DNA from: an uncultured virus (IMG/VR IMGVR_UViG_3300044540_000317)
Taxonomy: Duplodnaviria; Heunggongvirae; Uroviricota; Caudoviricetes
Direction: 5' to 3' (one strand)
Virus record (IMG/VR): IMGVR_UViG_3300044540_000317
Length of the DNA stretch: 64,000 nucleotides
The position numbers and the translations under genes are program-made. Below are positions 1 through 64,000 of the stretch, one piece after another. The stretch's first letter is position 1. The number at the start of each line of letters is the position of its first letter. The notes beneath the pieces were generated by a model. It did not search any database. It was not told the DNA's origin and saw only the letters and a program-made list of their open reading frames with translations.

Positions 1-1041
1 GTGCCCGAACCTGACCGCCGAGACCGACCGCCGCTGACCCGCGCGCAGGCCCTGCGCGACGTCACGTTCGACGTCGGTTGGGTGCTGGGCAACCTGGCCG
101 CATGGACCGTCATGGGCCTGCTTGCCGGCCTGCCGGCGCTCACAGTCGAGTCCCAGCTCCGCACATTCATCGCGCTCGCAGCCGACGCCATCGCAGAGTC
201 CAGCCTCGGCTCGTTCGACGCGACCGCCCGCGTCGGCCTATCAGTCACACTGGCGCTGACGACGATGACCCTAACCCCGCTGCTCTGGCGGGTCGTGTCG
301 CAGCCCCTCATCCTGCGCGCCCTGCTTGCCGCGACCGTCCAGCTCCTCGCCGTCAGCGCCGCACTCCTATTCCCGGCTCCCGGCGTCGGGTCCGTCGTCG
401 CGCTTACCCTCGCAGGAACCGGCAGCATCGGATGGATCCTGTGGTCAAAGAAGTGGAGGGGCGCCGGCGTCGCACCCAGCCCTCTCGCGGGTGTCCTGCG
501 ACCGGAGATCCGGCCCGGCCAGATTTGGTTCGCCGTCGTCGTCGGCACCGCAACGACCAAGGTCCGACCCGTCATCGTCCTGGGCCGACCAGAAGGCTCA
601 AGCCGGTGGACAGTGGCGTACCTGACCACCCAAGAGCCCCGCCCTCACCTCGCCGAGCACTACATCGAAGTCCCCCCGGGCGACTTGCGCGGCCTGCCGA
701 AGGGTAACTGGGTCTCGCTACGCGACCCGCGCACCCTACCCCGCCCAAAGTTCCGCTCCTACAACGGACTCGCGCCGGCATGGCTGTACGAAGCCGTCTG
801 CTCGGCGGTCGGCGTCGACGCGAGCTCGGCCGCCCTAACCATCCCCGAAGCGCACGCCGGCGAGCAGGCGGGCCCGGTCGAGCGGTTCCTGCGCCGTGGG
901 CTCATGCTCGGCAGCGCGGAGTCGCGCGACGTCCTCGCGGCGATGAACGAGAACCTCCGCGCGCTCCTTACCCAGGATGTATTCGGCGACCGGCCCGGAC
1001 GGGCGACCCCGGCGCGGCGGGCCGGCCAACGCCGCCCGTAA
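1..1041 (+). CDS. Multi-pass membrane protein with C-terminal PemK/MazF-like domain (5' end may lie outside window)
   Basis: About four hydrophobic segments, then IRPGQIWF...KVRPVIVL...VAYLTT...WVSLRDPRTL, the PemK/MazF pattern. Confidence 0.6.
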   Translation: MPEPDRRDRPPLTRAQALRDVTFDVGWVLGNLAAWTVMGLLAGLPALTVESQLRTFIALAADAIAESSLGSFDATARVGLSVTLALTTMTLTPLLWRVVSQPLILRALLAATVQLLAVSAALLFPAPGVGSVVALTLAGTGSIGWILWSKKWRGAGVAPSPLAGVLRPEIRPGQIWFAVVVGTATTKVRPVIVLGRPEGSSRWTVAYLTTQEPRPHLAEHYIEVPPGDLRGLPKGNWVSLRDPRTLPRPKFRSYNGLAPAWLYEAVCSAVGVDASSAALTIPEAHAGEQAGPVERFLRRGLMLGSAESRDVLAAMNENLRALLTQDVFGDRPGRATPARRAGQRRP

Positions 1042-1058
1042 CCCGTCCGACTCGCAGC

Positions 1059-3404
1059 TCAGGCGGCGTTCGCGACCACGACCTGCCGGCGGGCGAAGAT
1101 CAGCGACGCGTCACCGTCCGCACCTACCGCGTCGACAACTACGGATGACCCCGGCCCGTACTCCCCCGACAGGATCCGGTCAGCGAGCTGGTCCTCGAGC
1201 TCACGCTGGATAACCCGGCGCAACGGACGCGCACCCATCACCGGGTCGTAGCCGACCGCGGCGAGGTGCAGCTTCGCCGCGGTGCTTACTTCCAGCGTGA
1301 CACCACGGTCCGCGAGACGCTCAGCGAGCGAGGCCAGGAACAGATCCACGATCTCGGTGACCTGCTCCTGTGTCAGCGGGCTGAACACGACGACCTCGTC
1401 GATGCGGTTGAGGAACTCCGGACGGAACGAGACCTTTAGGTCCGCATCCACCTTCGCCCGCATCCGCTCATAGTCGGCCACGTCGTCGCCAGCAGCGGCG
1501 AAGCCGACCGGGACGCCGCGGGACAGGTCTCTCGACCCCAGGTTCGTCGTCATGATCACGACGGTGTTCTTGAAGTCGACGACCCGGCCCGCCGAGTCCG
1601 TCAGCCGGCCCTCGTCGAAGACCTGCAGGAGCGCGTTGAACACGTCCGGGTGGGCCTTCTCGATCTCGTCGAGGAGGACGACGCTGAAAGGCCGCCGGCG
1701 GACTTTCTCCGTCAGCTGGCCTCCTTCCTCGAAGCCGACGTAGCCGGGAGGAGCGCCGAACAGCCGAGCAACGGTGTGCTTCTCCCCATACTCGCTCATG
1801 TCGACGGCAATGAGGGCGTCGTCTGACCCGAACAGCTGCTCGGCCAGCGCCTTCGCCAGCTCTGTCTTTCCGACCCCGGTCGGCCCGGCGAAGATGAATG
1901 AGCCCGTCGGACGTTTCGGGTCTTTGAGTCCGGACCGGGACCGCCGGATCGCGCGAGCGAGCGCCGACACGGCCTGCTGCTGCCCGATCACGCGCCCGTG
2001 CAGCTCGTCCTCGAGTGCGAGCAGACGCAGCGACTCCGCCTCGGTCATCTGCGCGACCGGGACGCCGGTCGCCTCAGCTAGGACTGCTGCGACATCGCCA
2101 GCGCCGAGCTCGACCGGGGTCCCGTCCGACGCGGCGAGCGCAGCGCGCGCGGCCGCCTCGTCAAGCAGGTCGAACGCCTTGTCGGGCAGGAAACGGTCGG
2201 AGATGTAGCGGTCGGAGAGCCGGACCGCGGCCTCGATCGCGTTGTCGGAGATCCGCAGCTCGTGGTGCTCCTCGTACGCGCGGCGCAGCCCCGAAAGGAT
2301 CGCGACGGACTCTTCAACCGTCGGCGGGGCGACCTTCACTGGCTGGAAGCGCCGTTCGAGCGCGGCGTCCTTCTCGATGTACTTGCGGTACTCAGCCAGA
2401 GTCGTGGCCCCGACCGCGCGAAGCTGGCCGCGGGCGAGCAGCGGCTTGAGGATGTTCGCTGCGTCCATCTGACCCTCCTGGCCGCCGGCGCCGACGAGGG
2501 TGTGAAGCTCGTCGATGAACACGATTGCGGCAGGGTGAGTGAGCAGCTCGGCGACGACCTTCTTGAGCCGCTCCTCGAAGTCTCCGCGGAACCGGGTCCC
2601 GGCGACCATCGCAGCGAGGTCGAGCGCGAACACCTCCGCCTTCGCGAGCTTCGTCGGCACCTGTCCGGCGACGATACGCTGAGCGAGCCCTTCGACGATC
2701 GCCGTCTTCCCGACGCCGGGCTCCCCGACCAGGACCGGGTTGTTCTTCGTCCGCCGAACCAGGGTGCGGATCACCCGGTCGAGGACGTCGTCACGGCCGA
2801 TCACGGGGTCGAGCTCGCCGGCCTTCGCGCGCGCGGTCAGGTTCGTCGCGTACTGCTCAAGCATCGATTTCGTCCCCGACGGCCGCTGCTGGCGGGCGGG
2901 GCGCGCGGCTGCGGTCCGCTCCTCGGACTGGCCGGCTGGAAGGGTCTCCCCGTGAGCGGCCGCGCCGCTGCGCTCAGCGAGCACTCGAAGCGTGGCCTCC
3001 CGGACCGCGCCCGCGTCGACGCCCCACGCGGTGAGGAGCTGGCGCACTAGGCCGTCCGGGTCGCGAAGCAGCCCAAGGAGGAGGTGCTCGGTCCCGATAT
3101 AGCCGTGCCCGAGGCCGAGAGCCTCACGCAGCGAAAGCTCGAGGATCTTCTTCGCCCGAGGGGTGAACGGGCGGGCATCTTCGCCGGTCGCCTCGCCGGG
3201 GCCGATCAGTTCGGCGACGGCTTCAAGCGCCGCCGTGTGCGTGATGTCGCACTGGGCGAGGGCGGCGCCGGCGACCGAGTCCGGGTCGTTCAGAAGGCCG
3301 AGGAATAGATGTTCGGTTCCGATGTATTCGTGCCCGAGCGCTCGTGCGCTCTCCTGTGCGGCGACGATGACGGACCGGGCGGAGTCAGTGAAGCGCTCGA
3401 ACAA
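1059..3404 (-). CDS. clpC: ATP-dependent Clp protease ATPase subunit, ClpC-like, lacking the middle (UVR) domain
   Basis: FERFTD N-terminus, two Clp-N repeats ([16 protein letters not shown]), Walker A GEPGVGKT and [25 protein letters not shown] at 3404 follows GAAAGG. Confidence 0.93.
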
Positions 3405-3510
3405 GTCGGACCAGCCTTTCGTTCCTGCGGCCATATGCGCAGCCGCGACGGCCCCCCTATCGGGGCCGACCCCCGTTCGACGGCGGGTCGGAAACGCCGA
3501 TGCCAGCCTC

Positions 3511-3810
3511 GTGACAGCCCCGGATCGTGTTCAGAATCCAGCCGGTCGCGCAGCGATGAGACGCTCTGTCGCCGCGGCCGTCTGGTCGTTCTTCCTGCCT
3601 CCTGTCGGGGTGGCGCTCGGAGTTCGGGCGCTCCGCGCCGCCGGTGACGGGCCGGCAAACGGACCTGTCCGCGCCGCCGCGTGGACGGCGATCGTCAACG
3701 GCGCGATCTCGTGCGTGACGTGGGCTGTCATCGCCGCCGGGGCATGGTGGGCGGTGGGCTCGGGATGGTTCCAGCGACTTGCCGACGAGCTGAGTCGGCT
3801 GTACTCCTGA
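3511..3810 (+). CDS. Small membrane protein, DUF4190-like
   Basis: [12 protein letters not shown] plus a second TM helix; GTG 8 nt after CCGATG. Confidence 0.55.
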
Positions 3811-3816
3811 CCGGGG

Positions 3817-4707
3817 TCAGGCCGCCGCCGTTGCGGCGGGCCGCGCCGGCGAGACGAAGTTGGTGACGAGCACCTCGCGCACCTGATGGACCGTCGTGCC
3901 GCGCCCGGCGGTGTACGTTGCCGTCATGTCCCAGATGCGCTCGTCGGGGAAATGGCGAGCATAGAACCCGTCCCCGATGTCCTTGTTCGAGTATGCAAAC
4001 GGGCCGTCGTGGGCGCGCAGATGGTCAATAAGGCGCACCTGGTCCGCTTCTGTAAACCCGCCCTGGTAGTCCACTACGGAGTCCCGGTACGGCGGGTCCG
4101 CATACACGAAGTCGCCCGGGCGGAGTGGGACGTCACCGAAGTCGCCGGCGAGCAGCGTCGCCCGACGCAGCAAGACCGCGACCGCTCGCACACGGCCTTC
4201 GTCGAAGAAGCCCGCCTTCTGTAGGCAGGTGCCCGGCGGTGTCGAGTACCGCCCGTTGCACTTGATGTACGCCTTCCACATCCCGTTGAAGTTCGTCTGC
4301 AGCATGAACAGCAGCACGCCGGCCAGCCTGGACGGTGCCGTGGCTTCATGCCGCTGCGTGTACTCCTCGCGCAGTTCGTAGTAGAACGCCTTGCGCTCTT
4401 CCGGCGTCTTCGGTAGCCAGGCCTGGACGCAGCTCCTCCATGCCGCGATGGTCGCTTCCTCTTCGTCGGCGAGCGAGCGGTACAGCAGCATTAGCTCGTC
4501 GTTCCCGTCGTTGATGACCAGCTCAGCGTCCGGGAACCGCTCCGCGACCCATAGGACCATCGTTAGCCCGCCGGCGAACAGGTCCACGAAACGAGTGACC
4601 CGCTCGGGGAAGAAATGAGCCTCGTACCCGGCCAGCATTCGCTGCTTCGAACCCGCCCACTTGAATAGCGGAGAGATTTGCGTGCGTGTCGCCAACGGTC
4701 TGACCAT
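3817..4707 (-). CDS. Dam-family (D12 class) DNA adenine methyltransferase, solitary
   Basis: LFKWAGSK, FVDLFAGG (motif I), IND, FVYADPPY (motif IV), EVLVTNF. Confidence 0.92.
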   Translation of the reverse strand: MVRPLATRTQISPLFKWAGSKQRMLAGYEAHFFPERVTRFVDLFAGGLTMVLWVAERFPDAELVINDGNDELMLLYRSLADEEEATIAAWRSCVQAWLPKTPEERKAFYYELREEYTQRHEATAPSRLAGVLLFMLQTNFNGMWKAYIKCNGRYSTPPGTCLQKAGFFDEGRVRAVAVLLRRATLLAGDFGDVPLRPGDFVYADPPYRDSVVDYQGGFTEADQVRLIDHLRAHDGPFAYSNKDIGDGFYARHFPDERIWDMTATYTAGRGTTVHQVREVLVTNFVSPARPAATAAA

Positions 4708-4762
4708 GGCGACGCCATCGGCTTCGGAGCTGCTCTCCGCGCCAACGCAAGTACGTCAGGAA

Positions 4763-4784
4763 TGTCGGACAGGGGAACTATCCT
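4763..4784 (+). promoter_or_regulatory. TGTCGG-N10-TATCCT promoter (PafBC/RecA-NDp-like)
   Basis: Exact consensus spacing, upstream of the small ORF at 4839. Confidence 0.6.
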
Positions 4785-4838
4785 GAATGGGTTGTCGCAA
4801 TCCGCGACGCCTCAACGTCACCTACGCAGGAGGTATCA

Positions 4839-4985
4839 GTGACCGACCGCAACCCCGTCACCAGCGCCGGCGATGCCGCGGCACGCAGCAACGAGCTGTA
4901 CGCCCAGTACTCGCCCCGAACGGCAGAGCAGGCTGCCCCTCTCGACCCGGCGAACGAGTCGAACTGGGGTCCGGCGCCCTTCTAA
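4839..4985 (+). CDS. 48-aa small protein (not in the supplied ORF track)
   Basis: AGGAGG SD before GTG; MTDRNPVTSAGDAAARSNELYAQYSPRTAEQAAPLDPANESNWGPAPF*; fills an intergenic gap. Confidence 0.6.
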   Translation: MTDRNPVTSAGDAAARSNELYAQYSPRTAEQAAPLDPANESNWGPAPF

Positions 4986-5070
4986 GTCGAAGGACTGCCG
5001 TCAGCCGTCCGAACCTGCCCGTACCGTCGGAGCTCCACAAGCTCCGATAAAGGGCTCCGAGGTGAGATCA

Positions 5071-5718
5071 ATGGCCGACATGACCGCCGCTGCGGGCGAC
5101 GCTTTGCCGCGCCCCCACGCCGTACTGCACTCGTCGAAAGTGGAAGCCCTCCTTAGCGCTGTCGGCTCCAAGGACCAAGACGCGCTTGATCGGCTCGGCT
5201 CGCCCGCAGCGTTCGACCTCACCCTCGCCCCCGGCTGGCATATCTCCCTACACCCTCTTCAAGCGTCCGCGGCCGACTACGCGATCGCTTGGAACCAGTA
5301 CGAGCTGCTTCTCGTCGCGGCGATCGAGAGCGGCGCGCTCGCGCTCCCGGACGGCACTGAGGTCGACATCGAAGAGATCGAGCCCGGACGAGCCCGACTC
5401 CTTATCCGTCCGACGGCGCCGCTCGCCGTCACACTCGCGACCGATCCGTTCACCGTCGCCGACATCGCCGCCTCGGCCGCCCCGGACGGCGACGGGGCGG
5501 AACACGCTTTACTTGTTGACGCGGCCTGGCGGCTCGGCTCCGCCCTTGTTGAGCTTTACGCCGCCGCACTGCCCCTGCTTGCCGACTACTCCACTGACCC
5601 GAACTTGCTTGCCGCGATCGCGGACACGAACGATGCTGGCATCCGCGCCGCTGCCCTGCGTAACCCGCACACGCCTGAGCGCGCCCGCATCATGGCGGCG
5701 CTGCGCACGGAGGTCTGA
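5071..5718 (+). CDS. Hypothetical protein with C-terminal LRV-like tail
   Basis: GAGGTGA SD; ends DPNLLAAIADTNDAGIRAAALRNPHTPERARIMAAL. Confidence 0.65.
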   Translation: MADMTAAAGDALPRPHAVLHSSKVEALLSAVGSKDQDALDRLGSPAAFDLTLAPGWHISLHPLQASAADYAIAWNQYELLLVAAIESGALALPDGTEVDIEEIEPGRARLLIRPTAPLAVTLATDPFTVADIAASAAPDGDGAEHALLVDAAWRLGSALVELYAAALPLLADYSTDPNLLAAIADTNDAGIRAAALRNPHTPERARIMAALRTEV

Positions 5719-5779
5719 CTGCCCGGCGAATCAGTAGCCACTGTGGCTGCTGCCGCAAGTCCGGGCCGATGAGCGGGCT

Positions 5780-6202
5780 ATGGACGCGCCCGCCGGCCCC
5801 GAGAGAGGCGCACTGCGCGCCCTACGCGCCGCTTGTAGCCTCTCCGCGTGGTCTGGTAATGACGGGGAGTGCCAGTGGTGCTCATCGCCTCTGCCGGCCG
5901 GACGGCGTCGGACGTGGTGCTCAGATGGCTGCCGGCGAGCGTTCGAGCGCAACCACGTCTGGTCGATAGCCCGCGCCGCCGCTCGCCGCCGCGACCGTTA
6001 TGCCTGCCGTTCGTGCGGAACGGGAAAGGCGGACGCCGCCATCGAGGTAAACCATGTGGTTCCGGTTGCTGGGGCCGGGTACGGAGTGTCGTGCCGGCAC
6101 CATTTGACGGGGCTCGAGACGTTGTGCCACGACTGCCATGTGCGGGTGACTGCAATGCAGCGGGCCGCCGGCTTGCTTCGCAGCGCCGCAGGCCCGACCT
6201 GA
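5780..6202 (+). CDS. HNH endonuclease with N-terminal Zn finger
   Basis: CQWC...WCSDGC; RDRYACRSCG...EVNHVVP...LETLCHDCH. Confidence 0.8.
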   Translation: MDAPAGPERGALRALRAACSLSAWSGNDGECQWCSSPLPAGRRRTWCSDGCRRAFERNHVWSIARAAARRRDRYACRSCGTGKADAAIEVNHVVPVAGAGYGVSCRHHLTGLETLCHDCHVRVTAMQRAAGLLRSAAGPT

Positions 6203-6302
6203 GGAAACCTCACCCATTGGGGCTTCGGCGAAGACACGTCAGCCCCCGCAGCCGTAGGTGAGGCGTGCGGGGGCTGGTCGGACCATCGGCCCGACCCGAG
6301 CC

Positions 6303-7355
6303 TCAGAGCACCGCGCCTCGGTTGATTTCCAGCTGCGCGGCTTCCCGCCCCGCCGCTGTCGCGACCGACCCCCACGTCTCCGGGTCGATCCGGGTGAAAT
6401 ACCGCACGCCGCGAGGTGCCTCGTAGTCATACCTGCCGGTGAACCCGCGAGGAAGCGGCAGGTCCACCTTCCGCCAGCCCGCTCCGACGAGCGCAGCCGT
6501 GACCTGTTCGTGCCACTCCTCGTTCCAGTGGCGGAGCACGTCATTCTGGAGCGGCGTGCTTCTGTTCGTGCGGGTGCCGGGGATGCGCGGCGCGCCGACG
6601 ACCGCGACGGCGACCGGCACCTGCACGCCTTCGGACTTGATCGTCAGGACGCGGCCACGCGGCGCGCCGTACTTGTCGTCCTCGAACCCACGCGACGCCG
6701 CATCGAGGCGGTTGGCCTGCAGCACTCGTCGGACCTTGCCCAGGTCGATGCCGGGAAGCTGTCGGCCGCGCCGCAGTTCGCGGGCGAGGATGCGGGAGCT
6801 GAGCGCGGCGATGCTGTCCCCGTCGATGAGGCCGCCGAGGGCGAACAGGCTCTCCGGGTCGTCCATCGCCTGAACCAGGGTGGTCAGCCCCTCCGGGTCA
6901 TCCCAGGCGGCGAAGCCGAGCTGGGCGGGCGAGCCGTGCAGCTGTAGAGCCCAGCCGCCCTCGGCAGCCTGGTGCCGCACCGACTTCAACTGGAACGGCA
7001 TCCAGGTCAGGACGGGGGTGCCGTCCTCCGGGCTGCCTTCGTGGCTGCCTGAGACGTAGGCGGTGAGGTAGTTGCCGCCTACTTCGAGCTTCCGCAGGCC
7101 GAGGGCGGTGGGGTTGAGTGCGGCGAGCCGGATCTCGTTCAGGGCCGTGTTCAGGGCCTGGTTGGCGCGGGCAGAGTGCGTTGCGAGCGCCTCGAGGAAC
7201 TTCTGCGGGATGGCAAGGGTCATCCCGTCGTCGGTGACGATCTCGATGCCGCGCTCGCCGGTGCGGGGGTCGTTGATGACGGGGGTGATGGCGAACGGGG
7301 TTTCCTGCTGGGGGTTCAGGGGCAGCGGTCCGGCGGGGATGTTCAGCTCGAGCAT
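6303..7355 (-). CDS. Hypothetical protein (350 aa), probably leaderless
   Basis: Long ORF with good codon usage; TAGATT 6 nt before ATG. Confidence 0.7.
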   Translation of the reverse strand: MLELNIPAGPLPLNPQQETPFAITPVINDPRTGERGIEIVTDDGMTLAIPQKFLEALATHSARANQALNTALNEIRLAALNPTALGLRKLEVGGNYLTAYVSGSHEGSPEDGTPVLTWMPFQLKSVRHQAAEGGWALQLHGSPAQLGFAAWDDPEGLTTLVQAMDDPESLFALGGLIDGDSIAALSSRILARELRRGRQLPGIDLGKVRRVLQANRLDAASRGFEDDKYGAPRGRVLTIKSEGVQVPVAVAVVGAPRIPGTRTNRSTPLQNDVLRHWNEEWHEQVTAALVGAGWRKVDLPLPRGFTGRYDYEAPRGVRYFTRIDPETWGSVATAAGREAAQLEINRGAVL

Positions 7356-7361
7356 GACCCC

Positions 7362-7383
7362 AATCTACGGGGGACCTCCGACA
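7362..7383 (-). promoter_or_regulatory. TGTCGG-N10-TAGATT promoter (PafBC/RecA-NDp-like)
   Basis: Exact consensus, 6 nt upstream of ATG 7355. Confidence 0.65.
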
Positions 7384-7474
7384 CTCGGATGCCTGTAAAT
7401 CGTTGGGCTGTAAGGGGTTTCGGCCCCACCCTCCCCCTGGGCTGATATTTGCTCAGTTCTGGCCTGGCGGCCGT

Positions 7475-8221
7475 TCACCGACCCGGAGCCGGCGCGGCGG
7501 GCTCCCCGAAGCGGGCGTTGAGATCCCGCAGCATCGCCGCGATCAGACGCAGGTCCTCAGCCACGTCACCCTCCCGTCTGCCGCCTTCACTATCTGAGAT
7601 CGTCCAACGACCCTGCTCGAGCCGGTGCGCGCACGCCTCGAAGAACCGCGCCGTGTACGCCGACGCCGCCTGCGGCACCGACGCGAACGGACCGCGCACC
7701 TCGACCGGGCCGCTCTGCCCGCGGAGCGTCAACGTCTCCTCCCCCTTCGCCGGCGCCGTAACAGCGAGCAGCGTGGACAGGCGCCCCGTGTAGCCCGCAG
7801 TGAGCAGCGTCGCGTGCAACGCCCAACGGTCGGCGCTGTTCGCGAACGCGACCGTCGAACACATCACCAGCGTGTGCGCCACCATCGTCGCGACCGCGAC
7901 CGGCAGCGGAATTCGGTTCTCGTGCTCCCACGGATCCGAACCCGGCCGCTCCTCCGCGATGCCCAGCAGCAGCTCCGCAACCACCCCGTCCGCATGCTCA
8001 TCCATCCGCCCTTCGGAGGCAGCGATGAACTCTTCCAGCGAGGTGAATCCGGACGCGCGCGCGGTGCGCGCGACCCACTTCGTGATCGCGCCGACGGCAT
8101 CGCCCGCCGGGTAGAACACGTCCCAGTCCCGCAACCGTTCGTCGACGAGGTCGTTCAGGTCGGAGACGAACCGGGCCTGCGGGCTGAGGTACTCGCGGCG
8201 GGCGCTGCTCTGAGTCGTCAT
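7475..8221 (-). CDS. Hypothetical protein
   Basis: Globular-looking part of ORF 7475..8653; the longer start would overlap the GNAT gene. Confidence 0.6.
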   Translation of the reverse strand: MTTQSSARREYLSPQARFVSDLNDLVDERLRDWDVFYPAGDAVGAITKWVARTARASGFTSLEEFIAASEGRMDEHADGVVAELLLGIAEERPGSDPWEHENRIPLPVAVATMVAHTLVMCSTVAFANSADRWALHATLLTAGYTGRLSTLLAVTAPAKGEETLTLRGQSGPVEVRGPFASVPQAASAYTARFFEACAHRLEQGRWTISDSEGGRREGDVAEDLRLIAAMLRDLNARFGEPAAPAPGR

Positions 8222-8305
8222 GCCCTCATCCATAGGCGCGCCCGCACCTCCACCCGCCCCCGTTAGGTACCTCGCCGACCCGGAACGCGGCAGCGGAGGT
8301 GACCC

Positions 8306-8806
8306 ATGGGGACAGCTGAGCGTCTCCGCGACGAGCGGACCGGCCAGTTCCGCGGGTCCCGCGCCGGCGCGGGAGGGCTCCCGCTGGCCCCGTCCCCGGC
8401 ACCGCTCCTGTTCCCGTCCGCGCCGCAGGCCGCCTCGCCCGGCATTGAGCTCCCAGCCCTGGACGACACCGCCAGGGTTCAGGGCCTGCGCACGCTCCTG
8501 AAGGCCGAGCATCCCGGACTGGTTCTTGACCTGAGCGGGCCCGACCGGGGCGGTTTCGTCACCCTGTCGCTCATCTCGGTCCCCCGCACCCTGCGCGGCA
8601 CAGGTGTTGCGACCGCCGTCATGGGCCGGCTGACGGCCGAAGCGGACCGGCACGGCTGGACTCTCGCTCTCAGCCCGGACTCGTCGTTCGGGTCGTCGAA
8701 GGCGCGCCTGGTCGGCTTCTACGGCCGGTTCGGGTTCACCCCGAACCGGGGTGGCACTCGCGACTTCGCCACCCGCGAAACGATGATCCGACGCCCTTCT
8801 CGGTGA
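8306..8806 (+). CDS. GNAT acetyltransferase with N-terminal RDERTGQF leader
   Basis: VPRTLRGTGVATAVM (acetyl-CoA loop), LVGFYGRFGF; GGAGGTGA SD; CGTTAG at 8261. Confidence 0.8.
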   Translation: MGTAERLRDERTGQFRGSRAGAGGLPLAPSPAPLLFPSAPQAASPGIELPALDDTARVQGLRTLLKAEHPGLVLDLSGPDRGGFVTLSLISVPRTLRGTGVATAVMGRLTAEADRHGWTLALSPDSSFGSSKARLVGFYGRFGFTPNRGGTRDFATRETMIRRPSR

Positions 8807-8812
8807 CCGACG

Positions 8813-9448
8813 TCAGCGGACCTCGGCGCGGAGCAGGGCAACCATGACTCGCACATCGTCGGGCAGGTGAATGCTCCCGGCGGCGGCCGCGAGCACCTCG
8901 GGGAAGTCCGCGTAGCTGGCGACGGCGTGCTGCGCCGCACCACCGGGGCATGCCGGGTTCTCCAACGCGACGGCTACCACTCTCATGGCCATCACCCGGA
9001 GGGTCTCCGTCTCTTCGGATGCGACGGCCGACGCAAGGACGACGTCGAGCAGCTCTGGGTCGCGGGTATGCGCGACTGCGAGCATCCGCACGTACGGATG
9101 GAAGTCCGTTCCGGTCGCGAACGCGGCCAGCGCCCACTCGGGGCAGCCCGGCGCCACGATCGACGGGACCGGGTCCGCAACCACCCGAGCGGGAAGCGTC
9201 CGGGCCGGTCGAGCTCGCCACCAGCCCCACGACCGCCACGACGTTCGCGGACCCTGCGCGGGGACCGCGCCGCTCTGCTCGCGCGCGTCGCGGGCGCGGG
9301 CGTACCACTTCGCTTCGTTGTACCAAAGGGCCGGGACCGACGATCTGCGGACGTGGTCCCCCTGCTGCTTCACCCACGCCTCAAGCTGGCTCCGTCGCCG
9401 TTTCGCGGCATGCCGGGCAAGAGCCGCCAGCTGCGCGTCGACCGTCAT
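8813..9448 (-). CDS. Hypothetical protein with LRV-like C-terminus; paralog of 9445..10071
   Basis: Shares GCPEWxLAAFA, YVRMLxxAHTRD and ENPACP with its neighbour; ATGA overlap. Confidence 0.75.
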   Translation of the reverse strand: MTVDAQLAALARHAAKRRRSQLEAWVKQQGDHVRRSSVPALWYNEAKWYARARDAREQSGAVPAQGPRTSWRSWGWWRARPARTLPARVVADPVPSIVAPGCPEWALAAFATGTDFHPYVRMLAVAHTRDPELLDVVLASAVASEETETLRVMAMRVVAVALENPACPGGAAQHAVASYADFPEVLAAAAGSIHLPDDVRVMVALLRAEVR

Positions 9449-10071
9449 TCGGCTTGCGAGAGCAGCGCGGCCATCACCCGCGCCTCTTCCGGCAGGTGCG
9501 GGCTCGCCGCAGCCGCGGCAAGGACGTTCCGGTTATCGCTGTGGAGGGAGATGGCGCGCAACGCGACGTCTGACGGGCAGGCCGGGTTCTCCACGACGAC
9601 CGACGCGACCCGCGCCGCGGAACGCGAACAGTCGCCGACAAGCCGTGCGAGCAGTCCCCGATCTCGGGTGTGCGCAGCGGTGAGCATCCGCACATACGTG
9701 GGGCCGTCCGTGTCGAGCGCGAACGCTGCCAGCACCCACTCCGGGCAGCCTGCAGCGAGGATCGCCCAAACCGGGTTAGTCGCCACATCCCGCGGCAGCT
9801 TCTTACGGGGGTGCGAGTTCCATCGGGTCCAGCGCCGCGGCCGGTCCATGCCGGGAGCGGACCCGATCGTCACCATCGCACGTGGCGCGGTCGCGCTGTG
9901 GTAGGAGCGGGCTTCGGCATGCCAGAGATGCTGGTTCGCCGAACGGAGCACGTGCTCACCCTGACCGGCCAACCAGCTCTCGAACTCGGCCCGCTCATGT
10001 TCCGCGATGTGCTTCGCGATCTCCTGGAACCAACGACTCTGCGGGTTCACCGCGAGCCGCCCCATGCCCAT
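9445..10071 (-). CDS. Hypothetical protein with LRV-like C-terminus; paralog of 8813..9448
   Basis: Same shared blocks; ends SPHLPEEARVMAALL. Confidence 0.75.
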   Translation of the reverse strand: MGMGRLAVNPQSRWFQEIAKHIAEHERAEFESWLAGQGEHVLRSANQHLWHAEARSYHSATAPRAMVTIGSAPGMDRPRRWTRWNSHPRKKLPRDVATNPVWAILAAGCPEWVLAAFALDTDGPTYVRMLTAAHTRDRGLLARLVGDCSRSAARVASVVVENPACPSDVALRAISLHSDNRNVLAAAAASPHLPEEARVMAALLSQAE

Positions 10072-10156
10072 GTCCGGCGAGCGCAGCTCCCGACGGATGC
10101 GGCCAGGAATGAAGCGCTCATGGTAGACCTATGGGCGCCCGCCGCCGGTCACCGCA

Positions 10157-10798
10157 TCAGACGGCATCAAGTGCCGGGAACGGGTAGCGCTTGCGGGTGA
10201 TCGTTTCCTTCTCGACCACATCCAGGTGCACCCCGTCGGCCCACTCCGGGAACTCGCGCCCGTCGAAGGCGACATCGCGCAAGTAGGAGGCGTTCACGAG
10301 CACCAGGTGGACGTTCGCCGCAATCGAGCCGTCGGACCGCTCGAGCGGCCCATACAGGCACGGGTAGCCGGTCAGCAGCCGGACTGCCTGCTCGTCGTGT
10401 AGACGCACGCCACACTTCTCCACAAGGTACGGCTTGAGGATCTTCTCGGCGTAGTCCTTCATCAGCCAGTGCGCCTCGTCATACTGCTGCTGCTTCGGCC
10501 CGCTGAACACCAACCCGGTCCAGACCAGCCACGGCAGCGCGCCAAGGGCGAGAACCAGCGCCGGAAGCTCCCACAGCTCCAGCTCGGTACGGTTCCCGAG
10601 CACGAACGGGATCGGGTCTAGGGTGACGAGGAACTCCCCAAGGCCCCACAGGGCCCCGATGACCAGCAGCGACGCCAGCCACGCACCCAAGCGCAGACGG
10701 CCCCGCTCGGCGCCGTAGTTCACTGCGGGCAGCCGCAGACCGTCCCGGGCCGTCTTCCCCGACAGGTACGCCGGCAGCGCCTCAGTCGTCTCGGTCAT
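10157..10798 (-). CDS. Membrane protein (2 TM), hypothetical
   Basis: Two hydrophobic segments; GAAGGG SD; follows dnaE. Confidence 0.65.
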   Translation of the reverse strand: MTETTEALPAYLSGKTARDGLRLPAVNYGAERGRLRLGAWLASLLVIGALWGLGEFLVTLDPIPFVLGNRTELELWELPALVLALGALPWLVWTGLVFSGPKQQQYDEAHWLMKDYAEKILKPYLVEKCGVRLHDEQAVRLLTGYPCLYGPLERSDGSIAANVHLVLVNASYLRDVAFDGREFPEWADGVHLDVVEKETITRKRYPFPALDAV

Positions 10799-10882
10799 CG
10801 GAACCGCCCTTCGCTCTGGAACGACTCCAAAGTAGCGCCCTGCTCGGACATTCCCCCTGTCCAGCGAGCACGGCGACGAGCC

Positions 10883-13800
10883 CTACACCGCGTCCGGTCC
10901 GAGCAGCGCGCGGATCTCCGCCGCGAGATGTCCGGTCCCAGCCACCTTGAACTGGTCGCCGAGCGCCATCCGGACCACCGCACCGCCCTCACGCGCCATG
11001 ACCAGGTGAACCGGACGCGACCCGGGGAACTGCTCGAGCAGCTCCTTGAACGCTTCGACAACCTCGACGGTCAGCGCCGTCTCCGCGACCTGGACCACGA
11101 TCGGGTCCGTCCGGCCGTCGTCGGCGACGGCCGCCGCGGGAGCGTCCACCGGGGCCGGCTTACCCTCCGCGACCGCAGCCGCGGCCCGGTCGTGCTTGCG
11201 CTGCGCCGCAGCGAGGTCCGGCTGCGACACCGACTTCACCGCGAACGTCGTCGACCCGTCGTCGCGCTTCTCGACCCGTCCGGTGAACGTCAGAACCGCG
11301 TCACGGACCAGCAGCTCCGACACCTCCGCGTACGTGCGCGGGAACACGAACACCTGCATCGAAGCGTCCAGATCCTCGACCGTCACGATCGCCCACGGGT
11401 CGCCGGACGCCTTCGTCGTCTTCTTCTCCACCGCCGAGATGAGACCCGCGATCTTCACCTGGTCGGTCGGAGGGTGCTCCGCGTCCCGTAGGTATGCGAT
11501 CGGATGCGACGACAGCTGCTCGACAGCGCCCGCGAACTTCGCCAGCGGATGCCCCGACACGTACAGGCCCAGGACCTCACGCTCGCGCGCGAGCTTCTCC
11601 CGTTCGTCCCATTCCGGGATGTCCGGGATCGTCAGCTCGAACGCCGGCATCTCGACCGCGTCGTCGCCGTCGAACATCGACAGGAGATCTTCGCCCTTGC
11701 CCAGGCCGGCCTTCTTCGCCTTCCGAGCCTTCTCGCACGCCTCCTCCAGCACGAACGACAGCGACGACCGCGTCAGGCCGAACGAGTCGAACGCTCCCGC
11801 GAGGTTCAGCGCCTCGACCGCCTTCTTCCCCGCCAGTTGCGTGTCCGCGCGCATGAGTAAGTCGACCAGGTCCTTCGCTTTCCCATCAGTGCGCCGCTCG
11901 ACCAGCCACGCGCTGATGCCGCCCTCGCCGACGCCCTTCACCCCGATCAGGCCCGTGCGGATGGCGTCACCGACGGCGGTGTAGTTCAGCTCCGACTCGT
12001 TCACGTCCGGGACGAGGACCTCGATCCCCATCCGGCGGCACTCCCCCAGATACAGCGCGAGCTTGTCCTTGTTGTCCGCGTTCGTCGTCAGCAGCGCAGC
12101 CATGTACTCCGCCGGGAAGTTCGCCTTCAAATACGCCGTCTGGTACGAGATGAGCCCGTATGCCGCCGAGTGGCTCAAGTTGAAAGCATAATCCGAGAAG
12201 GGGACCAGGATCTCCCACAGCGCTTCGATCGCGTTGTCGGAGAACCCGTTCGCGCGCATTCCGTCCCGGAAACCCTCGAACTCCTTCGCGAGTTTGACCT
12301 TGTCCTTCTTGCCCATCGCACGCCGCAGCAGGTCAGCCTTACCCAGCGAGTACCCCGCCAGGTCCTGCGCGATCTTCATCACCTGCTCCTGATACACGAT
12401 CAGCTGATGCGTCTTGCCTAAGATTGGGGCGAGCGCGTCCGCGAGCTCAGGATGGATAGGCGTCGCCGGCCGGCGCTTGTTCTTCCGGTCCGCGTAGTCA
12501 GTGTGGGCGCCCGCGGCCATGGGGCCCGGGCGGTACAGCGCCAGGACGGCAGAGATGTCGTCGAAGGAGTCTGGCTCCATCAGTTTCAGCAGCGACCGCA
12601 TGGGCGCCGAGTCCAGCTGGAACACCCCGAGAGTGTCGCCGCGCGCGACCAGGTCGAACGTCGCCGGGTCGTTCAGGTCGCGGCTGACCTGATCCAGGTC
12701 CACCTCGACGCCCCGGTTCAGGCGGATCAGACGCAGCGCCTCATCGATCGTGCCCAAGTTCGACAAGCCGAGGAAGTCGAACTTGATGCCGCCGAGCTCC
12801 TCGACCGACTGGTACTCCACCGCCGTCGTGATCGGCGACTTCGTGTCCCGCCGCATCAGCGGCGTGATCTCCACCAGCGGCTTACCCGCCATCACCACAC
12901 CCGCGGCATGCATGCCGACGCCGCGCTGGATGCCCTCGATCTCCATCGCCAGGTCCACGACCTGCTGCGCGCCCGGCTCGGACGCGACCAGGTCCCGGAA
13001 CTCCTGCCCCTCGTGGTACCGCTCATGCTCGGGGTTGAAGATGTCCTTCAGGGCGACGTCGCGGCCGACGATCGGCTTCGGGTAGACCTTGTTCAGCTTG
13101 TCGCCGAGCTGGTACGGCATGTCCAGCACCCGCGCGGAGTCCTTGATTGCGGCGCGGCCCTTGAGGAACCCGCGAGTCATCAGCTGGGTGACCTTGTCGT
13201 CGCCGTACTTCTCCCGAACGTAGTCGATGACCTCGCCGCGGCGGCGGTCGTCGAAGTCGACGTCGATGTCGGGCATGGACACGCGTTCGGGGTTGAGGAA
13301 CCGTTCGAACATCAGTCCGTGCTCGAGCGGGTCGAGGTCGGTGATGCCGAGCGCGTACGCGACGATCGACCCTGCCGCTGACCCTCGGCCGGGTCCGACG
13401 CGAATGCCGTTCTCCTTCGCCCAGTTGATGAAATCCGCGGTGACGAGGAAGTAGCCGGGGAACCCCATCTGGTTCATGACGCCGACCTCGTACTCGGCCT
13501 GAGCCTGATGCTCGGGCGAGATCCCGTCCGGGAAGCGCCGCTCGAGGCCGGCCTGCGTCTCCTTCATTAGCCACGTCTCGGTGGTCTCCCCATCGGGAAC
13601 GGGGAAGTCGGGCATGTAGATCTCGCCGGTGCGGGGCTGCGCGGTGACCCGCTCAGCGATTGCGAGGGTGTTGTCGCACGCGTCGGGGGCGATGTCGTCC
13701 CAGATCGCGCGCATCTGCTCGGCAGTCTTGAGGTAGAAGTCGGGCGCGTCGAATTTGAACCGGTTCGGGTCGGACAGCTTCGACCCGGATCCGATGCACA

Positions 13801-14509
13801 GCAGCGCGTCATGCATGTGCGATTCGTGCTGGTGGACGTAGTGCAGGTCGGTCGTGGCGACAGTGCCGAGGCCGAGGTCCTTCGCGAGGCGGAGCAGGTC
13901 AGGGATGACGCGCTTCTCGATCGCGAGGCCGTGGTCCATCACCTCGACGAAGAAGTTGTCTTTGCCGAAGATGTCGCGGAACTTCGCGGCCGCTTCACGG
14001 GCCTTGCCGTAGTCGCCGATCCGCAGCCACGTCTGAACCTCGCCGGACGGGCAGCCGGTTGTGGCGATGATGCCTTTCCCATACTGCTGGAGGAGCTCCA
14101 AATCCATTCTCGGAGATCTGTAGAATCCAGTAAGGAACGCCTCGGTCGACATCTTGAACAGGTTGTAGAGACCGTCGGTCGTCTCGGCGAGCAGCGTCAT
14201 GTGCGTGTACGCGCCGTTGCCGGACACGTCGTCCTCGCCGCCCCCGTTCCACCGGACGGGCTCCTTGTGGGTGCGCGGGACGTCGGGTGCGAGGTACGCC
14301 TCGATGCCGTAGATCGGCTTGACCGACGTGCCCTGGGTGGCCTTGTACAGGTCGTAGAACCCCGACATCGAGCCGTGGTCGGTGACAGCGACGGCGGGCA
14401 TGCCGAGCTCCTCCGCCCGCTTCACCAGGTCGGGGATGCGTGCGGCACCGTCAAGCTTGGAGTTGTCGGTGTGGGAGTGGAGCGAGACGAACGACTTGGT
14501 CACGGGCAC
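10883..14509 (-). CDS. dnaE: DNA polymerase III alpha subunit
   Basis: PHP domain FVSLHSHTDNSKLDGA, GPGRGSAAGS, FERFLNPERVSMPDIDVDF, KFDFLGL, YAFNLSH, OB fold; true start may be GTG 14503. Confidence 0.97.
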   Translation of the reverse strand: MPVTKSFVSLHSHTDNSKLDGAARIPDLVKRAEELGMPAVAVTDHGSMSGFYDLYKATQGTSVKPIYGIEAYLAPDVPRTHKEPVRWNGGGEDDVSGNGAYTHMTLLAETTDGLYNLFKMSTEAFLTGFYRSPRMDLELLQQYGKGIIATTGCPSGEVQTWLRIGDYGKAREAAAKFRDIFGKDNFFVEVMDHGLAIEKRVIPDLLRLAKDLGLGTVATTDLHYVHQHESHMHDALLCIGSGSKLSDPNRFKFDAPDFYLKTAEQMRAIWDDIAPDACDNTLAIAERVTAQPRTGEIYMPDFPVPDGETTETWLMKETQAGLERRFPDGISPEHQAQAEYEVGVMNQMGFPGYFLVTADFINWAKENGIRVGPGRGSAAGSIVAYALGITDLDPLEHGLMFERFLNPERVSMPDIDVDFDDRRRGEVIDYVREKYGDDKVTQLMTRGFLKGRAAIKDSARVLDMPYQLGDKLNKVYPKPIVGRDVALKDIFNPEHERYHEGQEFRDLVASEPGAQQVVDLAMEIEGIQRGVGMHAAGVVMAGKPLVEITPLMRRDTKSPITTAVEYQSVEELGGIKFDFLGLSNLGTIDEALRLIRLNRGVEVDLDQVSRDLNDPATFDLVARGDTLGVFQLDSAPMRSLLKLMEPDSFDDISAVLALYRPGPMAAGAHTDYADRKNKRRPATPIHPELADALAPILGKTHQLIVYQEQVMKIAQDLAGYSLGKADLLRRAMGKKDKVKLAKEFEGFRDGMRANGFSDNAIEALWEILVPFSDYAFNLSHSAAYGLISYQTAYLKANFPAEYMAALLTTNADNKDKLALYLGECRRMGIEVLVPDVNESELNYTAVGDAIRTGLIGVKGVGEGGISAWLVERRTDGKAKDLVDLLMRADTQLAGKKAVEALNLAGAFDSFGLTRSSLSFVLEEACEKARKAKKAGLGKGEDLLSMFDGDDAVEMPAFELTIPDIPEWDEREKLAREREVLGLYVSGHPLAKFAGAVEQLSSHPIAYLRDAEHPPTDQVKIAGLISAVEKKTTKASGDPWAIVTVEDLDASMQVFVFPRTYAEVSELLVRDAVLTFTGRVEKRDDGSTTFAVKSVSQPDLAAAQRKHDRAAAAVAEGKPAPVDAPAAAVADDGRTDPIVVQVAETALTVEVVEAFKELLEQFPGSRPVHLVMAREGGAVVRMALGDQFKVAGTGHLAAEIRALLGPDAV

Positions 14510-14599
14510 CTTCCAGGGGACTCAGCCCCTGCTATCGGTGCGAGCGCGCGCCGGCGCCCGGCTCTTATGGAGCCTCGGCTGGCATGCTTCGGGAGCGGG

Positions 14600-15262
14600 T
14601 CAGTAGACCGGTCCGGCGGCCGGGATGGACACGGCACGGAACAGTTGGAACGGCTCCACTGAGAGGGCTGTGAGGTTCATCCACGACCTCAGCTCCGCTG
14701 CGGGCAGTTCCGGGGTGACCGTTTGAACAAGTCCGGAAATGAGCGCGTATTCGCCGAGGCTGTCGACGATCCAACGCTCGACCGACACATGCCGGTTCCG
14801 GTCGTAGGCGACCGCGGGCGCGGGAAGCGTCTTGGCGACGGCGATGAAGTCAGCCCACGTGTCGCCGTTCCAGTCGGAGAAGTCGCCGACGAGTTCGTCG
14901 CCGTACAGCGCTCGGGACTGGTCGAACATCGCATCGGCGAGCTGTTCGAGCTCGGCCTGTCCGAGCGGGGCGCGCAGACACGCCGGGTCGAACGTGAGGT
15001 CGTCCGGGGTGGTGCGTGCCTCTTCCGGCGAGGCGGCGCATGCGACGGCAAGGTCGAGCGTGGCGAGGTAGGAAGCGACGGCGCCGTACGCGGGGATGAT
15101 GGCGGCGGGGTGTTCGCCGGACCCGCCGCCAAGGATGAGATCGTCGGGGGTCGCGTCGAAGTCGTCGCCTGCGTGGCGGCTGATGGTCGTGTTGATCCGG
15201 TACAGGGGGATGCCGGCGAACCAGCCGAGCTGGGTGTGGGGCAGTGAGTGAATGTAGGACAT
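14600..15262 (-). CDS. Hypothetical protein
   Basis: 220-aa ORF with GGAAG upstream and globular composition. Confidence 0.6.
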   Translation of the reverse strand: MSYIHSLPHTQLGWFAGIPLYRINTTISRHAGDDFDATPDDLILGGGSGEHPAAIIPAYGAVASYLATLDLAVACAASPEEARTTPDDLTFDPACLRAPLGQAELEQLADAMFDQSRALYGDELVGDFSDWNGDTWADFIAVAKTLPAPAVAYDRNRHVSVERWIVDSLGEYALISGLVQTVTPELPAAELRSWMNLTALSVEPFQLFRAVSIPAAGPVY

Positions 15263-15421
15263 GGGGTCTTCCGGTCTTCGTGGTGCCGCGGTCTGCCCGA
15301 CCGAGCTGCGGGTGGCGGCTTATTCCATCGTGGCAGGGACCACCGTCATCGGGCCGGGCCGATGTGGACGGTCAGCGGCGTCGGAACGACTCGGCGCTCA
15401 CGAACTTGCGAGGAACGCTCC

Positions 15422-16045
15422 ATGACGAACCCTGACTACACCCACCTGACCCTCGTTGTGGACCGTTCCGGTTCGATGGAGTCGATGCGTTCCGAGGCGG
15501 AGCAGGGCATCAACCAGCTCCTTGCCGACCAGGCGAAGATTCCTGGCCGTTTCACTGTCACGATCGTGCAGTTCGACAGTGAGGTGGAGACCGTGAGCCG
15601 GATGGATGTCTGGCCCGCTCCGTATCAGCTCGTTCCTCGCGGGATGACCGCGCTACTCGACGCCGTCGGCAGTGAGATCGTCGCCACCGGCGAAGACCTC
15701 ACCTCGCTGCCGGAGGACAGCCGACCGGCGAAGGTTGTATTCGTTGTCGTTACCGACGGGCAGGAGAACTCCAGCCACGACTGGGACCTCGACCGTGTCC
15801 GAGCTGCGATTGGGAAACAGAAAGCTGACTACCAGTGGGCGTTCCAGTTCCTCGGCGCCGGCGAGTCGGCATGGCAGGGCGCCGACCTCGGCATGGCGAC
15901 GACCCGCTACTCCGCCGACGGTGCCGGCACGACCCGTTCGTACCAGGCGATGAACGCTGCGCTGACCAACTTGCGGGCAGCCCCGGCGAACGCGGACGCG
16001 GTGTTCTCTATGCCGGAGACGATCGACGGGGACAGCGGAAGCTAA
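15422..16045 (+). CDS. vWA domain protein
   Basis: MIDAS VVDRSGSM, GMTALLDA, VVTDGQEN, FQFLGA; GAGGA SD. Confidence 0.88.
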   Translation: MTNPDYTHLTLVVDRSGSMESMRSEAEQGINQLLADQAKIPGRFTVTIVQFDSEVETVSRMDVWPAPYQLVPRGMTALLDAVGSEIVATGEDLTSLPEDSRPAKVVFVVVTDGQENSSHDWDLDRVRAAIGKQKADYQWAFQFLGAGESAWQGADLGMATTRYSADGAGTTRSYQAMNAALTNLRAAPANADAVFSMPETIDGDSGS

Positions 16046-16112
16046 CCGCACCTGCAGTTCACCGTTAGGCAACGCCGACCCGGAGCGTCCCACGGAAAGG
16101 GCGGTGGCGGCC

Positions 16113-16793
16113 ATGGCCGTGAAGAAGGTTCGCAAGGCTGACGGCTCCGCCGTCTTCGTTCGCACCGGGGAGGGGTCCGGCGGCGGCATCGTCGGCAACG
16201 CGCCCAGTCCGCGGACGCTGCGCGGCATCTCCGCGCCCGGACAGGCCCCGACCGCACTCCTTGACGGCTTGGACTGGCTCGCGGCGAACCCGGGCATCGT
16301 CGTGCCCTACCAGCCGTCCGTGGAAGCTGACCGTCTCGCATTCGCAATGGGAGCCGGGGGTGGAGTCGGAGCCTGGCTCGAACGCCGCAAGGCCCGGCGC
16401 GAGCTCGAGGAGAAGTTCGGCCCGATCGACTGGTCCGACCGGGACCTCGTTCCCGCGCCGACGTTCACCGCGCCCGCCCCGCAGGCGCCCGCGCAGCAGT
16501 CGATGACTGACACTGTCACGATGAGCGCGACCGCGCCTTCACGCTCCGCCGCGACCGACCCGGCCGCGCTTCGCGCGTACAGCGGCCAGTACGGGGTCCT
16601 GTGGTTGCGTGGCGCTGACGGCGACTTCTATCGGATGGCAGACACTGCCCGAATGCTGCACTGCGAGGTCGGCGACCCCGGAGCCGCCGCGGACAGCGAA
16701 TGGCGGCATAAGGAGCACGTCCTGGTCCAGTACGCGTCGTACGCGCTGCGGTACCAGCTCGATGACGTGTTGTTCACCCCGAACTCCGCCTGA
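16113..16793 (+). CDS. Hypothetical protein, possible divergent leader-tagged cargo
   Basis: CGTTAG at 16063, GAAAGG SD, basic/Gly N-terminus (KKVRKADG...GGGIVGNAPSP). Confidence 0.6.
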   Translation: MAVKKVRKADGSAVFVRTGEGSGGGIVGNAPSPRTLRGISAPGQAPTALLDGLDWLAANPGIVVPYQPSVEADRLAFAMGAGGGVGAWLERRKARRELEEKFGPIDWSDRDLVPAPTFTAPAPQAPAQQSMTDTVTMSATAPSRSAATDPAALRAYSGQYGVLWLRGADGDFYRMADTARMLHCEVGDPGAAADSEWRHKEHVLVQYASYALRYQLDDVLFTPNSA

Positions 16794-16880
16794 CGCTGTA
16801 ACGCTTCGACTGAGCATTCCGATGCGGTATAGTAGGGCTGTCCGGCTTTCGCGATCCCCCGGGCGAGAACGGACCAACCC

Positions 16881-17495
16881 ATGGCGCGCTTCTTCTCCGC
16901 TGACCACCACTTTGGACACGCCCGCATCATCGAGCTGTGCGGCAGGCCGTTCCGCTCCGTCGCGGACATGAACGAGATCATTCTCGCGAACGCATGGGAG
17001 ATGGTCGGCCCCGACGATGACTTCTACCTCCTCGGCGACCTCGCGATGGGGTCCCTTGACGATTCACTCTCCTTCGCGTCCCGGCTCCCGGGACGGAAGA
17101 TCCTCATCCTCGGCAACCACGACCGGCCTTTCAGTGAGCGAACCGAGCCGCGACGCGAAGCCGCTCGCCGCCGTTACGAAGACGCCGGCCTGACCATCGC
17201 TGACAGTCTCGTCGTTCGTGACACGATCGGGGGCCGCGACGTGCTCCTTTCGCACTTCCCATACGTCGGCGACTCCCACTCCGCCGTCGACCGGTGGGCC
17301 GAGGTCCGGGCCCGCGACGAGGGGCTGCCGATTGTGCACGGCCACGTCCACACGAGTTGGCACATCGACGGCCGTCAATACAACGTCGGTGTCGACGTCA
17401 ACGACTTCCGGCCCGTTCCGGAGCAGGTCCTCGCCGACTGGGCCGCTTCCCTTCTTCCCGTGTCGTCCCAACACAAGACCGCCCGTGACCGATAG
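16881..17495 (+). CDS. Calcineurin-like metallophosphoesterase (phage type)
   Basis: ADHHFGH, LGD, GNHD, SHFP, HGHVH, NVGVD. Confidence 0.9.
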   Translation: MARFFSADHHFGHARIIELCGRPFRSVADMNEIILANAWEMVGPDDDFYLLGDLAMGSLDDSLSFASRLPGRKILILGNHDRPFSERTEPRREAARRRYEDAGLTIADSLVVRDTIGGRDVLLSHFPYVGDSHSAVDRWAEVRARDEGLPIVHGHVHTSWHIDGRQYNVGVDVNDFRPVPEQVLADWAASLLPVSSQHKTARDR

Positions 17496-17556
17496 CGCCA
17501 GCGCGCGGCACAGACCCCGAACCGCCAACTCGCCAAATGAAGGAACCGACCGACTA

Positions 17557-18519
17557 ATGGGTGCGACACCATTCGCTCTATGCGTTTGTGTCACTTGCGG
17601 CCCGCCGTGGCGTAGCCAGTCACCTGAACCCGACCGCGCCACCGACTTCGCCGGCTGGCTCGGGTGGCACTCATGGATGGCCCTGTGCCCCCGATGCGGA
17701 AGCAAACGATGCGTCGGAGCGTCCAACCACGACCAGCTATGCGCGCCCGCATTTCCCGGACCGACACTCAGCGCCTCGACGTCGACGGACCCCGGCAGCC
17801 TGAAGAAGGACTCTGCGAGCGGCGGGAACCTCAACGCACGCATCGCGGAGGCGCGCGGCGTGGCTCTCACCGTCCGAGTGAAGGTGGGCGTCGCAGAGTC
17901 CCGAGTTATCAACGAACTCGCGGACGCTCTCCAAGCAATGGCCGCGGAGATGCATTCGCGCGAGCTACACCACTTCGAAACCGAGAAGCTGCTGGCCGAA
18001 GCCGGCATCGATCCGGACTCGCCGGCTCCGTCATCAACAAGCGCTCCACAAGCGTCACCGGCCGCGCGGGCGCAAGGTGCGGAGGAGCGCGGTGTCGCGG
18101 ACCGTGCAGCGGTACTGGCTATCCTCGCCGACCCTCAATGGCAGCGCTCCAACGTCGTGTACGAATGGCCCGACGACGAGGCCGAAGCGTACCGAGCGCT
18201 CGGCTGGTCGGAAGGGGCCGCAGCCGCTCATGAGATCCTGCTGAACAAACAGGCCGACGCCGTGATGAGCGTTCTACGGACCGCGAGCGACGTGAAGGCC
18301 GAGGTGTTTGCGGAGGAGGCTGAGCATGTGCAGCGCCTCATCGACGCTGAACAGTCCGTTGAGCCGCAAGGTTCTACCGCCCACGCCATGCAGGGCTATG
18401 TTCTCAATGAACTGGAAGCGCTACGTGACCGTTTGCGGAGGCGTGCCGCCGAGTACTTCGGCCCAGCATCGCTCGCGGCGGCCGAACCACCCACAACTCC
18501 CTCGTCTTCGGCGCCCTGA
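17557..18519 (+). CDS. Hypothetical mosaic phage-like protein with Cys-rich N-terminus
   Basis: AAGGA SD; CVCVTC...CPRCGSKRC...NHDQLC followed by helical segments. Confidence 0.6.
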   Translation: MGATPFALCVCVTCGPPWRSQSPEPDRATDFAGWLGWHSWMALCPRCGSKRCVGASNHDQLCAPAFPGPTLSASTSTDPGSLKKDSASGGNLNARIAEARGVALTVRVKVGVAESRVINELADALQAMAAEMHSRELHHFETEKLLAEAGIDPDSPAPSSTSAPQASPAARAQGAEERGVADRAAVLAILADPQWQRSNVVYEWPDDEAEAYRALGWSEGAAAAHEILLNKQADAVMSVLRTASDVKAEVFAEEAEHVQRLIDAEQSVEPQGSTAHAMQGYVLNELEALRDRLRRRAAEYFGPASLAAAEPPTTPSSSAP

Positions 18520-18602
18520 CCCCTCGACGGGTTTGGTCGGGTCGGGTGGTGCGATGCGCGTTAGGGTTCGACGGTCAGCAGCGGCCAGTGAAGGGATATC
18601 CG

Positions 18603-18695
18603 ATGCCCGCAACCCGTGACCCGAAAGGCGCCCGCCGCGGAGGAAAGAGCTCCGGCGGCCAGTTCACCGCGAACACGTCCGGAAAGGCCGGCATC
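18603..18695 (+). repeat. Type A leader repeat, copy 1
   Basis: 91 of 93 nt identical to 22352..22444. Confidence 0.95.
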
Positions 18696-19157
18696 ACAGC
18701 ACCAAGCGTGCCGCCGATACCGGGACCTGCGCGTCTTGCGGATGCGGGCCAGGGAAGCTACGGCATGACGCGCGAACAGTTTGAAGCGTTCCTCGCCGCC
18801 CCTCCCCCTGCTCTTGTCAGCATTTCGGTCGAGCAGCTGTCCGACCGCCGCGACCGCACCCTTCTCCTGGGGTACACCGTTAACCGTGACACCTTTCACG
18901 TATACCTCCAAGACGGACTCCTGTGCCGTCACGTCTACTCGTCCGTGTTCCCGGATCGGTCAATCGCGGGATACGAGAACGAGGCTGGGGCGGAGCTTGT
19001 CGTTCAAGAGTTGGTCCCGAACAAGCGCGTGTACCCCCAGTACTGCGACCCGGAGTTTGTCGGGCTCCTCCGGCAGGCGGGCGTCACGGTGCCGTTCACT
19101 AACCACAGCGATCCGGGGCGGGAAGGGCCGTTCTTCGCGAAGACCATGGAGGGGTAG
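18603..19157 (+). CDS. Leader-tagged (type A) hypothetical protein
   Basis: Starts MPATRDPKGARRGGKSSGGQFTANTSGK; GAAGGG SD; CGTTAG at 18559. Confidence 0.8.
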   Translation: MPATRDPKGARRGGKSSGGQFTANTSGKAGITAPSVPPIPGPARLADAGQGSYGMTREQFEAFLAAPPPALVSISVEQLSDRRDRTLLLGYTVNRDTFHVYLQDGLLCRHVYSSVFPDRSIAGYENEAGAELVVQELVPNKRVYPQYCDPEFVGLLRQAGVTVPFTNHSDPGREGPFFAKTMEG

Positions 19158-19399
19158 AAGGGCCCGGACGGGACGGTGTCGTCCGCTACGCCTTAGTCTC
19201 CGCATCGATCGGGATGAGGAATCCGCGCGTCTCGTGAGCGTGCTCAGCTCCCGAAATCGCCAGTTCAGTAGGGATATCGAACAATTTCGCAACCGCCCTC
19301 CCAGCCCCACGATCGCAAATCGCCAGTTAACGCGCTACACCGGTCACCGATAACCGATGGCGTCGGCGCTTTGCCGGCCGGTTCGGAACGGGGCTTCCT

Positions 19400-20278
19400 A
19401 TGCGACGTCACCATCTACTGCCCGTCTTCGCGGTCACGGCCGTCATACTGACCGCCTGCGCGGCTCCCCTTGAGGCACAGCTCGCCTCCACAGGCCAGCC
19501 AATCTCGACAGTCGAAACTGACGCGTCAGTCGCCAGCGCCAACGAAGCAGGGCAGGGCCTGAGCGAGAGCAACATCCCCAACACGGCCGGCGAATCCACG
19601 GCCACCGGCCCGATCGCGGGCGACGGCGACTCTTCGATGCAAGGAGAAGTCAAGCCCAACGAGACAGCGACAAGCGGCGAACCCGCCCCGCCCGACTCAG
19701 CCACCGAAACCTCACACGAAGGAAGCGAGGTGCAGGGAGCGGAGACCCCGCCGCCGTCTGACCCCCTCGCCTCTGCGCCAACATCTTGCGCCCCTGCGCC
19801 GACAGATGCTTTCGGGGAAGCGCCTTCGGTGACGTCGGTCGGCGGAGTCGGCGGCACGACAACATCCGATCTGCAGAGCTTCGCTCGCACATACAACGAC
19901 ATCCGAGTTGCGAACTGCCTTCCGCCGATCCCTTACCGGAACATCCGATACGACTCCTGCACGGAGACGCGTTTGTTCTGGATTGCCGAAGATCCGTCCA
20001 CAGATTCGGCGAGCGCCTGGGGGCATATCGGATCCGTTCGCTCGGACGGACTGGCCAGCGTCGGCTGCGACGGCAACCTCGCTGGGGGCGCAGCTGACAT
20101 TGGCGCTACCGTCGCCCAGAAATGGTGGGACTCGGCCCCGCATCGGGCATCCCTGTACAAGCCGACGTTCTTGGGCTCAACCAACGGCGTCTGTATCCTC
20201 TTTGCGATGACGCATGGCGGGGTGCCGAACGAACCATACTCGTTCACGCGCGCAGCGGCGCGTTGGGTGAACTGCTGA
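19400..20278 (+). CDS. Lipoprotein with CAP/SCP-like C-terminal domain
   Basis: Lipobox LTAC; S/T/E/P-rich linker; YNDIRVANCLPP...GNLA...WWDSAPHRASL. Confidence 0.72.
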   Translation: MRRHHLLPVFAVTAVILTACAAPLEAQLASTGQPISTVETDASVASANEAGQGLSESNIPNTAGESTATGPIAGDGDSSMQGEVKPNETATSGEPAPPDSATETSHEGSEVQGAETPPPSDPLASAPTSCAPAPTDAFGEAPSVTSVGGVGGTTTSDLQSFARTYNDIRVANCLPPIPYRNIRYDSCTETRLFWIAEDPSTDSASAWGHIGSVRSDGLASVGCDGNLAGGAADIGATVAQKWWDSAPHRASLYKPTFLGSTNGVCILFAMTHGGVPNEPYSFTRAAARWVNC

Positions 20279-20300
20279 CACGCGCTTCTGTCGCGGCCGG

Positions 20301-20933
20301 TCAGTCAACCGCGCAGTACGCGACTTTCCCGTTCTTCACTCGCGCGTAGATAGTGTGAGTCCCGAAGAGGTAACGGTCGCTGCTCGAATCGTGAGCAGCG
20401 CCGACGAGGGTGTCTTCGACGCGTTTACCGTCACTGCGATAGACATGAAGCTCATACCCAGCCAGTGAAGCGATTGCCGCCACTTCCTCGACAGATCGGC
20501 CGATCAACGCCGCCGGTGGAATGTAATCGCCGTCGCGCTGTCGCGCAGCGATCGCTTCGAACCGCGAGCGTCGTTCACGACGGATGGCGCGAAGGTTGCG
20601 CAGCCACACCGGGTTCGTCAGGCGGTAAGTATTCGGCAGACGAAGGTTCCCACACTCGGGGCATCGCAGCAGCATCCAGTTCGCCCACCGACCCCACCGT
20701 TCGTACGCGCGAGTCAGCGACCCGTTCGCACAGCCATAATCGCGGCGCGGGAACCGCAAGGCGGGACCCGACCAGGCCGGACAGCGGCGCGGCTTGTCAT
20801 AGTCGGCGCGAAACACCAGCGGGAGACCGGCGGAGACCCACGCTCGGACCGGCCACGGCCACGAGGGGCGGCCGTCCACGGTCGACTGTGACGCGGGCTT
20901 GCTACGAAGCAGAGCATCCATCCTGGTCGGCAC
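20301..20933 (-). CDS. Hypothetical protein with CPECG knuckle
   Basis: GAAGGGG upstream of GTG; this start avoids overlap with the M50B gene; start uncertain. Confidence 0.5.
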   Translation of the reverse strand: MPTRMDALLRSKPASQSTVDGRPSWPWPVRAWVSAGLPLVFRADYDKPRRCPAWSGPALRFPRRDYGCANGSLTRAYERWGRWANWMLLRCPECGNLRLPNTYRLTNPVWLRNLRAIRRERRSRFEAIAARQRDGDYIPPAALIGRSVEEVAAIASLAGYELHVYRSDGKRVEDTLVGAAHDSSSDRYLFGTHTIYARVKNGKVAYCAVD

Positions 20934-21038
20934 GAAGCGCGGCCCCTTCTTTTGAACGTGGCCGCTCCAGCGTATAGGGCAGTGCCGACACCGGCTCCGC
21001 CTGGCGGAGCGCGCACCGACGGAGCCGATGTCGGCGCC

Positions 21039-21761
21039 ATGGACTGGTTCGGGCAGCTGTGGGCTTGGCTCACTGTCGCGCCTCAGGTGCCTGAATGGTG
21101 GCTTGTCGTTCCCGCTGCGGTCGTCGGCGTTGCCGGCGTTGCCGTCCCCGCAACGTGGCGCGCGACGCGTCTGCTCGAGGTCTACGTGCACGAGACGGGG
21201 CATGCGCTCGTCGGAATGGTGACCGGACGAAGGGTTGACGCGATCTACCTCGACAGCAACGGCGGAGGCATGACCACGACAGCCGGCCGCGAGCACGGCC
21301 TGGGCCGCATTCTCACCACATTCGCCGGATACCCGGCACCTGCCCTTGCTGGGCTCGGCATCTTCGTGGCCCTCTCGGCAGGGCATGCACGCTGGGCTAT
21401 CGCGGGCGCCGCAGTCGCCTCAGGCCTCCTACTTCTCGCCCACCGGTCGTGGCGCGGCCTTCTTGTCACCGGCATCATCCTCGCGTCGGCGACAGCGCTC
21501 GCCGCCGCACCCGTTACCGTCGCGGCAGTTGCTCTCGCCTGTGTCGGCGGGTATTTGCTGGCCGCATCTCCTCGCGGAGTCATCGACCTTCATCGGGCTC
21601 GACGTCAAGCGCGCGCGACCGGGATGCCCGCGCACTCCGACGCCGACACGCTGGCCGGACTCACTCTCGTACCTGCGCTGATATGGGAGCTGGTCTTCCT
21701 GGCTGTGTGCGCAGTCTGCTTCTGGTGGTCGGTTTCAATGTATCTGTCCGCGATCGCATAA
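21039..21761 (+). CDS. M50B-like intramembrane metallopeptidase
   Basis: HETGH (HExxH), AGYPAP, SDADTLA, multiple TM helices. Confidence 0.88.
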   Translation: MDWFGQLWAWLTVAPQVPEWWLVVPAAVVGVAGVAVPATWRATRLLEVYVHETGHALVGMVTGRRVDAIYLDSNGGGMTTTAGREHGLGRILTTFAGYPAPALAGLGIFVALSAGHARWAIAGAAVASGLLLLAHRSWRGLLVTGIILASATALAAAPVTVAAVALACVGGYLLAASPRGVIDLHRARRQARATGMPAHSDADTLAGLTLVPALIWELVFLAVCAVCFWWSVSMYLSAIA

Positions 21762-21913
21762 CCCCAGCCGTGTAACCCCAGCCGCCGGAGTACCTGGCTC
21801 GCACACAGTCGCTGCCGCTTCCGCGCACGAGCACTCCGACCGGTCCCCGGCGCTGTCAGCCGATATCCGTCAGCGTCCCGAGACCGTGGCCGTCCGCCCC
21901 GAAGGAGCACTAG

Positions 21914-22261
21914 TTGCCGATCAAGCCCGCGAACCCCGACAAGCTCACACCCAGCCAGGAGCTCGTCCTCGAGCTTCTCGTCGTGCGCAGGCGGACCGGG
22001 GAGACCCTCTGGACTTTCGGCTCGCGCCACACGAAGACCCTCGCCGAGCTTGAGGCCGCCGGGCTCTGCTCGGTCATCCACGGCGTCGTGGAGAACACTG
22101 TTCGGGCGAGCCTGACCGACCGCGCCGTCGACGAGCTACTGACCGGCTCGACGTACACGTCCCCGCTCGAACGCGAGCTCACAATGACCCGCGGGCAGCT
22201 CGACGAGCTGCGATCGCTGCGCAGTCTCGAGGCGGATCATCGCTCCGGTCCGACTTGGTGA
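21914..22261 (+). CDS. Hypothetical protein, possibly winged-helix-like
   Basis: AAGGAG SD before TTG; LTPSQELVLE...LAELEAAGL...SLTD. Confidence 0.6.
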   Translation: MPIKPANPDKLTPSQELVLELLVVRRRTGETLWTFGSRHTKTLAELEAAGLCSVIHGVVENTVRASLTDRAVDELLTGSTYTSPLERELTMTRGQLDELRSLRSLEADHRSGPTW

Positions 22262-22351
22262 ACGCCCGCCTGCGGGTATCGACGCGCCGTCCGACCACCC
22301 CGTACCGCGTTAGGGCCCCACAGTCAGCAGCCACGTGAAGGAGACCTCCCG

Positions 22352-22444
22352 ATGCCCGTAACCCGTGACCCGAAAGGCGCCCGCCGCGGAGGAAAGAGCT
22401 CCGGCGGCCAGTTCACCGCGAACACGTCCGGGAAGGCCGGCATC
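22352..22444 (+). repeat. Type A leader repeat, copy 2
   Basis: Near-identical to 18603..18695; upstream GCGTTAGGG...GTCAGCAGC...GTGAAGG is also shared. Confidence 0.95.
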
Positions 22445-22915
22445 GCCGCCCCCGCCGCAGCCCCGGCGAGGAAGCCCGCCCACGGCGGACGGCTCCTGCG
22501 TCACACCGCAGAAACCCGCGCCGAGCTGACCGCGATGCTGCACAAGAAGTTCGACCAGGGCTACTTCCAAGGCTCCTGGGGCCGGATCGGTCGCACCCAG
22601 CACCCCGTCTTCGACGCACTCACCCCCGCCAGCCTCTGTGGCCGCTACACCACCGGCACGACCAGCGCCGAACCGCACGTGCGGGAGAAGTTCTGCCGCG
22701 AGTGCCGCAGCCTGTTCCGCGACGCCGTCACCAGCTGGCTCAAAGGCAAGGAAGGGCAGTTCCTTTCCGACCTCGAAGACGGCGACCCGGAAGCCGCCCG
22801 CAACAGCCTCGACTCCATCCAGCGATTCCGCAGCCTTCTCGCCGCCAGCCCGAAGACATGGGACCTGTCGCTCCGAGGCGTCGACACTGACGAGCTCCCG
22901 CCTCGCCGGCGCTAA
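22352..22915 (+). CDS. Leader-tagged (type A) hypothetical protein with CxxC motif
   Basis: MPVTRDPKGARRGGKSSGGQF; AAGGAG SD; CGTTAG at 22308; H...LCG...CREC. Confidence 0.8.
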   Translation: MPVTRDPKGARRGGKSSGGQFTANTSGKAGIAAPAAAPARKPAHGGRLLRHTAETRAELTAMLHKKFDQGYFQGSWGRIGRTQHPVFDALTPASLCGRYTTGTTSAEPHVREKFCRECRSLFRDAVTSWLKGKEGQFLSDLEDGDPEAARNSLDSIQRFRSLLAASPKTWDLSLRGVDTDELPPRRR

Positions 22916-22921
22916 CTCGAC

Positions 22922-22938
22922 CGGAGGTAAGACCTCCG
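22922..22938. terminator. Short hairpin after the 22352 gene
   Basis: CGGAGGT-AAG-ACCTCCG. Confidence 0.4.
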
Positions 22939-22967
22939 CCACCCCTAAGAAAGCCGATGGCATCACT

Positions 22968-23231
22968 GTGACTTACCGGCCCACGCTGCCCGACGCTCGA
23001 CGCATCCTGGCCATGGTTCACGCGCGGGGCAGTGTCAGTGTCCGGATACCCCACTCGCTCGCGGACGCCATCCGCGGAGCAGTGCAGCACAACATCGTCG
23101 ATGACGAAACGCTCCGTCAAGCACTCCTCGCTCTCGCCTGCCCGGACGGCTGCCCGGGTACTGCCAACCACGACGCCTGGCACCGCCTCTGCGAAACCAA
23201 GGCGAACGCAGCTCTCGGCCTGCTCACCTGA
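22968..23231 (+). CDS. Small hypothetical protein
   Basis: GTG 8 nt after CCGATG; CPDGC...H...H..C. Confidence 0.55.
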   Translation: MTYRPTLPDARRILAMVHARGSVSVRIPHSLADAIRGAVQHNIVDDETLRQALLALACPDGCPGTANHDAWHRLCETKANAALGLLT

Positions 23232-23257
23232 ACCGCGGACCGAAAGGCCGACAAACC

Positions 23258-23554
23258 ATGAACTCACACTTACAGGACCCGAAGACCGGAAAGATGGCCG
23301 GCTCGACCGCCGGCCGCGACAACGTCCCCGTTGCACCCACGCCCGCGCCGGCGCCGTTTCCCTCCGGCACTCGAGTCCGGCACGCCGACACACCAGCACC
23401 TTCCGGGTGCCGGTGGTGCGGTCACGAGCAGCGCGGCCACGGCCACTCGTTCGTACGCAGCGTCGGCGGCCACCGATGGGAGCCACCGACCATGGCGCAG
23501 CGCCTTGCCCGCATGCGCGCACGGCGCGCAGCCCGACTATCCGCGCAGCGCTGA
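23258..23554 (+). CDS. Leader-tagged (type B) small Cys/His protein
   Basis: MNSHLQDPKTGKMAGSTAGRDNVP; GCRWCG...H...HRWEPPT...RMRARR; GAAAGG SD. Confidence 0.75.
   Translation: MNSHLQDPKTGKMAGSTAGRDNVPVAPTPAPAPFPSGTRVRHADTPAPSGCRWCGHEQRGHGHSFVRSVGGHRWEPPTMAQRLARMRARRAARLSAQR
23273..23329 (+). repeat. Type B leader repeat, copy 1
   Basis: Differs from 23590..23646 only at four synonymous third positions. Confidence 0.93.
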
Positions 23555-23574
23555 CGTCGCGTTAGAGCCCTGCC

Positions 23575-24348
23575 ATGACCTCCTACCTGCAGGACCCGAA
23601 GACCGGGAAGATGGCCGGTTCGACCGCAGGCCGCGACAACGTCCCGGCTACGCCCGGCCAGGCTCCCGCCACGTTCGCCAACAACGCGCCGGCGGCGCAC
23701 ATCCCCGAGCTCGCGGACCTGTACGACGCATTCGTCGCCGAGCACAACCGGCCGCCAGTCATCGGACTTGACCTGGACGGCACCACCGCCGACATGGTCG
23801 CCAACCTTCGCGGTCGAGTAGCCGAAGCTCGCGGCATTGCCGCCGACCGGGCCACGTTGCCCGACCCGGACGACTACTTGATGTGGCAGGGCAGCGCCCC
23901 CTGGTTCGCCTCCAAGGAAGACTTCCTCGGCCATTTCCAAGCAGCCGAACGGGATGGCATGTACCGAGAGCTCGGAACCTACGAGGGCGCAGTCGAGGTC
24001 CTCCGCACCCTCGCTGAGCATGGATTCGTTATCCACGCGGTCACCGCTCGCAGCGCCACCTACAACAACGACACGCAGGCATGGCTCGACGCCCAGGGCA
24101 TCCCGGCAATCCAAATCCGTAACCCCGGATTCGACAAGCACACACTCGGCGACGTCGACGTGTTCATTGACGACGCTCCTCACGTCATTGACGGGCTCGC
24201 AAACGCCGGCCGGTCGGTCGTCGTGTTCGAGCAGCCCTACAACGCCGACAACCTGCCGGCAGCAGACCATGTCAAGACCATGACCCGCTGGGAGGTTCAG
24301 CAAGTCGCCAACGCGCTACGCGCCCTCCTGAACACCGGTCACCAGTAA
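23575..24348 (+). CDS. Leader-tagged (type B) HAD-family 5'(3')-deoxyribonucleotidase (NT5C-like)
   Basis: IGLDLDGT, VTAR, DVFIDDAPH, QPYN; CGTTAG 9 nt before ATG. Confidence 0.85.
   Translation: MTSYLQDPKTGKMAGSTAGRDNVPATPGQAPATFANNAPAAHIPELADLYDAFVAEHNRPPVIGLDLDGTTADMVANLRGRVAEARGIAADRATLPDPDDYLMWQGSAPWFASKEDFLGHFQAAERDGMYRELGTYEGAVEVLRTLAEHGFVIHAVTARSATYNNDTQAWLDAQGIPAIQIRNPGFDKHTLGDVDVFIDDAPHVIDGLANAGRSVVVFEQPYNADNLPAADHVKTMTRWEVQQVANALRALLNTGHQ
23590..23646 (+). repeat. Type B leader repeat, copy 2
   Basis: Encodes QDPKTGKMAGSTAGRDNVP. Confidence 0.93.
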
Positions 24349-24370
24349 GCGCCCAAGAAAGGGAAACCCC

Positions 24371-24463
24371 ATGGCCACGACACGTGACCCGAAAGGCGCC
24401 CGCCGTGGCGGAAAGAGCTCCGGCGGCCAGTTCACCGCGAACACGTCCGGCAAGACCGGCGTC
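24371..24463 (+). repeat. Type A leader repeat, copy 3
   Basis: RDPK...SGK core has only synonymous changes relative to copies 1 and 2. Confidence 0.93.
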
Positions 24464-24853
24464 GCCGCGCCAGGCGCAGCACCTACCGACTTCCTCGGAA
24501 CCGTCCGCGAGGGGCTCGCAGCCGCGCACAAGCAGGTCGAAGTGCATGAGGCCCAGCTGTACCGCCACGGCCATGCCGGCGTGACCGCCCTGGCCCGGCA
24601 GATGTTCCCGACCGCCGCGACTATCGAACTCGTCGACGCAAGCGATTCCGGAGGCTCACCGTACTTCCTCGCTCACCGCATCCTAGACGCGGCCGGCGAC
24701 GAGCTTTGGAGCGTCGAAGCCAGCTACGGCAGGAGCGACGCCATCCAGGATCTGCTCGGCGAGTTCACCCCCTACTTCGACCGTCACATCCCCGAAAGCG
24801 AACGCCGCCACACGTATCTCGGCAACGACGTCTGGGAAGTCACTCTCGGCTGA
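24371..24853 (+). CDS. Leader-tagged (type A) hypothetical protein
   Basis: MATTRDPKGARRGGKSSGGQFTANTSGK; GAAAGGG SD. Confidence 0.8.
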   Translation: MATTRDPKGARRGGKSSGGQFTANTSGKTGVAAPGAAPTDFLGTVREGLAAAHKQVEVHEAQLYRHGHAGVTALARQMFPTAATIELVDASDSGGSPYFLAHRILDAAGDELWSVEASYGRSDAIQDLLGEFTPYFDRHIPESERRHTYLGNDVWEVTLG

Positions 24854-24895
24854 AAGCCGGCCATGCGGAAAGCGAACTCTGCGACCCCTTGCGCG

Positions 24896-25444
24896 TCAGC
24901 CGCTCAACGTGGCGAGCACCTGCCACTCGACGCCGATCCCGCTGTTGCCCTGGATCGCAGCACGGACCGTAGGGTTCGGGTCCTGCGCGAGAAGCGCAGC
25001 AATCGGGTCGGGCAACCCGGCCGCCTCCGCCAGCGCCTTACGGACCGGCATGTGCCGGGAACGCGCCAGGTCGAGGAGAACCTGCGGTGCGGCAGCGAAC
25101 CGCGCCGCCGCCCACACACCCACCATGGCTTTGGGTCCAAGGTCCAACGGCGCCTGCCCGGACAAGACCAGCGGGTGCTCCAGCGCGCCCAGTAGGGCCG
25201 CCAAGTTCCGGAGGAGGTTTGACGGCGTCTCCGCGTGAACCAACATGATGTGAGGGACGACCACTGCTCCCGCCGGCGCGGAGCACAGGCTTGCCGGCAG
25301 GTGCGGAACCCGCGCGGTCGCCGCTGACCGGTACGATCGCTCGCAGTCACGGTCCCACCAGTCGAGCTCGACACCGTATCGGTCGGTCCGCGGCGTGACG
25401 ACGTCGGGGATCGGGTCGAGCATCAGCCGTGAGTACGTTGTCAT
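24896..25444 (-). CDS. LRV-repeat-like protein
   Basis: LLDLARSRHMPVRKALAEAAGLP...LLAQDPNPTVRAAIQGN; TATCAT 6 nt before ATG. Confidence 0.7.
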   Translation of the reverse strand: MTTYSRLMLDPIPDVVTPRTDRYGVELDWWDRDCERSYRSAATARVPHLPASLCSAPAGAVVVPHIMLVHAETPSNLLRNLAALLGALEHPLVLSGQAPLDLGPKAMVGVWAAARFAAAPQVLLDLARSRHMPVRKALAEAAGLPDPIAALLAQDPNPTVRAAIQGNSGIGVEWQVLATLSG

Positions 25445-25483
25445 GCTTCGATGATACTGGCGCGGACCGTCATCGCCTCCCCG

Positions 25484-25505
25484 TGTCGTACAGGGGGCCT
25501 ATACT
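25484..25505 (+). promoter_or_regulatory. TGTCGT-N10-TATACT promoter (PafBC/RecA-NDp-like), leaderless
   Basis: 6 nt upstream of ATG 25512. Confidence 0.6.
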
Positions 25506-25511
25506 CAGATC

Positions 25512-26291
25512 ATGGACGCACGGATCGCAGCACAGCTCGCAGCCCTCCCTCTCAAGGAGATGGACTCTGCCCTGCTCACCGTCACCTTGCTCGCCGAGAC
25601 ATCCGCAGCCATCCCCGGCAGCGTCAACGTCATCCGCGACGCCGCCGCGACCGCCGCCTGGGTTCACCGCAAGCACACCCGCGCGAACCGCGCTGGCCTG
25701 CCTCGCACCCCCTACATCGAGCACCCGCTCCGTCTCGCGGTCCGCCTACTCCGCTGGGGTGTCCGCGATACCGACGTTATCGTCGCCGCGCTCTTCCACG
25801 ACACCGTTGAAGACAACCCATATGACCTCGCCCGACTCGCCGACGCGCCCGAAGGGCTTACGGAGGCAGACGCCCGGACTTACGCGCTGCGCTATCTCGA
25901 GGAACAGTACGGCCCGATCGTCGCTCGTACCGTCGCGGCTGTCACCAACCCGCTACCCAGCGGGAACCGCCGCGACCGGGCGACTCGCAACGGTGAGTAC
26001 TTCACCCATGTCGCGCACGCCATCGCCGACCCGCGCGCCTACCTGGTCAAGGTCGACGACGTGTTCGACAACGCTCTGAGCCTGCACCACACCGCCGAAG
26101 GCCTCGGCCCGGTCGGCACCGCACGCCGGGCGCAGAAGTACCTCCCGCTGCTCGACCTGCTCGCCGCCCGCATCGGAGACGATGACATCGACGGCCTACT
26201 CCCCCTCGCCGGTCAGGTTCAGATCTCTGCCGGCTTGGCCGCCGGAAGGGTCCGCCTCGTCGAGCTCGCCGGCGGGGCGCCGACCGCCTGA
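25512..26291 (+). CDS. HD-domain protein, small alarmone hydrolase (SpoT/Mesh1)-like
   Basis: PYIEHPL, AALFHDTVED, VAAVT, VKVDDVFDN. Confidence 0.82.
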   Translation: MDARIAAQLAALPLKEMDSALLTVTLLAETSAAIPGSVNVIRDAAATAAWVHRKHTRANRAGLPRTPYIEHPLRLAVRLLRWGVRDTDVIVAALFHDTVEDNPYDLARLADAPEGLTEADARTYALRYLEEQYGPIVARTVAAVTNPLPSGNRRDRATRNGEYFTHVAHAIADPRAYLVKVDDVFDNALSLHHTAEGLGPVGTARRAQKYLPLLDLLAARIGDDDIDGLLPLAGQVQISAGLAAGRVRLVELAGGAPTA

Positions 26292-26344
26292 CCGGCGCCC
26301 CGATACCTCGACCGACCCGGAATGCGCGACCAGACAGGACCCTC

Positions 26345-26890
26345 GTGACCGACCAGCCCCGCCCGATCCTCCGGACCGGCCAGGACGCTCGCCATCCGTG
26401 GCCGAACGGCTGCTACATCCAGGGCGGCTCGTCGGGCCTCGTCCTGGCCAGGGACGGCAACCACTACACGACTGCGTTCGTCGAGGCGTTCCCCCGCAAT
26501 CCGGACACGTTCATCCGCGGCGAAGGCGCCACCGTCGCCGACGCGGAGGACGCCGCCTGGGCCAAGTACCAGTCCTACCTCGCCTGCCCCGGCCACGAGT
26601 ACGAAGCGCGCGGGTACACCAACGGCGCCGGGTTCTGCCGCCACTGCTCGATGTTCGCCTCGGATGTCTTCACCGCCGAACAGCTCGGCCAGTACTGCGC
26701 CGTCTGCCAGACCCCGACGAAGCGGCAGTCCGCTGGCGGCGCCTGGTACTGCCAGACCCACGAGCTCCCCCGGCCCGAGGTCCGCGCGGCGGACGCCGCC
26801 GCAGGTATCACACCCGGCCCGCTCCAAGCGCTCTTCGACGCGCTCCTGGCCGACAACGACCCCGACAGCTCGACTGTGCAGCCAACATGA
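26345..26890 (+). CDS. Hypothetical Zn-finger protein
   Basis: CPGH...CRHC...CAVC...YCQTH; AGGA SD; ATGA overlap with next gene. Confidence 0.7.
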   Translation: MTDQPRPILRTGQDARHPWPNGCYIQGGSSGLVLARDGNHYTTAFVEAFPRNPDTFIRGEGATVADAEDAAWAKYQSYLACPGHEYEARGYTNGAGFCRHCSMFASDVFTAEQLGQYCAVCQTPTKRQSAGGAWYCQTHELPRPEVRAADAAAGITPGPLQALFDALLADNDPDSSTVQPT

Positions 26891-27324
26891 CCAGTCCGCT
26901 GACGTTCGAACAGCTCGAGTCCCTCCCGGCGTACGTGCCGGTTCTCGCCGACGTGCGCAACGGCACCCAGATCGTTGCTCAGAAATCTCCGAACGGGATC
27001 TGGTGGTCCACCTGGAAGAACCCCGTCGACCTTCCCGGCCTGTGGAGCATGGTGACCCTCAACGGGGGCACGTTCGTCGCCTTGCCCGTCCTCTCGGTCG
27101 TGGAGACCGCTGAACGGCTCGCCAAGCTTCCTCTCGGCACGATCGTGGTCAACCGGCACGGCGACGTCGGCATCATTACCGCTTCCGACACGTCAACCTG
27201 GGGCCCCACCTGCGTCACCTACACCGCCGATGTCGAAGACCAGCGCCGTGCCATCCACGACATCGTCGCCGCCCTCGACGGCCCCTGGGTCACCGTGCCC
27301 CGCCCGCCGGCCGGCACCGCCTGA
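26887..27324 (+). CDS. Hypothetical phage-like protein with two LxxLP units
   Basis: EQLESLPAY..LADVRNG and ERLAKLPLGTIVVNRHG. Confidence 0.65.
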   Translation: MTSPLTFEQLESLPAYVPVLADVRNGTQIVAQKSPNGIWWSTWKNPVDLPGLWSMVTLNGGTFVALPVLSVVETAERLAKLPLGTIVVNRHGDVGIITASDTSTWGPTCVTYTADVEDQRRAIHDIVAALDGPWVTVPRPPAGTA

Positions 27325-27326
27325 CG

Positions 27327-28211
27327 TCAGAGGTTCAGCAGCGGCAGCTCTGCCGAACGGCCCAAAGGGCTCGACAGTGCGCGCATCGTCGCGACGAGCT
27401 GTACCCTCTCCGCGAACGAACCCTCGTCGCTTTCCAGCATTGCCATCTCGCCAGGCTCCGGGTATGCGCACAGTGCAGCGAACGCCGCCTCAGCCTGGAA
27501 GCGGTCATCCCAGCAGGTGCGGGACCCGACCGCAGCGGCAGCGAAGATGACACCCAAATTCAGGGAAACCGCTCGCGCGTGCTGGTCCAGCCACTTCGGC
27601 CCGCGGCCCAGCCGCATCCGCATCCATCCGACGGCGGTGTCCTCCCAGTCGACGGCATCGAGCGCAGCACGCATCGCAGCACGCCCCAACAGCCAGCCCG
27701 TCAACGTTTCCGCGACGGCAGCAGGGTCGGGCTCCGTGTGCTGGATCCGCTTCGACCGCTGACACACGGAGACGATGTCGTCGCTGTACCGGCCTCCGTC
27801 GCCGGCAAACAGCAGACGGCTACCCATCGTGCCGATCCAGCCGCTCGGGAACGCGACATCCGCAGCCCGTCGCAGTAGCTGGAAGCGCAACTGCTCCCCG
27901 TACGCGACCTGGCGCGGCGTACCCCGCAACGGTGCCGGAACGGGCAGGTCAAGCCTCGTCATGATGTACTCCACCTGCTTACGTGTCTCTTCGACGTTCG
28001 CACCAGCGGCGCAGGTTCGGCAGTCCTGCAGCTCGGTCTGCTTGCGCACAACCGCGAGCCATTCGACGAGCTCGCCCTCCAGCTCATCGGTGCGCACCCG
28101 GCCGACCAGCCGGTACGGGATCGTGACGCGATCCTGATAGGTGTGCCCGCACGACCCGGTGAACACCACCCCGGTCGTCTTGGGGAACTTCCGAACCCAG
28201 TTCCGTGGCAT
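27327..28211 (-). CDS. Hypothetical protein
   Basis: TGATG coupling to the exonuclease; SCGH...CRTC...LRGTPRQVAYGEQLR. Confidence 0.7.
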   Translation of the reverse strand: MPRNWVRKFPKTTGVVFTGSCGHTYQDRVTIPYRLVGRVRTDELEGELVEWLAVVRKQTELQDCRTCAAGANVEETRKQVEYIMTRLDLPVPAPLRGTPRQVAYGEQLRFQLLRRAADVAFPSGWIGTMGSRLLFAGDGGRYSDDIVSVCQRSKRIQHTEPDPAAVAETLTGWLLGRAAMRAALDAVDWEDTAVGWMRMRLGRGPKWLDQHARAVSLNLGVIFAAAAVGSRTCWDDRFQAEAAFAALCAYPEPGEMAMLESDEGSFAERVQLVATMRALSSPLGRSAELPLLNL

Positions 28212-29062
28212 CAGGCCGCCGCTTCCGCCGAGGGCCGCGCCCATGCGGCGCCGAGCAGCAGCGGCGACCGCGACACCATGTTCTCCGCGTGGAAGTCCCA
28301 CACCTCGCGCAGCAGCGAGAACGTCGCCCACGCCCGGTCCTCGCTGGCGACCGGGCGGACCACGTAGCCGTCCGCGGTCAGGTGCACGGCGATCGCGCCG
28401 TCGATGTGCGGCATGGGCTCCACCCCGTCACCGTCGACGGTCACGACCTCGTCGGCGCGGGACAGGGCGACGAGCTGCAGCCCGGCTTCCGTGTGTAGGC
28501 TGCGGCCTGTCTTGTAGTCCAGGATGTAGACCTTCCCGCCGATCCGGACGATCGCGTCCGCGGTCCCGGCGTAGTCGAGGATCTTCCCGGCCGCGGTGCG
28601 GACCCGGCCGAAGCAGGTTGCCTCCTGCCGCAGGAACGTCACTCCATGGTCGGCGACGAACGCACGCCACGACGCAATGTACGGCGCCGCGGTGTCGTCG
28701 AGCTCCACCTCCCCGCCGTCCGCGATTGTCTCGGCGGCGTTGTGGACCGTGTCGCCGAGCTCGCCCGCCGCGGCGGCTTTGCGCTCCGCCGCGCCTGCGA
28801 GGTACTCCTTCGCCGCCGCCGGCTTCGCGGCAATGAGGCCCGGATGCTTCTCCTCGACCTCGACCGCCGCCGCAGCGGCTTCCCGCGCGTACCAGCCGTT
28901 CAGATGGGGCTTGTCCAGGACGTCGATGACGTTGGTCACCGACGGCATCAGCAATCCCGCGGACAGAGCCTCGCGGGCAGCGGGGAGCGCGAACGGATCG
29001 ACGTGGGGGCGGCGGTACAGGCGGCCGAACTCGGTCGCGACAGCAAGGGTCGGGGTCGTCAT
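28211..29062 (-). CDS. PD-(D/E)XK exonuclease, Cas4/RecB-like actinophage type
   Basis: PSVTNVI..LDKP.L..W, GDTVH, YAGTADAI, ILDYKTG, LQL. Confidence 0.85.
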   Translation of the reverse strand: MTTPTLAVATEFGRLYRRPHVDPFALPAAREALSAGLLMPSVTNVIDVLDKPHLNGWYAREAAAAAVEVEEKHPGLIAAKPAAAKEYLAGAAERKAAAAGELGDTVHNAAETIADGGEVELDDTAAPYIASWRAFVADHGVTFLRQEATCFGRVRTAAGKILDYAGTADAIVRIGGKVYILDYKTGRSLHTEAGLQLVALSRADEVVTVDGDGVEPMPHIDGAIAVHLTADGYVVRPVASEDRAWATFSLLREVWDFHAENMVSRSPLLLGAAWARPSAEAAA

Positions 29063-29106
29063 CTTCTCGGGCCTGCTCTCATCGTCGCGTCGTAGTTCCT
29101 GCCTCC

Positions 29107-29128
29107 GATCTACCAGACGTGTCCGACA
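29107..29128 (-). promoter_or_regulatory. TGTCGG-N10-TAGATC promoter (PafBC/RecA-NDp-like)
   Basis: Upstream of the exonuclease; one mismatch in the -10. Confidence 0.5.
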
Positions 29129-29253
29129 GGCTCAGGGCGTCACCAACATCGGCGCCGGGCGAGATTCGCAACGATTGGAAATCTCGCCCGGCCTACTCCC
29201 GACAGATACCCGCCCCGATACCGCGTTAGGACCCCAGCACGAAAGGACGCGAC

Positions 29254-29649
29254 ATGGCTGACCACATCCAAGACCCGAAGACCGGCCGGCTCGCCGGCAG
29301 CATCGGCTGCGGCCGCGACACCGCGCCGGCCTCCCCGCGGACCGAGCTCGCCGCCCTGCACGCAGCCCGCGACCGAGCGTTCACGGAACAGACTGACGCG
29401 AACTGGGAAGCAACCCGCGACCAGCTCGTCGCCCGTTACGGCCTCGGTAACCACGACATCGCCCGCGTCTCCAGCCACCGGCAGGCCCACCCCGGAGTGT
29501 GGACCGGGACCGTGACCGTCCGCGGCCGACGGCTGCGCGCCCGCACCATTCTTGGAACGACGGAACGCGCCCTCTACCGGCACCCACTCGTCGGCCGTCC
29601 GCTCACCCGCGAGCAGCTCGCCGACCTCGTCGGACCGACCTCGACATAA
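29254..29649 (+). CDS. Leader-tagged (type B) hypothetical protein
   Basis: MADHIQDPKTGRLAGSIGCGRDTAP; GAAAGGA SD; CGTTAG at 29224. Confidence 0.78.
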   Translation: MADHIQDPKTGRLAGSIGCGRDTAPASPRTELAALHAARDRAFTEQTDANWEATRDQLVARYGLGNHDIARVSSHRQAHPGVWTGTVTVRGRRLRARTILGTTERALYRHPLVGRPLTREQLADLVGPTST

Positions 29650-29830
29650 GCGCCATAGCCCCCGAGGGTCTTCCCGGCTGGCTGATCACCGGCGCGCCGC
29701 GGTGACAACGGCTCCGGCAAGCCCGGCGACCAGCTGACCGCCCTCGCCGAGCTCGCCAAGCTGCGGACCCGTTAGAGCTCCCCTGACCGCCGCGCCCCAG
29801 CTGCGCGGCGCTGAGCGACGGGAAGGCGAC

Positions 29831-30403
29831 ATGGCCAAGCACGACTACCTGCAGGACCCCACGACGGGAAAGATGGCCGGCTCCGCCGCCGGTGCACGCC
29901 GTACCCCCTCCGCCCCCGCCGCTGCGCCCGTCGCGTTCCAGCCAGAGCCCGGCGCGAGCCCCGCTCGGGTCGCGTACCTCGCCGCGATGGAGGCCCGCGA
30001 GATCGCCCGCCATCACCGGAACGCCATGTCGGACCTTGTGACCCACCCATCCGGCCGCGGCGCCGACTACATCATCTTCTCCGCCGAAGGTCTCCCCGTC
30101 CGCACCGCCACCCTCGACGGCGAGTTCACCGCCCGGCACGGCGACCCCGCACTATTCGCCGCACTCGACGAACACGCCCCGTACATCACCGCCCACGAGG
30201 GCATGTTCGACGACGCCCGCATGTACGGCGGGCGGATCTCTCTCGATGCCGCCGAACGCGCCCTCCCGGTCCTCAAGCGATGCGGCATCGACGGATGCAT
30301 CTACCGAACCGGCCCCATCGGCAGCTACCCCCGCCATAGCCCCACCACCGGCTGCCACTACGGCGGCGTGCTGCGGCACTGCATGTGTTCCCGCTGCTTC
30401 TGA
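29831..30403 (+). CDS. Leader-tagged (type B) hypothetical protein with Cys-rich tail
   Basis: MAKHDYLQDPTTGKMAGS; GGAAGG SD; CGTTAG at 29770; ends HCMCSRCF. Confidence 0.78.
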   Translation: MAKHDYLQDPTTGKMAGSAAGARRTPSAPAAAPVAFQPEPGASPARVAYLAAMEAREIARHHRNAMSDLVTHPSGRGADYIIFSAEGLPVRTATLDGEFTARHGDPALFAALDEHAPYITAHEGMFDDARMYGGRISLDAAERALPVLKRCGIDGCIYRTGPIGSYPRHSPTTGCHYGGVLRHCMCSRCF

Positions 30404-30550
30404 GCTGACGGCTCCCACGTGCGGCCAGGTCACGCTCGTCAAGTGGCGAGACACGGCGCGACGAGAAGTAGCCGATAGTTCAGGGGAAGAAGCTTCTTCG
30501 CCTCGTACTGCGGTGACTTTCGCCGCTATCTCAAGAGGAACCGAACCGCC

Positions 30551-33500
30551 GTGAATACCACTATGCCCATTCCGGGTCGCCTTGCCTTGGCTGTCCGACG
30601 CACGCACCGCGCCCTCGCGGCGACACTGTCGCTCCTATTCATCGCGACAGCGCTCGCAGTCCTCACCCCGGCCGCTCCCGCTCGCGCAGACTCAACCCTC
30701 TCCCTGAGCTCGGAATCGTCCGGATCGATCCTCGCCGGCGAAACGACCACCATCGACATGGTCGCGACGAACATTAGCGCGGGCACAAATCTCTACAACT
30801 TGACGTTCACGCACGAGCTTCCGACGGGCGTGACGTACGTACCAGGCTCCACCGCCCCGACCCCGATCGGTAACCCTCGCATCATCGTCGTGACAACCAC
30901 GCCGGACCCACTGTTCCCCCTCGACACCGTCGACCACCAGGTCCTCATCTGGTCCAACGTGTCCGACCTTGTCGCCGGCTCCTCGTCGTCGCTGTCATTC
31001 GCAGTCCACGCCGACCCGACCCTCTACCCAGTGGGCTCCACCTTCGACAAGACTTCGAACGCATACGCCAACACTGACCCGCGATACCTGCCGAAATTCA
31101 ACCCCACCACCGGCGCAGCTATCACCGGAGCCACCAGCTACACGCACACGGACACGGTGTCGCCCCAGAACACCCAGGTTGCCGCTATCGACATCCAGAA
31201 GACGAACCCGAACCCAGAATCTGAACTCGTCCGCGGAGTCCACGCACAGACGAGCACGTTCACTATCACCGCTCGGAACACCGACCAGGCTGACACCGAA
31301 AGCGTCGTCATCGTCGACTACCTGCCCGCCGGTCTCGAGTTCCTCGGCTGCGGCGGCATCGACAACTCCTCGGCCCGCGAGTTCCCCGGAGCTCCCGCGC
31401 TCACCGCGACACCGACTCCCGCGAACTGCCTCACCCCGAACAGCGTGTCCACAGTCCTCGATCCGGCCGGGCAGCCGTCAGGTATCTACACGCGCATCGA
31501 ATGGCAGATCGGAACCCTGACCGCTGCGGCACCGACGAACGTCCGCACGATCCGATACGCCGTCGCCGTCCCCCTCTACGCGAACACGATGACGTTCCCG
31601 AGCGGCACGCCGACAGCTGCCAGCCTCACCCAGACGGCGAACCTGGATAACAACACCGGGTCGTCCACCCGCCACATTGGCGCGGCCGCGTCGTTCCGTA
31701 ACGCAGTCACCGCAACCGGAACCTACACCGGCCCGGTTGCGCCGACCGCGTCCAGCACGGTCACCTCCTCAGCGTCGAACACCGTCCGAGCAATGGACAT
31801 TGCCGTCACCACGACTGCCTCATCCTCAAACTTCGTCGCAGCTCAACCGTTCACCTACACGATGCTTGTCCGAACCGGCGAGTACGCCTCCGCATCCGCG
31901 ATCACCCTGACCGACACCGTCCCCAACGGCATTTGCCCCCTCGTTCCCGCCGGCACAACCATCTTCGGAACGCTCCCCCCGGACTGCGCCGCAGTCGGCA
32001 CCGTTTCGGGCGCGACGATCAACTCCGTCACAGCCAACCCTGACGGAACGTTCACCATCGACTTCGCAATCATCCCAGCAACACTCACACCGAACAGCAC
32101 GATCAATGTTCAGTACACCGCCCTGTTCCGAGCGAACTACACCGGCAGCGAAGACCCGACCGCCTCCGGCGACACCTTCGCCACGGGAACGTCCATCTCG
32201 GGGACCACCACCCCAGTCTCCGATACAGGTTTCACCACAACAGAGTTCGCCTTCGATGGGTCAGGCACTTCGCACGCCTCCTCGACTCCCACAATCGAGA
32301 AGCTCGTCCTGCCCCGTCAAGGCATCGCCAACGTCAACGAATGCCGAAACGCGTACGGCCAGTATGTTGCCGACGCCTCCACCATCCCCGGCGGCCAGTT
32401 CGTCCAAGGCGACCGGATCTGCTTCCAGCTGAAAATCAACTTCTCCGACACCGTCGACACCCGCAACGCACAAATCACCGACTTCGTACCCGTCGGAACG
32501 TCCTACGAGAGCTACACGCTCGGAACCCCGACGGAAGGCTCCACCGTCCCCGCCGGGCAAGTCTCCACCCCGAGCGACCCAGACGTACCCGTCTGGCGCC
32601 TCGGCGCGCCCCTTGGAACCAACCCGGACAACCTGTTCATCGCCCGCGGATCGGTGCTGGTCATGTTCGTGTCGGCGATCGTGGACGACCCCTCCCCGAC
32701 CACGTCCGTCGACATCACCGCCAACCTCATGAAGTACTCTCAGGAGAACACATCAGGGCAGGTGTACGCACTACGAGCGCAAGCCGACTTCGCCGTCGCC
32801 CCCGCCCCAACTCTCGGCATCACCAAGGGCATCAGTGCCGTCAACGGCTCCGCGAACACGCTCCCCTACCCCAGCTCAGGAACGCTCACCGGCGGCCAAT
32901 ATGCAGACTTCGTAATCGACGTCAACCATCAGGGCAGTCAGGCGGCCGGCAACGATCAAGACATCACCGAACACACCGTTTGGGATGCCCTCCCCGAACC
33001 GCTCACCTGCGCCAACATCACCAATATCAGCGCCGCAGGAACATGCACGGACAACTTCGCAGGTTTCGCAGGCAGCGCGAACGTTGGCCGTAGCGCAATC
33101 ACCTGGACCGTCGCTACCACTCTCACCGCCGGCTCTGTCGCCGACAGCCTCACCTACCGCGTCACGCTACCCAGCCCAGGCCTAACCCCCGACACGGACT
33201 ACATCAACGCCACATCCGTCACCTCATACCGCATCGACACAACTTCAGGTAGTAGCGCCTTCTACCCCGAGGACTCCCTCGACCTCGGCGCCCAAACGTC
33301 ATGGAACGTCGCCGCAGCGAACGCAACAGCCACCATCACCACGCCAGCCGTCACCGTTGCGAAGAGCTACACCACACCAGCCGTCACCTCCGCGAACACG
33401 GCAACAAACGCCGTCGCCGGTGAACTGATCACGTACACGTACTCAGTCACCATCCCGGCGCGCACCACCGTCTACAACGCCACCCTCGACGACTCGCTCC

Positions 33501-36500
33501 CCGCCAACCTCGTCAGCCTGCCGAGCACCACAACGTCCACGACAGTCCCGAACGGGGTCACGACCTACACGGCAGGCGTCGGCTACTCAACCGCGTTCGA
33601 AGCGAGCTACACCAACAACACCGACACCGCTCAAACGTTCACCACCACTCTCGTCGGCGTGCAGGTAGCCCCAGCGTTCACCGGCACGAGCATCGCCAAC
33701 ACGGCCACATTCCGCAGCGACAGCGCCCCGACCGGCGGCACCGCCCTCACCCCGGTGACGGCCACATCAACCCTTCCGGTCATTCGCCCGCGCCCGACCA
33801 TCTCCAAGACGGTCACCCCGTCAACGGTCTCTGCTGGCCAGACGGTCACGTACACGCTCACCGCAAACAACACAGCGGGAAACCCTGCGGGATACGACAG
33901 CATCATCATCGACTGTCTCCCGACCGCGATCACCTTCCTCGCCGACGTCACACTGCCGTCAGGAGTTACTCGCAACGCCCCCACGCCGGGAACCGGAACG
34001 GGGGCGGGTCAGAACGGCTGCGCCAACACGACCAACCTCATCCAGTACAACCTTGGAACAATCAACCCCGCCACCCCGATCGTCATTCAGTTCTCAGCCA
34101 CCGTTAGCCCCACCGCCGCCGGCCTTGCAACCCAGACCAACACGGCACGGGTTCTCACCTCCACGCTTGACAATGGAACCCGCGACGCAACTATCGAAGG
34201 CCTCTTCACATCAACGACCGCGAACGCGACCACCACAGTCACTGGCGCCACAGTAACGAAGACGACGACCGCACCCACCGCAACCGTCGGCGGGACAGTC
34301 CCCTACACCATCACCGCCACAATCCCCGCCTCGGTGAACTTCTGGAACGCAGCCGTCATTGACACAGTCCCCGCCGGGATCCTCCTCAATCAAGCGACCA
34401 CCGTCGTCACCTGCACTGTGGCCGTGACGCTTGCGGACTGCGCGGCCGACCTCCCGGCAGGCGGCGCACCCCTGACCGCAACATCCACCCAAGCTGGCTG
34501 GTACCTCGGCAGCATCACCGCGAACCCGGCCGTCCGAACGGTCACAATCACAGTCGACGCAACCGTCCGCGACACGCCTGGCAACGTCCTCGGCGGAACG
34601 CTAACGAACACAGCCAAACTCTCCTGGAGGAACGCCGCCGGTAGCGCGCCAGCGAATGCCGGCTCCACGTTCGACCGCAGCACAACGGTCAACGCCGGCT
34701 CCACCGCCGTGACAACCATCCAAGAGCCGCAGCTCTCCATCACGAAGACGAACTCCGACACGACCCCCAACCCGGGCGACACGTTCACCTACACGGTTCG
34801 AGCGACCAACGCGAACAACGCAAACACTTCAACTGCATACAACGTCACCGTGACCGACACAGTCCCCACCGGTGTTGTCGTCAACCCGAGCTCAATCGGC
34901 AACGGCGGAACCATTGCCGGCGCCGGAGCAAACGGTGGAGGCGTCATCACCTGGCCGAACCTCACCATCGCCCGCAACGTTCAACTCGACCTCACCTACG
35001 AGGCAACCCTCGCCCCATCCCCGAGCCTGACGGCCGCCGCACTAACCAACACGGCACGGATCACCACTTACGCATCCCTACCGTCCGGGGGGCGCACCTA
35101 CACGAACCCCGTACCGACCGCCACGTCGACCGTCACGCCGCAGTTCCCCTCGGTGGACATCTCTAAGGCCACCCCCGGCGGCACGCTCGCTTACGCCGGA
35201 ACTCCCTTCACCTGGCGCCTCACTCTCGCGAACGACACCGACGCCGCACCGACCGCAGGCGCCTCAGTCGCAGACGTGCTCCCCAAGCACTGGAACTACG
35301 TCACAGGTTCCGCACTCGTCACCGTCGGCTCGTCTACGACCCAGATTGACCCGTCGGTAGCGACCGTCAACAACGTCCAGACGCTCACGTGGGCAACCCT
35401 GGGCGGCATCGACCCCGGTGGGACAATCCTCATCACCTATCAGGCCACGCCCGCGACCGACGCCCTCGTCGACCCCGGCTCGGGTACTTCCATCCCCCAC
35501 ACCAACACATTCTCGGCCGTAGCAACCGACGCGACCGCCGCGACCGGAAATGCGACCGGAAACTACGCAGCAGGACCCGCCTCGGCCAACGCCTTCATCG
35601 CATCAGCTGACCTCTCCGTCACGAAGGCGAGCCCAGGAACCCTCATCGCAGGCCAGACCACATCGAACGCTTGGACCATCACCGTCCGGAACGCGGCCGG
35701 TTCGGATGTCGCCGTCGGGCCCTTCCAGGTAGTCGACACGGTAGATGCGCTACCGGCGGGTGTCACAGTCGGCCAGCCGGCAGGTAGCGGCTGGAGCTGC
35801 ACTGCACCGACCGTCGACGGCGACTTCACCTGCACGCGCACCGACGCCAACGACACCCTCGCCGAAGGAGCATCCTTCCCGGCAATCGCCGTTCCAGTCT
35901 CCGTCGCAGCCGACGTACCCGCCGCGACCGAAATCCTGAACACCGTGTCCGCCACGGCCCGAACGTCCGACCCGAACCTGGCGAACAACTTCGACGACGC
36001 CATCCAGACGACCACCGTTCAGTCTGACCTGGCGATCGGGAAGTCGACCTCGGGGACGCTCCTCGCCGGACAGACAGCGACCTGGCAAATCGACGTCCGC
36101 AACCTGGGCAGCTCGGTAACCAGCGGCATCACCACCGTCACCGACACGATCCCCGCAGGCGTCACCAACGTCTCCGCTTCCGGGATCGGGTGGAGCTGCG
36201 CGCCGCCCGCAGCAGGAAACCTTGTCTGCCAAACGTCGACGTCGTTCCTAGGTTTCGCGCCAGCCTTGATTGTTACCGGAGACATCGACTCGAGTGTCAC
36301 CGGGGATGTGACGAACGTTGCAACCGTCACCGGCATCAACCCTGACCCGACGCCGTCAAACAACACCGCCTCCACGACCGACCCGGTCGGCACGGACACG
36401 ACACTCCTGCTGCAGAAGTCGCTCGATAGTGGGACCGTGATCGCAGGGAACACCGTCCAATACCGACTTGACGTGAACAACGCAGGCCGCGCCGACGCGC

Positions 36501-38857
36501 GCAACGTCATCATCGTCGACCCGCTCCCGAACGGGCTCACCTTCGCCGGCAACGTCACATCGATCGTCGGCACATGGTCATGCACGGAAACGAACTCGAC
36601 GCCTTCCACGGTCACCTGCATCCTGTCCGGAACCCTGCCCGCGTCGGGGTCAGACACCGCATCCGTCTCGTTCGCAGCGCTCGTGCCCTCTAGCCTGCCG
36701 CTCGGCACACAAGTGGAGAACACCGCCACCGCTTCCGCGGACAATGCGACAGATGTCAGCGACTCCGCCACCGGGGAACCGCTCGGCGAAAGCGACCTCG
36801 CGCTCGTGAAAGCCCTCACCTCCTCGTCGCCGGTCGCTGGAGGCACGGCCACGTACCGGCTCGACGTCACCAACTACGGCCCGACCGACAACGTCGGCAG
36901 CATCACCGTCACCGAAACTCCGCCCGCCGGGTTCCGAATCACCGCCATCGCCGGTTCGGGTTGGACATGCTCCACCATTGCCGGAGGTGCGTCAGCGACC
37001 TGCTCGTGGGACACCGGACTGGTAGCCAACGCGTCCGCAACCGCCATTACCGTGACGGCAACGATCGCGCCCAGCGTGTCGGCCGGCGAGCACATCAACA
37101 CCGCGTCCGCTGCCGGCATCAGCGACTACGCCGACCCGAACCTGGCCAATAACACCGACGACGCCGCCGCAACCGTCTCCACAGACTCGGCGCTCACGAT
37201 CGTCAAATCAGGTGAAGCGACCCTCATTCCCGGAACGGCGACGTCGTACACGATCACCGTCACAAACGCCGGCCCCTCCAACGCGACCGATGTCCTCCTC
37301 GCAGACCTGCTCCCCCCGGGCATCACCGCGACCGCACTCACCGGCTCCGGCTGGTCCTGCTCCCTCGCAACCGCAACGTGTGAGATCGCGTCCCTTCCAG
37401 TCGGTTCCAGCAGTATCCTTGTCGACGCAACAGTTGCCGCGAACGTTGCGGACGGAGCTCAGCTCACCAACACGGCGACAGTCGAGTGGGGGGATTCGTC
37501 CGGCCGGGACTCCGCCACCGCAGACTTCACGGGGACAGCGGCAACCTCCGCCGACTTGTCGCTCGTCAAGACCGCCACTTCCCCCGAAGCGACCGCCGGT
37601 ACGACGGGCACCTATGAGCTGTCAGTCGCGAACAACGGCCCCTCGGACGCAAGCGGTCCGATTGTCATCACCGACACCCTTCCGGCCGGACTGACCTACG
37701 TTAGCGCCACATCGGCCGGAGACGTCTGGACATGCGCGCCTCTCGCCGGCGACCCGCAGATCGTCGAATGCACCCTCCCCGACGGGATTGCTGCCACAGG
37801 CACAGCTCCGCTGCTCACGATGGAGGTCCTCTTCGCGGCAAACCACGCCGGCGGCGACACGATCAACATCGCATCCGTCGACTCCCCAACCGATGACCCC
37901 AACCCGGCCAACGACAGCAGCACCGCCACCGTGACCGTCAATCAGAGGGTCGACCTGGCCGTCACCGAGACGCTCCTCGACGGCACCGTCCGAATCGGGA
38001 ACACGGTCACGTTCGGCTACGAAGCGACCAACAACGGCCCCTCCGCAGCTAACGACGTCTCTGTGCGCATCCTTCTCCCTGCCGGCCTCGCAGATGTTGA
38101 TACGGCTGGTTCCGACCCTCGATGGTCGTGTCAAATCTCTACCGTTTCCGGTAGCAATCTGACCGAGATCGTGTGTCTGCTCTCGGGAACATTGGGGGTG
38201 GGCGAAACCGCACCGCCGCTCACCGCATCCGCCCGCATCGAGGCGATCGGCTTCCCCGAGCTCATCACCGAGGTGACCGTCGAAACGCCTGCGCAAGAAA
38301 TCACTTACGTGAACAACGCAGACGGCCACGCCTACCCGGTACCGCCCCTCGTTGGCCTCAACATTGCCAAGACGAACAACGGGCCGGTCCAAGCAGGGGA
38401 ACAGGCCCACTACATCATCACCGTCACGAATCTTGGTCTCACGTCAGCGCCTGACGGATTCACCGTCATCGACACACTGCCTGAAACTCTCACCTTCCGT
38501 TCCGCCGAAGGTGGAGGTGCGGCATGCTCAGCTAGCGGACGAGTCGTCACCTGTCTGTTCACTGATGAACTTGCCGTGAACGCTTCTGTGTCGGTCAACA
38601 TCTACGTCAATGTTGCCCTCTCCGCAGTCGGCGCGATCACGAACACCGCTGCCGTCTCGACTGACAACGAGAACCTGAGCGGCTCAACCGTTGTCGCCTC
38701 AAACACGGTCATCGCTTCCGCTCCGGCACCAGGCCGGCTGTCGACCGCCGGAGCTTCCGCTCTGACGGGGACAATCGCGCTCCTTGCGGTGAGCGCGCTG
38801 ATAGTCGGGTCCGCCCTCCTCATCATGGGCCGAAGGCGGCGTCGACACGTCGCGTGA
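30551..38857 (+). CDS. Giant cell-surface protein (2768 aa) with DUF11/isopeptide-type Ig repeats and sortase-like anchor
   Basis: Signal peptide (APARA); repeated DLxxxK...G..xTYTITVTNxGPS...DxLPxG...WSC...NTA units; C-terminal LSTAG, TM helix, RRRRRH. Confidence 0.9.
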   Translation: MNTTMPIPGRLALAVRRTHRALAATLSLLFIATALAVLTPAAPARADSTLSLSSESSGSILAGETTTIDMVATNISAGTNLYNLTFTHELPTGVTYVPGSTAPTPIGNPRIIVVTTTPDPLFPLDTVDHQVLIWSNVSDLVAGSSSSLSFAVHADPTLYPVGSTFDKTSNAYANTDPRYLPKFNPTTGAAITGATSYTHTDTVSPQNTQVAAIDIQKTNPNPESELVRGVHAQTSTFTITARNTDQADTESVVIVDYLPAGLEFLGCGGIDNSSAREFPGAPALTATPTPANCLTPNSVSTVLDPAGQPSGIYTRIEWQIGTLTAAAPTNVRTIRYAVAVPLYANTMTFPSGTPTAASLTQTANLDNNTGSSTRHIGAAASFRNAVTATGTYTGPVAPTASSTVTSSASNTVRAMDIAVTTTASSSNFVAAQPFTYTMLVRTGEYASASAITLTDTVPNGICPLVPAGTTIFGTLPPDCAAVGTVSGATINSVTANPDGTFTIDFAIIPATLTPNSTINVQYTALFRANYTGSEDPTASGDTFATGTSISGTTTPVSDTGFTTTEFAFDGSGTSHASSTPTIEKLVLPRQGIANVNECRNAYGQYVADASTIPGGQFVQGDRICFQLKINFSDTVDTRNAQITDFVPVGTSYESYTLGTPTEGSTVPAGQVSTPSDPDVPVWRLGAPLGTNPDNLFIARGSVLVMFVSAIVDDPSPTTSVDITANLMKYSQENTSGQVYALRAQADFAVAPAPTLGITKGISAVNGSANTLPYPSSGTLTGGQYADFVIDVNHQGSQAAGNDQDITEHTVWDALPEPLTCANITNISAAGTCTDNFAGFAGSANVGRSAITWTVATTLTAGSVADSLTYRVTLPSPGLTPDTDYINATSVTSYRIDTTSGSSAFYPEDSLDLGAQTSWNVAAANATATITTPAVTVAKSYTTPAVTSANTATNAVAGELITYTYSVTIPARTTVYNATLDDSLPANLVSLPSTTTSTTVPNGVTTYTAGVGYSTAFEASYTNNTDTAQTFTTTLVGVQVAPAFTGTSIANTATFRSDSAPTGGTALTPVTATSTLPVIRPRPTISKTVTPSTVSAGQTVTYTLTANNTAGNPAGYDSIIIDCLPTAITFLADVTLPSGVTRNAPTPGTGTGAGQNGCANTTNLIQYNLGTINPATPIVIQFSATVSPTAAGLATQTNTARVLTSTLDNGTRDATIEGLFTSTTANATTTVTGATVTKTTTAPTATVGGTVPYTITATIPASVNFWNAAVIDTVPAGILLNQATTVVTCTVAVTLADCAADLPAGGAPLTATSTQAGWYLGSITANPAVRTVTITVDATVRDTPGNVLGGTLTNTAKLSWRNAAGSAPANAGSTFDRSTTVNAGSTAVTTIQEPQLSITKTNSDTTPNPGDTFTYTVRATNANNANTSTAYNVTVTDTVPTGVVVNPSSIGNGGTIAGAGANGGGVITWPNLTIARNVQLDLTYEATLAPSPSLTAAALTNTARITTYASLPSGGRTYTNPVPTATSTVTPQFPSVDISKATPGGTLAYAGTPFTWRLTLANDTDAAPTAGASVADVLPKHWNYVTGSALVTVGSSTTQIDPSVATVNNVQTLTWATLGGIDPGGTILITYQATPATDALVDPGSGTSIPHTNTFSAVATDATAATGNATGNYAAGPASANAFIASADLSVTKASPGTLIAGQTTSNAWTITVRNAAGSDVAVGPFQVVDTVDALPAGVTVGQPAGSGWSCTAPTVDGDFTCTRTDANDTLAEGASFPAIAVPVSVAADVPAATEILNTVSATARTSDPNLANNFDDAIQTTTVQSDLAIGKSTSGTLLAGQTATWQIDVRNLGSSVTSGITTVTDTIPAGVTNVSASGIGWSCAPPAAGNLVCQTSTSFLGFAPALIVTGDIDSSVTGDVTNVATVTGINPDPTPSNNTASTTDPVGTDTTLLLQKSLDSGTVIAGNTVQYRLDVNNAGRADARNVIIVDPLPNGLTFAGNVTSIVGTWSCTETNSTPSTVTCILSGTLPASGSDTASVSFAALVPSSLPLGTQVENTATASADNATDVSDSATGEPLGESDLALVKALTSSSPVAGGTATYRLDVTNYGPTDNVGSITVTETPPAGFRITAIAGSGWTCSTIAGGASATCSWDTGLVANASATAITVTATIAPSVSAGEHINTASAAGISDYADPNLANNTDDAAATVSTDSALTIVKSGEATLIPGTATSYTITVTNAGPSNATDVLLADLLPPGITATALTGSGWSCSLATATCEIASLPVGSSSILVDATVAANVADGAQLTNTATVEWGDSSGRDSATADFTGTAATSADLSLVKTATSPEATAGTTGTYELSVANNGPSDASGPIVITDTLPAGLTYVSATSAGDVWTCAPLAGDPQIVECTLPDGIAATGTAPLLTMEVLFAANHAGGDTINIASVDSPTDDPNPANDSSTATVTVNQRVDLAVTETLLDGTVRIGNTVTFGYEATNNGPSAANDVSVRILLPAGLADVDTAGSDPRWSCQISTVSGSNLTEIVCLLSGTLGVGETAPPLTASARIEAIGFPELITEVTVETPAQEITYVNNADGHAYPVPPLVGLNIAKTNNGPVQAGEQAHYIITVTNLGLTSAPDGFTVIDTLPETLTFRSAEGGGAACSASGRVVTCLFTDELAVNASVSVNIYVNVALSAVGAITNTAAVSTDNENLSGSTVVASNTVIASAPAPGRLSTAGASALTGTIALLAVSALIVGSALLIMGRRRRRHVA

Positions 38858-38942
38858 CGGCCGGCGTTAGAGCTCAACTATTGGCCGCCGCCCGGAACTC
38901 AGATCGACTGCCGGGCGACGCGACCTCGAAGGGGGAAGCTTC

Positions 38943-39422
38943 ATGCTCAACCGAAACCGTCAACTCCGCCGGGACCGTCAAGGGCGTTTCGCCCGCTCGC
39001 ATGCTGTCGCGACCGCGACCCCGAACACCCCCTTCCCGGCACCCACCCTCCTCCCGGCGGCGTTCGACTCACCTCGCGCAGCGTTCCAGGCCGAGCTCGA
39101 AGCTCACCTGGCTCGGGCGACCGCCAAAGCGATCCGCGAGCTGACCGCATTCGAGACCTACGAGGGGCCTCATCTCATCGTGACCGTACGGACACCTTCC
39201 AGCACCGCTCGCGTTTCCGAGATGGAGGAAGGGATCTGGGAGGCGGTCACGTCACCGCATACCGTCGGCGCCGCACCGCAGCTCGGCGGACCTTTCCGCA
39301 CCAAAGCCGAAGCTCGATCCTGGGCCGAGAGGACCGCGCTCGACGTCCACGTCGCTCGCACTCATGAGCGAGTCATCGCCGCAGCCCTTGACGGTCTACG
39401 CGCCGGTTCCGCTCACGCCTGA
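38943..39422 (+). CDS. Leader-tagged hypothetical protein (RRDRQGRF)
   Basis: MLNRNRQLRRDRQGRFARS plus Pro linker; GAAGGGGG SD; CGTTAG at 38865. Confidence 0.72.
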   Translation: MLNRNRQLRRDRQGRFARSHAVATATPNTPFPAPTLLPAAFDSPRAAFQAELEAHLARATAKAIRELTAFETYEGPHLIVTVRTPSSTARVSEMEEGIWEAVTSPHTVGAAPQLGGPFRTKAEARSWAERTALDVHVARTHERVIAAALDGLRAGSAHA

Positions 39423-39445
39423 AACGCTCGCCGGAGGAAGCCGGC

Positions 39446-40270
39446 TCAGGCGAGCAGTCCCGCAACCGCCAACCGGTGTGCCACCTGCGAATGCAGATCC
39501 TCCACCGCGCCACTATTGTGCAGAACCGCGTCAAACGGCCAACCGTCCAGAGCCGTCTCGCTCGGGTGATCGTTCGCAGGCCCCCTGCCCGGACGAACCA
39601 CCCGCCACACCTGCCCACCGAAACGCTTCACGGCGGCGGCTTCGTTCGGGAAGCGCGCGTCGGTCACGAACACTCGCGCACCATCGGGCAGGTCTCGGTA
39701 TACCGCGTCAACCCAAACATCTTCGTAGAGCAGGTCACGGGACGCCTCCGCACCCATCCGCTGCATGAGCGGACGCATCTGCGGGACCGCGTTCTTCGCA
39801 CCTTCCCACCCGAGCTCGTCAACAAGATCGCGGACGGTCTTCCCCTCGACAACGATCGGGTTCAGGCGATACAGCGCCTCTCGAATGAGGTCCCCTGCGC
39901 TGATGCGTAGCCAACCTTCAGCTGCGAGCACAGCTCCGGCAGTGTCCTTACCTGACTGGCCATACCCAGACAAGGCAATCACGGTCAGCCGCGGCACCAA
40001 CTTGCCTGAAACCAAGGCGAGCACGGGGCGCTCGAGCTTCTCGGCCACCCGAACCACTTCGACCGAGACCGGATCTTCCCGCCAGCCGGGCAGGACGACG
40101 ACGCCCTCCAAGGTGCAGACGGCCTGCAGTGCCTGGCCCAACAGCTCCTGCGGCGACGAACCGCTCGAGTCCAAGCGGACGGCGACGTGCCGCCCACCCG
40201 CAGTCACAACGTCAAGAGCGTTCGCCAAGTCCTCAGCAGTCTGCGTCGTTCCAGTAACGAGGAGTTGCAC
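39446..40270 (-). CDS. Deoxynucleoside monophosphate kinase (phage type) with DUF4406-like N-terminal domain
   Basis: IALSGYGQSGKDT, RPLMQRMG, VTDARFPNE, HPSETALD; N-terminal VVVLPGW. Confidence 0.85.
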   Translation of the reverse strand: MQLLVTGTTQTAEDLANALDVVTAGGRHVAVRLDSSGSSPQELLGQALQAVCTLEGVVVLPGWREDPVSVEVVRVAEKLERPVLALVSGKLVPRLTVIALSGYGQSGKDTAGAVLAAEGWLRISAGDLIREALYRLNPIVVEGKTVRDLVDELGWEGAKNAVPQMRPLMQRMGAEASRDLLYEDVWVDAVYRDLPDGARVFVTDARFPNEAAAVKRFGGQVWRVVRPGRGPANDHPSETALDGWPFDAVLHNSGAVEDLHSQVAHRLAVAGLLA

Positions 40271-40288
40271 GAATGAGCCTTCCGCCGA

Positions 40289-40316
40289 CGATGGGTTCGA
40301 TTAATGCAACCCATCG
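40289..40316. terminator. Inverted repeat between the 40350 gene and the dNMP kinase gene
   Basis: CGATGGGTT-N10-AACCCATCG; overlaps a minus-strand CCGATG. Confidence 0.4.
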
Positions 40317-40349
40317 GCCCGCCGGAGCCACCGCGAGACCGGACGGTCG

Positions 40350-40832
40350 TTACCCCCAAACGAGCTGGAGCTTGCGGTCGGCGGCGTACTGCGCCACCGT
40401 CCGCAACGCGCCAAGCTGGACCTGCGCATATCCTTCCGGGCGGCCGCACTCGACGAAGTTCCCCACGCGAACGGCGGGAACGCCAGCGTCAACCGGGGCG
40501 ACAGCGAGCGCCACGAGAACGCGACCGAGGAAGTCCTCGCCCGACATGCTCCCCGCGCAGCGGTCTTCGAAGCGGTCACCGACGCGAATGCCGAGCACGT
40601 CGAGGATCTCGGCCGCGTTGTGGTTCGAGACGTTCACGTCCGGGGCGGCGTTCACCTCGACGATGGCGAAGAACTCGCAGTAGGGGTTCTTGCACCCGTT
40701 GCGGGCGCCCGCGACTGCCGCCTGGTACGCCGAACGGTAGTCGGGGTACTGCCCGACCGGAGCGGCGCCGTTGCACGGGCACCCGATCTGGTGCGGCCCG
40801 TCAACAAACTCCGGGCTAAACGTAACCGACAT
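40350..40832 (-). CDS. Hypothetical protein
   Basis: GAGAGGGAG SD; CPC...CKNPYC, VNVSNHNA; TGTCGG-N10-GACAGT upstream (40861-40882). Confidence 0.7.
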   Translation of the reverse strand: MSVTFSPEFVDGPHQIGCPCNGAAPVGQYPDYRSAYQAAVAGARNGCKNPYCEFFAIVEVNAAPDVNVSNHNAAEILDVLGIRVGDRFEDRCAGSMSGEDFLGRVLVALAVAPVDAGVPAVRVGNFVECGRPEGYAQVQLGALRTVAQYAADRKLQLVWG

Positions 40833-40965
40833 GACGCTCCCTCTCTCGCGGACAGTGCCTACTGTCGCAGGCACCTCCGACATTCGTACAGCGCCCCTGT
40901 CCGGACACCTCGCCGGCGTGCAGTTAGGTATCCATTCCACGCTGAACCGCACTCCAGGAGGACCC

Positions 40966-42477
40966 ATGCCTGCCGCACGCGAGAATCGCGGCGCCAAGCG
41001 CTCCGGCGTCAGCATCGGAGGGCAGTTCGCGCCAGACCGGTCAGGCATCCGAGGCGTTCGGGCCCGTCCCGAAGCGCCCACTACCGCTTCCCCCTATGAG
41101 GTCGGCGAGGCTTCCGAGCTGGCCGACATTGACATCTGCACCGTCTGCGAAGGTCCGATCCTCCCCGCAGACGAGGGTGCCTGTCAGGCCTGCGAGCAAG
41201 CCGCCTACGAAGCGGCCCTCAGTAGCTCGCTACCGGACGACGTACTCGAACGTGCGCTCGCTGAAGACGCAACTGCCCAGCCGCCCGTCCGGACCGTTTC
41301 CGAGTTCGAGCTGCCACCCGAGCTCGACACGACCGTCTCCTCGCTCGCGCGGGCCGTCGTCGACGGCGACCCTGCCGCCGCAGCGGACCTGCGCGCGCAA
41401 CTCACCGAACAGATTGCTCGCCTCCCAGTCCAGGCCATCCCGGCGCCCTTCTCCAGCGACCCCGTAGATCCGGCCGAGCTCCCCCATACGGCAGGCATCT
41501 ACATCATCACCGGGCCCGACGCCTCCTATGTCGGCCTAGCTAAGGACATCCACCAACGCTTCTACAACCGCGACTACGGCCATCTGACAGAGAACAACCA
41601 CTGCCGGTCCCGCTTCATCCTCGACGGGGATGACTACGAAATTCGAGTCATCCCCGTCGACGCGAGCGAAGACGGCCGTGAGGCTCAGCAGTACGCGCTC
41701 GCCGAAGCAGAAATTCGCGCCTACGCCCAACTGCACGCCGCCGGCCACTATCCGAACAACGCCTTGGCGACCCTCGGCCGAGTCGGTGACGGGAAGGTCA
41801 TTCCGATCGTCGCCTGTGACCTGGCGACCGGCGAGTACACCTTCTACGAGTCGACGATGGCCGCCACCCGCGACACCGGCTCAACCTCGATCGCTGCCGC
41901 GCTGCACGGATACCAGCGCATCGCCGCCGGCCGGGTCGTGCGGTGGGCGACGTTCGGCGAGCAGGAGCTCCTTCTCGACAAGACCGACCGGGCGGGGAAA
42001 CTCACCGGCGAGATCGTCACGAAGGCTCTGTCCATTCAGCCGCGCTCGGTCGACTGGGGCGAAACTCGCGAGGGTGGGCGCGGAGCTGACTTCTCGTGGT
42101 CCGGTGGCGCCCTCGCCGCCGACGACATCACCACGCTACGGCCCTATGTCCGCGGCGTGGGCTCATATAACAAGAACCGCCCTACCAGCGGCTACTACGG
42201 CGTGCGCAGCCTTGGCGACGAAAGCAAGTGGGAAGTTCGCATCAAGACCGGGCCCGGCCCGCGCGACGCGATCACTAAGACGTTCGCTGACGCGCACGAG
42301 GCGGCCGTCTACCGGGAGTCCTATATCACCGACAATGGCCTGCAGGCATATAACAACGGGGTGGGGGCCTCGAACGCAGACGCGCTCAACTTCCACTTCG
42401 GAGCAAGGCAGTTCACCGGATGGGACTCTTCGCCCGGCCGTCGCGCTGCCGCCGACGGGGCCGCTGCCGCCGCCTAA
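40966..42477 (+). CDS. Leader-tagged GIY-YIG endonuclease with NUMOD1-like and AP2-like DNA-binding domains
   Basis: AGGAGG SD; MPAARENRGAKRSGVSIGGQF; CTVC..CQAC; GIYIIT...YVGLAKDIHQR; YESTMAATR; TSGYYGV...KWEVRI...FADAHEAAVYR. Confidence 0.75.
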   Translation: MPAARENRGAKRSGVSIGGQFAPDRSGIRGVRARPEAPTTASPYEVGEASELADIDICTVCEGPILPADEGACQACEQAAYEAALSSSLPDDVLERALAEDATAQPPVRTVSEFELPPELDTTVSSLARAVVDGDPAAAADLRAQLTEQIARLPVQAIPAPFSSDPVDPAELPHTAGIYIITGPDASYVGLAKDIHQRFYNRDYGHLTENNHCRSRFILDGDDYEIRVIPVDASEDGREAQQYALAEAEIRAYAQLHAAGHYPNNALATLGRVGDGKVIPIVACDLATGEYTFYESTMAATRDTGSTSIAAALHGYQRIAAGRVVRWATFGEQELLLDKTDRAGKLTGEIVTKALSIQPRSVDWGETREGGRGADFSWSGGALAADDITTLRPYVRGVGSYNKNRPTSGYYGVRSLGDESKWEVRIKTGPGPRDAITKTFADAHEAAVYRESYITDNGLQAYNNGVGASNADALNFHFGARQFTGWDSSPGRRAAADGAAAAA

Positions 42478-42579
42478 GCCCCGCGCGGACCGAGACTCCA
42501 TCCAGGTCGATAGGGACCGTTGGAACGCAGGCGCATGAACGCGCGCGGCGACACGACCCCGGCTTGGAGCGAGAACGAC

Positions 42580-44643
42580 GTGACCGACAAGAAGGCAGCC
42601 GCCGACAGCTACACCGCTGACGACTTCTCCGTCCTAGAAGGCCTCGACGCGGTCCGGCGGCGCCCCGGCATGTACGTCGGCGGGAACGGACCGGCTGCGC
42701 TGGCTCACCTCGCGTTCGAGATCATCGACAACGCCGTCGACGAAGCCCTCGCCGGCCACTGCGACCGCATCGAAGTCATCCTCCATGCCGACGCCTCCAT
42801 CGAAGTTTCCGACAACGGCCGCGGTATTCCAGTCGACCAGAACAAGAAGCTCGGTGAGTCCGGCGTCAAAGCAGCGTTCACCCGACTGCACGCCGGCGGC
42901 AAGTTCGGCGGCTCCGGCTACAAAGTCTCCGGCGGTCTCCACGGCGTCGGCGCCGCCGTTGTCAACGCCCTGTCTGAGCGTGTCGACGTCACCGTCCACC
43001 GCGACGGGAGCGAGCATTCGCTGTGCTTCCACCGCGGCACGCCCGCCATCTTCTCCGGCGACAGCCCCGCAGCCGCGTACAAGGAGTCCAAGGATGTTCA
43101 GGTCGTCGGGACCAGCCCGAAGGGGCACACCGGGACGACGGTCCGGTTCTGGCCGGACTTCCAGCTCTTCACCCCCGACGCGCGCATCGAGGCGTCGACG
43201 CTCGTCGAACGCTCCCGCAAGACCGCGTTCCTCGTCCCGAACCTGACCATCGCGGTCCGCGACTTGCGCGACCCGGCGAACCCGACCGAAGAGGTCTTCC
43301 GCTTCGACGGCGGCCTGTCCGACATGGTCGACTTCCTCACCCCCGGCAAGTCGCTCACCGACGTTGTCCCGATCGCCGGGACCGGCACGTTCACCGAGAT
43401 CGTTCCCCTCCTCGACGACAAGGGCCACATGGTCAACACCGAGGTCGAGCGGACCGTCGAGGTGAAGGTCGCCCTGCGGTGGGACACCGGCTACGACGCG
43501 AACATCCACTCGTTCGTGAACATCGTCACCACCCCCAAGGGCGGCACGCATGTGAAGGGCTTCGAGCGCGGCCTGCTCGCCACGATCCGCAAGGCCTATG
43601 ACGGCACCCGCATCATGCGCGCGAACGAGGACCCCGTGCTCCTCGAAGACGTCGTCGAAGGCCTCACCGCCGTCGTGTACGTCGCCGTGCCCGAGCCGCA
43701 GTTCCAGGGGCAGACGAAAGAGGAGCTCGGCTCCGCCGGCGTCACCAAGATCGTCCAGGACGTCGTCGCCGCAGGAGTGAAGTCCTGGTTGGAAGCGTCG
43801 AAGACGAAGGCGCAAGCTCGGCTCGCGTTGGAGAAGATCGCCAACGCTGCCCGCACCCGCGTCGCGTCCCGCACTCAGCGGGAGGCTGCCCGCCGCAAGA
43901 CTGCGTTGGAAGGCGCGTCCATGCCGGCGAAGCTCGTCGACTGCCGCGCGATCGGTATCGACCGGTCCGAGCTGTTCATCGTCGAGGGCGACTCCGCCCT
44001 CGGATCCGCCCGTCAGGGCCGCAACAGCGAGTACCAAGCGCTGCTGCCCATCCGGGGGAAGATCCTCAACGTTCAGAAAGCATCGATGGCCGACATGCTC
44101 AAGAACACTGAATGCGCGTCCATCATCCAGGTGATCGGTGCCGGGTCGGGCCGCTCGTTCGACCTCGAGCAGATGCGGTACGGCCGCGTCATGATTATGG
44201 CGGACGCCGACGTCGACGGCGGCCACATCCGCGCGCTGCTGCTGACCCTGTTCTGGAAGTATATGCGCCCCGTCGTCGAGGACGGTCGCCTGTACGCCGC
44301 GATGCCGCCGCTGCACAAGATCGAGACCCTCGGCAAGACCAAGGAGACGCTCTACACGTACACCCACGCAGAGATGGAGGCGAAAGTCCGCCAGCTCGAG
44401 AAGGCCGGGAAGAAGATCAAGTCCCCCATCCAGCGATACAAGGGTCTCGGCGAGATGAACGCCGAGACGCTCTGGGAGACCACGATGGACCCCGCGACCC
44501 GTTCGGTCCGCCGGATCACCGCAGAGGAGGCGCAAGCCGCCGAAGCGATGCTCGAGCTGCTGATGGGTAACGACGTCGAAGCTCGCCGCAACTACATCAT
44601 CGAGAACGCCGGCATTATCGACCGGTCCCTCATCGACATCTGA
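42580..44643 (+). CDS. parE: Type IIA topoisomerase subunit B (actinobacterial topoisomerase IV type)
   Basis: LEGLDAVRRRPGMY, EIIDNAVDE, LHAGGKF, GGLHGVG, VEGDSA, PIRGKILN, DADVDG, QRYKGLGEM; start may be 42520. Confidence 0.92.
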   Translation: MTDKKAAADSYTADDFSVLEGLDAVRRRPGMYVGGNGPAALAHLAFEIIDNAVDEALAGHCDRIEVILHADASIEVSDNGRGIPVDQNKKLGESGVKAAFTRLHAGGKFGGSGYKVSGGLHGVGAAVVNALSERVDVTVHRDGSEHSLCFHRGTPAIFSGDSPAAAYKESKDVQVVGTSPKGHTGTTVRFWPDFQLFTPDARIEASTLVERSRKTAFLVPNLTIAVRDLRDPANPTEEVFRFDGGLSDMVDFLTPGKSLTDVVPIAGTGTFTEIVPLLDDKGHMVNTEVERTVEVKVALRWDTGYDANIHSFVNIVTTPKGGTHVKGFERGLLATIRKAYDGTRIMRANEDPVLLEDVVEGLTAVVYVAVPEPQFQGQTKEELGSAGVTKIVQDVVAAGVKSWLEASKTKAQARLALEKIANAARTRVASRTQREAARRKTALEGASMPAKLVDCRAIGIDRSELFIVEGDSALGSARQGRNSEYQALLPIRGKILNVQKASMADMLKNTECASIIQVIGAGSGRSFDLEQMRYGRVMIMADADVDGGHIRALLLTLFWKYMRPVVEDGRLYAAMPPLHKIETLGKTKETLYTYTHAEMEAKVRQLEKAGKKIKSPIQRYKGLGEMNAETLWETTMDPATRSVRRITAEEAQAAEAMLELLMGNDVEARRNYIIENAGIIDRSLIDI

Positions 44644-44675
44644 CGCCGACCCGCATCAGGCCGCGCCGCCTGCCC

Positions 44676-44894
44676 TCATCCGGGTCGGCGGACCAGCCCG
44701 AATCGGTGCTCGTCGCGGTGCCGCCCGAGCTGGGTGTTGATCGCGGTCTGCCCATGCCCTGGCAGGGAGTAGAACCGCTGCCCGCACGCCGAGCACTCCG
44801 CGACCCACTCCCACACCGGGTTCGCCGCCCGGGACCGGGAGAACCGGATCCTCGCCGCCTCAGTGGCGCTCATCGCCGGCATCAGCTCGCTCAC
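44676..44894 (-). CDS. Small CxxC...HxxxH Zn-finger protein
   Basis: WVAECSACG...HRDEH; TACCGT 6 nt before GTG. Confidence 0.55.
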   Translation of the reverse strand: MSELMPAMSATEAARIRFSRSRAANPVWEWVAECSACGQRFYSLPGHGQTAINTQLGRHRDEHRFGLVRRPG

Positions 44895-44989
44895 CTGTCC
44901 ACGGTAGGCGCCGACACCTGGACGGACCGGCGGCGTCCGCGACCACATCGCGGCCGCCCGCTCGACAGGGCGGCCGATGGTCGGCTTCG

Positions 44990-45601
44990 ATGACGGACAC
45001 CGCGCACGTACCCACCACCAGCCTCATGCCGGTCGACGCGTTCATGGCCACAGTCGGGCCCGCCTACGGCGACACCTGGCAGGACGCCATCGCCGCGCTG
45101 CTCGGCTCCCCTGCCGATGCCGACGTCATCGCGACCCTGCGGCCCGCCGCTCGCGACCGCCAGCTGCGCAACCCCGTCTGGGTGGCCCCCGACGAAGAGA
45201 TCGGCGAACTGCGGGTCGCGAACGGCATGCACCGGGTCACTGCCTGCCACCTCGAAGGCGCACCGGTCCCGTACCGCGTGTCGACCGGATGGAGTGACCT
45301 GCCCGCCGGCCTCGCCGAGGTCGAGGTCGCGTTCACTGTCGCCGACAACGAGGCCCGCGACGAAGACGCCTTCTTCGAGCTCGTGTTCGACTGGCTGCGT
45401 TCGTTCCCCGTCGGCGACGACTGGGTCGAGACGTCCGGGATGGGCAGCTCGCGGGAGATGTTCACCGCCTGGTACGTCCTCCCCGAACGTCTCGTCGCCG
45501 CCCTCCCGAGCCTGCTCGCCGACCGGCTCGCCCCGCACGGGATGACCGTAGCCGTCACCAGCATCACCCCCGCCGACCGCGACGACGCGCAGGGCGCCTA
45601 G
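44990..45601 (+). CDS. ParB/Srx-like N-terminal domain protein
   Basis: LRNPVWV...LRVANGMHRVTA. Confidence 0.6.
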   Translation: MTDTAHVPTTSLMPVDAFMATVGPAYGDTWQDAIAALLGSPADADVIATLRPAARDRQLRNPVWVAPDEEIGELRVANGMHRVTACHLEGAPVPYRVSTGWSDLPAGLAEVEVAFTVADNEARDEDAFFELVFDWLRSFPVGDDWVETSGMGSSREMFTAWYVLPERLVAALPSLLADRLAPHGMTVAVTSITPADRDDAQGA

Positions 45602-45608
45602 GGGCCGT

Positions 45609-47207
45609 TCAGCGGCCCTGTGCGCCCGCCTGAGGCGCTCGGAGCCACACGTAGGACACGAGGGACCCGTCCTCATTCTCGACGCTCTGACGGCCTCCCA
45701 CGGACCACCCGCGGGCAGCCAGCTCGTCGAGCAGGCCCTGGGTGTCCCGCAGCACGACATCTGTCGTCCCCGAGTACTTCTCCCACACTGACTCCCACCC
45801 TTCGCCTGCCTCGACCAGGGTCACGTAGTCGAGCAGGACGTCCGCACCGAAGTAGTCCGCCCGCCCATCCGTTGCGGTCACGATCTCCGAGCTTGGATGC
45901 AGGAACGGCAACGGCGACGCGACATCCCAATGAGTCAGCACTCGCTGCGGCCCCGGCACGCCGGCGACTTCAGTGAACAACGCCGTCGGCACCCGCCGCT
46001 CATCGACGCCGACCTGCGGGGACAGGACCAGCAGCGCGCCCACCGAGACAGCAACCGTCGCCACCTTCACGGCCAGACCCAGCCAACCAGCGGGAAGCCG
46101 CTCCCCGGAGAAGTCACGACCCGGCCATAGAGCAGCGAACCGAGCCAGACGAACCACCGCGACCACCGCGAGCGCCACCGCGGCAAGCAGCAACGACCGC
46201 AGCGACGTGAACCCGAACGCGACCAGCACGACAACCAGGACCCCCTCCGCGACGAGCAGGCGCGCCGCACCCCGCCGGCGCGAGCCTCGCATCCACGAAC
46301 CCGCCGCAGACACCAACCACACCGCCAGCGGCAACGCCGCCCACGCCATCAGCAGGTCCGACACGACGACCGGCTGCCACTCGGTGATGATCGCACCAGC
46401 AGCCTCCCGGACCGCCGCGACACTGCCCCACAGACCCGCCCCGGCAGGGGTCAGGAACGTCACCGCAAGTCCGACGGCCGACACCAGCCAGCCGCGACGA
46501 ACCAGACCTGCCGTCGAGGCCGCCGCAGCTCGCCACCGGCCGGAAGGCGTCGTCGCGACGACCGACACCAGGCGAGCGAATGCGCCCAGCAGCAGGAACG
46601 GGACGACCAGCACCCCGTACCCGTGCCAGCACACCCACAGCCACGTCAACACGACCGCCGGCACGACGCGAGGAAACCGGCCCGTTGCCGCGACCCGATA
46701 CACCGCCACCATCAGCAGCACCACGGCAACCAACGACACTGTCTGTGGCCGAACCGTCAACGGGCCTGCCACAGCAACCGCGAACGCGACCACGAACACC
46801 GTCACCGCCCGCGCCGGCCACGGCGACCGCCCGGAGAGCATCCGGGGAGCCAGCGCAGCGGCAGCGACGCACAGAGCCGCCAGCATCGCCGGCGCAGCAA
46901 GTGCCTGCAGCAGCTGCACCGCACCCCACCCGCCGGCTCGGTACGCCAACGCGAGCAGCACCTCCGCCGGCGCCATCGTGTTCACCCACGCCGAGCCCCG
47001 GTTCGGCCCGTACAGCCACGCCGGGTCCCCGGCCGCCCCGCCGGCGGCGAGCATCCACTCGCCCAAACGCAGGTGGAAGAACAGATCCCCCTCGAATACA
47101 TCTCGGACGCCAACGACGACCAGCGCGAACCCGAACAGCCACGGGACGACCGACCACACGCGCCCGGCCGCGAACGGCGACGCGCGCAGTCGGAAAGGCC
47201 GGAACAT
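45609..47207 (-). CDS. Polytopic membrane protein, GT-C glycosyltransferase-like
   Basis: About 12 TM; DLFFHLRLG, RPQ, WVCWHG, ITEWQP, DGRADYFG. Confidence 0.72.
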   Translation of the reverse strand: MFRPFRLRASPFAAGRVWSVVPWLFGFALVVVGVRDVFEGDLFFHLRLGEWMLAAGGAAGDPAWLYGPNRGSAWVNTMAPAEVLLALAYRAGGWGAVQLLQALAAPAMLAALCVAAAALAPRMLSGRSPWPARAVTVFVVAFAVAVAGPLTVRPQTVSLVAVVLLMVAVYRVAATGRFPRVVPAVVLTWLWVCWHGYGVLVVPFLLLGAFARLVSVVATTPSGRWRAAAASTAGLVRRGWLVSAVGLAVTFLTPAGAGLWGSVAAVREAAGAIITEWQPVVVSDLLMAWAALPLAVWLVSAAGSWMRGSRRRGAARLLVAEGVLVVVLVAFGFTSLRSLLLAAVALAVVAVVRLARFAALWPGRDFSGERLPAGWLGLAVKVATVAVSVGALLVLSPQVGVDERRVPTALFTEVAGVPGPQRVLTHWDVASPLPFLHPSSEIVTATDGRADYFGADVLLDYVTLVEAGEGWESVWEKYSGTTDVVLRDTQGLLDELAARGWSVGGRQSVENEDGSLVSYVWLRAPQAGAQGR

Positions 47208-47309
47208 GCCCGGCCCATCGGTTCAGGGCCACCTCCGACCCGCAGTCCGACCGAACCGATAAGGCACCGGAAGACCGGAAAGACACCGAGGAGCGAGGCA
47301 CTCACCGAC

Positions 47310-50300
47310 ATGGCTACACGCAAGACAGACGCCGCAGAAGACGCCGCCTTCGACCAGGCAGGCGCCACCATCATCGACACCTCCGTCCAAGACGAAGCGA
47401 AGGCGTCATTCCTCGAATACGCGTACTCGGTCATCACCTCGCGCGCACTGCCCGACGCCCGCGACGGCCTCAAGCCGGTCCACCGCCGCATTCTGTTCTC
47501 CATGGCGGAGGCGGGCCTGCGCCCCGACCACGCGTTCGTGAAGTCCGCCCGCGTCGTCGGCAACTGCTTCGTTGCAGGCGCGAAGGTTCACACGCCATCC
47601 GGTCTGCGCAACATCGAGGACCTCGTGGCTGGAGACCTGGTCACCGCCCCCGACGGACGGGAGGTCCGCGTGGACGTCGCCTACGCGAACCCGGCCCAGG
47701 AGATCGTCCGAGTCACGTTCGCCAGCGGCCACTACCTCGACGTCACCCCCGGACAGCTCTTCCGAGTCGTTCAGGACGACTACTCGACCCGCTGGGTCCG
47801 CGCGGACCGGCTCGCCGGGCATCGCGTCGTCGGCTTCGGCTGCGCACGCCAGACCGTCCCTCGCGCAACCCAGAGGCCCGGAGCGCCCGAAGCCGACTAC
47901 GCCTACACGCTCGGCCTTGCTGTCGCGGAGGGATCTCCCGCGCACCGTTCTCGGCCGGCAGACAGGCGCACCCGCATCAGCATGACGGAGCCGGCCCCCC
48001 TTGACCGCGCGCAGCGTTGGGCCGCGTCCGCAGGCGTACCCACCTCTCGCCGGCTCCTCCCCGCGGGACAGCCCAACTGGAAGGATCAGGAGCTCGTCAG
48101 CTTCGCCTGGCACCCGGACCTCTACGCCGCCGTCGAACCGCGCAGCATCGACAAGGTCGTACCCGCGCAGATTCTCTCCAATCGCGCGCTTTGGATCCCC
48201 TTCCTTGCCGGCTTCCTCGATGGAGACGGCTACGTTCGCGACGGCCGACGAGAGATCGTCTTCACCAGCATCAGCGAACCCCTCGTTCGAGACCTGCAGG
48301 GCATGCTCGCCGACCTCGGGGTCCGCAGCCACCGGTGGACCACAACCCCGGGCGTCGGTCGCCCCAACCCGGAGATCGGAATGACTGTCACCGGCTTGGA
48401 CGCGACCGTCCTCGCCCAAGCGATCGCGCCCCAGATCGAGATCTCGTACAAGCGCGATGCGCTCCTGCGCCTGGCTGATGTGGAACAGGGCGCTCTCTAC
48501 CGCCACGGGGACATGCTTCCCGGCGCCGCCCTGTTCGCAGAGTTCAGCGACAAGCACCTCGGAGGTGGCTGGTACGCCGACGCCTCCACGGGAGCCAAGT
48601 TCCGTGCGGCGCTCGACGCGAGCGGCCCCGAGATTCGTTACGGCAAGCAGGTCGCCACGGGTACCGCGCTCCTCGACCGAGACTTCCCCGCAATGCGAGC
48701 CTTCCAAGACGGCTGGACAGACAAGCTCGACCGGATCGGGTCCCCCCTCGCGCCCCGGGTGCGAGACCTGCTCGGCAGCAGCTTTCACGCGGTCGTCGAC
48801 GTCTCCCCTCTCCCCGAGCTCGCTCCCACGTACGACATCCAGGTCGATGACCCCGAGCACGCATTCGTCGTCGAGGGCTACGTGGTCCACAACTGCATGG
48901 GCTCGTACCACCCTCACGGCGACTCCGCAATCTACGACGCGATGGTCCGCCTCACTCAGGACTTCGCCCTCAACATGACCCTCGTCGAAGGGCACGGCAA
49001 CTTCGGATCCCCGAACGACCCGCCCGCCGCGAGCCGCTACACCGAGTGCCGTCTCGCCCCCGGAGCGATGCTCCTCGTCGGCGAGCTCGACGAAGGGACC
49101 GTCGACTACGTCCCGAACTACGACGGCTCCCTCGAAGAGCCCTCGGTTCTCCCGGCAGCGTTCCCGAACCTGCTCGTCAACGGCGCGACCGGCATCGCCG
49201 TCGGCATGGCGACCAACATGATCCCGCACAACTTCGGCGAAGCCGTCGCAGCAGCGCGTCTCGTCCTCGCGAAGCCGAAGTCCACCCTCGACGACCTCAT
49301 GGCCGTCATCCCCGGCCCTGACCTCCCAACCGGCGGGCTCCTCCTCGGCCTCGACGAGGTCCGCAAGGCCCACGAGGACGGGAAGGGCACTGTCCGTCTG
49401 CGCGCCCGTACCGTCATCGAGCCGCTGGACGGCTCCCGCGGCCGCATGAGCATCGTCGTCACCGAGCTCCCGTACGGAGTCGGCACCGAGAAGATCATCG
49501 AGAAGGTCAAGGAGGAGACCGCGAAGAAGCGCCTCCAAGGGATCTCCGACGTGAAGGACCTCTCTGACCGGCGCAACGGGACCCGCCTGGTTGTCGAATG
49601 CAAGACGGGAGTGAACCCGGCTGCGCTTCTCAATGAACTGTTCCGATACACCCCGCTCGAGGTCAGCTTCGGTATCTCCAACCTCGCTCTCGTTGACGGG
49701 ACTCCGCGCACCCTGGGTTTGCGGGCTTTGCTCGACCTGTTTCTCGCGCACCGTTTCGATGTCGTGACCCGCCGGACCCGCCACCGCTTGGACAAGGCCG
49801 AAGCTCGCCGCCACATCGTTGACGGTCTCCTCATCGCCCTCGCTGACATTGACGCGGTCGTGAAAGTTATCCGCGCGTCGAAGGACACTCAAGAAGCCCG
49901 GACCTCGCTGATGGTGAAGTTCAAACTGACCGACATTCAGACCGGCCACATCCTCGACATGCCGTTGCGGCGTCTGGTGAACCTCGAAGTGGAACAGCTG
50001 AACAAGGAGCACGGCGCCTTGACCGCAACGATCGCCGCATGCCGCAAGATCCTCGACGACGACAAAGAACTCCGGAAAGTCGTCGACAAGGAGCTCGCCG
50101 AACTGCTCGAGCAGTTCCCAACTCCTCGCCGCACCGAGCTGGTCGCCGGCGATTTGAAAGAGGTCCTCGCCGTCGCCGCGGCAGCATCAGCGCCCATTCA
50201 GGTCGCCGACGACCCGACCACAGTCCTGCTGTCGGCGACCGGTCTGCTGGCCCGCACTCCTGCCGCGACCGAGGAAGCGCAAGCGGCCCGCGCCAAACGC

Positions 50301-51089
50301 GGGCGAGCCAAGCACGACACGATTGCTGCGACCGTCGATACGACTGCTCGCGGGCAGGTGCTCCTCTTGACCAGCAAGGGTCGCGCCATCAAGCTCGACG
50401 TCCTCGCCATTCCTGCGCTGCGCGACGCACCCGGCACCGTCACTCTCGCCGGCGCTATGCCTGCCCGCGAAGCGGCCAACCTCACCAACGACGAAACCGT
50501 CGTCGGTCTCGCTCCGCTGGCCGGGGACGGGCCCGGCATCGCCGTGGGGACCCGCGGCGGCATCGTGAAGGTCGCCGCCTACGACTGGCCGACCCGTTCA
50601 GACGAGTTCGAGTTCATCACCCTCAAAGATGGCGACCGCGTCGTGTCGGCGACTCCGATCGGGGGCAACGAAGACCTGGTCTTCGTCACCAGCGACGCGT
50701 CTCTGTTGCGTTTCCCAGCCGCGAACGTCCGCGCCCAAGGCCGCACCGGCGGCGGGATGGCGGGAGTCAAACTTGCCGAAGGTGCCCATGTGGTGGCGTT
50801 CGCACCCGCGGACGCTGAGGCGGCCCATGTCGTGACTGGCACGGGCGTCAGCGTCAAGGTGACCCCCTTGTCGGCATATCCGACGAAAGGGCGCGCGACA
50901 GGCGGTGTGCGTGCCCACCGCTTCCTGCGAGGTGAGGACGTTCTCGTGTTCGCTCACGTCGGCGTCGAACCGGTCGCATCAAGTTCCGCAGGCGAACCGG
51001 TCGAACTTCCGGATGTTGACATGCGACGAGACGGTTCCGGAACCCCGCTGCCCGGGGCACTCGTCGTCGGTGCCGCTAAGAGCCGCTAA
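47310..51089 (+). CDS. parC: Type IIA topoisomerase subunit A (topoisomerase IV type) containing an intein
   Basis: RALPDARDGLKPVHRR, YHPHGDSAIYD, AASRYTE (catalytic Tyr), GIAVGMATN; no canonical GyrA box before the CTD. Confidence 0.92.
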   Translation: MATRKTDAAEDAAFDQAGATIIDTSVQDEAKASFLEYAYSVITSRALPDARDGLKPVHRRILFSMAEAGLRPDHAFVKSARVVGNCFVAGAKVHTPSGLRNIEDLVAGDLVTAPDGREVRVDVAYANPAQEIVRVTFASGHYLDVTPGQLFRVVQDDYSTRWVRADRLAGHRVVGFGCARQTVPRATQRPGAPEADYAYTLGLAVAEGSPAHRSRPADRRTRISMTEPAPLDRAQRWAASAGVPTSRRLLPAGQPNWKDQELVSFAWHPDLYAAVEPRSIDKVVPAQILSNRALWIPFLAGFLDGDGYVRDGRREIVFTSISEPLVRDLQGMLADLGVRSHRWTTTPGVGRPNPEIGMTVTGLDATVLAQAIAPQIEISYKRDALLRLADVEQGALYRHGDMLPGAALFAEFSDKHLGGGWYADASTGAKFRAALDASGPEIRYGKQVATGTALLDRDFPAMRAFQDGWTDKLDRIGSPLAPRVRDLLGSSFHAVVDVSPLPELAPTYDIQVDDPEHAFVVEGYVVHNCMGSYHPHGDSAIYDAMVRLTQDFALNMTLVEGHGNFGSPNDPPAASRYTECRLAPGAMLLVGELDEGTVDYVPNYDGSLEEPSVLPAAFPNLLVNGATGIAVGMATNMIPHNFGEAVAAARLVLAKPKSTLDDLMAVIPGPDLPTGGLLLGLDEVRKAHEDGKGTVRLRARTVIEPLDGSRGRMSIVVTELPYGVGTEKIIEKVKEETAKKRLQGISDVKDLSDRRNGTRLVVECKTGVNPAALLNELFRYTPLEVSFGISNLALVDGTPRTLGLRALLDLFLAHRFDVVTRRTRHRLDKAEARRHIVDGLLIALADIDAVVKVIRASKDTQEARTSLMVKFKLTDIQTGHILDMPLRRLVNLEVEQLNKEHGALTATIAACRKILDDDKELRKVVDKELAELLEQFPTPRRTELVAGDLKEVLAVAAAASAPIQVADDPTTVLLSATGLLARTPAATEEAQAARAKRGRAKHDTIAATVDTTARGQVLLLTSKGRAIKLDVLAIPALRDAPGTVTLAGAMPAREAANLTNDETVVGLAPLAGDGPGIAVGTRGGIVKVAAYDWPTRSDEFEFITLKDGDRVVSATPIGGNEDLVFVTSDASLLRFPAANVRAQGRTGGGMAGVKLAEGAHVVAFAPADAEAAHVVTGTGVSVKVTPLSAYPTKGRATGGVRAHRFLRGEDVLVFAHVGVEPVASSSAGEPVELPDVDMRRDGSGTPLPGALVVGAAKSR
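47565..48893 (+). mobile_element. Intein (443 aa) with LAGLIDADG homing endonuclease
   Basis: Starts CFVAGAKV; block B VTPGQLF; LGLAVAEG and FLAGFLDGDG; ends TYDIQV...VVHN, followed by Cys. Confidence 0.95.
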
Positions 51090-51093
51090 GCCG

Positions 51094-51146
51094 GTAAACG
51101 ACTCGGGCCCGCCCTCGCGATGAAGGAGCGGGCCCGAGTCGTTTAC
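51094..51146. terminator. 19-bp inverted repeat, likely bidirectional terminator
   Basis: GTAAACGACTCGGGCCCGC / GCGGGCCCGAGTCGTTTAC between convergent parC and protease genes. Confidence 0.85.
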
Positions 51147-51154
51147 AGGGCGTC

Positions 51155-54052
51155 TCAGCGAGCTGTCGTCACCGAGATAGTTGCTGGCAGCGACTGGCCG
51201 AAGCCGTTCACGGCGATCACGCGGAACATGTATCGAGTTCCCCGGATCAGGCCTGTCACGGACGTTGAGCGAGCCGTAGATAGCTTCGACTGGATCGTCG
51301 TCCAGGAAGCGCCACCGTTCGTTGATCGCTGGATGAGGTAGGAGCGGATCGCGGAGTATGGCGAAGACGCAGGCGTCGACCAGGCGAGGTTGACCGACGT
51401 CCGGTACACGGCAGTGGCCCGGAAGCTCCTCGGAGCGCTAGGCCGACCGTTCAGGGTAGTCACCGTCAACGAAGCCGACGGTGCACCTGCGCCCATGCTG
51501 TTCACCGCGGCGACCTGGAACAGGACCGTACTTGTCTGCGTAAGCCCAGTGACGGTGGCTGTCGTCACTGCCGAAACCGGGTCAACGAAACGCTTCCACG
51601 ACACGCCCCGATCCAACGAATACCACACAAGATAGTCGGTGACGGCAGGCCCCGCTGTCGGCGCAGCAGTCCAAGCAAGACCCACAGCCGTTGGCGTCAC
51701 CGTCGTCGCGCGGACTGCGGTTGCGGTACCCGGTACCGACGGTGACGTCCACGTCACAGTTGCCGGCGTGCCAGTCCCGTACGAGTTCACAGCAACGACA
51801 CGGAACGCGTACGACGTGCTTGCCGCGATCGGTACGGAAGCTCCCGTCGTCGCCGTAACCGCGTCACTGACGGGAACCCAAGTCTCGCCGCCGTCCGTCG
51901 ACACGGTCACTCGGTAATCGGTGACGGCCGTCATGCTCGTGAGCGGAGCGGTCCACGTCAGCGGCACCTTCCCGCCGCCGGGGATGCCTACCGTGAGGGA
52001 GCGAACCGCCGACGGGGTCGGGGTGAGGGTCGCAAACGTGGCGGAGGCAGGTTCGCTGACGCCGGTAGCGGTCACCGCGGCGACGGAGACGTCGTAGCTC
52101 GTGCTGGCCGACAACCCCGTCAAGGTTGCCGTCGTTGTCGAAGTAGTCACCTCCCCGGCTGTGCCGTTCGAGCCGGACCACGAAACGAGGTAGCTCGTCG
52201 CCGGCGCGAAACCGGCGCCTGGCGCAGTCCACGCGACCGTCAGGCGGTCCACGCCAGGCGTGGCGCGGACGTTCGTCACCGGCCCGATCGGGGTCGACTC
52301 GGCGATGAACGAGACGGGCGCTGACCATGCGCCAGCCTTGGTCATCGTGTCGGCGCGCACGGCAACCTGGTACTCCACTCCACCGGTGAGAGGGGCGGGA
52401 ATCTGGGCGCCGACCGTTCCGGTGACATCCGCCTCGGCCCAAGCGCCGTCGGTCTGCTTCCACATCAGTCGGTAAGTGCGGATCACTTCACTGTACGTCG
52501 CCGTCGGCGCTGTCCACGTAACGAAACCAGTCGGGGTGACCGCGACGTTTCGAGGCGCAGATGGGCCAGACGTTGCCGATTGGGTCACGACCGCAGGTAC
52601 GACCGTTGCCGTTTCTCCGTAAAGGCCGTCCGAGGATTGGAACAAGTCGAATGTGTAGCTGGTCCCCGCGGTCAACCCCGTCAGGGTCGCCGTCGTGCCA
52701 TCCACTGCTGCGCTACGAGTCCCCGCAAAGCGAACCAGGACGCCAGCGGAAGGGCTATCCCACGCCAATGTCACGGTGGAGCGAGTCACGTCGACAACGC
52801 GGACGCCGGCTGGCCCGGTGACTGGTCGTGGCGCAGCGATAGGGGCGAGGAAGATGGAGTTCGCGGAAATTGTCGTGCCGGAGAGCGGGCGCAGCGGTCC
52901 GTCGTGCAGGCCGCCGGACTGTGCCGCGGCAAGGAGCTGCTGCTGCACGGCGGACGGCGTCAACGCGGGGTTCTCAGCGAGGAGAAGGGCTGCCATTCCT
53001 GCGACCAACGGACTGGCGAACGATGTTCCGTTCGCTGCTCCATGCCCGCCTGTGGCGATCGCGACGGGGACGGCGGTCCCAGGGGCGAAGCCGTCGACGC
53101 ACTGGCCGCCGTTCGAGAACGACGATCGGGCGTCTTGGCCGTCAATAGCAGCTCGCTCGAACGCGCCCACCGTCAAGATTGCGGGCACGCGTGCGGGGGT
53201 GTTGATGCACGCTTCGACGACGCTTGTCGCCGTGGAGTCGTTGCCGGCCGCGGCCACGACGGTCAGGCCGGCATCGTGGAGCGCTGTGACGCCGCTGTCG
53301 AGAAGCGCAGCTGCGGAGCTCGTGCCGGACGCATCCTGGGCGGCGAGCGAGAAGTTGACTACGGCGGGAGTACCAGAAGGGTGGTTGGCGAGGATCCAGT
53401 TAATGCCAGAGAGGACCGAACTGGTCGTCCCTCCGCCGGTGCAGTCAAGAACCCGTACGGGGACGATTGTCGCGCTCTTCGCCACTCCGTTCCGTATGCC
53501 AGCCGCAGCAGATGCGACAGCCGTGCCATGTCCGTCGCAGTCGTTCCATCCTTGAGTCGCGCCGAATGCATCAAATCCGGAGATGACACGGCCGGCGACA
53601 TCCACATGGAGGTTGTTCACTCCCGTGTCGACAACGTAGACCCTCACCCCCGACCCGGCAGACGCTGGATACCAGTACTGTCGGTGGAGGGCGCCATCGG
53701 TTCCGCCGACCGGTTTAGTTTGGTCGATGCGGTCCAGCGCCCAGCCGGGTTCGGTTTGAGTGTCGGTGGTGCTGACCGGGATGTCGAGAGCAACATCGAT
53801 CCCGGGAAGCTTGTCGAGGGCGGCTGCCTCTGATGCGCTCAGATCGGCCGCGGCCGCGTCGACTTCCTCGAGGATTTCGCCGGACTCGCCAACTCGGTCG
53901 AGGGCTGCTTCAACCGCGGCGGGGGAATCGCCGGTGACGAGGTACCCCGCTTCGGCCTGTGTTGTTGCGGCCGCAGGGCTTGTGAGACTGACGATGAGCG
54001 TAGCGGTCGTGACGATACTCGCCAGAACGATCCGGGTGGGTGTGTGAGCCAA
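51155..54052 (-). CDS. Secreted S8 subtilisin-like protease with multiple Fn3 domains
   Basis: Signal peptide; VVDTG, DGHGT, AAGN, GTSFASP; five or six Fn3 repeats (WTAP...Y...YxFRVxAVN). Confidence 0.93.
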   Translation of the reverse strand: MAHTPTRIVLASIVTTATLIVSLTSPAAATTQAEAGYLVTGDSPAAVEAALDRVGESGEILEEVDAAAADLSASEAAALDKLPGIDVALDIPVSTTDTQTEPGWALDRIDQTKPVGGTDGALHRQYWYPASAGSGVRVYVVDTGVNNLHVDVAGRVISGFDAFGATQGWNDCDGHGTAVASAAAGIRNGVAKSATIVPVRVLDCTGGGTTSSVLSGINWILANHPSGTPAVVNFSLAAQDASGTSSAAALLDSGVTALHDAGLTVVAAAGNDSTATSVVEACINTPARVPAILTVGAFERAAIDGQDARSSFSNGGQCVDGFAPGTAVPVAIATGGHGAANGTSFASPLVAGMAALLLAENPALTPSAVQQQLLAAAQSGGLHDGPLRPLSGTTISANSIFLAPIAAPRPVTGPAGVRVVDVTRSTVTLAWDSPSAGVLVRFAGTRSAAVDGTTATLTGLTAGTSYTFDLFQSSDGLYGETATVVPAVVTQSATSGPSAPRNVAVTPTGFVTWTAPTATYSEVIRTYRLMWKQTDGAWAEADVTGTVGAQIPAPLTGGVEYQVAVRADTMTKAGAWSAPVSFIAESTPIGPVTNVRATPGVDRLTVAWTAPGAGFAPATSYLVSWSGSNGTAGEVTTSTTTATLTGLSASTSYDVSVAAVTATGVSEPASATFATLTPTPSAVRSLTVGIPGGGKVPLTWTAPLTSMTAVTDYRVTVSTDGGETWVPVSDAVTATTGASVPIAASTSYAFRVVAVNSYGTGTPATVTWTSPSVPGTATAVRATTVTPTAVGLAWTAAPTAGPAVTDYLVWYSLDRGVSWKRFVDPVSAVTTATVTGLTQTSTVLFQVAAVNSMGAGAPSASLTVTTLNGRPSAPRSFRATAVYRTSVNLAWSTPASSPYSAIRSYLIQRSTNGGASWTTIQSKLSTARSTSVTGLIRGTRYMFRVIAVNGFGQSLPATISVTTAR

Positions 54053-54253
54053 GGGGCGTGGCCTCTCTCTTTGGGGTCCGGTGGTGCGAGTGTGTCGTCA
54101 TCTGACGGGTGCCTCAGGCGATCAGTGCGACATGGGGGATATCGGCGTCTAGTGATCGTTTCGAGGTATGCCTATGCGCTAACGGAACGTTCCCGGATGT
54201 CGGTAGCGGGCCGCTTCGATGTTAGGATAGTCCCACTGTACGAAAGGGCTTGC

Positions 54254-54754
54254 ATGATCGAACGTATCCGCGACGACCTGCGGGTCCTGCGCGTTCTCGC
54301 CGACAACAACATTTCCCCGACCGACGCGGCCCTTTCCGGGCTTTGGCGCCACTTCGGGGACATCGAACTGGTCCTACCGCTCCCTGTTATGTCGCTCACG
54401 CCATCTCGCCAGCATGCGCTTTCTCGCGCGATCCTTGCCGAAATGGATGCCGCCTTCATTCGCCTCGCCGAGGTTGAAGCGCAGTTCGGCGAAGCGCCGA
54501 CGACGGGCTCTCTCGCCGATGTCGTCAACCAGATGTGGCGTGAATATGCGGGCACGTGGGCTGAAGTCATCAACGCCGGAATGGTTCACATTCCCACAGA
54601 AATTCGGCCGCAGGTGGCCGCGCAGCTACTCGCAGACCTGCGTGCCGCATTCGGGGACGAGGATGCCGCGACCCGCCTGCGGGAAGACACAACACTGCGG
54701 ATGTCTATTCGCCGTTCGGGCCTCGACCCGGACGCGCTGCTCGCCGACATGTAG
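54254..54754 (+). CDS. Hypothetical helical protein
   Basis: GAAAGGG SD; TGTTAG variant upstream. Confidence 0.6.
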   Translation: MIERIRDDLRVLRVLADNNISPTDAALSGLWRHFGDIELVLPLPVMSLTPSRQHALSRAILAEMDAAFIRLAEVEAQFGEAPTTGSLADVVNQMWREYAGTWAEVINAGMVHIPTEIRPQVAAQLLADLRAAFGDEDAATRLREDTTLRMSIRRSGLDPDALLADM

Positions 54755-54768
54755 ATGTCGTGCAGCCC

Positions 54769-55629
54769 CTACCGGAACGACAGCGGCTCAATGCCGCGGA
54801 CAGTACCGGACTCGAGAGCGGGAAGCCTGACGAGCACATAGTCGCCGGCGACGTCACGGTCATGCTGTCCATCAACAAACGCGAGGTCAAACACGGGAAC
54901 TGTCACTGGCCGCCCGTTCGCCCGGATACGCGCAACGGACCCTCGTCGTACCGCCTGCGCGACTTCACGCACTGCGTACCCAGTGAATATCGCCATTCCT
55001 ACTTTCACCGCCGCGGGAGCGACCACCGACGCTTCCGCCATCTGCTTCACAGCGGTCGTCATCGCCCGACGTCGCCACAACCACCCCTCATCGTCACTAT
55101 ACGGACCCACGCAGCGCCCGGATGGGCCATCCGGGTAGAACGACGCCTCCCACGCGCGCGCAAAGAGCCACCGCAATGCTCTCCGCCCCGCATCCAGGTC
55201 AGCGGGGCCTCCGGCTGCGAGGGGTAGCTCGGCGAGCGCTGCGTCGACGTCGACAGTCTTCGGCCAGACCGGCTCTTTCGGATGCCACGCCCGGACCGGC
55301 CGCGCACCCAGTACCGGCGCCGGGGCCGTCTGCGCTCGCAGCAGTGCCCGCGCCTCTGCTTCCGCTTCGCGCGCTGCGCGCCCCTTCTCCGCCCCAGCCC
55401 GCAGCGCAGCAGCACGTTCCCAGTCCCGAGCCTTCTCGGCGGCGGCGAGGTCGCCGTCGACGCGATCAGCGCCCTCGTCTGTCGCAGCGTAAGCCGCTGC
55501 CGCAGCGGTCAAGGAGTCCAGATCTGCTGCCGACCGCATGAGTCCGCACGCGGCAGCGAGCGCACCCTCATGCCGGGCGCGGAGTCGCTGAACATGCCCG
55601 GACATCCCCGGGCTGGGGCTACTGGTCAC
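54769..55629 (-). CDS. Hypothetical protein, divergent from dnaG
   Basis: GTG 8 nt after CCGATG; Ala-rich helical N-half. Confidence 0.6.
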   Translation of the reverse strand: MTSSPSPGMSGHVQRLRARHEGALAAACGLMRSAADLDSLTAAAAAYAATDEGADRVDGDLAAAEKARDWERAAALRAGAEKGRAAREAEAEARALLRAQTAPAPVLGARPVRAWHPKEPVWPKTVDVDAALAELPLAAGGPADLDAGRRALRWLFARAWEASFYPDGPSGRCVGPYSDDEGWLWRRRAMTTAVKQMAEASVVAPAAVKVGMAIFTGYAVREVAQAVRRGSVARIRANGRPVTVPVFDLAFVDGQHDRDVAGDYVLVRLPALESGTVRGIEPLSFR

Positions 55630-55744
55630 GCACCGTCCATCGGACCTCGCCGCCGGTGACCGTCCCGGCCGAGCCTCTACCGTCAAACAGGTGAACTCCG
55701 GCTCTCTCGACCGCCGACCGGCACTGAGCTCCGATGGTCCACTC

Positions 55745-57595
55745 ATGTCCCGCGGCCGCATCCACCCCGAGTCGGTCGCTGCCGTCCGCGAGAAGACCGA
55801 CATTGAAGCCGTCATTTCCGACCGGGTGACGTTGCGCCGCACGGGCGCAAATCTGACCGGCCTGTGCCCGTTCCACGACGACTCGTCCCCGAGCTTCTCC
55901 GTCTCCCCCGACAAGGGCCTGTGGACCTGCTTCGGCTGCGGTCTCGGCGGGGATGTCATCTCCTTCATTCAGCAAGCGGAAGGGCTTCCGTTCGTCGAAG
56001 CTGTCGAAAGCCTCGCCGACCGGTTCTCGATCGAGCTCAGGTACCTTGACGCCGGCGACGGGTACGTCGCACCGCCGCCCGGGCAACGCCGCCGCCTCGC
56101 CGCCGCGAACGCTGCCGCTGTCGCATTCTTCCGCTCCCACCTCTCCGACCCTGACGCCGAGGTGGGTCGCCGCTACCTCGGCGAACGCGCCATCGACGCT
56201 GCGACCGCCGCCGGCTACGAAGTCGGATGGGCGCCCAACGCCCGCGACGCGCTCCTGAGCCACCTCAAAGGCGACGGGTTCACCGTCGAGGAGATCGTCC
56301 TCGCGGGCCTCGCCGTCCAGAATGACGAAGGTCGCATCTACGACCGTTTCCGCGGGCGCCTGGTCTGGCCGATTCGAGACCTGACCGGCGATGTCGTCGG
56401 GTTCGGGGCGCGAAAGCTCCGAGAAGACGACCAGGGCCCGAAGTGGCTCAACACGCCAGACACTCCCCTGTACCGCAAGTCGGAGGTTCTTTACGGCATC
56501 GACCGGGCCCGGAAGGACATCGCGACGTCGAAGACTGTCGTCGTCGTCGAGGGGTACGGCGACGTCATGGCATGCCACCTGTCCGGCATTGCGACTGCGG
56601 TCGCCACGTGCGGCACAGCCTTCGGTGACGGCCACATCCGCATCGTGCGTCGCCTCATGCGCGACGACGACGCCTACACGGGCAAGGTCATCTTCACGTT
56701 CGACGGCGACGCCGCCGGCCAGAAAGCGGCACTGCGCGCGTTCCGCGACAACGCTAAGTTCACCGCGCAGACCTACGTCGCCGTCGCCCCCGACGGGATG
56801 GACCCGCTCGACCTGCGCCTCGCCCGTGGCGAGCAAGCCGTCCGCGACCTCATCGCCGCCGCGGTCCCCCTTGTCGAGTTCGTTCTGCGCACCACTCTCA
56901 ACGACCACGATCTGAGCGTCACCGAAGGTCGCGTCACCGCACTTCGGGCGACAGCGCCGATCGTCGCCGGCATTCGGGACTCCGCCCTGCGGACCGAATA
57001 CATCCGTCGACTGTCGGGTTGGTTGTCTCTCCCCGACCACACCGTCCTGTCCGCCGTGTCCGCCGCGGAACGCAACGCAGCCCGCGACGACCGCCACGCA
57101 CCCCCGACCGATCCTGCCGAAGCCGCCCCGCGCGCGTGGCGGCCCGACCCCGCCGACGAGACCCTCGCCGTCGAACGGGAAGCCGCCAAGTGCCTGCTGC
57201 AGGTGCCTGCCGCCGTCGGCGACTGGTGGGGGAAGCTCGAGGGCACTATGTTCACGGCGAAGGCGTACCGCGGCGTGTACTCACTGGCGACCCGCGCGCT
57301 CGCCGAGGAACTGCCCGCCGACGCGCGCCTGCACCGCATCCGCGACCTCGCAGCGGACAACGTCGACGTCGCAGCGTTCATCAACGAGCTCGCCATCGAG
57401 CCGCTCCGCGCCGGAGGCGCACCCGATGACGCGTACGCTCCCGACGTCATCCGCCGCCTGATCGACCAGGACTTGGCCCGTCAGCTGGCGGAAGTTCGAG
57501 GGCGTTTCGCGGACGCGAACCCAGACGAGCAGTCTGCGCTTCTCGCATCGACGGTGGCGCTTGAGGCGCGTCGCCGTGAACTTTCGCGCCGCTGA
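55745..57595 (+). CDS. dnaG: DNA primase
   Basis: CHC2 finger CPFH...CFGC, YDRFRGRL, GFGAR, KWLNTP, TOPRIM VEGYGDV, FDGDAAGQKA. Confidence 0.96.
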   Translation: MSRGRIHPESVAAVREKTDIEAVISDRVTLRRTGANLTGLCPFHDDSSPSFSVSPDKGLWTCFGCGLGGDVISFIQQAEGLPFVEAVESLADRFSIELRYLDAGDGYVAPPPGQRRRLAAANAAAVAFFRSHLSDPDAEVGRRYLGERAIDAATAAGYEVGWAPNARDALLSHLKGDGFTVEEIVLAGLAVQNDEGRIYDRFRGRLVWPIRDLTGDVVGFGARKLREDDQGPKWLNTPDTPLYRKSEVLYGIDRARKDIATSKTVVVVEGYGDVMACHLSGIATAVATCGTAFGDGHIRIVRRLMRDDDAYTGKVIFTFDGDAAGQKAALRAFRDNAKFTAQTYVAVAPDGMDPLDLRLARGEQAVRDLIAAAVPLVEFVLRTTLNDHDLSVTEGRVTALRATAPIVAGIRDSALRTEYIRRLSGWLSLPDHTVLSAVSAAERNAARDDRHAPPTDPAEAAPRAWRPDPADETLAVEREAAKCLLQVPAAVGDWWGKLEGTMFTAKAYRGVYSLATRALAEELPADARLHRIRDLAADNVDVAAFINELAIEPLRAGGAPDDAYAPDVIRRLIDQDLARQLAEVRGRFADANPDEQSALLASTVALEARRRELSRR

Positions 57596-57675
57596 CGAAA
57601 CTCACTGCGCGGCCGCGCAGCGTTAGGCCGCCTGCCGCATGGCCGTCCGCGGCAAGGGGGGCCGGCAGGGCCGGA

Positions 57676-58791
57676 CTACGTCCGGTAGCCCTCGGCAAGC
57701 AACGTCCGGTAGGTCTCCGCGCGCTGCGGCGGCAGCTCAGCGATCATGCGCGCTCGCAACGCCTTCGCGCCCGCGGAGATGCTCTTCACCTCGCTGTCGA
57801 CGGCGTACTGACAGAACGGCTCGAGGAGATGCGGCGCGGACGTGTCTGCGTTCAGGACTCCGGCGAGGTACGTCGCGTCTGCGACAGCTTCTCGCTCGGC
57901 GGATAGGAACTCGAATCGGATGACGGTGTGCGCTCCGACCGGTTTGAAGTAGGTGGTGTACAGCTTGCCGCGTTCGGCGAGATTTCCGAGCTCGCCGCTG
58001 ACGGCCGCGAGCGCATCGACGGCCCTCTTCACATCGCCACCAGAACGCGACTCGTTCACGGTCCGTGCTGCTGCTTCGGTCAGAACTCGAGGTGCGAGCA
58101 GCTCGCCCGGCCGTAGGACCTGCGTGGCCAGAACACGGTCCGCCGCAGTGACCTGCACGTTGAACCGGGCGGCGTAGTCGGCGGCGAACTTCGACGCGGA
58201 GTCGCTCTTCGTCAACGCGACCAAACCGCGGCGCGGGCGGTCGAGCAGCGTACGCAGCGCCCCGGCGGCGTCGAGCTCCAGCGCGAGTTTCGCGGCCGCG
58301 GCGCGGATCTCCTGCCGCTTAGCGAACAGTCCCGCCTCGAGCCCGATCAGCGGGGTGAGCAGCGATCCGTCGAGCGCGACGAGGTCATGCGGCGCCGTCG
58401 CGGCGACGCGCAGCTCCGCGGACGCCATTGCGGTCTGCACGAGCGCGTCGGTCCCGTCGGCGTGCTGGATCGCGTGGGCCCACACGAACGGTTCGACTGG
58501 GAGCTTCTCGTCGGTGAACCGGGCATCCTTCGCCGCAGCTGCAGCGAACAGCAGGTCCATCGCGTACGTCTGCTCACGGATCCGGGCGCCATCCACAGCG
58601 CACATCGAACGCGGAAGGTCGAGGTCGGCGGCGGCTGGAATCTTCGCGATGCCGCCATCCTCGAGCAGGCCGGCGCGAATGCGATCGCGGGCGTCCACGA
58701 CCGAACCCATCGCCGTGTCGACGGTCGCAGCGAGCGCACCCGCAAGGTCAACGAGCTTGGCGGTGATAGACGTCTGTTCCGGGGTGGTCAC
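57676..58791 (-). CDS. nurA: NurA-family nuclease
   Basis: CAVDGA, ALDGSL, ALTKSD, EPFCQYAVDSEVK. Confidence 0.75.
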   Translation of the reverse strand: MTTPEQTSITAKLVDLAGALAATVDTAMGSVVDARDRIRAGLLEDGGIAKIPAAADLDLPRSMCAVDGARIREQTYAMDLLFAAAAAKDARFTDEKLPVEPFVWAHAIQHADGTDALVQTAMASAELRVAATAPHDLVALDGSLLTPLIGLEAGLFAKRQEIRAAAAKLALELDAAGALRTLLDRPRRGLVALTKSDSASKFAADYAARFNVQVTAADRVLATQVLRPGELLAPRVLTEAAARTVNESRSGGDVKRAVDALAAVSGELGNLAERGKLYTTYFKPVGAHTVIRFEFLSAEREAVADATYLAGVLNADTSAPHLLEPFCQYAVDSEVKSISAGAKALRARMIAELPPQRAETYRTLLAEGYRT

Positions 58792-58955
58792 GTGTAGCGC
58801 TCCTCTGGCTTGCTCGTTCCAGCGTATCGGCGCCGACCGGCGCCCCTTCCCGACCGCACGGGGGCCCTGTGCGGGGCTGCGCCCAGTCCGCCGGGCCAGG
58901 AAGCCGATGGCGGAGGCGACTTCCGCGCCGCCCAGACGAGAACAGGAACCGCATC

Positions 58956-60314
58956 GTGCTCCGACGTCAGCGTCCCGCGGTAGCGGCCGCAGCCACTGCG
59001 GGAATTCTGGCTCTCCTCGCGACCGCGGTGTGGTTCGGCCTTGAGCCGACGCCGCCAGCGCCGCCCGCCTTCGCCGAGCCGCAACACCGCCAGCCGGTTG
59101 TCACTCCCGCAGCGACAGCCGTCGCGGCGCTCGTTGACGCCTTCACCCCTCCTGCCGGCCAGGAGCCGACTTCGCCGGCATCCCGCATCACGCCCGCAGC
59201 TGACCGGTGTGCCCTTCCATTGACTTCCGCCGCTGCTGTCCGAATCGCCGGGTACTCCTCAGCGAAAGGGTCCGAGACTGCTGTCGCCGTACGTGCATAC
59301 CCGGCCGGATTGGGTGCCGAAGCCTCGACGGCTGTACGCGACGAGCTCCTCAACTGCCCCGGAGCTTCCCTGCTGGATGATGACCTCGGGTTCGGCGCCG
59401 AGTCGTACCTCATAGCCCTCCCCGGCACTCGAAGCAGTCCTGAACCGGTCCTGGTCGCGGTGGTCCGCGCCGGCGACGTCGTTGGAATGCTCACCGCCTC
59501 CCAGCAGGCGCCGGACCGCGTTACAACCGTTGTACGGACCTGGTTCGAAGCGTGGACTCCGGTGATGACTGTCGACATCTGCCCACAGCAGGCAACAACG
59601 GTCATCGATGCGACACGCAACCCCTCCCACCCGGACTATGCGGGCGGCTGGGTCCGCCGGGAGACCGTCACCCTCGACGGCGCGCGCGAATCGTCTGCCG
59701 ACATCGCCGGACGCATACTGCTACGCCAGGCGGCAGGGTTCGACGACGCAATCCCGCTGCCGACAGCGCCCCTCCCCGACCCCGCAGTCGCCCCGCTGCC
59801 CGACTTCCCCGCCGAGCTCACAGTCGTGCTCCCCGCGGACCGTCCACTGCGGCCGGAAGCTCCCCGCTACCCGCAACCTCCGACCACGGCGGTCACGGAA
59901 CCTATCGTTGCGAAAGATCCGGTCGGCCCTGGATGCGGATGGGCGTTCACCGGGCTGACCGCGCCTGACGCCGTCGAGCAGACACCTCCTCGAACTGCGG
60001 CGCAGAAGCGCATCGCCGCCGTCGCTGAGCTCGTCGAGGCGCGAGCCGCATGGTGGGTGGCCCGCTACGAATACGCCGTCGCGCACCGCCAGTTCGTGGC
60101 GGACGCGAAAGCCTGGAACGCCTGGCAGGCTCAGGCAACAACGACCATCGCGACAGCCTGGTGGAAGGCGTACGACGACGCATACCGCAGCTACCTCGAA
60201 GCGTCCGTGACGTACATCGCCGACTTCGCCGACTGGGAGGGATGTTCGCGCGACTGCGGTCCGGCCCCTACCTCACCCGTCCCGCCGGAGCAGCCGAAAC
60301 TGCCACGCCCCTAA
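58956..60314 (+). CDS. Membrane-anchored extracytoplasmic protein, Pro-rich
   Basis: N-terminal TM after RRQRP; paired Cys; DPVGPGCGWAF; start uncertain. Confidence 0.65.
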   Translation: MLRRQRPAVAAAATAGILALLATAVWFGLEPTPPAPPAFAEPQHRQPVVTPAATAVAALVDAFTPPAGQEPTSPASRITPAADRCALPLTSAAAVRIAGYSSAKGSETAVAVRAYPAGLGAEASTAVRDELLNCPGASLLDDDLGFGAESYLIALPGTRSSPEPVLVAVVRAGDVVGMLTASQQAPDRVTTVVRTWFEAWTPVMTVDICPQQATTVIDATRNPSHPDYAGGWVRRETVTLDGARESSADIAGRILLRQAAGFDDAIPLPTAPLPDPAVAPLPDFPAELTVVLPADRPLRPEAPRYPQPPTTAVTEPIVAKDPVGPGCGWAFTGLTAPDAVEQTPPRTAAQKRIAAVAELVEARAAWWVARYEYAVAHRQFVADAKAWNAWQAQATTTIATAWWKAYDDAYRSYLEASVTYIADFADWEGCSRDCGPAPTSPVPPEQPKLPRP

Positions 60315-60327
60315 GCAGGCGGGCGGG

Positions 60328-61101
60328 TCACAGAGCGGTCAGCTCGGTCACCCAGTCTGCGACTTCGGCTGATACGGCCGTGTCGAGCTTCGCGAGAGTC
60401 AATGTGATGAGCAGGCCCCTGCCGGCGTAAACGAGGACGCGCGCCTCGACAGTGAACGTGCCAGTTTGAGTGAACGTGGCTACACCACGGTCATCGATGA
60501 CAGGTGTTGCAGCATCTCTGCCGGACACGGCCAGAGTCTCCCCGACGATGTCGAGGACGTCCTGGTCGTACACGGACGCGAGCGGTCCCAGATCGGTGAC
60601 GGTCACGATAGGCGGAGGGGTCTGCGCGGGCGCCTCGGTCACCCGGTCGGCCGGCTCTGTAGGAGTTGCGGTCGGCTCGGCCCGCAGCGTGAACGCGAGG
60701 TCGGCACCGGATGCCGCGGAGGTCTTCCAGGTAGACGGCACCGGAATGCTCATCCCGGTCGGGAGGGTGACCGGGATGAGGGTGACTTCCGGTTCCGGCG
60801 ACGCTGTCGGCTCCTCGACGGGCACCCCCGACGAGGCCGGCGACGGCGATGCCGGAGCTGGTGCGGGCACTGTCGACTGGGGCGAGGACAGGCTCAGGGC
60901 GGCGAACAGCACGAACGCAACGCCGACAAGCAGCATGCTTGCGGCGGCCAAGCGACGCCCGTTCGGGTGCGGGTGCTGCAACAGCGACGTGCGAGCTGTC
61001 TGCGACGCGGCCCGTCCGGTTCGGGTGATGTACGCACTGGCCATGCGAGTGGCGCGCGCTGCTCGCGCGCGTACGGTTCTCAGAAGTGGCCGCAGCTTCA
61101 C
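60328..61101 (-). CDS. Membrane-anchored protein
   Basis: One TM, P/S/T linker, IPVPSTW; GTGA overlap with upstream gene. Confidence 0.6.
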   Translation of the reverse strand: MKLRPLLRTVRARAARATRMASAYITRTGRAASQTARTSLLQHPHPNGRRLAAASMLLVGVAFVLFAALSLSSPQSTVPAPAPASPSPASSGVPVEEPTASPEPEVTLIPVTLPTGMSIPVPSTWKTSAASGADLAFTLRAEPTATPTEPADRVTEAPAQTPPPIVTVTDLGPLASVYDQDVLDIVGETLAVSGRDAATPVIDDRGVATFTQTGTFTVEARVLVYAGRGLLITLTLAKLDTAVSAEVADWVTELTAL

Positions 61102-61595
61102 CGTCCGGACATCGGCTCCGGGCGGGGTTCGCCGAGCTCGAGGATGCTCCGCAACCAAGTGGCGGTGTCATCATCGGGATCGTCGATAGAGACACTCCCG
61201 CCCGGCAGGGCGGTGGCTGCGACTCGGAGGACCCCTAGCAAGGAGCTGACCGCGACTGTGCGAACTTCCTTTCCAGCCCGGTCCGGCTCAGGCCTCGTAT
61301 AGATGACTCCCACGCAGGTTCGTCCGCGCGGCAGTGCCTGGCGCACCAGCCGCGCGACCTCCGCGCCGGCGTCGCGCGCGCCGCTCTCGAGAACGAGAGT
61401 CCGCCGAGGGCGGTAATGGCGGGCAGCGTCAGCCGAGATCCCCGGCCCCGTGCCGAGAATGGTGACGTACAGCTCGCCGCGATCGTCGAAACACAGGACC
61501 GTTTCGGCGCACATCCCATCCCGTTCGCGGGACTGGACGGCCTGCGCGTGAACGAGGTCGGCGGTACGGCGGAACCAGCCCGCGTCAGCAGTCAT
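61098..61595 (-). CDS. Hypothetical protein
   Basis: TACCGT and GGAGG before ATG. Confidence 0.6.
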   Translation of the reverse strand: MTADAGWFRRTADLVHAQAVQSRERDGMCAETVLCFDDRGELYVTILGTGPGISADAARHYRPRRTLVLESGARDAGAEVARLVRQALPRGRTCVGVIYTRPEPDRAGKEVRTVAVSSLLGVLRVAATALPGGSVSIDDPDDDTATWLRSILELGEPRPEPMSGR

Positions 61596-61666
61596 GGCCT
61601 CCACGGTAGGGAACCGGTACCGCGGTCAGCGACAGGTCGGGCTCTGCGTAGCATTCGGCGGGACGG

Positions 61667-61702
61667 GCAAGGCCCGCCAGGGTGGACCGTGGCGGGCCTT
61701 GC
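61667..61702. terminator. 13-bp inverted repeat downstream of the Pth2-like gene
   Basis: GCAAGGCCCGCCA / TGGCGGGCCTTGC. Confidence 0.65.
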
Positions 61703-61754
61703 GGGGCTGGGGTCGCCCTTCATTTACGTAGTGCTGAACCGTATCGGCGTCCGG

Positions 61755-62453
61755 TCACGACCAGCGAGCGATGGCGGTAACGGTTCCGGGCGCGATCTCG
61801 GTGAAGCCGGCATCCTCGACCCGGACCGGCGCGAGGTCGACCAGGGTGCGCCAGCGCCACGGTTCGGGGTGCTCAACCGCAACCGGGTATCCGTCTGCAG
61901 CCCAGCGGTCGCGTCGACGGGCCGGCATTGCGGCGAGCGCGATTTGGGCGGCATGGCCCGCCGCAGCAGCCGCTTTCCCGAGCGAAAGGTGCGGGTCGGT
62001 GCTGATCGACACGACCAGGGGCCCGCTCGCGATCGGGGCCATTATCTCCGGGCCGAGGACGACTGGTTCCGAACCGGTCAGCTGCAGTCGGCGGATGCTG
62101 GACGGGATCTCGTTAACTGCGGTGGGGACCAGTGCGCGAACTGTCGCGCCGCCATGTGCGGAGACGGTGGCAATCAGGCCGGGTGCAGCGTCTACCTTCT
62201 CGAAGTCGGTGGCGGTCCGCGCACGGCGGGCATGCTTGCGGATCCGGCCGGCGGTCCACCGGACGATCGCGTCATGCCACTCCCCGCCGGGCTGGGAGCG
62301 CGGGTCGGTCAGGACGTGAACTACGGCGGTCGCAGCGGCGGAGCAGACGGCAGCGCGCGACGGAGTATCGCTGTTGCGCGGCATCCACGCGATCAGCTGC
62401 ATCGCCCACGGGCTCTCGCCGTCCGGGTCGACGTGGCGGGCATCTTCGCTCAC
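61755..62453 (-). CDS. Peptidyl-tRNA hydrolase 2 (Pth2)-like protein, actinobacterial type
   Basis: RIRKHARRAR, LSLGKAAAAAGHAAQ, VEDAGFTEIAPGTVT. Confidence 0.8.
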   Translation of the reverse strand: MSEDARHVDPDGESPWAMQLIAWMPRNSDTPSRAAVCSAAATAVVHVLTDPRSQPGGEWHDAIVRWTAGRIRKHARRARTATDFEKVDAAPGLIATVSAHGGATVRALVPTAVNEIPSSIRRLQLTGSEPVVLGPEIMAPIASGPLVVSISTDPHLSLGKAAAAAGHAAQIALAAMPARRRDRWAADGYPVAVEHPEPWRWRTLVDLAPVRVEDAGFTEIAPGTVTAIARWS

Positions 62454-62460
62454 GAGCACC

Positions 62461-62763
62461 TCACTGGTCCTGGCCGATGTCGAACAGGGACATGTCCGGC
62501 CCTGCGTCTGCGTCGTTGGCGGGAATCGCGAGAGGGATGTCCGCCCCGGCAGGGTCTGGGGCCTCGGTCCACTCCGAATATGTCGTGGTGACGGTTCGGA
62601 TCCGCATGATCGGCCGGGAGCCGAGCTGCACGTGCGCCTCGTAGCGGTGCCATGCGAACGCAGCATCGTCGAGGACGCCGGTCGGCACGAGCGACCCGTC
62701 GTTGCGATAGGCCCAGACCTCGTATTCGGTCCGGGTCGTGCTCCGGTCTGCGGTCATGGTCAT
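62461..62763 (-). CDS. Small hypothetical protein
   Basis: ATGA overlap with the HAD gene. Confidence 0.6.
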   Translation of the reverse strand: MTMTADRSTTRTEYEVWAYRNDGSLVPTGVLDDAAFAWHRYEAHVQLGSRPIMRIRTVTTTYSEWTEAPDPAGADIPLAIPANDADAGPDMSLFDIGQDQ

Positions 62764-63344
62764 GCTCCCGATGGGTCAAGGTGGGCGGCGATGCGAGTGA
62801 CATCGTTGAACGTCAGGCCGACAGCAGGGTCCGTCGCAATCAGCAGGCCGGGACTTGCTGGGAACGCTGACGCGTCGTCGGCGCCCGGCGTCAGACCCGC
62901 CATGGCGATGGCTTCGTCGTCGACCCATGCGTACGGGCGCGGATGCGCAGCGAGATGTGTTCGAAGCGCGACATGCTTCCAGGTTGCGGGGATGGCTCCG
63001 CGGTAGCGGGGAGGCTGCTTCGCGAGGACGAACCCGCCGGCGAGTCGACCGTCGAAAGCTTTCTCAACCAGCGCACGCGCGTTCGGGCCCCACGTGGTCA
63101 ACCAGCCCAAGCCGACCCGGCCGGAGGCGACGAGCTCGTCAAGTGCGTCGATGACGATGTCGTCGAAGTCGATGCGGTATTTCGCTCCGTGCGCGGTCCG
63201 CACTAGCCGCGACGACAGGCCGGCCGGCGGCGCGAGGTCGGGGTCGTCGAAGACGTTAAGGACCCCGTCGACGTCGAGGGCGAGCAGCGGCAGGCCAGTC
63301 GGAATGTCGGAGGGGCCAAGGAGCACCGGTCGGGTCGCGGTCAT
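62760..63344 (-). CDS. HAD-superfamily phosphatase (Swiss-army-knife RNA-repair HAD type)
   Basis: LLALDVDGVLN, WLTTW, WK, RPYAWVDDE, DPAVGLT. Confidence 0.8.
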   Translation of the reverse strand: MTATRPVLLGPSDIPTGLPLLALDVDGVLNVFDDPDLAPPAGLSSRLVRTAHGAKYRIDFDDIVIDALDELVASGRVGLGWLTTWGPNARALVEKAFDGRLAGGFVLAKQPPRYRGAIPATWKHVALRTHLAAHPRPYAWVDDEAIAMAGLTPGADDASAFPASPGLLIATDPAVGLTFNDVTRIAAHLDPSGA

Positions 63345-63865
63345 CGGCGGCGCTCCGTGCTCTTGACGATAGTGCCCTCGGGTACATCGAGGACGAGCTC
63401 GGCGGAGTACCCGCATGAGGGGGAGGTGCGTACGGTTCGGATCCAGTCGGGCAGATCTTCGCCCTCTTCGGCCGGCGCGACTCCGATCGCCCACGTGCCG
63501 CCGGCTTTCGTGTAGAGGGCTGTGACGACTAGGGCGCTGCCGTCTGGGGCGGTCAGGACGAGCTCGAGGCCGCCAGCGGGGGTGTTGTACTCGTCGCTGA
63601 TTGCTCCTTCGAGCTCGACAAGGTCGTCGCTGGCGCCGTAGACGCGCAGCTCGCGACGACCGGACAACACACGCCCGATCTCGTCGGCGGCGAGCCGATC
63701 GAGCAGGGCGCGGACCTGACAGGTCCCCCATTTCGCGCCGCAGCCACATTCCGCGTTCTGGTCATGCGCCTCATCGCCGGCGGTCGGATAGACCCGCTGA
63801 TGGTCGACATAGAGCGCCGCTCGCAACGCGACGGCGTCGCGAGCTTCGAAGTTGGGGGCAGTCAT
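63341..63865 (-). CDS. Phage-like hypothetical protein
   Basis: H...CGC...W.TC module then VYGASDDLVELEG; ATGA overlap with the HAD gene. Confidence 0.65.
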   Translation of the reverse strand: MTAPNFEARDAVALRAALYVDHQRVYPTAGDEAHDQNAECGCGAKWGTCQVRALLDRLAADEIGRVLSGRRELRVYGASDDLVELEGAISDEYNTPAGGLELVLTAPDGSALVVTALYTKAGGTWAIGVAPAEEGEDLPDWIRTVRTSPSCGYSAELVLDVPEGTIVKSTERRR

Positions 63866-64000
63866 GGCGCGGACGGTTCTCTCTACGGGGTCGACGGTCG
63901 GTCGACGATGTCGGTCAGGTTCTCGGGCTTGGGTGCGAAGCCCGCCAGGAGCATCGGCCAAATGACCGGCAGGGTGCACGCCTCGCCCTCTCCGTGGGTG

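Follow-up and report, generated by a model that had tools for sequence, protein, structure and literature searches.

A shared N-terminal leader on unrelated proteins of a freshwater phage-like element, with a possible role as a docking peptide

A related leader of 30–40 residues opens 10 genes in the 64-kb stretch of DNA analyzed here (the window), or 11 if a diverged copy at 16104 is counted, and the sharing of this N-terminal peptide by otherwise unrelated genes is confirmed. The source is a freshwater, phage-like element of actinobacterial type, at least 124 kb long with 67% G+C. A sequence-only reading of the window had claimed related leaders on at least 10 proteins with unrelated bodies, and all ten starts were found where it placed them. 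Its probable role is to recruit a wide range of enzymes to a single shared partner.

The leader is built in three parts: a short basic motif, in which a D-P-x-T-G turn is flanked on both sides by a hydrophobic residue; a Gly/Ala-rich spacer that closes with an invariant Pro; and a Pro/Ala linker (AP..AP..F). Type B-like copies follow the motif [YH]-[LI]-[QR]-D-P-x-T-G-[KRQ]-[MLF]-x-G-S ahead of the linker, and type A copies take the form RDPKG...GGQF. Across an 18-sequence alignment, D, T, G, G, S, and G are near-invariant and P is invariant, which indicates selection on the leader peptide itself. The net charge over residues 1–30 ranges from +1 to +6 (+1 to +2 in type B), and an AlphaFold2 model shows a β-bridge spanning the DPKTG turn. 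Sec and Tat signals possess a hydrophobic core of 10–20 residues, in Tat with twin arginine ahead of it; such a core is missing from 11 of 11 proteins. The earlier statement that the leader has no hydrophobic stretch agrees with Kyte-Doolittle means over 11 residues, whose maxima within residues 1–50 lie between 0.40 and 1.23 in the 11 proteins. The leader family is covered by no curated family searched, with no match overlapping residues 1–40 in Pfam, PHROG, NCBIfam, or the PDB, and the leader string had no match in the literature text searched.

The tagged genes all lie on the plus strand and are given here with their leader coordinates and profile scores. Three genes had been assigned to type A: 18603..19157 (leader 18603–18722, 83.9 bits), 22352..22915 (22352–22471, 82.4 bits), and 24371..24853 (24371–24490, 82.4 bits). 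Their starts share 83–84% nucleotide identity across 129 nt, and residues 1 to 38–43 are 79–87% identical. The 18603 body has no Pfam or PHROG match; that of 22352, which opens a run of four leader genes, belongs to an unknown family. The proposed diverged type A copy at 40966..42477 (40966–41085, 77.0 bits) is 41–49% identical to type A (E 9e-9 to 3e-7). Its suggested GIY-YIG body does match PF01541, but below threshold (15.4 bits versus a cut-off of 22.6).

The four claimed type B copies, at 23258..23554 (23258–23362, 73.7 bits), 23575..24348 (23575–23679, 70.3 bits), 29254..29649 (29254–29358, 62.4 bits), and 29831..30403 (29831–29947, 64.7 bits), were recovered as repeat families and aligned. 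The 23575 body is an NT5C/HAD 5'-nucleotidase (PF06941, E 3e-12, residues 61–224), as had been read from the sequence. The 29254 body and the Cys-rich 29831 body are of unknown family; an ortholog of the latter, P0027 (54% identity, E 6e-46), bears the leader too. Two intermediates, 8306..8806 (codons 1–40, 8306–8425, ..RLRDERTGQFRGSRAGAGGLPLAPSPAPLLF, 60.6 bits) and 38943..39422 (38943–39062, ..QLRRDRQGRFARSHAVATATPNTPFPAPTLL, 60.5 bits), had also been proposed, and BLASTP ties them to type B. With a small database and the composition correction off, E values were 4.5e-9 (23258 against 8306), 1.5e-6 (29831 against 8306), and 2.4e-4 (29831 against 38943); 38943 reached E 2e-12 in the exhaustive profile search described below. 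The GNAT assignment of 8306 stood in part: Pfam falls short (16.8 bits versus a cut-off of 27), while a PHROG search links the body to phrog_10691 (E 3e-23). This body aligns to an inner segment of a PHROG profile 3925 positions long, which, judged by that length, we infer to represent a polyvalent-type giant protein. The 8306 ortholog P0034 (70% identical) is likewise leader-bearing.

Leader profiles score their training copies (6 and 4) at 60–84 bits. No further copy was detected in the window, where the next six-frame match reached ~11 bits compared with a maximum of 14.8 bits for the reversed sequence; the set thus has clear limits and does not reflect a motif arising by chance. All copies stand at the start of an ORF, downstream of a Shine-Dalgarno-like run. 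Pairwise comparison of the bodies past residue 45 gave no significant similarity (best E 0.04). Sequence comparison relates types A and B only weakly (BLASTP E 0.02–0.08; hhalign probability 1.5%), and their kinship is carried by context.

The hexamer GTTAGG marks part of the leader set. Of its 11 sites, six stand 29–44 nt ahead of the start of a leader gene (binomial P about 1e-13), all on the plus strand: 8262..8267 (44 nt ahead of the 8306 start), 16064..16069 (40 nt ahead of 16104), 18560..18565 (43 nt ahead of 18603), 22309..22314 (43 nt ahead of 22352), 29225..29230 (29 nt ahead of 29254), and 40923..40928 (43 nt ahead of 40966). No GTTAGG occurs within 150 nt upstream of the remaining ~39 window genes. 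The box also bears on the gene at 16104..16793, for which a weak candidate leader had been noted at 16113. Its type A profile score is noise (4.4 bits), but three other lines favor it: the box at −40, a 5' UTR stretch in common with 8306, and a body homologous to P0008 (E 2e-7), which itself has a clear leader. The gene probably carries a diverged leader, at about 16104–16250 (..VRKADGSAVFVRTGEGSGGG..APSP..SAPGQAPTALL).

The leader is modular. The body of 24371 (type A) shares 50% identity with that of its ortholog P0007 across 109 aa (E 5e-34); P0007 has a type B leader, and the two types are therefore interchangeable. Homologs of the bodies occur without the tag, with PHROG matches starting at residue 57 in the HAD protein, 40 in 23258 (phrog_20506), and 59 in the GNAT protein; an NT5C homolog in locus L001 lacks the leader and begins directly at the HAD motif. 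A portable, protein-level module on unrelated bodies is thus supported. Type B cores differ pairwise by 3–5 synonymous codons out of 13, and the 22352 leader in a strain variant has 5 silent changes and 1 replacement (codons read by eye). Leader relatives with K/N/I-rich bodies retain the same peptide, and its residues are conserved even where host composition differs widely, a pattern that points to selection acting on the protein.

An exhaustive profile search and a word-index search together identified 31 further leader proteins. The exhaustive search, run with hmmsearch over 1.84 billion representatives, returned 19 matches at E ≤ 1e-3, two of them the window's own, and 12 non-window matches span residues 2–8 to 25–40; a further 17 leader proteins came from the word-index search, for which alignment A6 was used. 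An HMM scan had been expected to give N-terminal matches, and the leader sits at residues 1–8 in 30 of the 31 non-window proteins. With the window's proteins included, the bodies of 40 tagged proteins form 31 clusters, among them GNAT, GGACT, an SNF2-type helicase (926 aa), a domain resembling the ParB C-terminal region, and zinc ribbons. Several relatives are paired on one contig (contigs of 76–186 kb). The leader is a portable label that is present on other uncultured elements as well; pattern scans of IMG/VR, JGI metagenome contigs, and GTDB species genomes yielded no N-terminal copy.

The sequence-only reading had suggested a likeness to peptides of MuF and other head-associated proteins, and such a motif does occur in viral contigs. 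We located 25 YHDPxTGRF sites, 22 of which have an NP flank that the search pattern did not demand. They lie downstream of Phage_portal_3, Phage_Mu_F, and Peptidase_S78 (twice) and upstream of Zeta_toxin and CdiA_C domains. Aligned with hhalign, the viral motif and the leader family match with 88% probability over 17 columns, a partly circular value since the pattern used to gather the viral set came from a leader-like match; the viral-motif HMM did not score the window leaders above control (6.8 versus 5.3 bits). P0022 (971 aa) contains DYIQDPxTGRFQGS twice, internally, and at locus L002 both motif variants occur in succession, adjoining a prohead protease. Tandem RDPKTGRF repeats are found in P0013 and P0020, small proteins with signal peptides, so the turn motif alone is not specific to phage heads.

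Within the window, leader genes are interspersed with genes for DnaE, GyrB/GyrA, DnaG, a dNMP kinase, and a nucleotidase, as well as an HD protein, a metallophosphatase, and a Cas4-like exonuclease, which is not a late module. No capsid, portal, terminase, tail, protease, or conjugation genes were seen in the 64 kb; this result, the gene neighborhood, and the empty pattern scans weigh against packaging into a particle. The minus strand encodes, at 1059–3434, a ClpC-like Clp_N-AAA-AAA_2 ATPase of 791 aa. A VGF tripeptide can be read at its ClpP-docking-loop position.

We tentatively favor a portable docking peptide, at somewhat less than even chances, whose receptor is encoded by the element and whose cargo enters the particle for delivery with the DNA to the next host. 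The leader would work at the protein level, placed before accessory enzymes and small proteins, and the tagged genes would form one co-regulated set with a GTTAGG box before each transcription unit. All tagged proteins would dock on one common element-encoded receptor, be taken into the particle, and arrive alongside the DNA in the next host. In other phages, effector domains attached downstream of portal, MuF, or prohead-protease domains by way of the look-alike NPYHDPxTGRF junction may serve the same purpose. A broader version, in which the D-P-x-T-G-[KR]-hydrophobic turn plus Gly-rich tail is a widespread address for the tailed-phage head interior, used as an N-terminal tag or an effector junction, is rather doubtful. 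If it were true, tag use here would mark out a regulon that comprises 11 or more proteins and has a promoter box to itself, the effectors behind portal, MuF, and prohead-protease domains would hang there via the same motif, and the set of proteins that uncultured phages inject could be deduced straight from sequence.

The gene neighborhood invites an intracellular explanation, in which the leader tethers accessory enzymes of an early or middle regulon to a replication/nucleotide-metabolism factory or a host hub. Consistent with this are the interspersed replication and nucleotide-metabolism genes, the many bodies that act on nucleic acids or nucleotides (NT5C, SNF2 helicase, GIY-YIG-like, ParB-C-like), the promoter-like box common to the set, and the empty IMG/VR pattern scans. 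However, the leader matches none of the known hub-binding motifs (clamp QL[SD]LF, SSB tail), many bodies belong to small proteins without a family assignment, the viral look-alike sits on head proteins and toxins instead of replication proteins, and 1.45 Mb surrounding the DnaE genes of 80 viral contigs contained no leader copy. We regard this alternative as unlikely.

Considerably less probable is a degron or processing signal, read by the element's ClpC-like unfoldase or a protease for timed removal or maturation. The element does encode the Clp_N-AAA-AAA_2 ATPase with its VGF tripeptide, the leaders are N-terminal, basic, and unstructured except for one turn, and the internal copies in P0022 and the viral fusions fall at domain junctions that are plausible cleavage sites. 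Yet the conserved Pro/Ala linker would go unexplained, and a single timed degradation signal for ~30 unrelated proteins lacks an obvious rationale.

The DNA surrounding the leader raises the prospect that the peptide has no common protein function and is the by-product of a recombining promoter-plus-leader cassette that acts as a landing pad for incoming genes. Between type A copies, DNA identity begins ~23 nt 5' of the ATG and ends ~105 nt inside the ORF, box and leader travel together, and pairs of cassettes have 5' UTR stretches in common. Against this, silent changes build up while core residues stay unchanged, the peptide is kept in relatives with very different body amino-acid composition, and the near-invariant and invariant positions hold in 18 sequences; we give this account a slim chance. 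Slimmer still is that of a small basic hairpin that binds nucleic acid or another polyanion and sticks proteins to the element's DNA, perhaps into the particle, for although the net charge, the modeled β-bridge, and the tandem RDPKTGRFVK repeats in small basic proteins agree with it, type B leaders are weakly basic, the repeat proteins have signal peptides and hence are not DNA-bound, and no known DNA-binding family is matched.

The docking-peptide reading can be compared with three known systems. Encapsulin cargo-loading peptides are short, disordered terminal peptides joined by a flexible Pro/Ala/Gly linker and directed to the interior of an HK97-fold shell. The leader resembles them as a terminal peptide with a flexible linker on unrelated enzymes; in contrast, no shell gene was seen in the window, and the known loading motifs bear no resemblance to it. 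In phage T4, the capsid targeting sequence (CTS) occurs on the internal proteins IPI–III and Alt, is ~10 residues long, and terminates in a prohead-protease site (L/I-x-E). Like the CTS, the leader is a short, portable, non-hydrophobic N-terminal peptide on unrelated proteins, probably read by one partner, and the homologous leader on 10–11 genes with unrelated bodies reproduces that feature. The leader end shows no prohead-protease motif in alignments A4, A5, and A6; what is conserved there is G-x4-P with AP..AP after it. Unlike the CTS, to which its sequence is unrelated, the leader is 30–40 residues long with a turn motif and Pro/Ala linker, its family spans elements of very different composition, and no T4-type head genes, prohead protease and scaffolding core genes included, were seen in the window.

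Unlike MuF toxins, the window proteins are free-standing with the motif at the very N-terminus, and a MuF (PF04233), portal, or protease domain is present in 0 of the 11 tagged proteins. Term searches of the full texts of the papers on MuF polymorphic toxins and on polyvalent proteins, which occur in phages and conjugative elements (PMC5576092, PMC5512222), gave no match for such a motif. Both systems share with the tagged set the placement of diverse effector-type domains (GNAT, helicase, nuclease, toxin) on a mobile element. The NPYHDPxTGRF look-alike at MuF/portal/protease–effector junctions in viral contigs may extend the likeness to MuF toxins, and the GNAT body that matches part of a giant PHROG profile may extend it to polyvalent proteins.

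All ten gene starts named in the sequence-only reading exist. Their leaders, N-terminal peptides of 30–40 residues, fall into type A (genes starting at 18603, 22352 and 24371, with 83–84% nucleotide identity over 129 nt, and 40966 as a diverged copy) and type B (23258, 23575, 29254 and 29831), the latter alignable with the intermediate forms (8306 and 38943) over about 36 residues. The common core proposed in that reading is present but incomplete, as the alignment of type B and intermediate leaders reveals a longer conserved module: [YH]-[LI]-[QR]-D-P-x-T-G-[KRQ]-[MLF]-A-G-S, then a small-residue spacer, then an invariant Pro. A second conserved piece, P-x-A-P-x-x-A-P-x-x-[FL], follows this Pro, so the Pro/Ala stretch described as a linker belongs to the leader module. 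N-termini within and between type B and intermediate forms match at E 1e-20 to 2e-4, and leader profiles score 60–84 bits on their own copies. The bodies that follow, held to be unrelated, have no significant pairwise similarity beyond residue 45 (best E 0.04), and full-length paralogy of the tagged proteins was dropped on that ground. In a six-frame scan of the window with the leader HMMs, nothing but these copies rose above the reversed-sequence level (11 versus up to 14.8 bits), and the leaders have no hydrophobic core, as had been stated. A strain variant from another freshwater metagenome (run X4; one contig, depth 2) has 10 differences in window positions 22287–22482, with six changes within the 22352 leader, five of them silent by codon reading.

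Leaders can be exchanged between bodies. Over 109 residues, the 24371 body, which follows a type A leader, shares 50% identity with that of P0007, a type B leader protein from outside the window, so types A and B replace each other on one body. We treat the two as one system because they occur on this one body, agree in position and linker, and share the upstream box; by sequence alone, the link between the A and B leaders is not significant. Leaders are kept in orthologs of 29831 (P0027) and 8306 (P0034). The body of 16104, the weak candidate, is homologous to that of P0008, which has a clear leader, the leader of 16104 being only blurred. Body homologs that lack the tag do occur elsewhere: PHROG matches begin at residue 57 in the nucleotidase, 40 in 23258 and 59 in the GNAT-like protein, and an NT5C homolog on a 174-kb viral contig begins directly at the HAD motif, without a leader.

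Word-index searches using single leaders returned the window's own proteins only. An exhaustive hmmsearch with a profile of six type B and intermediate leaders against 1.84 billion representatives (E ≤ 1e-3) yielded 19 proteins, two of them from the window itself; in 12 non-window proteins, the match spans residues 2–8 to 25–40. P0022, a matched protein of 971 residues, holds two internal leader copies. Four of the 19 are repeat proteins, with P0014 and P0019 consisting of low-complexity repeats, and P0013 and P0020 being small, with a signal peptide and four tandem units P-A-R-D-P-K-T-G-R-F-[VI]-K. In these two exported proteins, the turn motif of the leader serves as a repeat unit. A second round, a word-index search with the 18-leader alignment over longer proteins (E ≤ 1, 8000 candidates scored), gave 32 proteins, six from the window and 17 new. 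With two further cluster members counted, the leader lies at residues 1–8 in 30 of 31 non-window proteins, matching the predicted N-terminal concentration; in P0028, the one exception, the gene call of a P0016-family member is extended upstream. The wider consensus reads M-x(1-6)-[YHF]-[IL]-[QK]-x(2-4)-G-[KR]-L-A-G-S-I-G-D-G-[KR]-x3-P.

By their bodies, the 40 tagged proteins group into 31 clusters, with GNAT, GGACT, an SNF2/DEAD helicase (926 residues), DUF7178, a ParB-C-like domain and zinc ribbons as the named bodies; a Pfam family was missing for 23 of the 29 relatives scanned, and a PHROG family likewise for 23. Because the bodies of some members are rich in K/N/I, the peptide has been retained over a very wide range of compositions. 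A conserved nucleic-acid element (e.g., a translational operator) was dropped for this reason. One relative is labelled Actinomycetota by its source, and several occur two per contig, on contigs of 76–186 kb. The contigs with relatives include ones of 76,097 bp (P0017), 85,896 bp (P0023 and P0029), 130,754 bp (P0021 and P0032) and 186,286 bp (P0035), besides those of 30–55 kb with P0033 and P0045. Pattern scans of 2.9 million IMG/VR contigs did not meet the family, and neither P0021 nor P0032 had a tblastn match among phages and plasmids. Degenerate leader DNA patterns gave only internal, chance-like matches (nine in metagenome contigs, eight in GTDB genomes, and 15 and 5 in IMG/VR), and an ESM Atlas look-up of the leader returned scores ≤0.85 and no named family.

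Within the window, the hexamer GTTAGG occurs 11 times, and six sites lie 29–44 nt (four at 43–44 nt) upstream of the start codons of leader genes, namely 8306, 16104, 18603, 22352, 29254 and 40966. The 150 nt upstream of each of the other ~39 predicted genes contain no such site (binomial P about 1e-13). Leader genes lacking a box of their own are downstream of boxed ones on the same strand (22352-23258-23575-24371; 29254-29831, onward to 38943) and could be co-transcribed with them. Given the box at six genes and the same-strand order of the others, the tagged genes look like a single regulon, with GTTAGG as its putative promoter element. Two plus-strand sites, 57622–57627 and 54221–54226, are not followed by a predicted gene start; the former is just past dnaG, opposite a NurA-like gene.

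Viral contigs carry a similar motif. Of two weak IMG/VR matches to a type B leader, one has YHDPHTGRFASG in a long ORF, in which a prohead-protease domain ends just upstream of the match. The pattern YHDPxTGRF has 25 sites in IMG/VR, with two in several contigs; N-P, which the pattern does not require, precedes 22 of them, and a Gly-rich tail follows most. Of 19 distinct ORFs bearing this junction motif, NPYHDPxTGRF, 17 were scanned against Pfam, two near-duplicates being left out. Phage_portal_3 (one ORF), Phage_Mu_F (one) and Peptidase_S78 (two) precede the motif, which bears out the statement in the sequence-only reading that such peptides occur in MuF and head-associated proteins. Zeta_toxin (one) and CdiA_C (one) come after it; DUF3626 occurs in one other ORF, a sub-threshold tail-hub match in another, and nine have no family. 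In several ORFs, the motif is 12–40 residues from the start.

By hhalign, the viral motif and the leader family align with 88% probability over 17 columns, but the viral set had been gathered with a pattern originating from a leader-like hit, and an HMM of the viral motif gives the best window leader 6.8 bits versus 5.3 for the control. Two cases bridge the groups: P0022 has DYIQDPxTGRFQGS, and in the viral locus L002, DDYIQDPKTGRM stands in frame right after the TGA stop of a protease-fusion ORF that holds YHDPHTGRF. At L002:1600-3276 (L023 covers the same place), the frame continues past the TGA via DDYIQDPKTGRM into the next ORF, whose first ATG is downstream of DDYIQDPKTGRM; stop-codon read-through, a rare start codon and a recent nonsense change are each possible explanations of this arrangement. 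A tblastn search of phages with a 36-residue stretch around the viral motif gave only E values of 3 or more, and the phiPSA1 protease, one of those matches, is without the motif.

The element itself (G+C 63–71% across the 64-kb window) encodes a replication set of DnaE, GyrB, DnaG and GyrA (46623–51089, plus strand), the last with an intein whose Hint and LAGLIDADG domains lie between two topoisomerase-domain parts. Other products are a Dam methylase, T4-type dNMP kinase, NT5C nucleotidase, HD protein, metallophosphatase, Cas4-like exonuclease, S8 protease with FN3 repeats, and a ClpC/ClpA-like double AAA+ ATPase (1059–3434, minus strand) that has two Clp_N repeats, lacks the ClpB middle domain and matches every NCBIfam model below its cut-off. 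An ORF truncated at the window start (1–1041, plus strand) has a PemK/MazF-like toxin domain at residues 172–270, after a long N-terminal part. Many ORFs have no family, and several small ones belong to PHROG families of unknown function. A 2768-residue surface protein (30551–38857, plus strand) combines ten DUF11 repeats, a pilin-like Cna-B domain and a C-terminal membrane anchor; it sits within a run of leader genes and is unusual for a phage-like element. A SpyTag-like partnership with this protein was dropped, since the tagged proteins have no export signal.

A protein collection assigns the window's proteins to a contig as long as 124,169 bp. The window DNA is almost complete in three freshwater metagenome runs and present as short pieces in others, and in runs with a small share, the same or a near-identical element appears as short contigs; no RNA data set is listed among the sequencing runs containing a stretch of it. 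Megablast of 25 kb of the window against deposited phages and plasmids found no match and no near relative. Searches of IMG/VR and of JGI metagenome contigs did not find the window. DnaE is 46–54% identical to actinophage DnaE and likewise to actinobacterial plasmid DnaE and, being about equally far from both, is non-decisive. Genes for capsid, terminase or conjugation are absent from the 64-kb window, which therefore does not tell phage from plasmid; our reading is a segment of a large phage-like mobile element, phage or plasmid, with an actinobacterial-type host.

Taken together, the findings on the leader are consistent with a docking peptide that a single partner reads. Leader genes are adjoined by two tandem paralogs whose stop and start overlap (8813–9448 and 9445–10071, minus strand) and by a third helical-repeat protein, which matches HEAT faintly (24896–25444, minus strand). 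Peptide binding is common among repeat proteins of the HEAT/helical kind, making these three candidate readers of the leader. As for what docking achieves, we rank leader-guided packaging into a particle first, tentatively, because the similar motif can be placed only among head-interior proteins and effector domains, and because of the spectrum of tagged bodies and the T4 precedent. Against packaging stand the replication and nucleotide-metabolism neighborhood of the tagged genes, the lack of a head gene in the 64-kb window, and the absence of the family from the IMG/VR contigs scanned. Docking of the tagged proteins to an intracellular hub, in a neighborhood of this kind, is possible though less probable. 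That the leader is a degron or processing signal is doubtful. A co-fold of a type B/intermediate leader (A5) with residues 1–170 of the ClpC-like ATPase scored 0.00 in both runs, controls not being folded, and speaks neither for binding nor against it. A recombination cassette without protein function is slightly less plausible still; in its favor, the DNA identity of type A copies runs from ~23 nt before the ATG to ~105 nt into the ORF, and against it, the peptide persists across bodies of differing composition. Least probable is a DNA-binding hairpin. AlphaFold2 on the six-leader alignment (mean pLDDT 76) predicts a beta-bridge between residues 6 and 13, spanning the DPKTG turn, as the sole element, which is weak evidence for a hairpin-like turn with a flexible tail after it.

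The shared tag joins genes that were merely listed as unknown in a functional set, and identifying a single receptor would account for about 30 protein families together, as the tag's reader would handle all tagged proteins. If that receptor is in the particle, the tag would mark what uncultured large phages deliver to the next host (anti-defence or take-over factors) and would offer a compact peptide for putting foreign proteins into capsids. The coupled GTTAGG box yields a testable regulon. Neither the leader nor the viral junction motif is covered by a Pfam, PHROG, NCBIfam or PDB entry, PDB profile searches with alignments A6 (18 leaders) and A8 gave nothing below E 0.69, and a string search of open-access papers and preprints found no relevant paper on either. 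The junction motif, having no Pfam model, merits separate description.

Shared N-terminal address peptides are already known as a kind, and T4 reportedly provides a precedent for packaging by such a peptide. New are this leader family, its spread, its putative promoter box and its apparent kinship with the junction motif. A term search of two papers on polyvalent and MuF-toxin proteins (PMC5512222, PMC5576092) did not find wording for such a motif; the spectrum of tagged bodies resembles the one described there.
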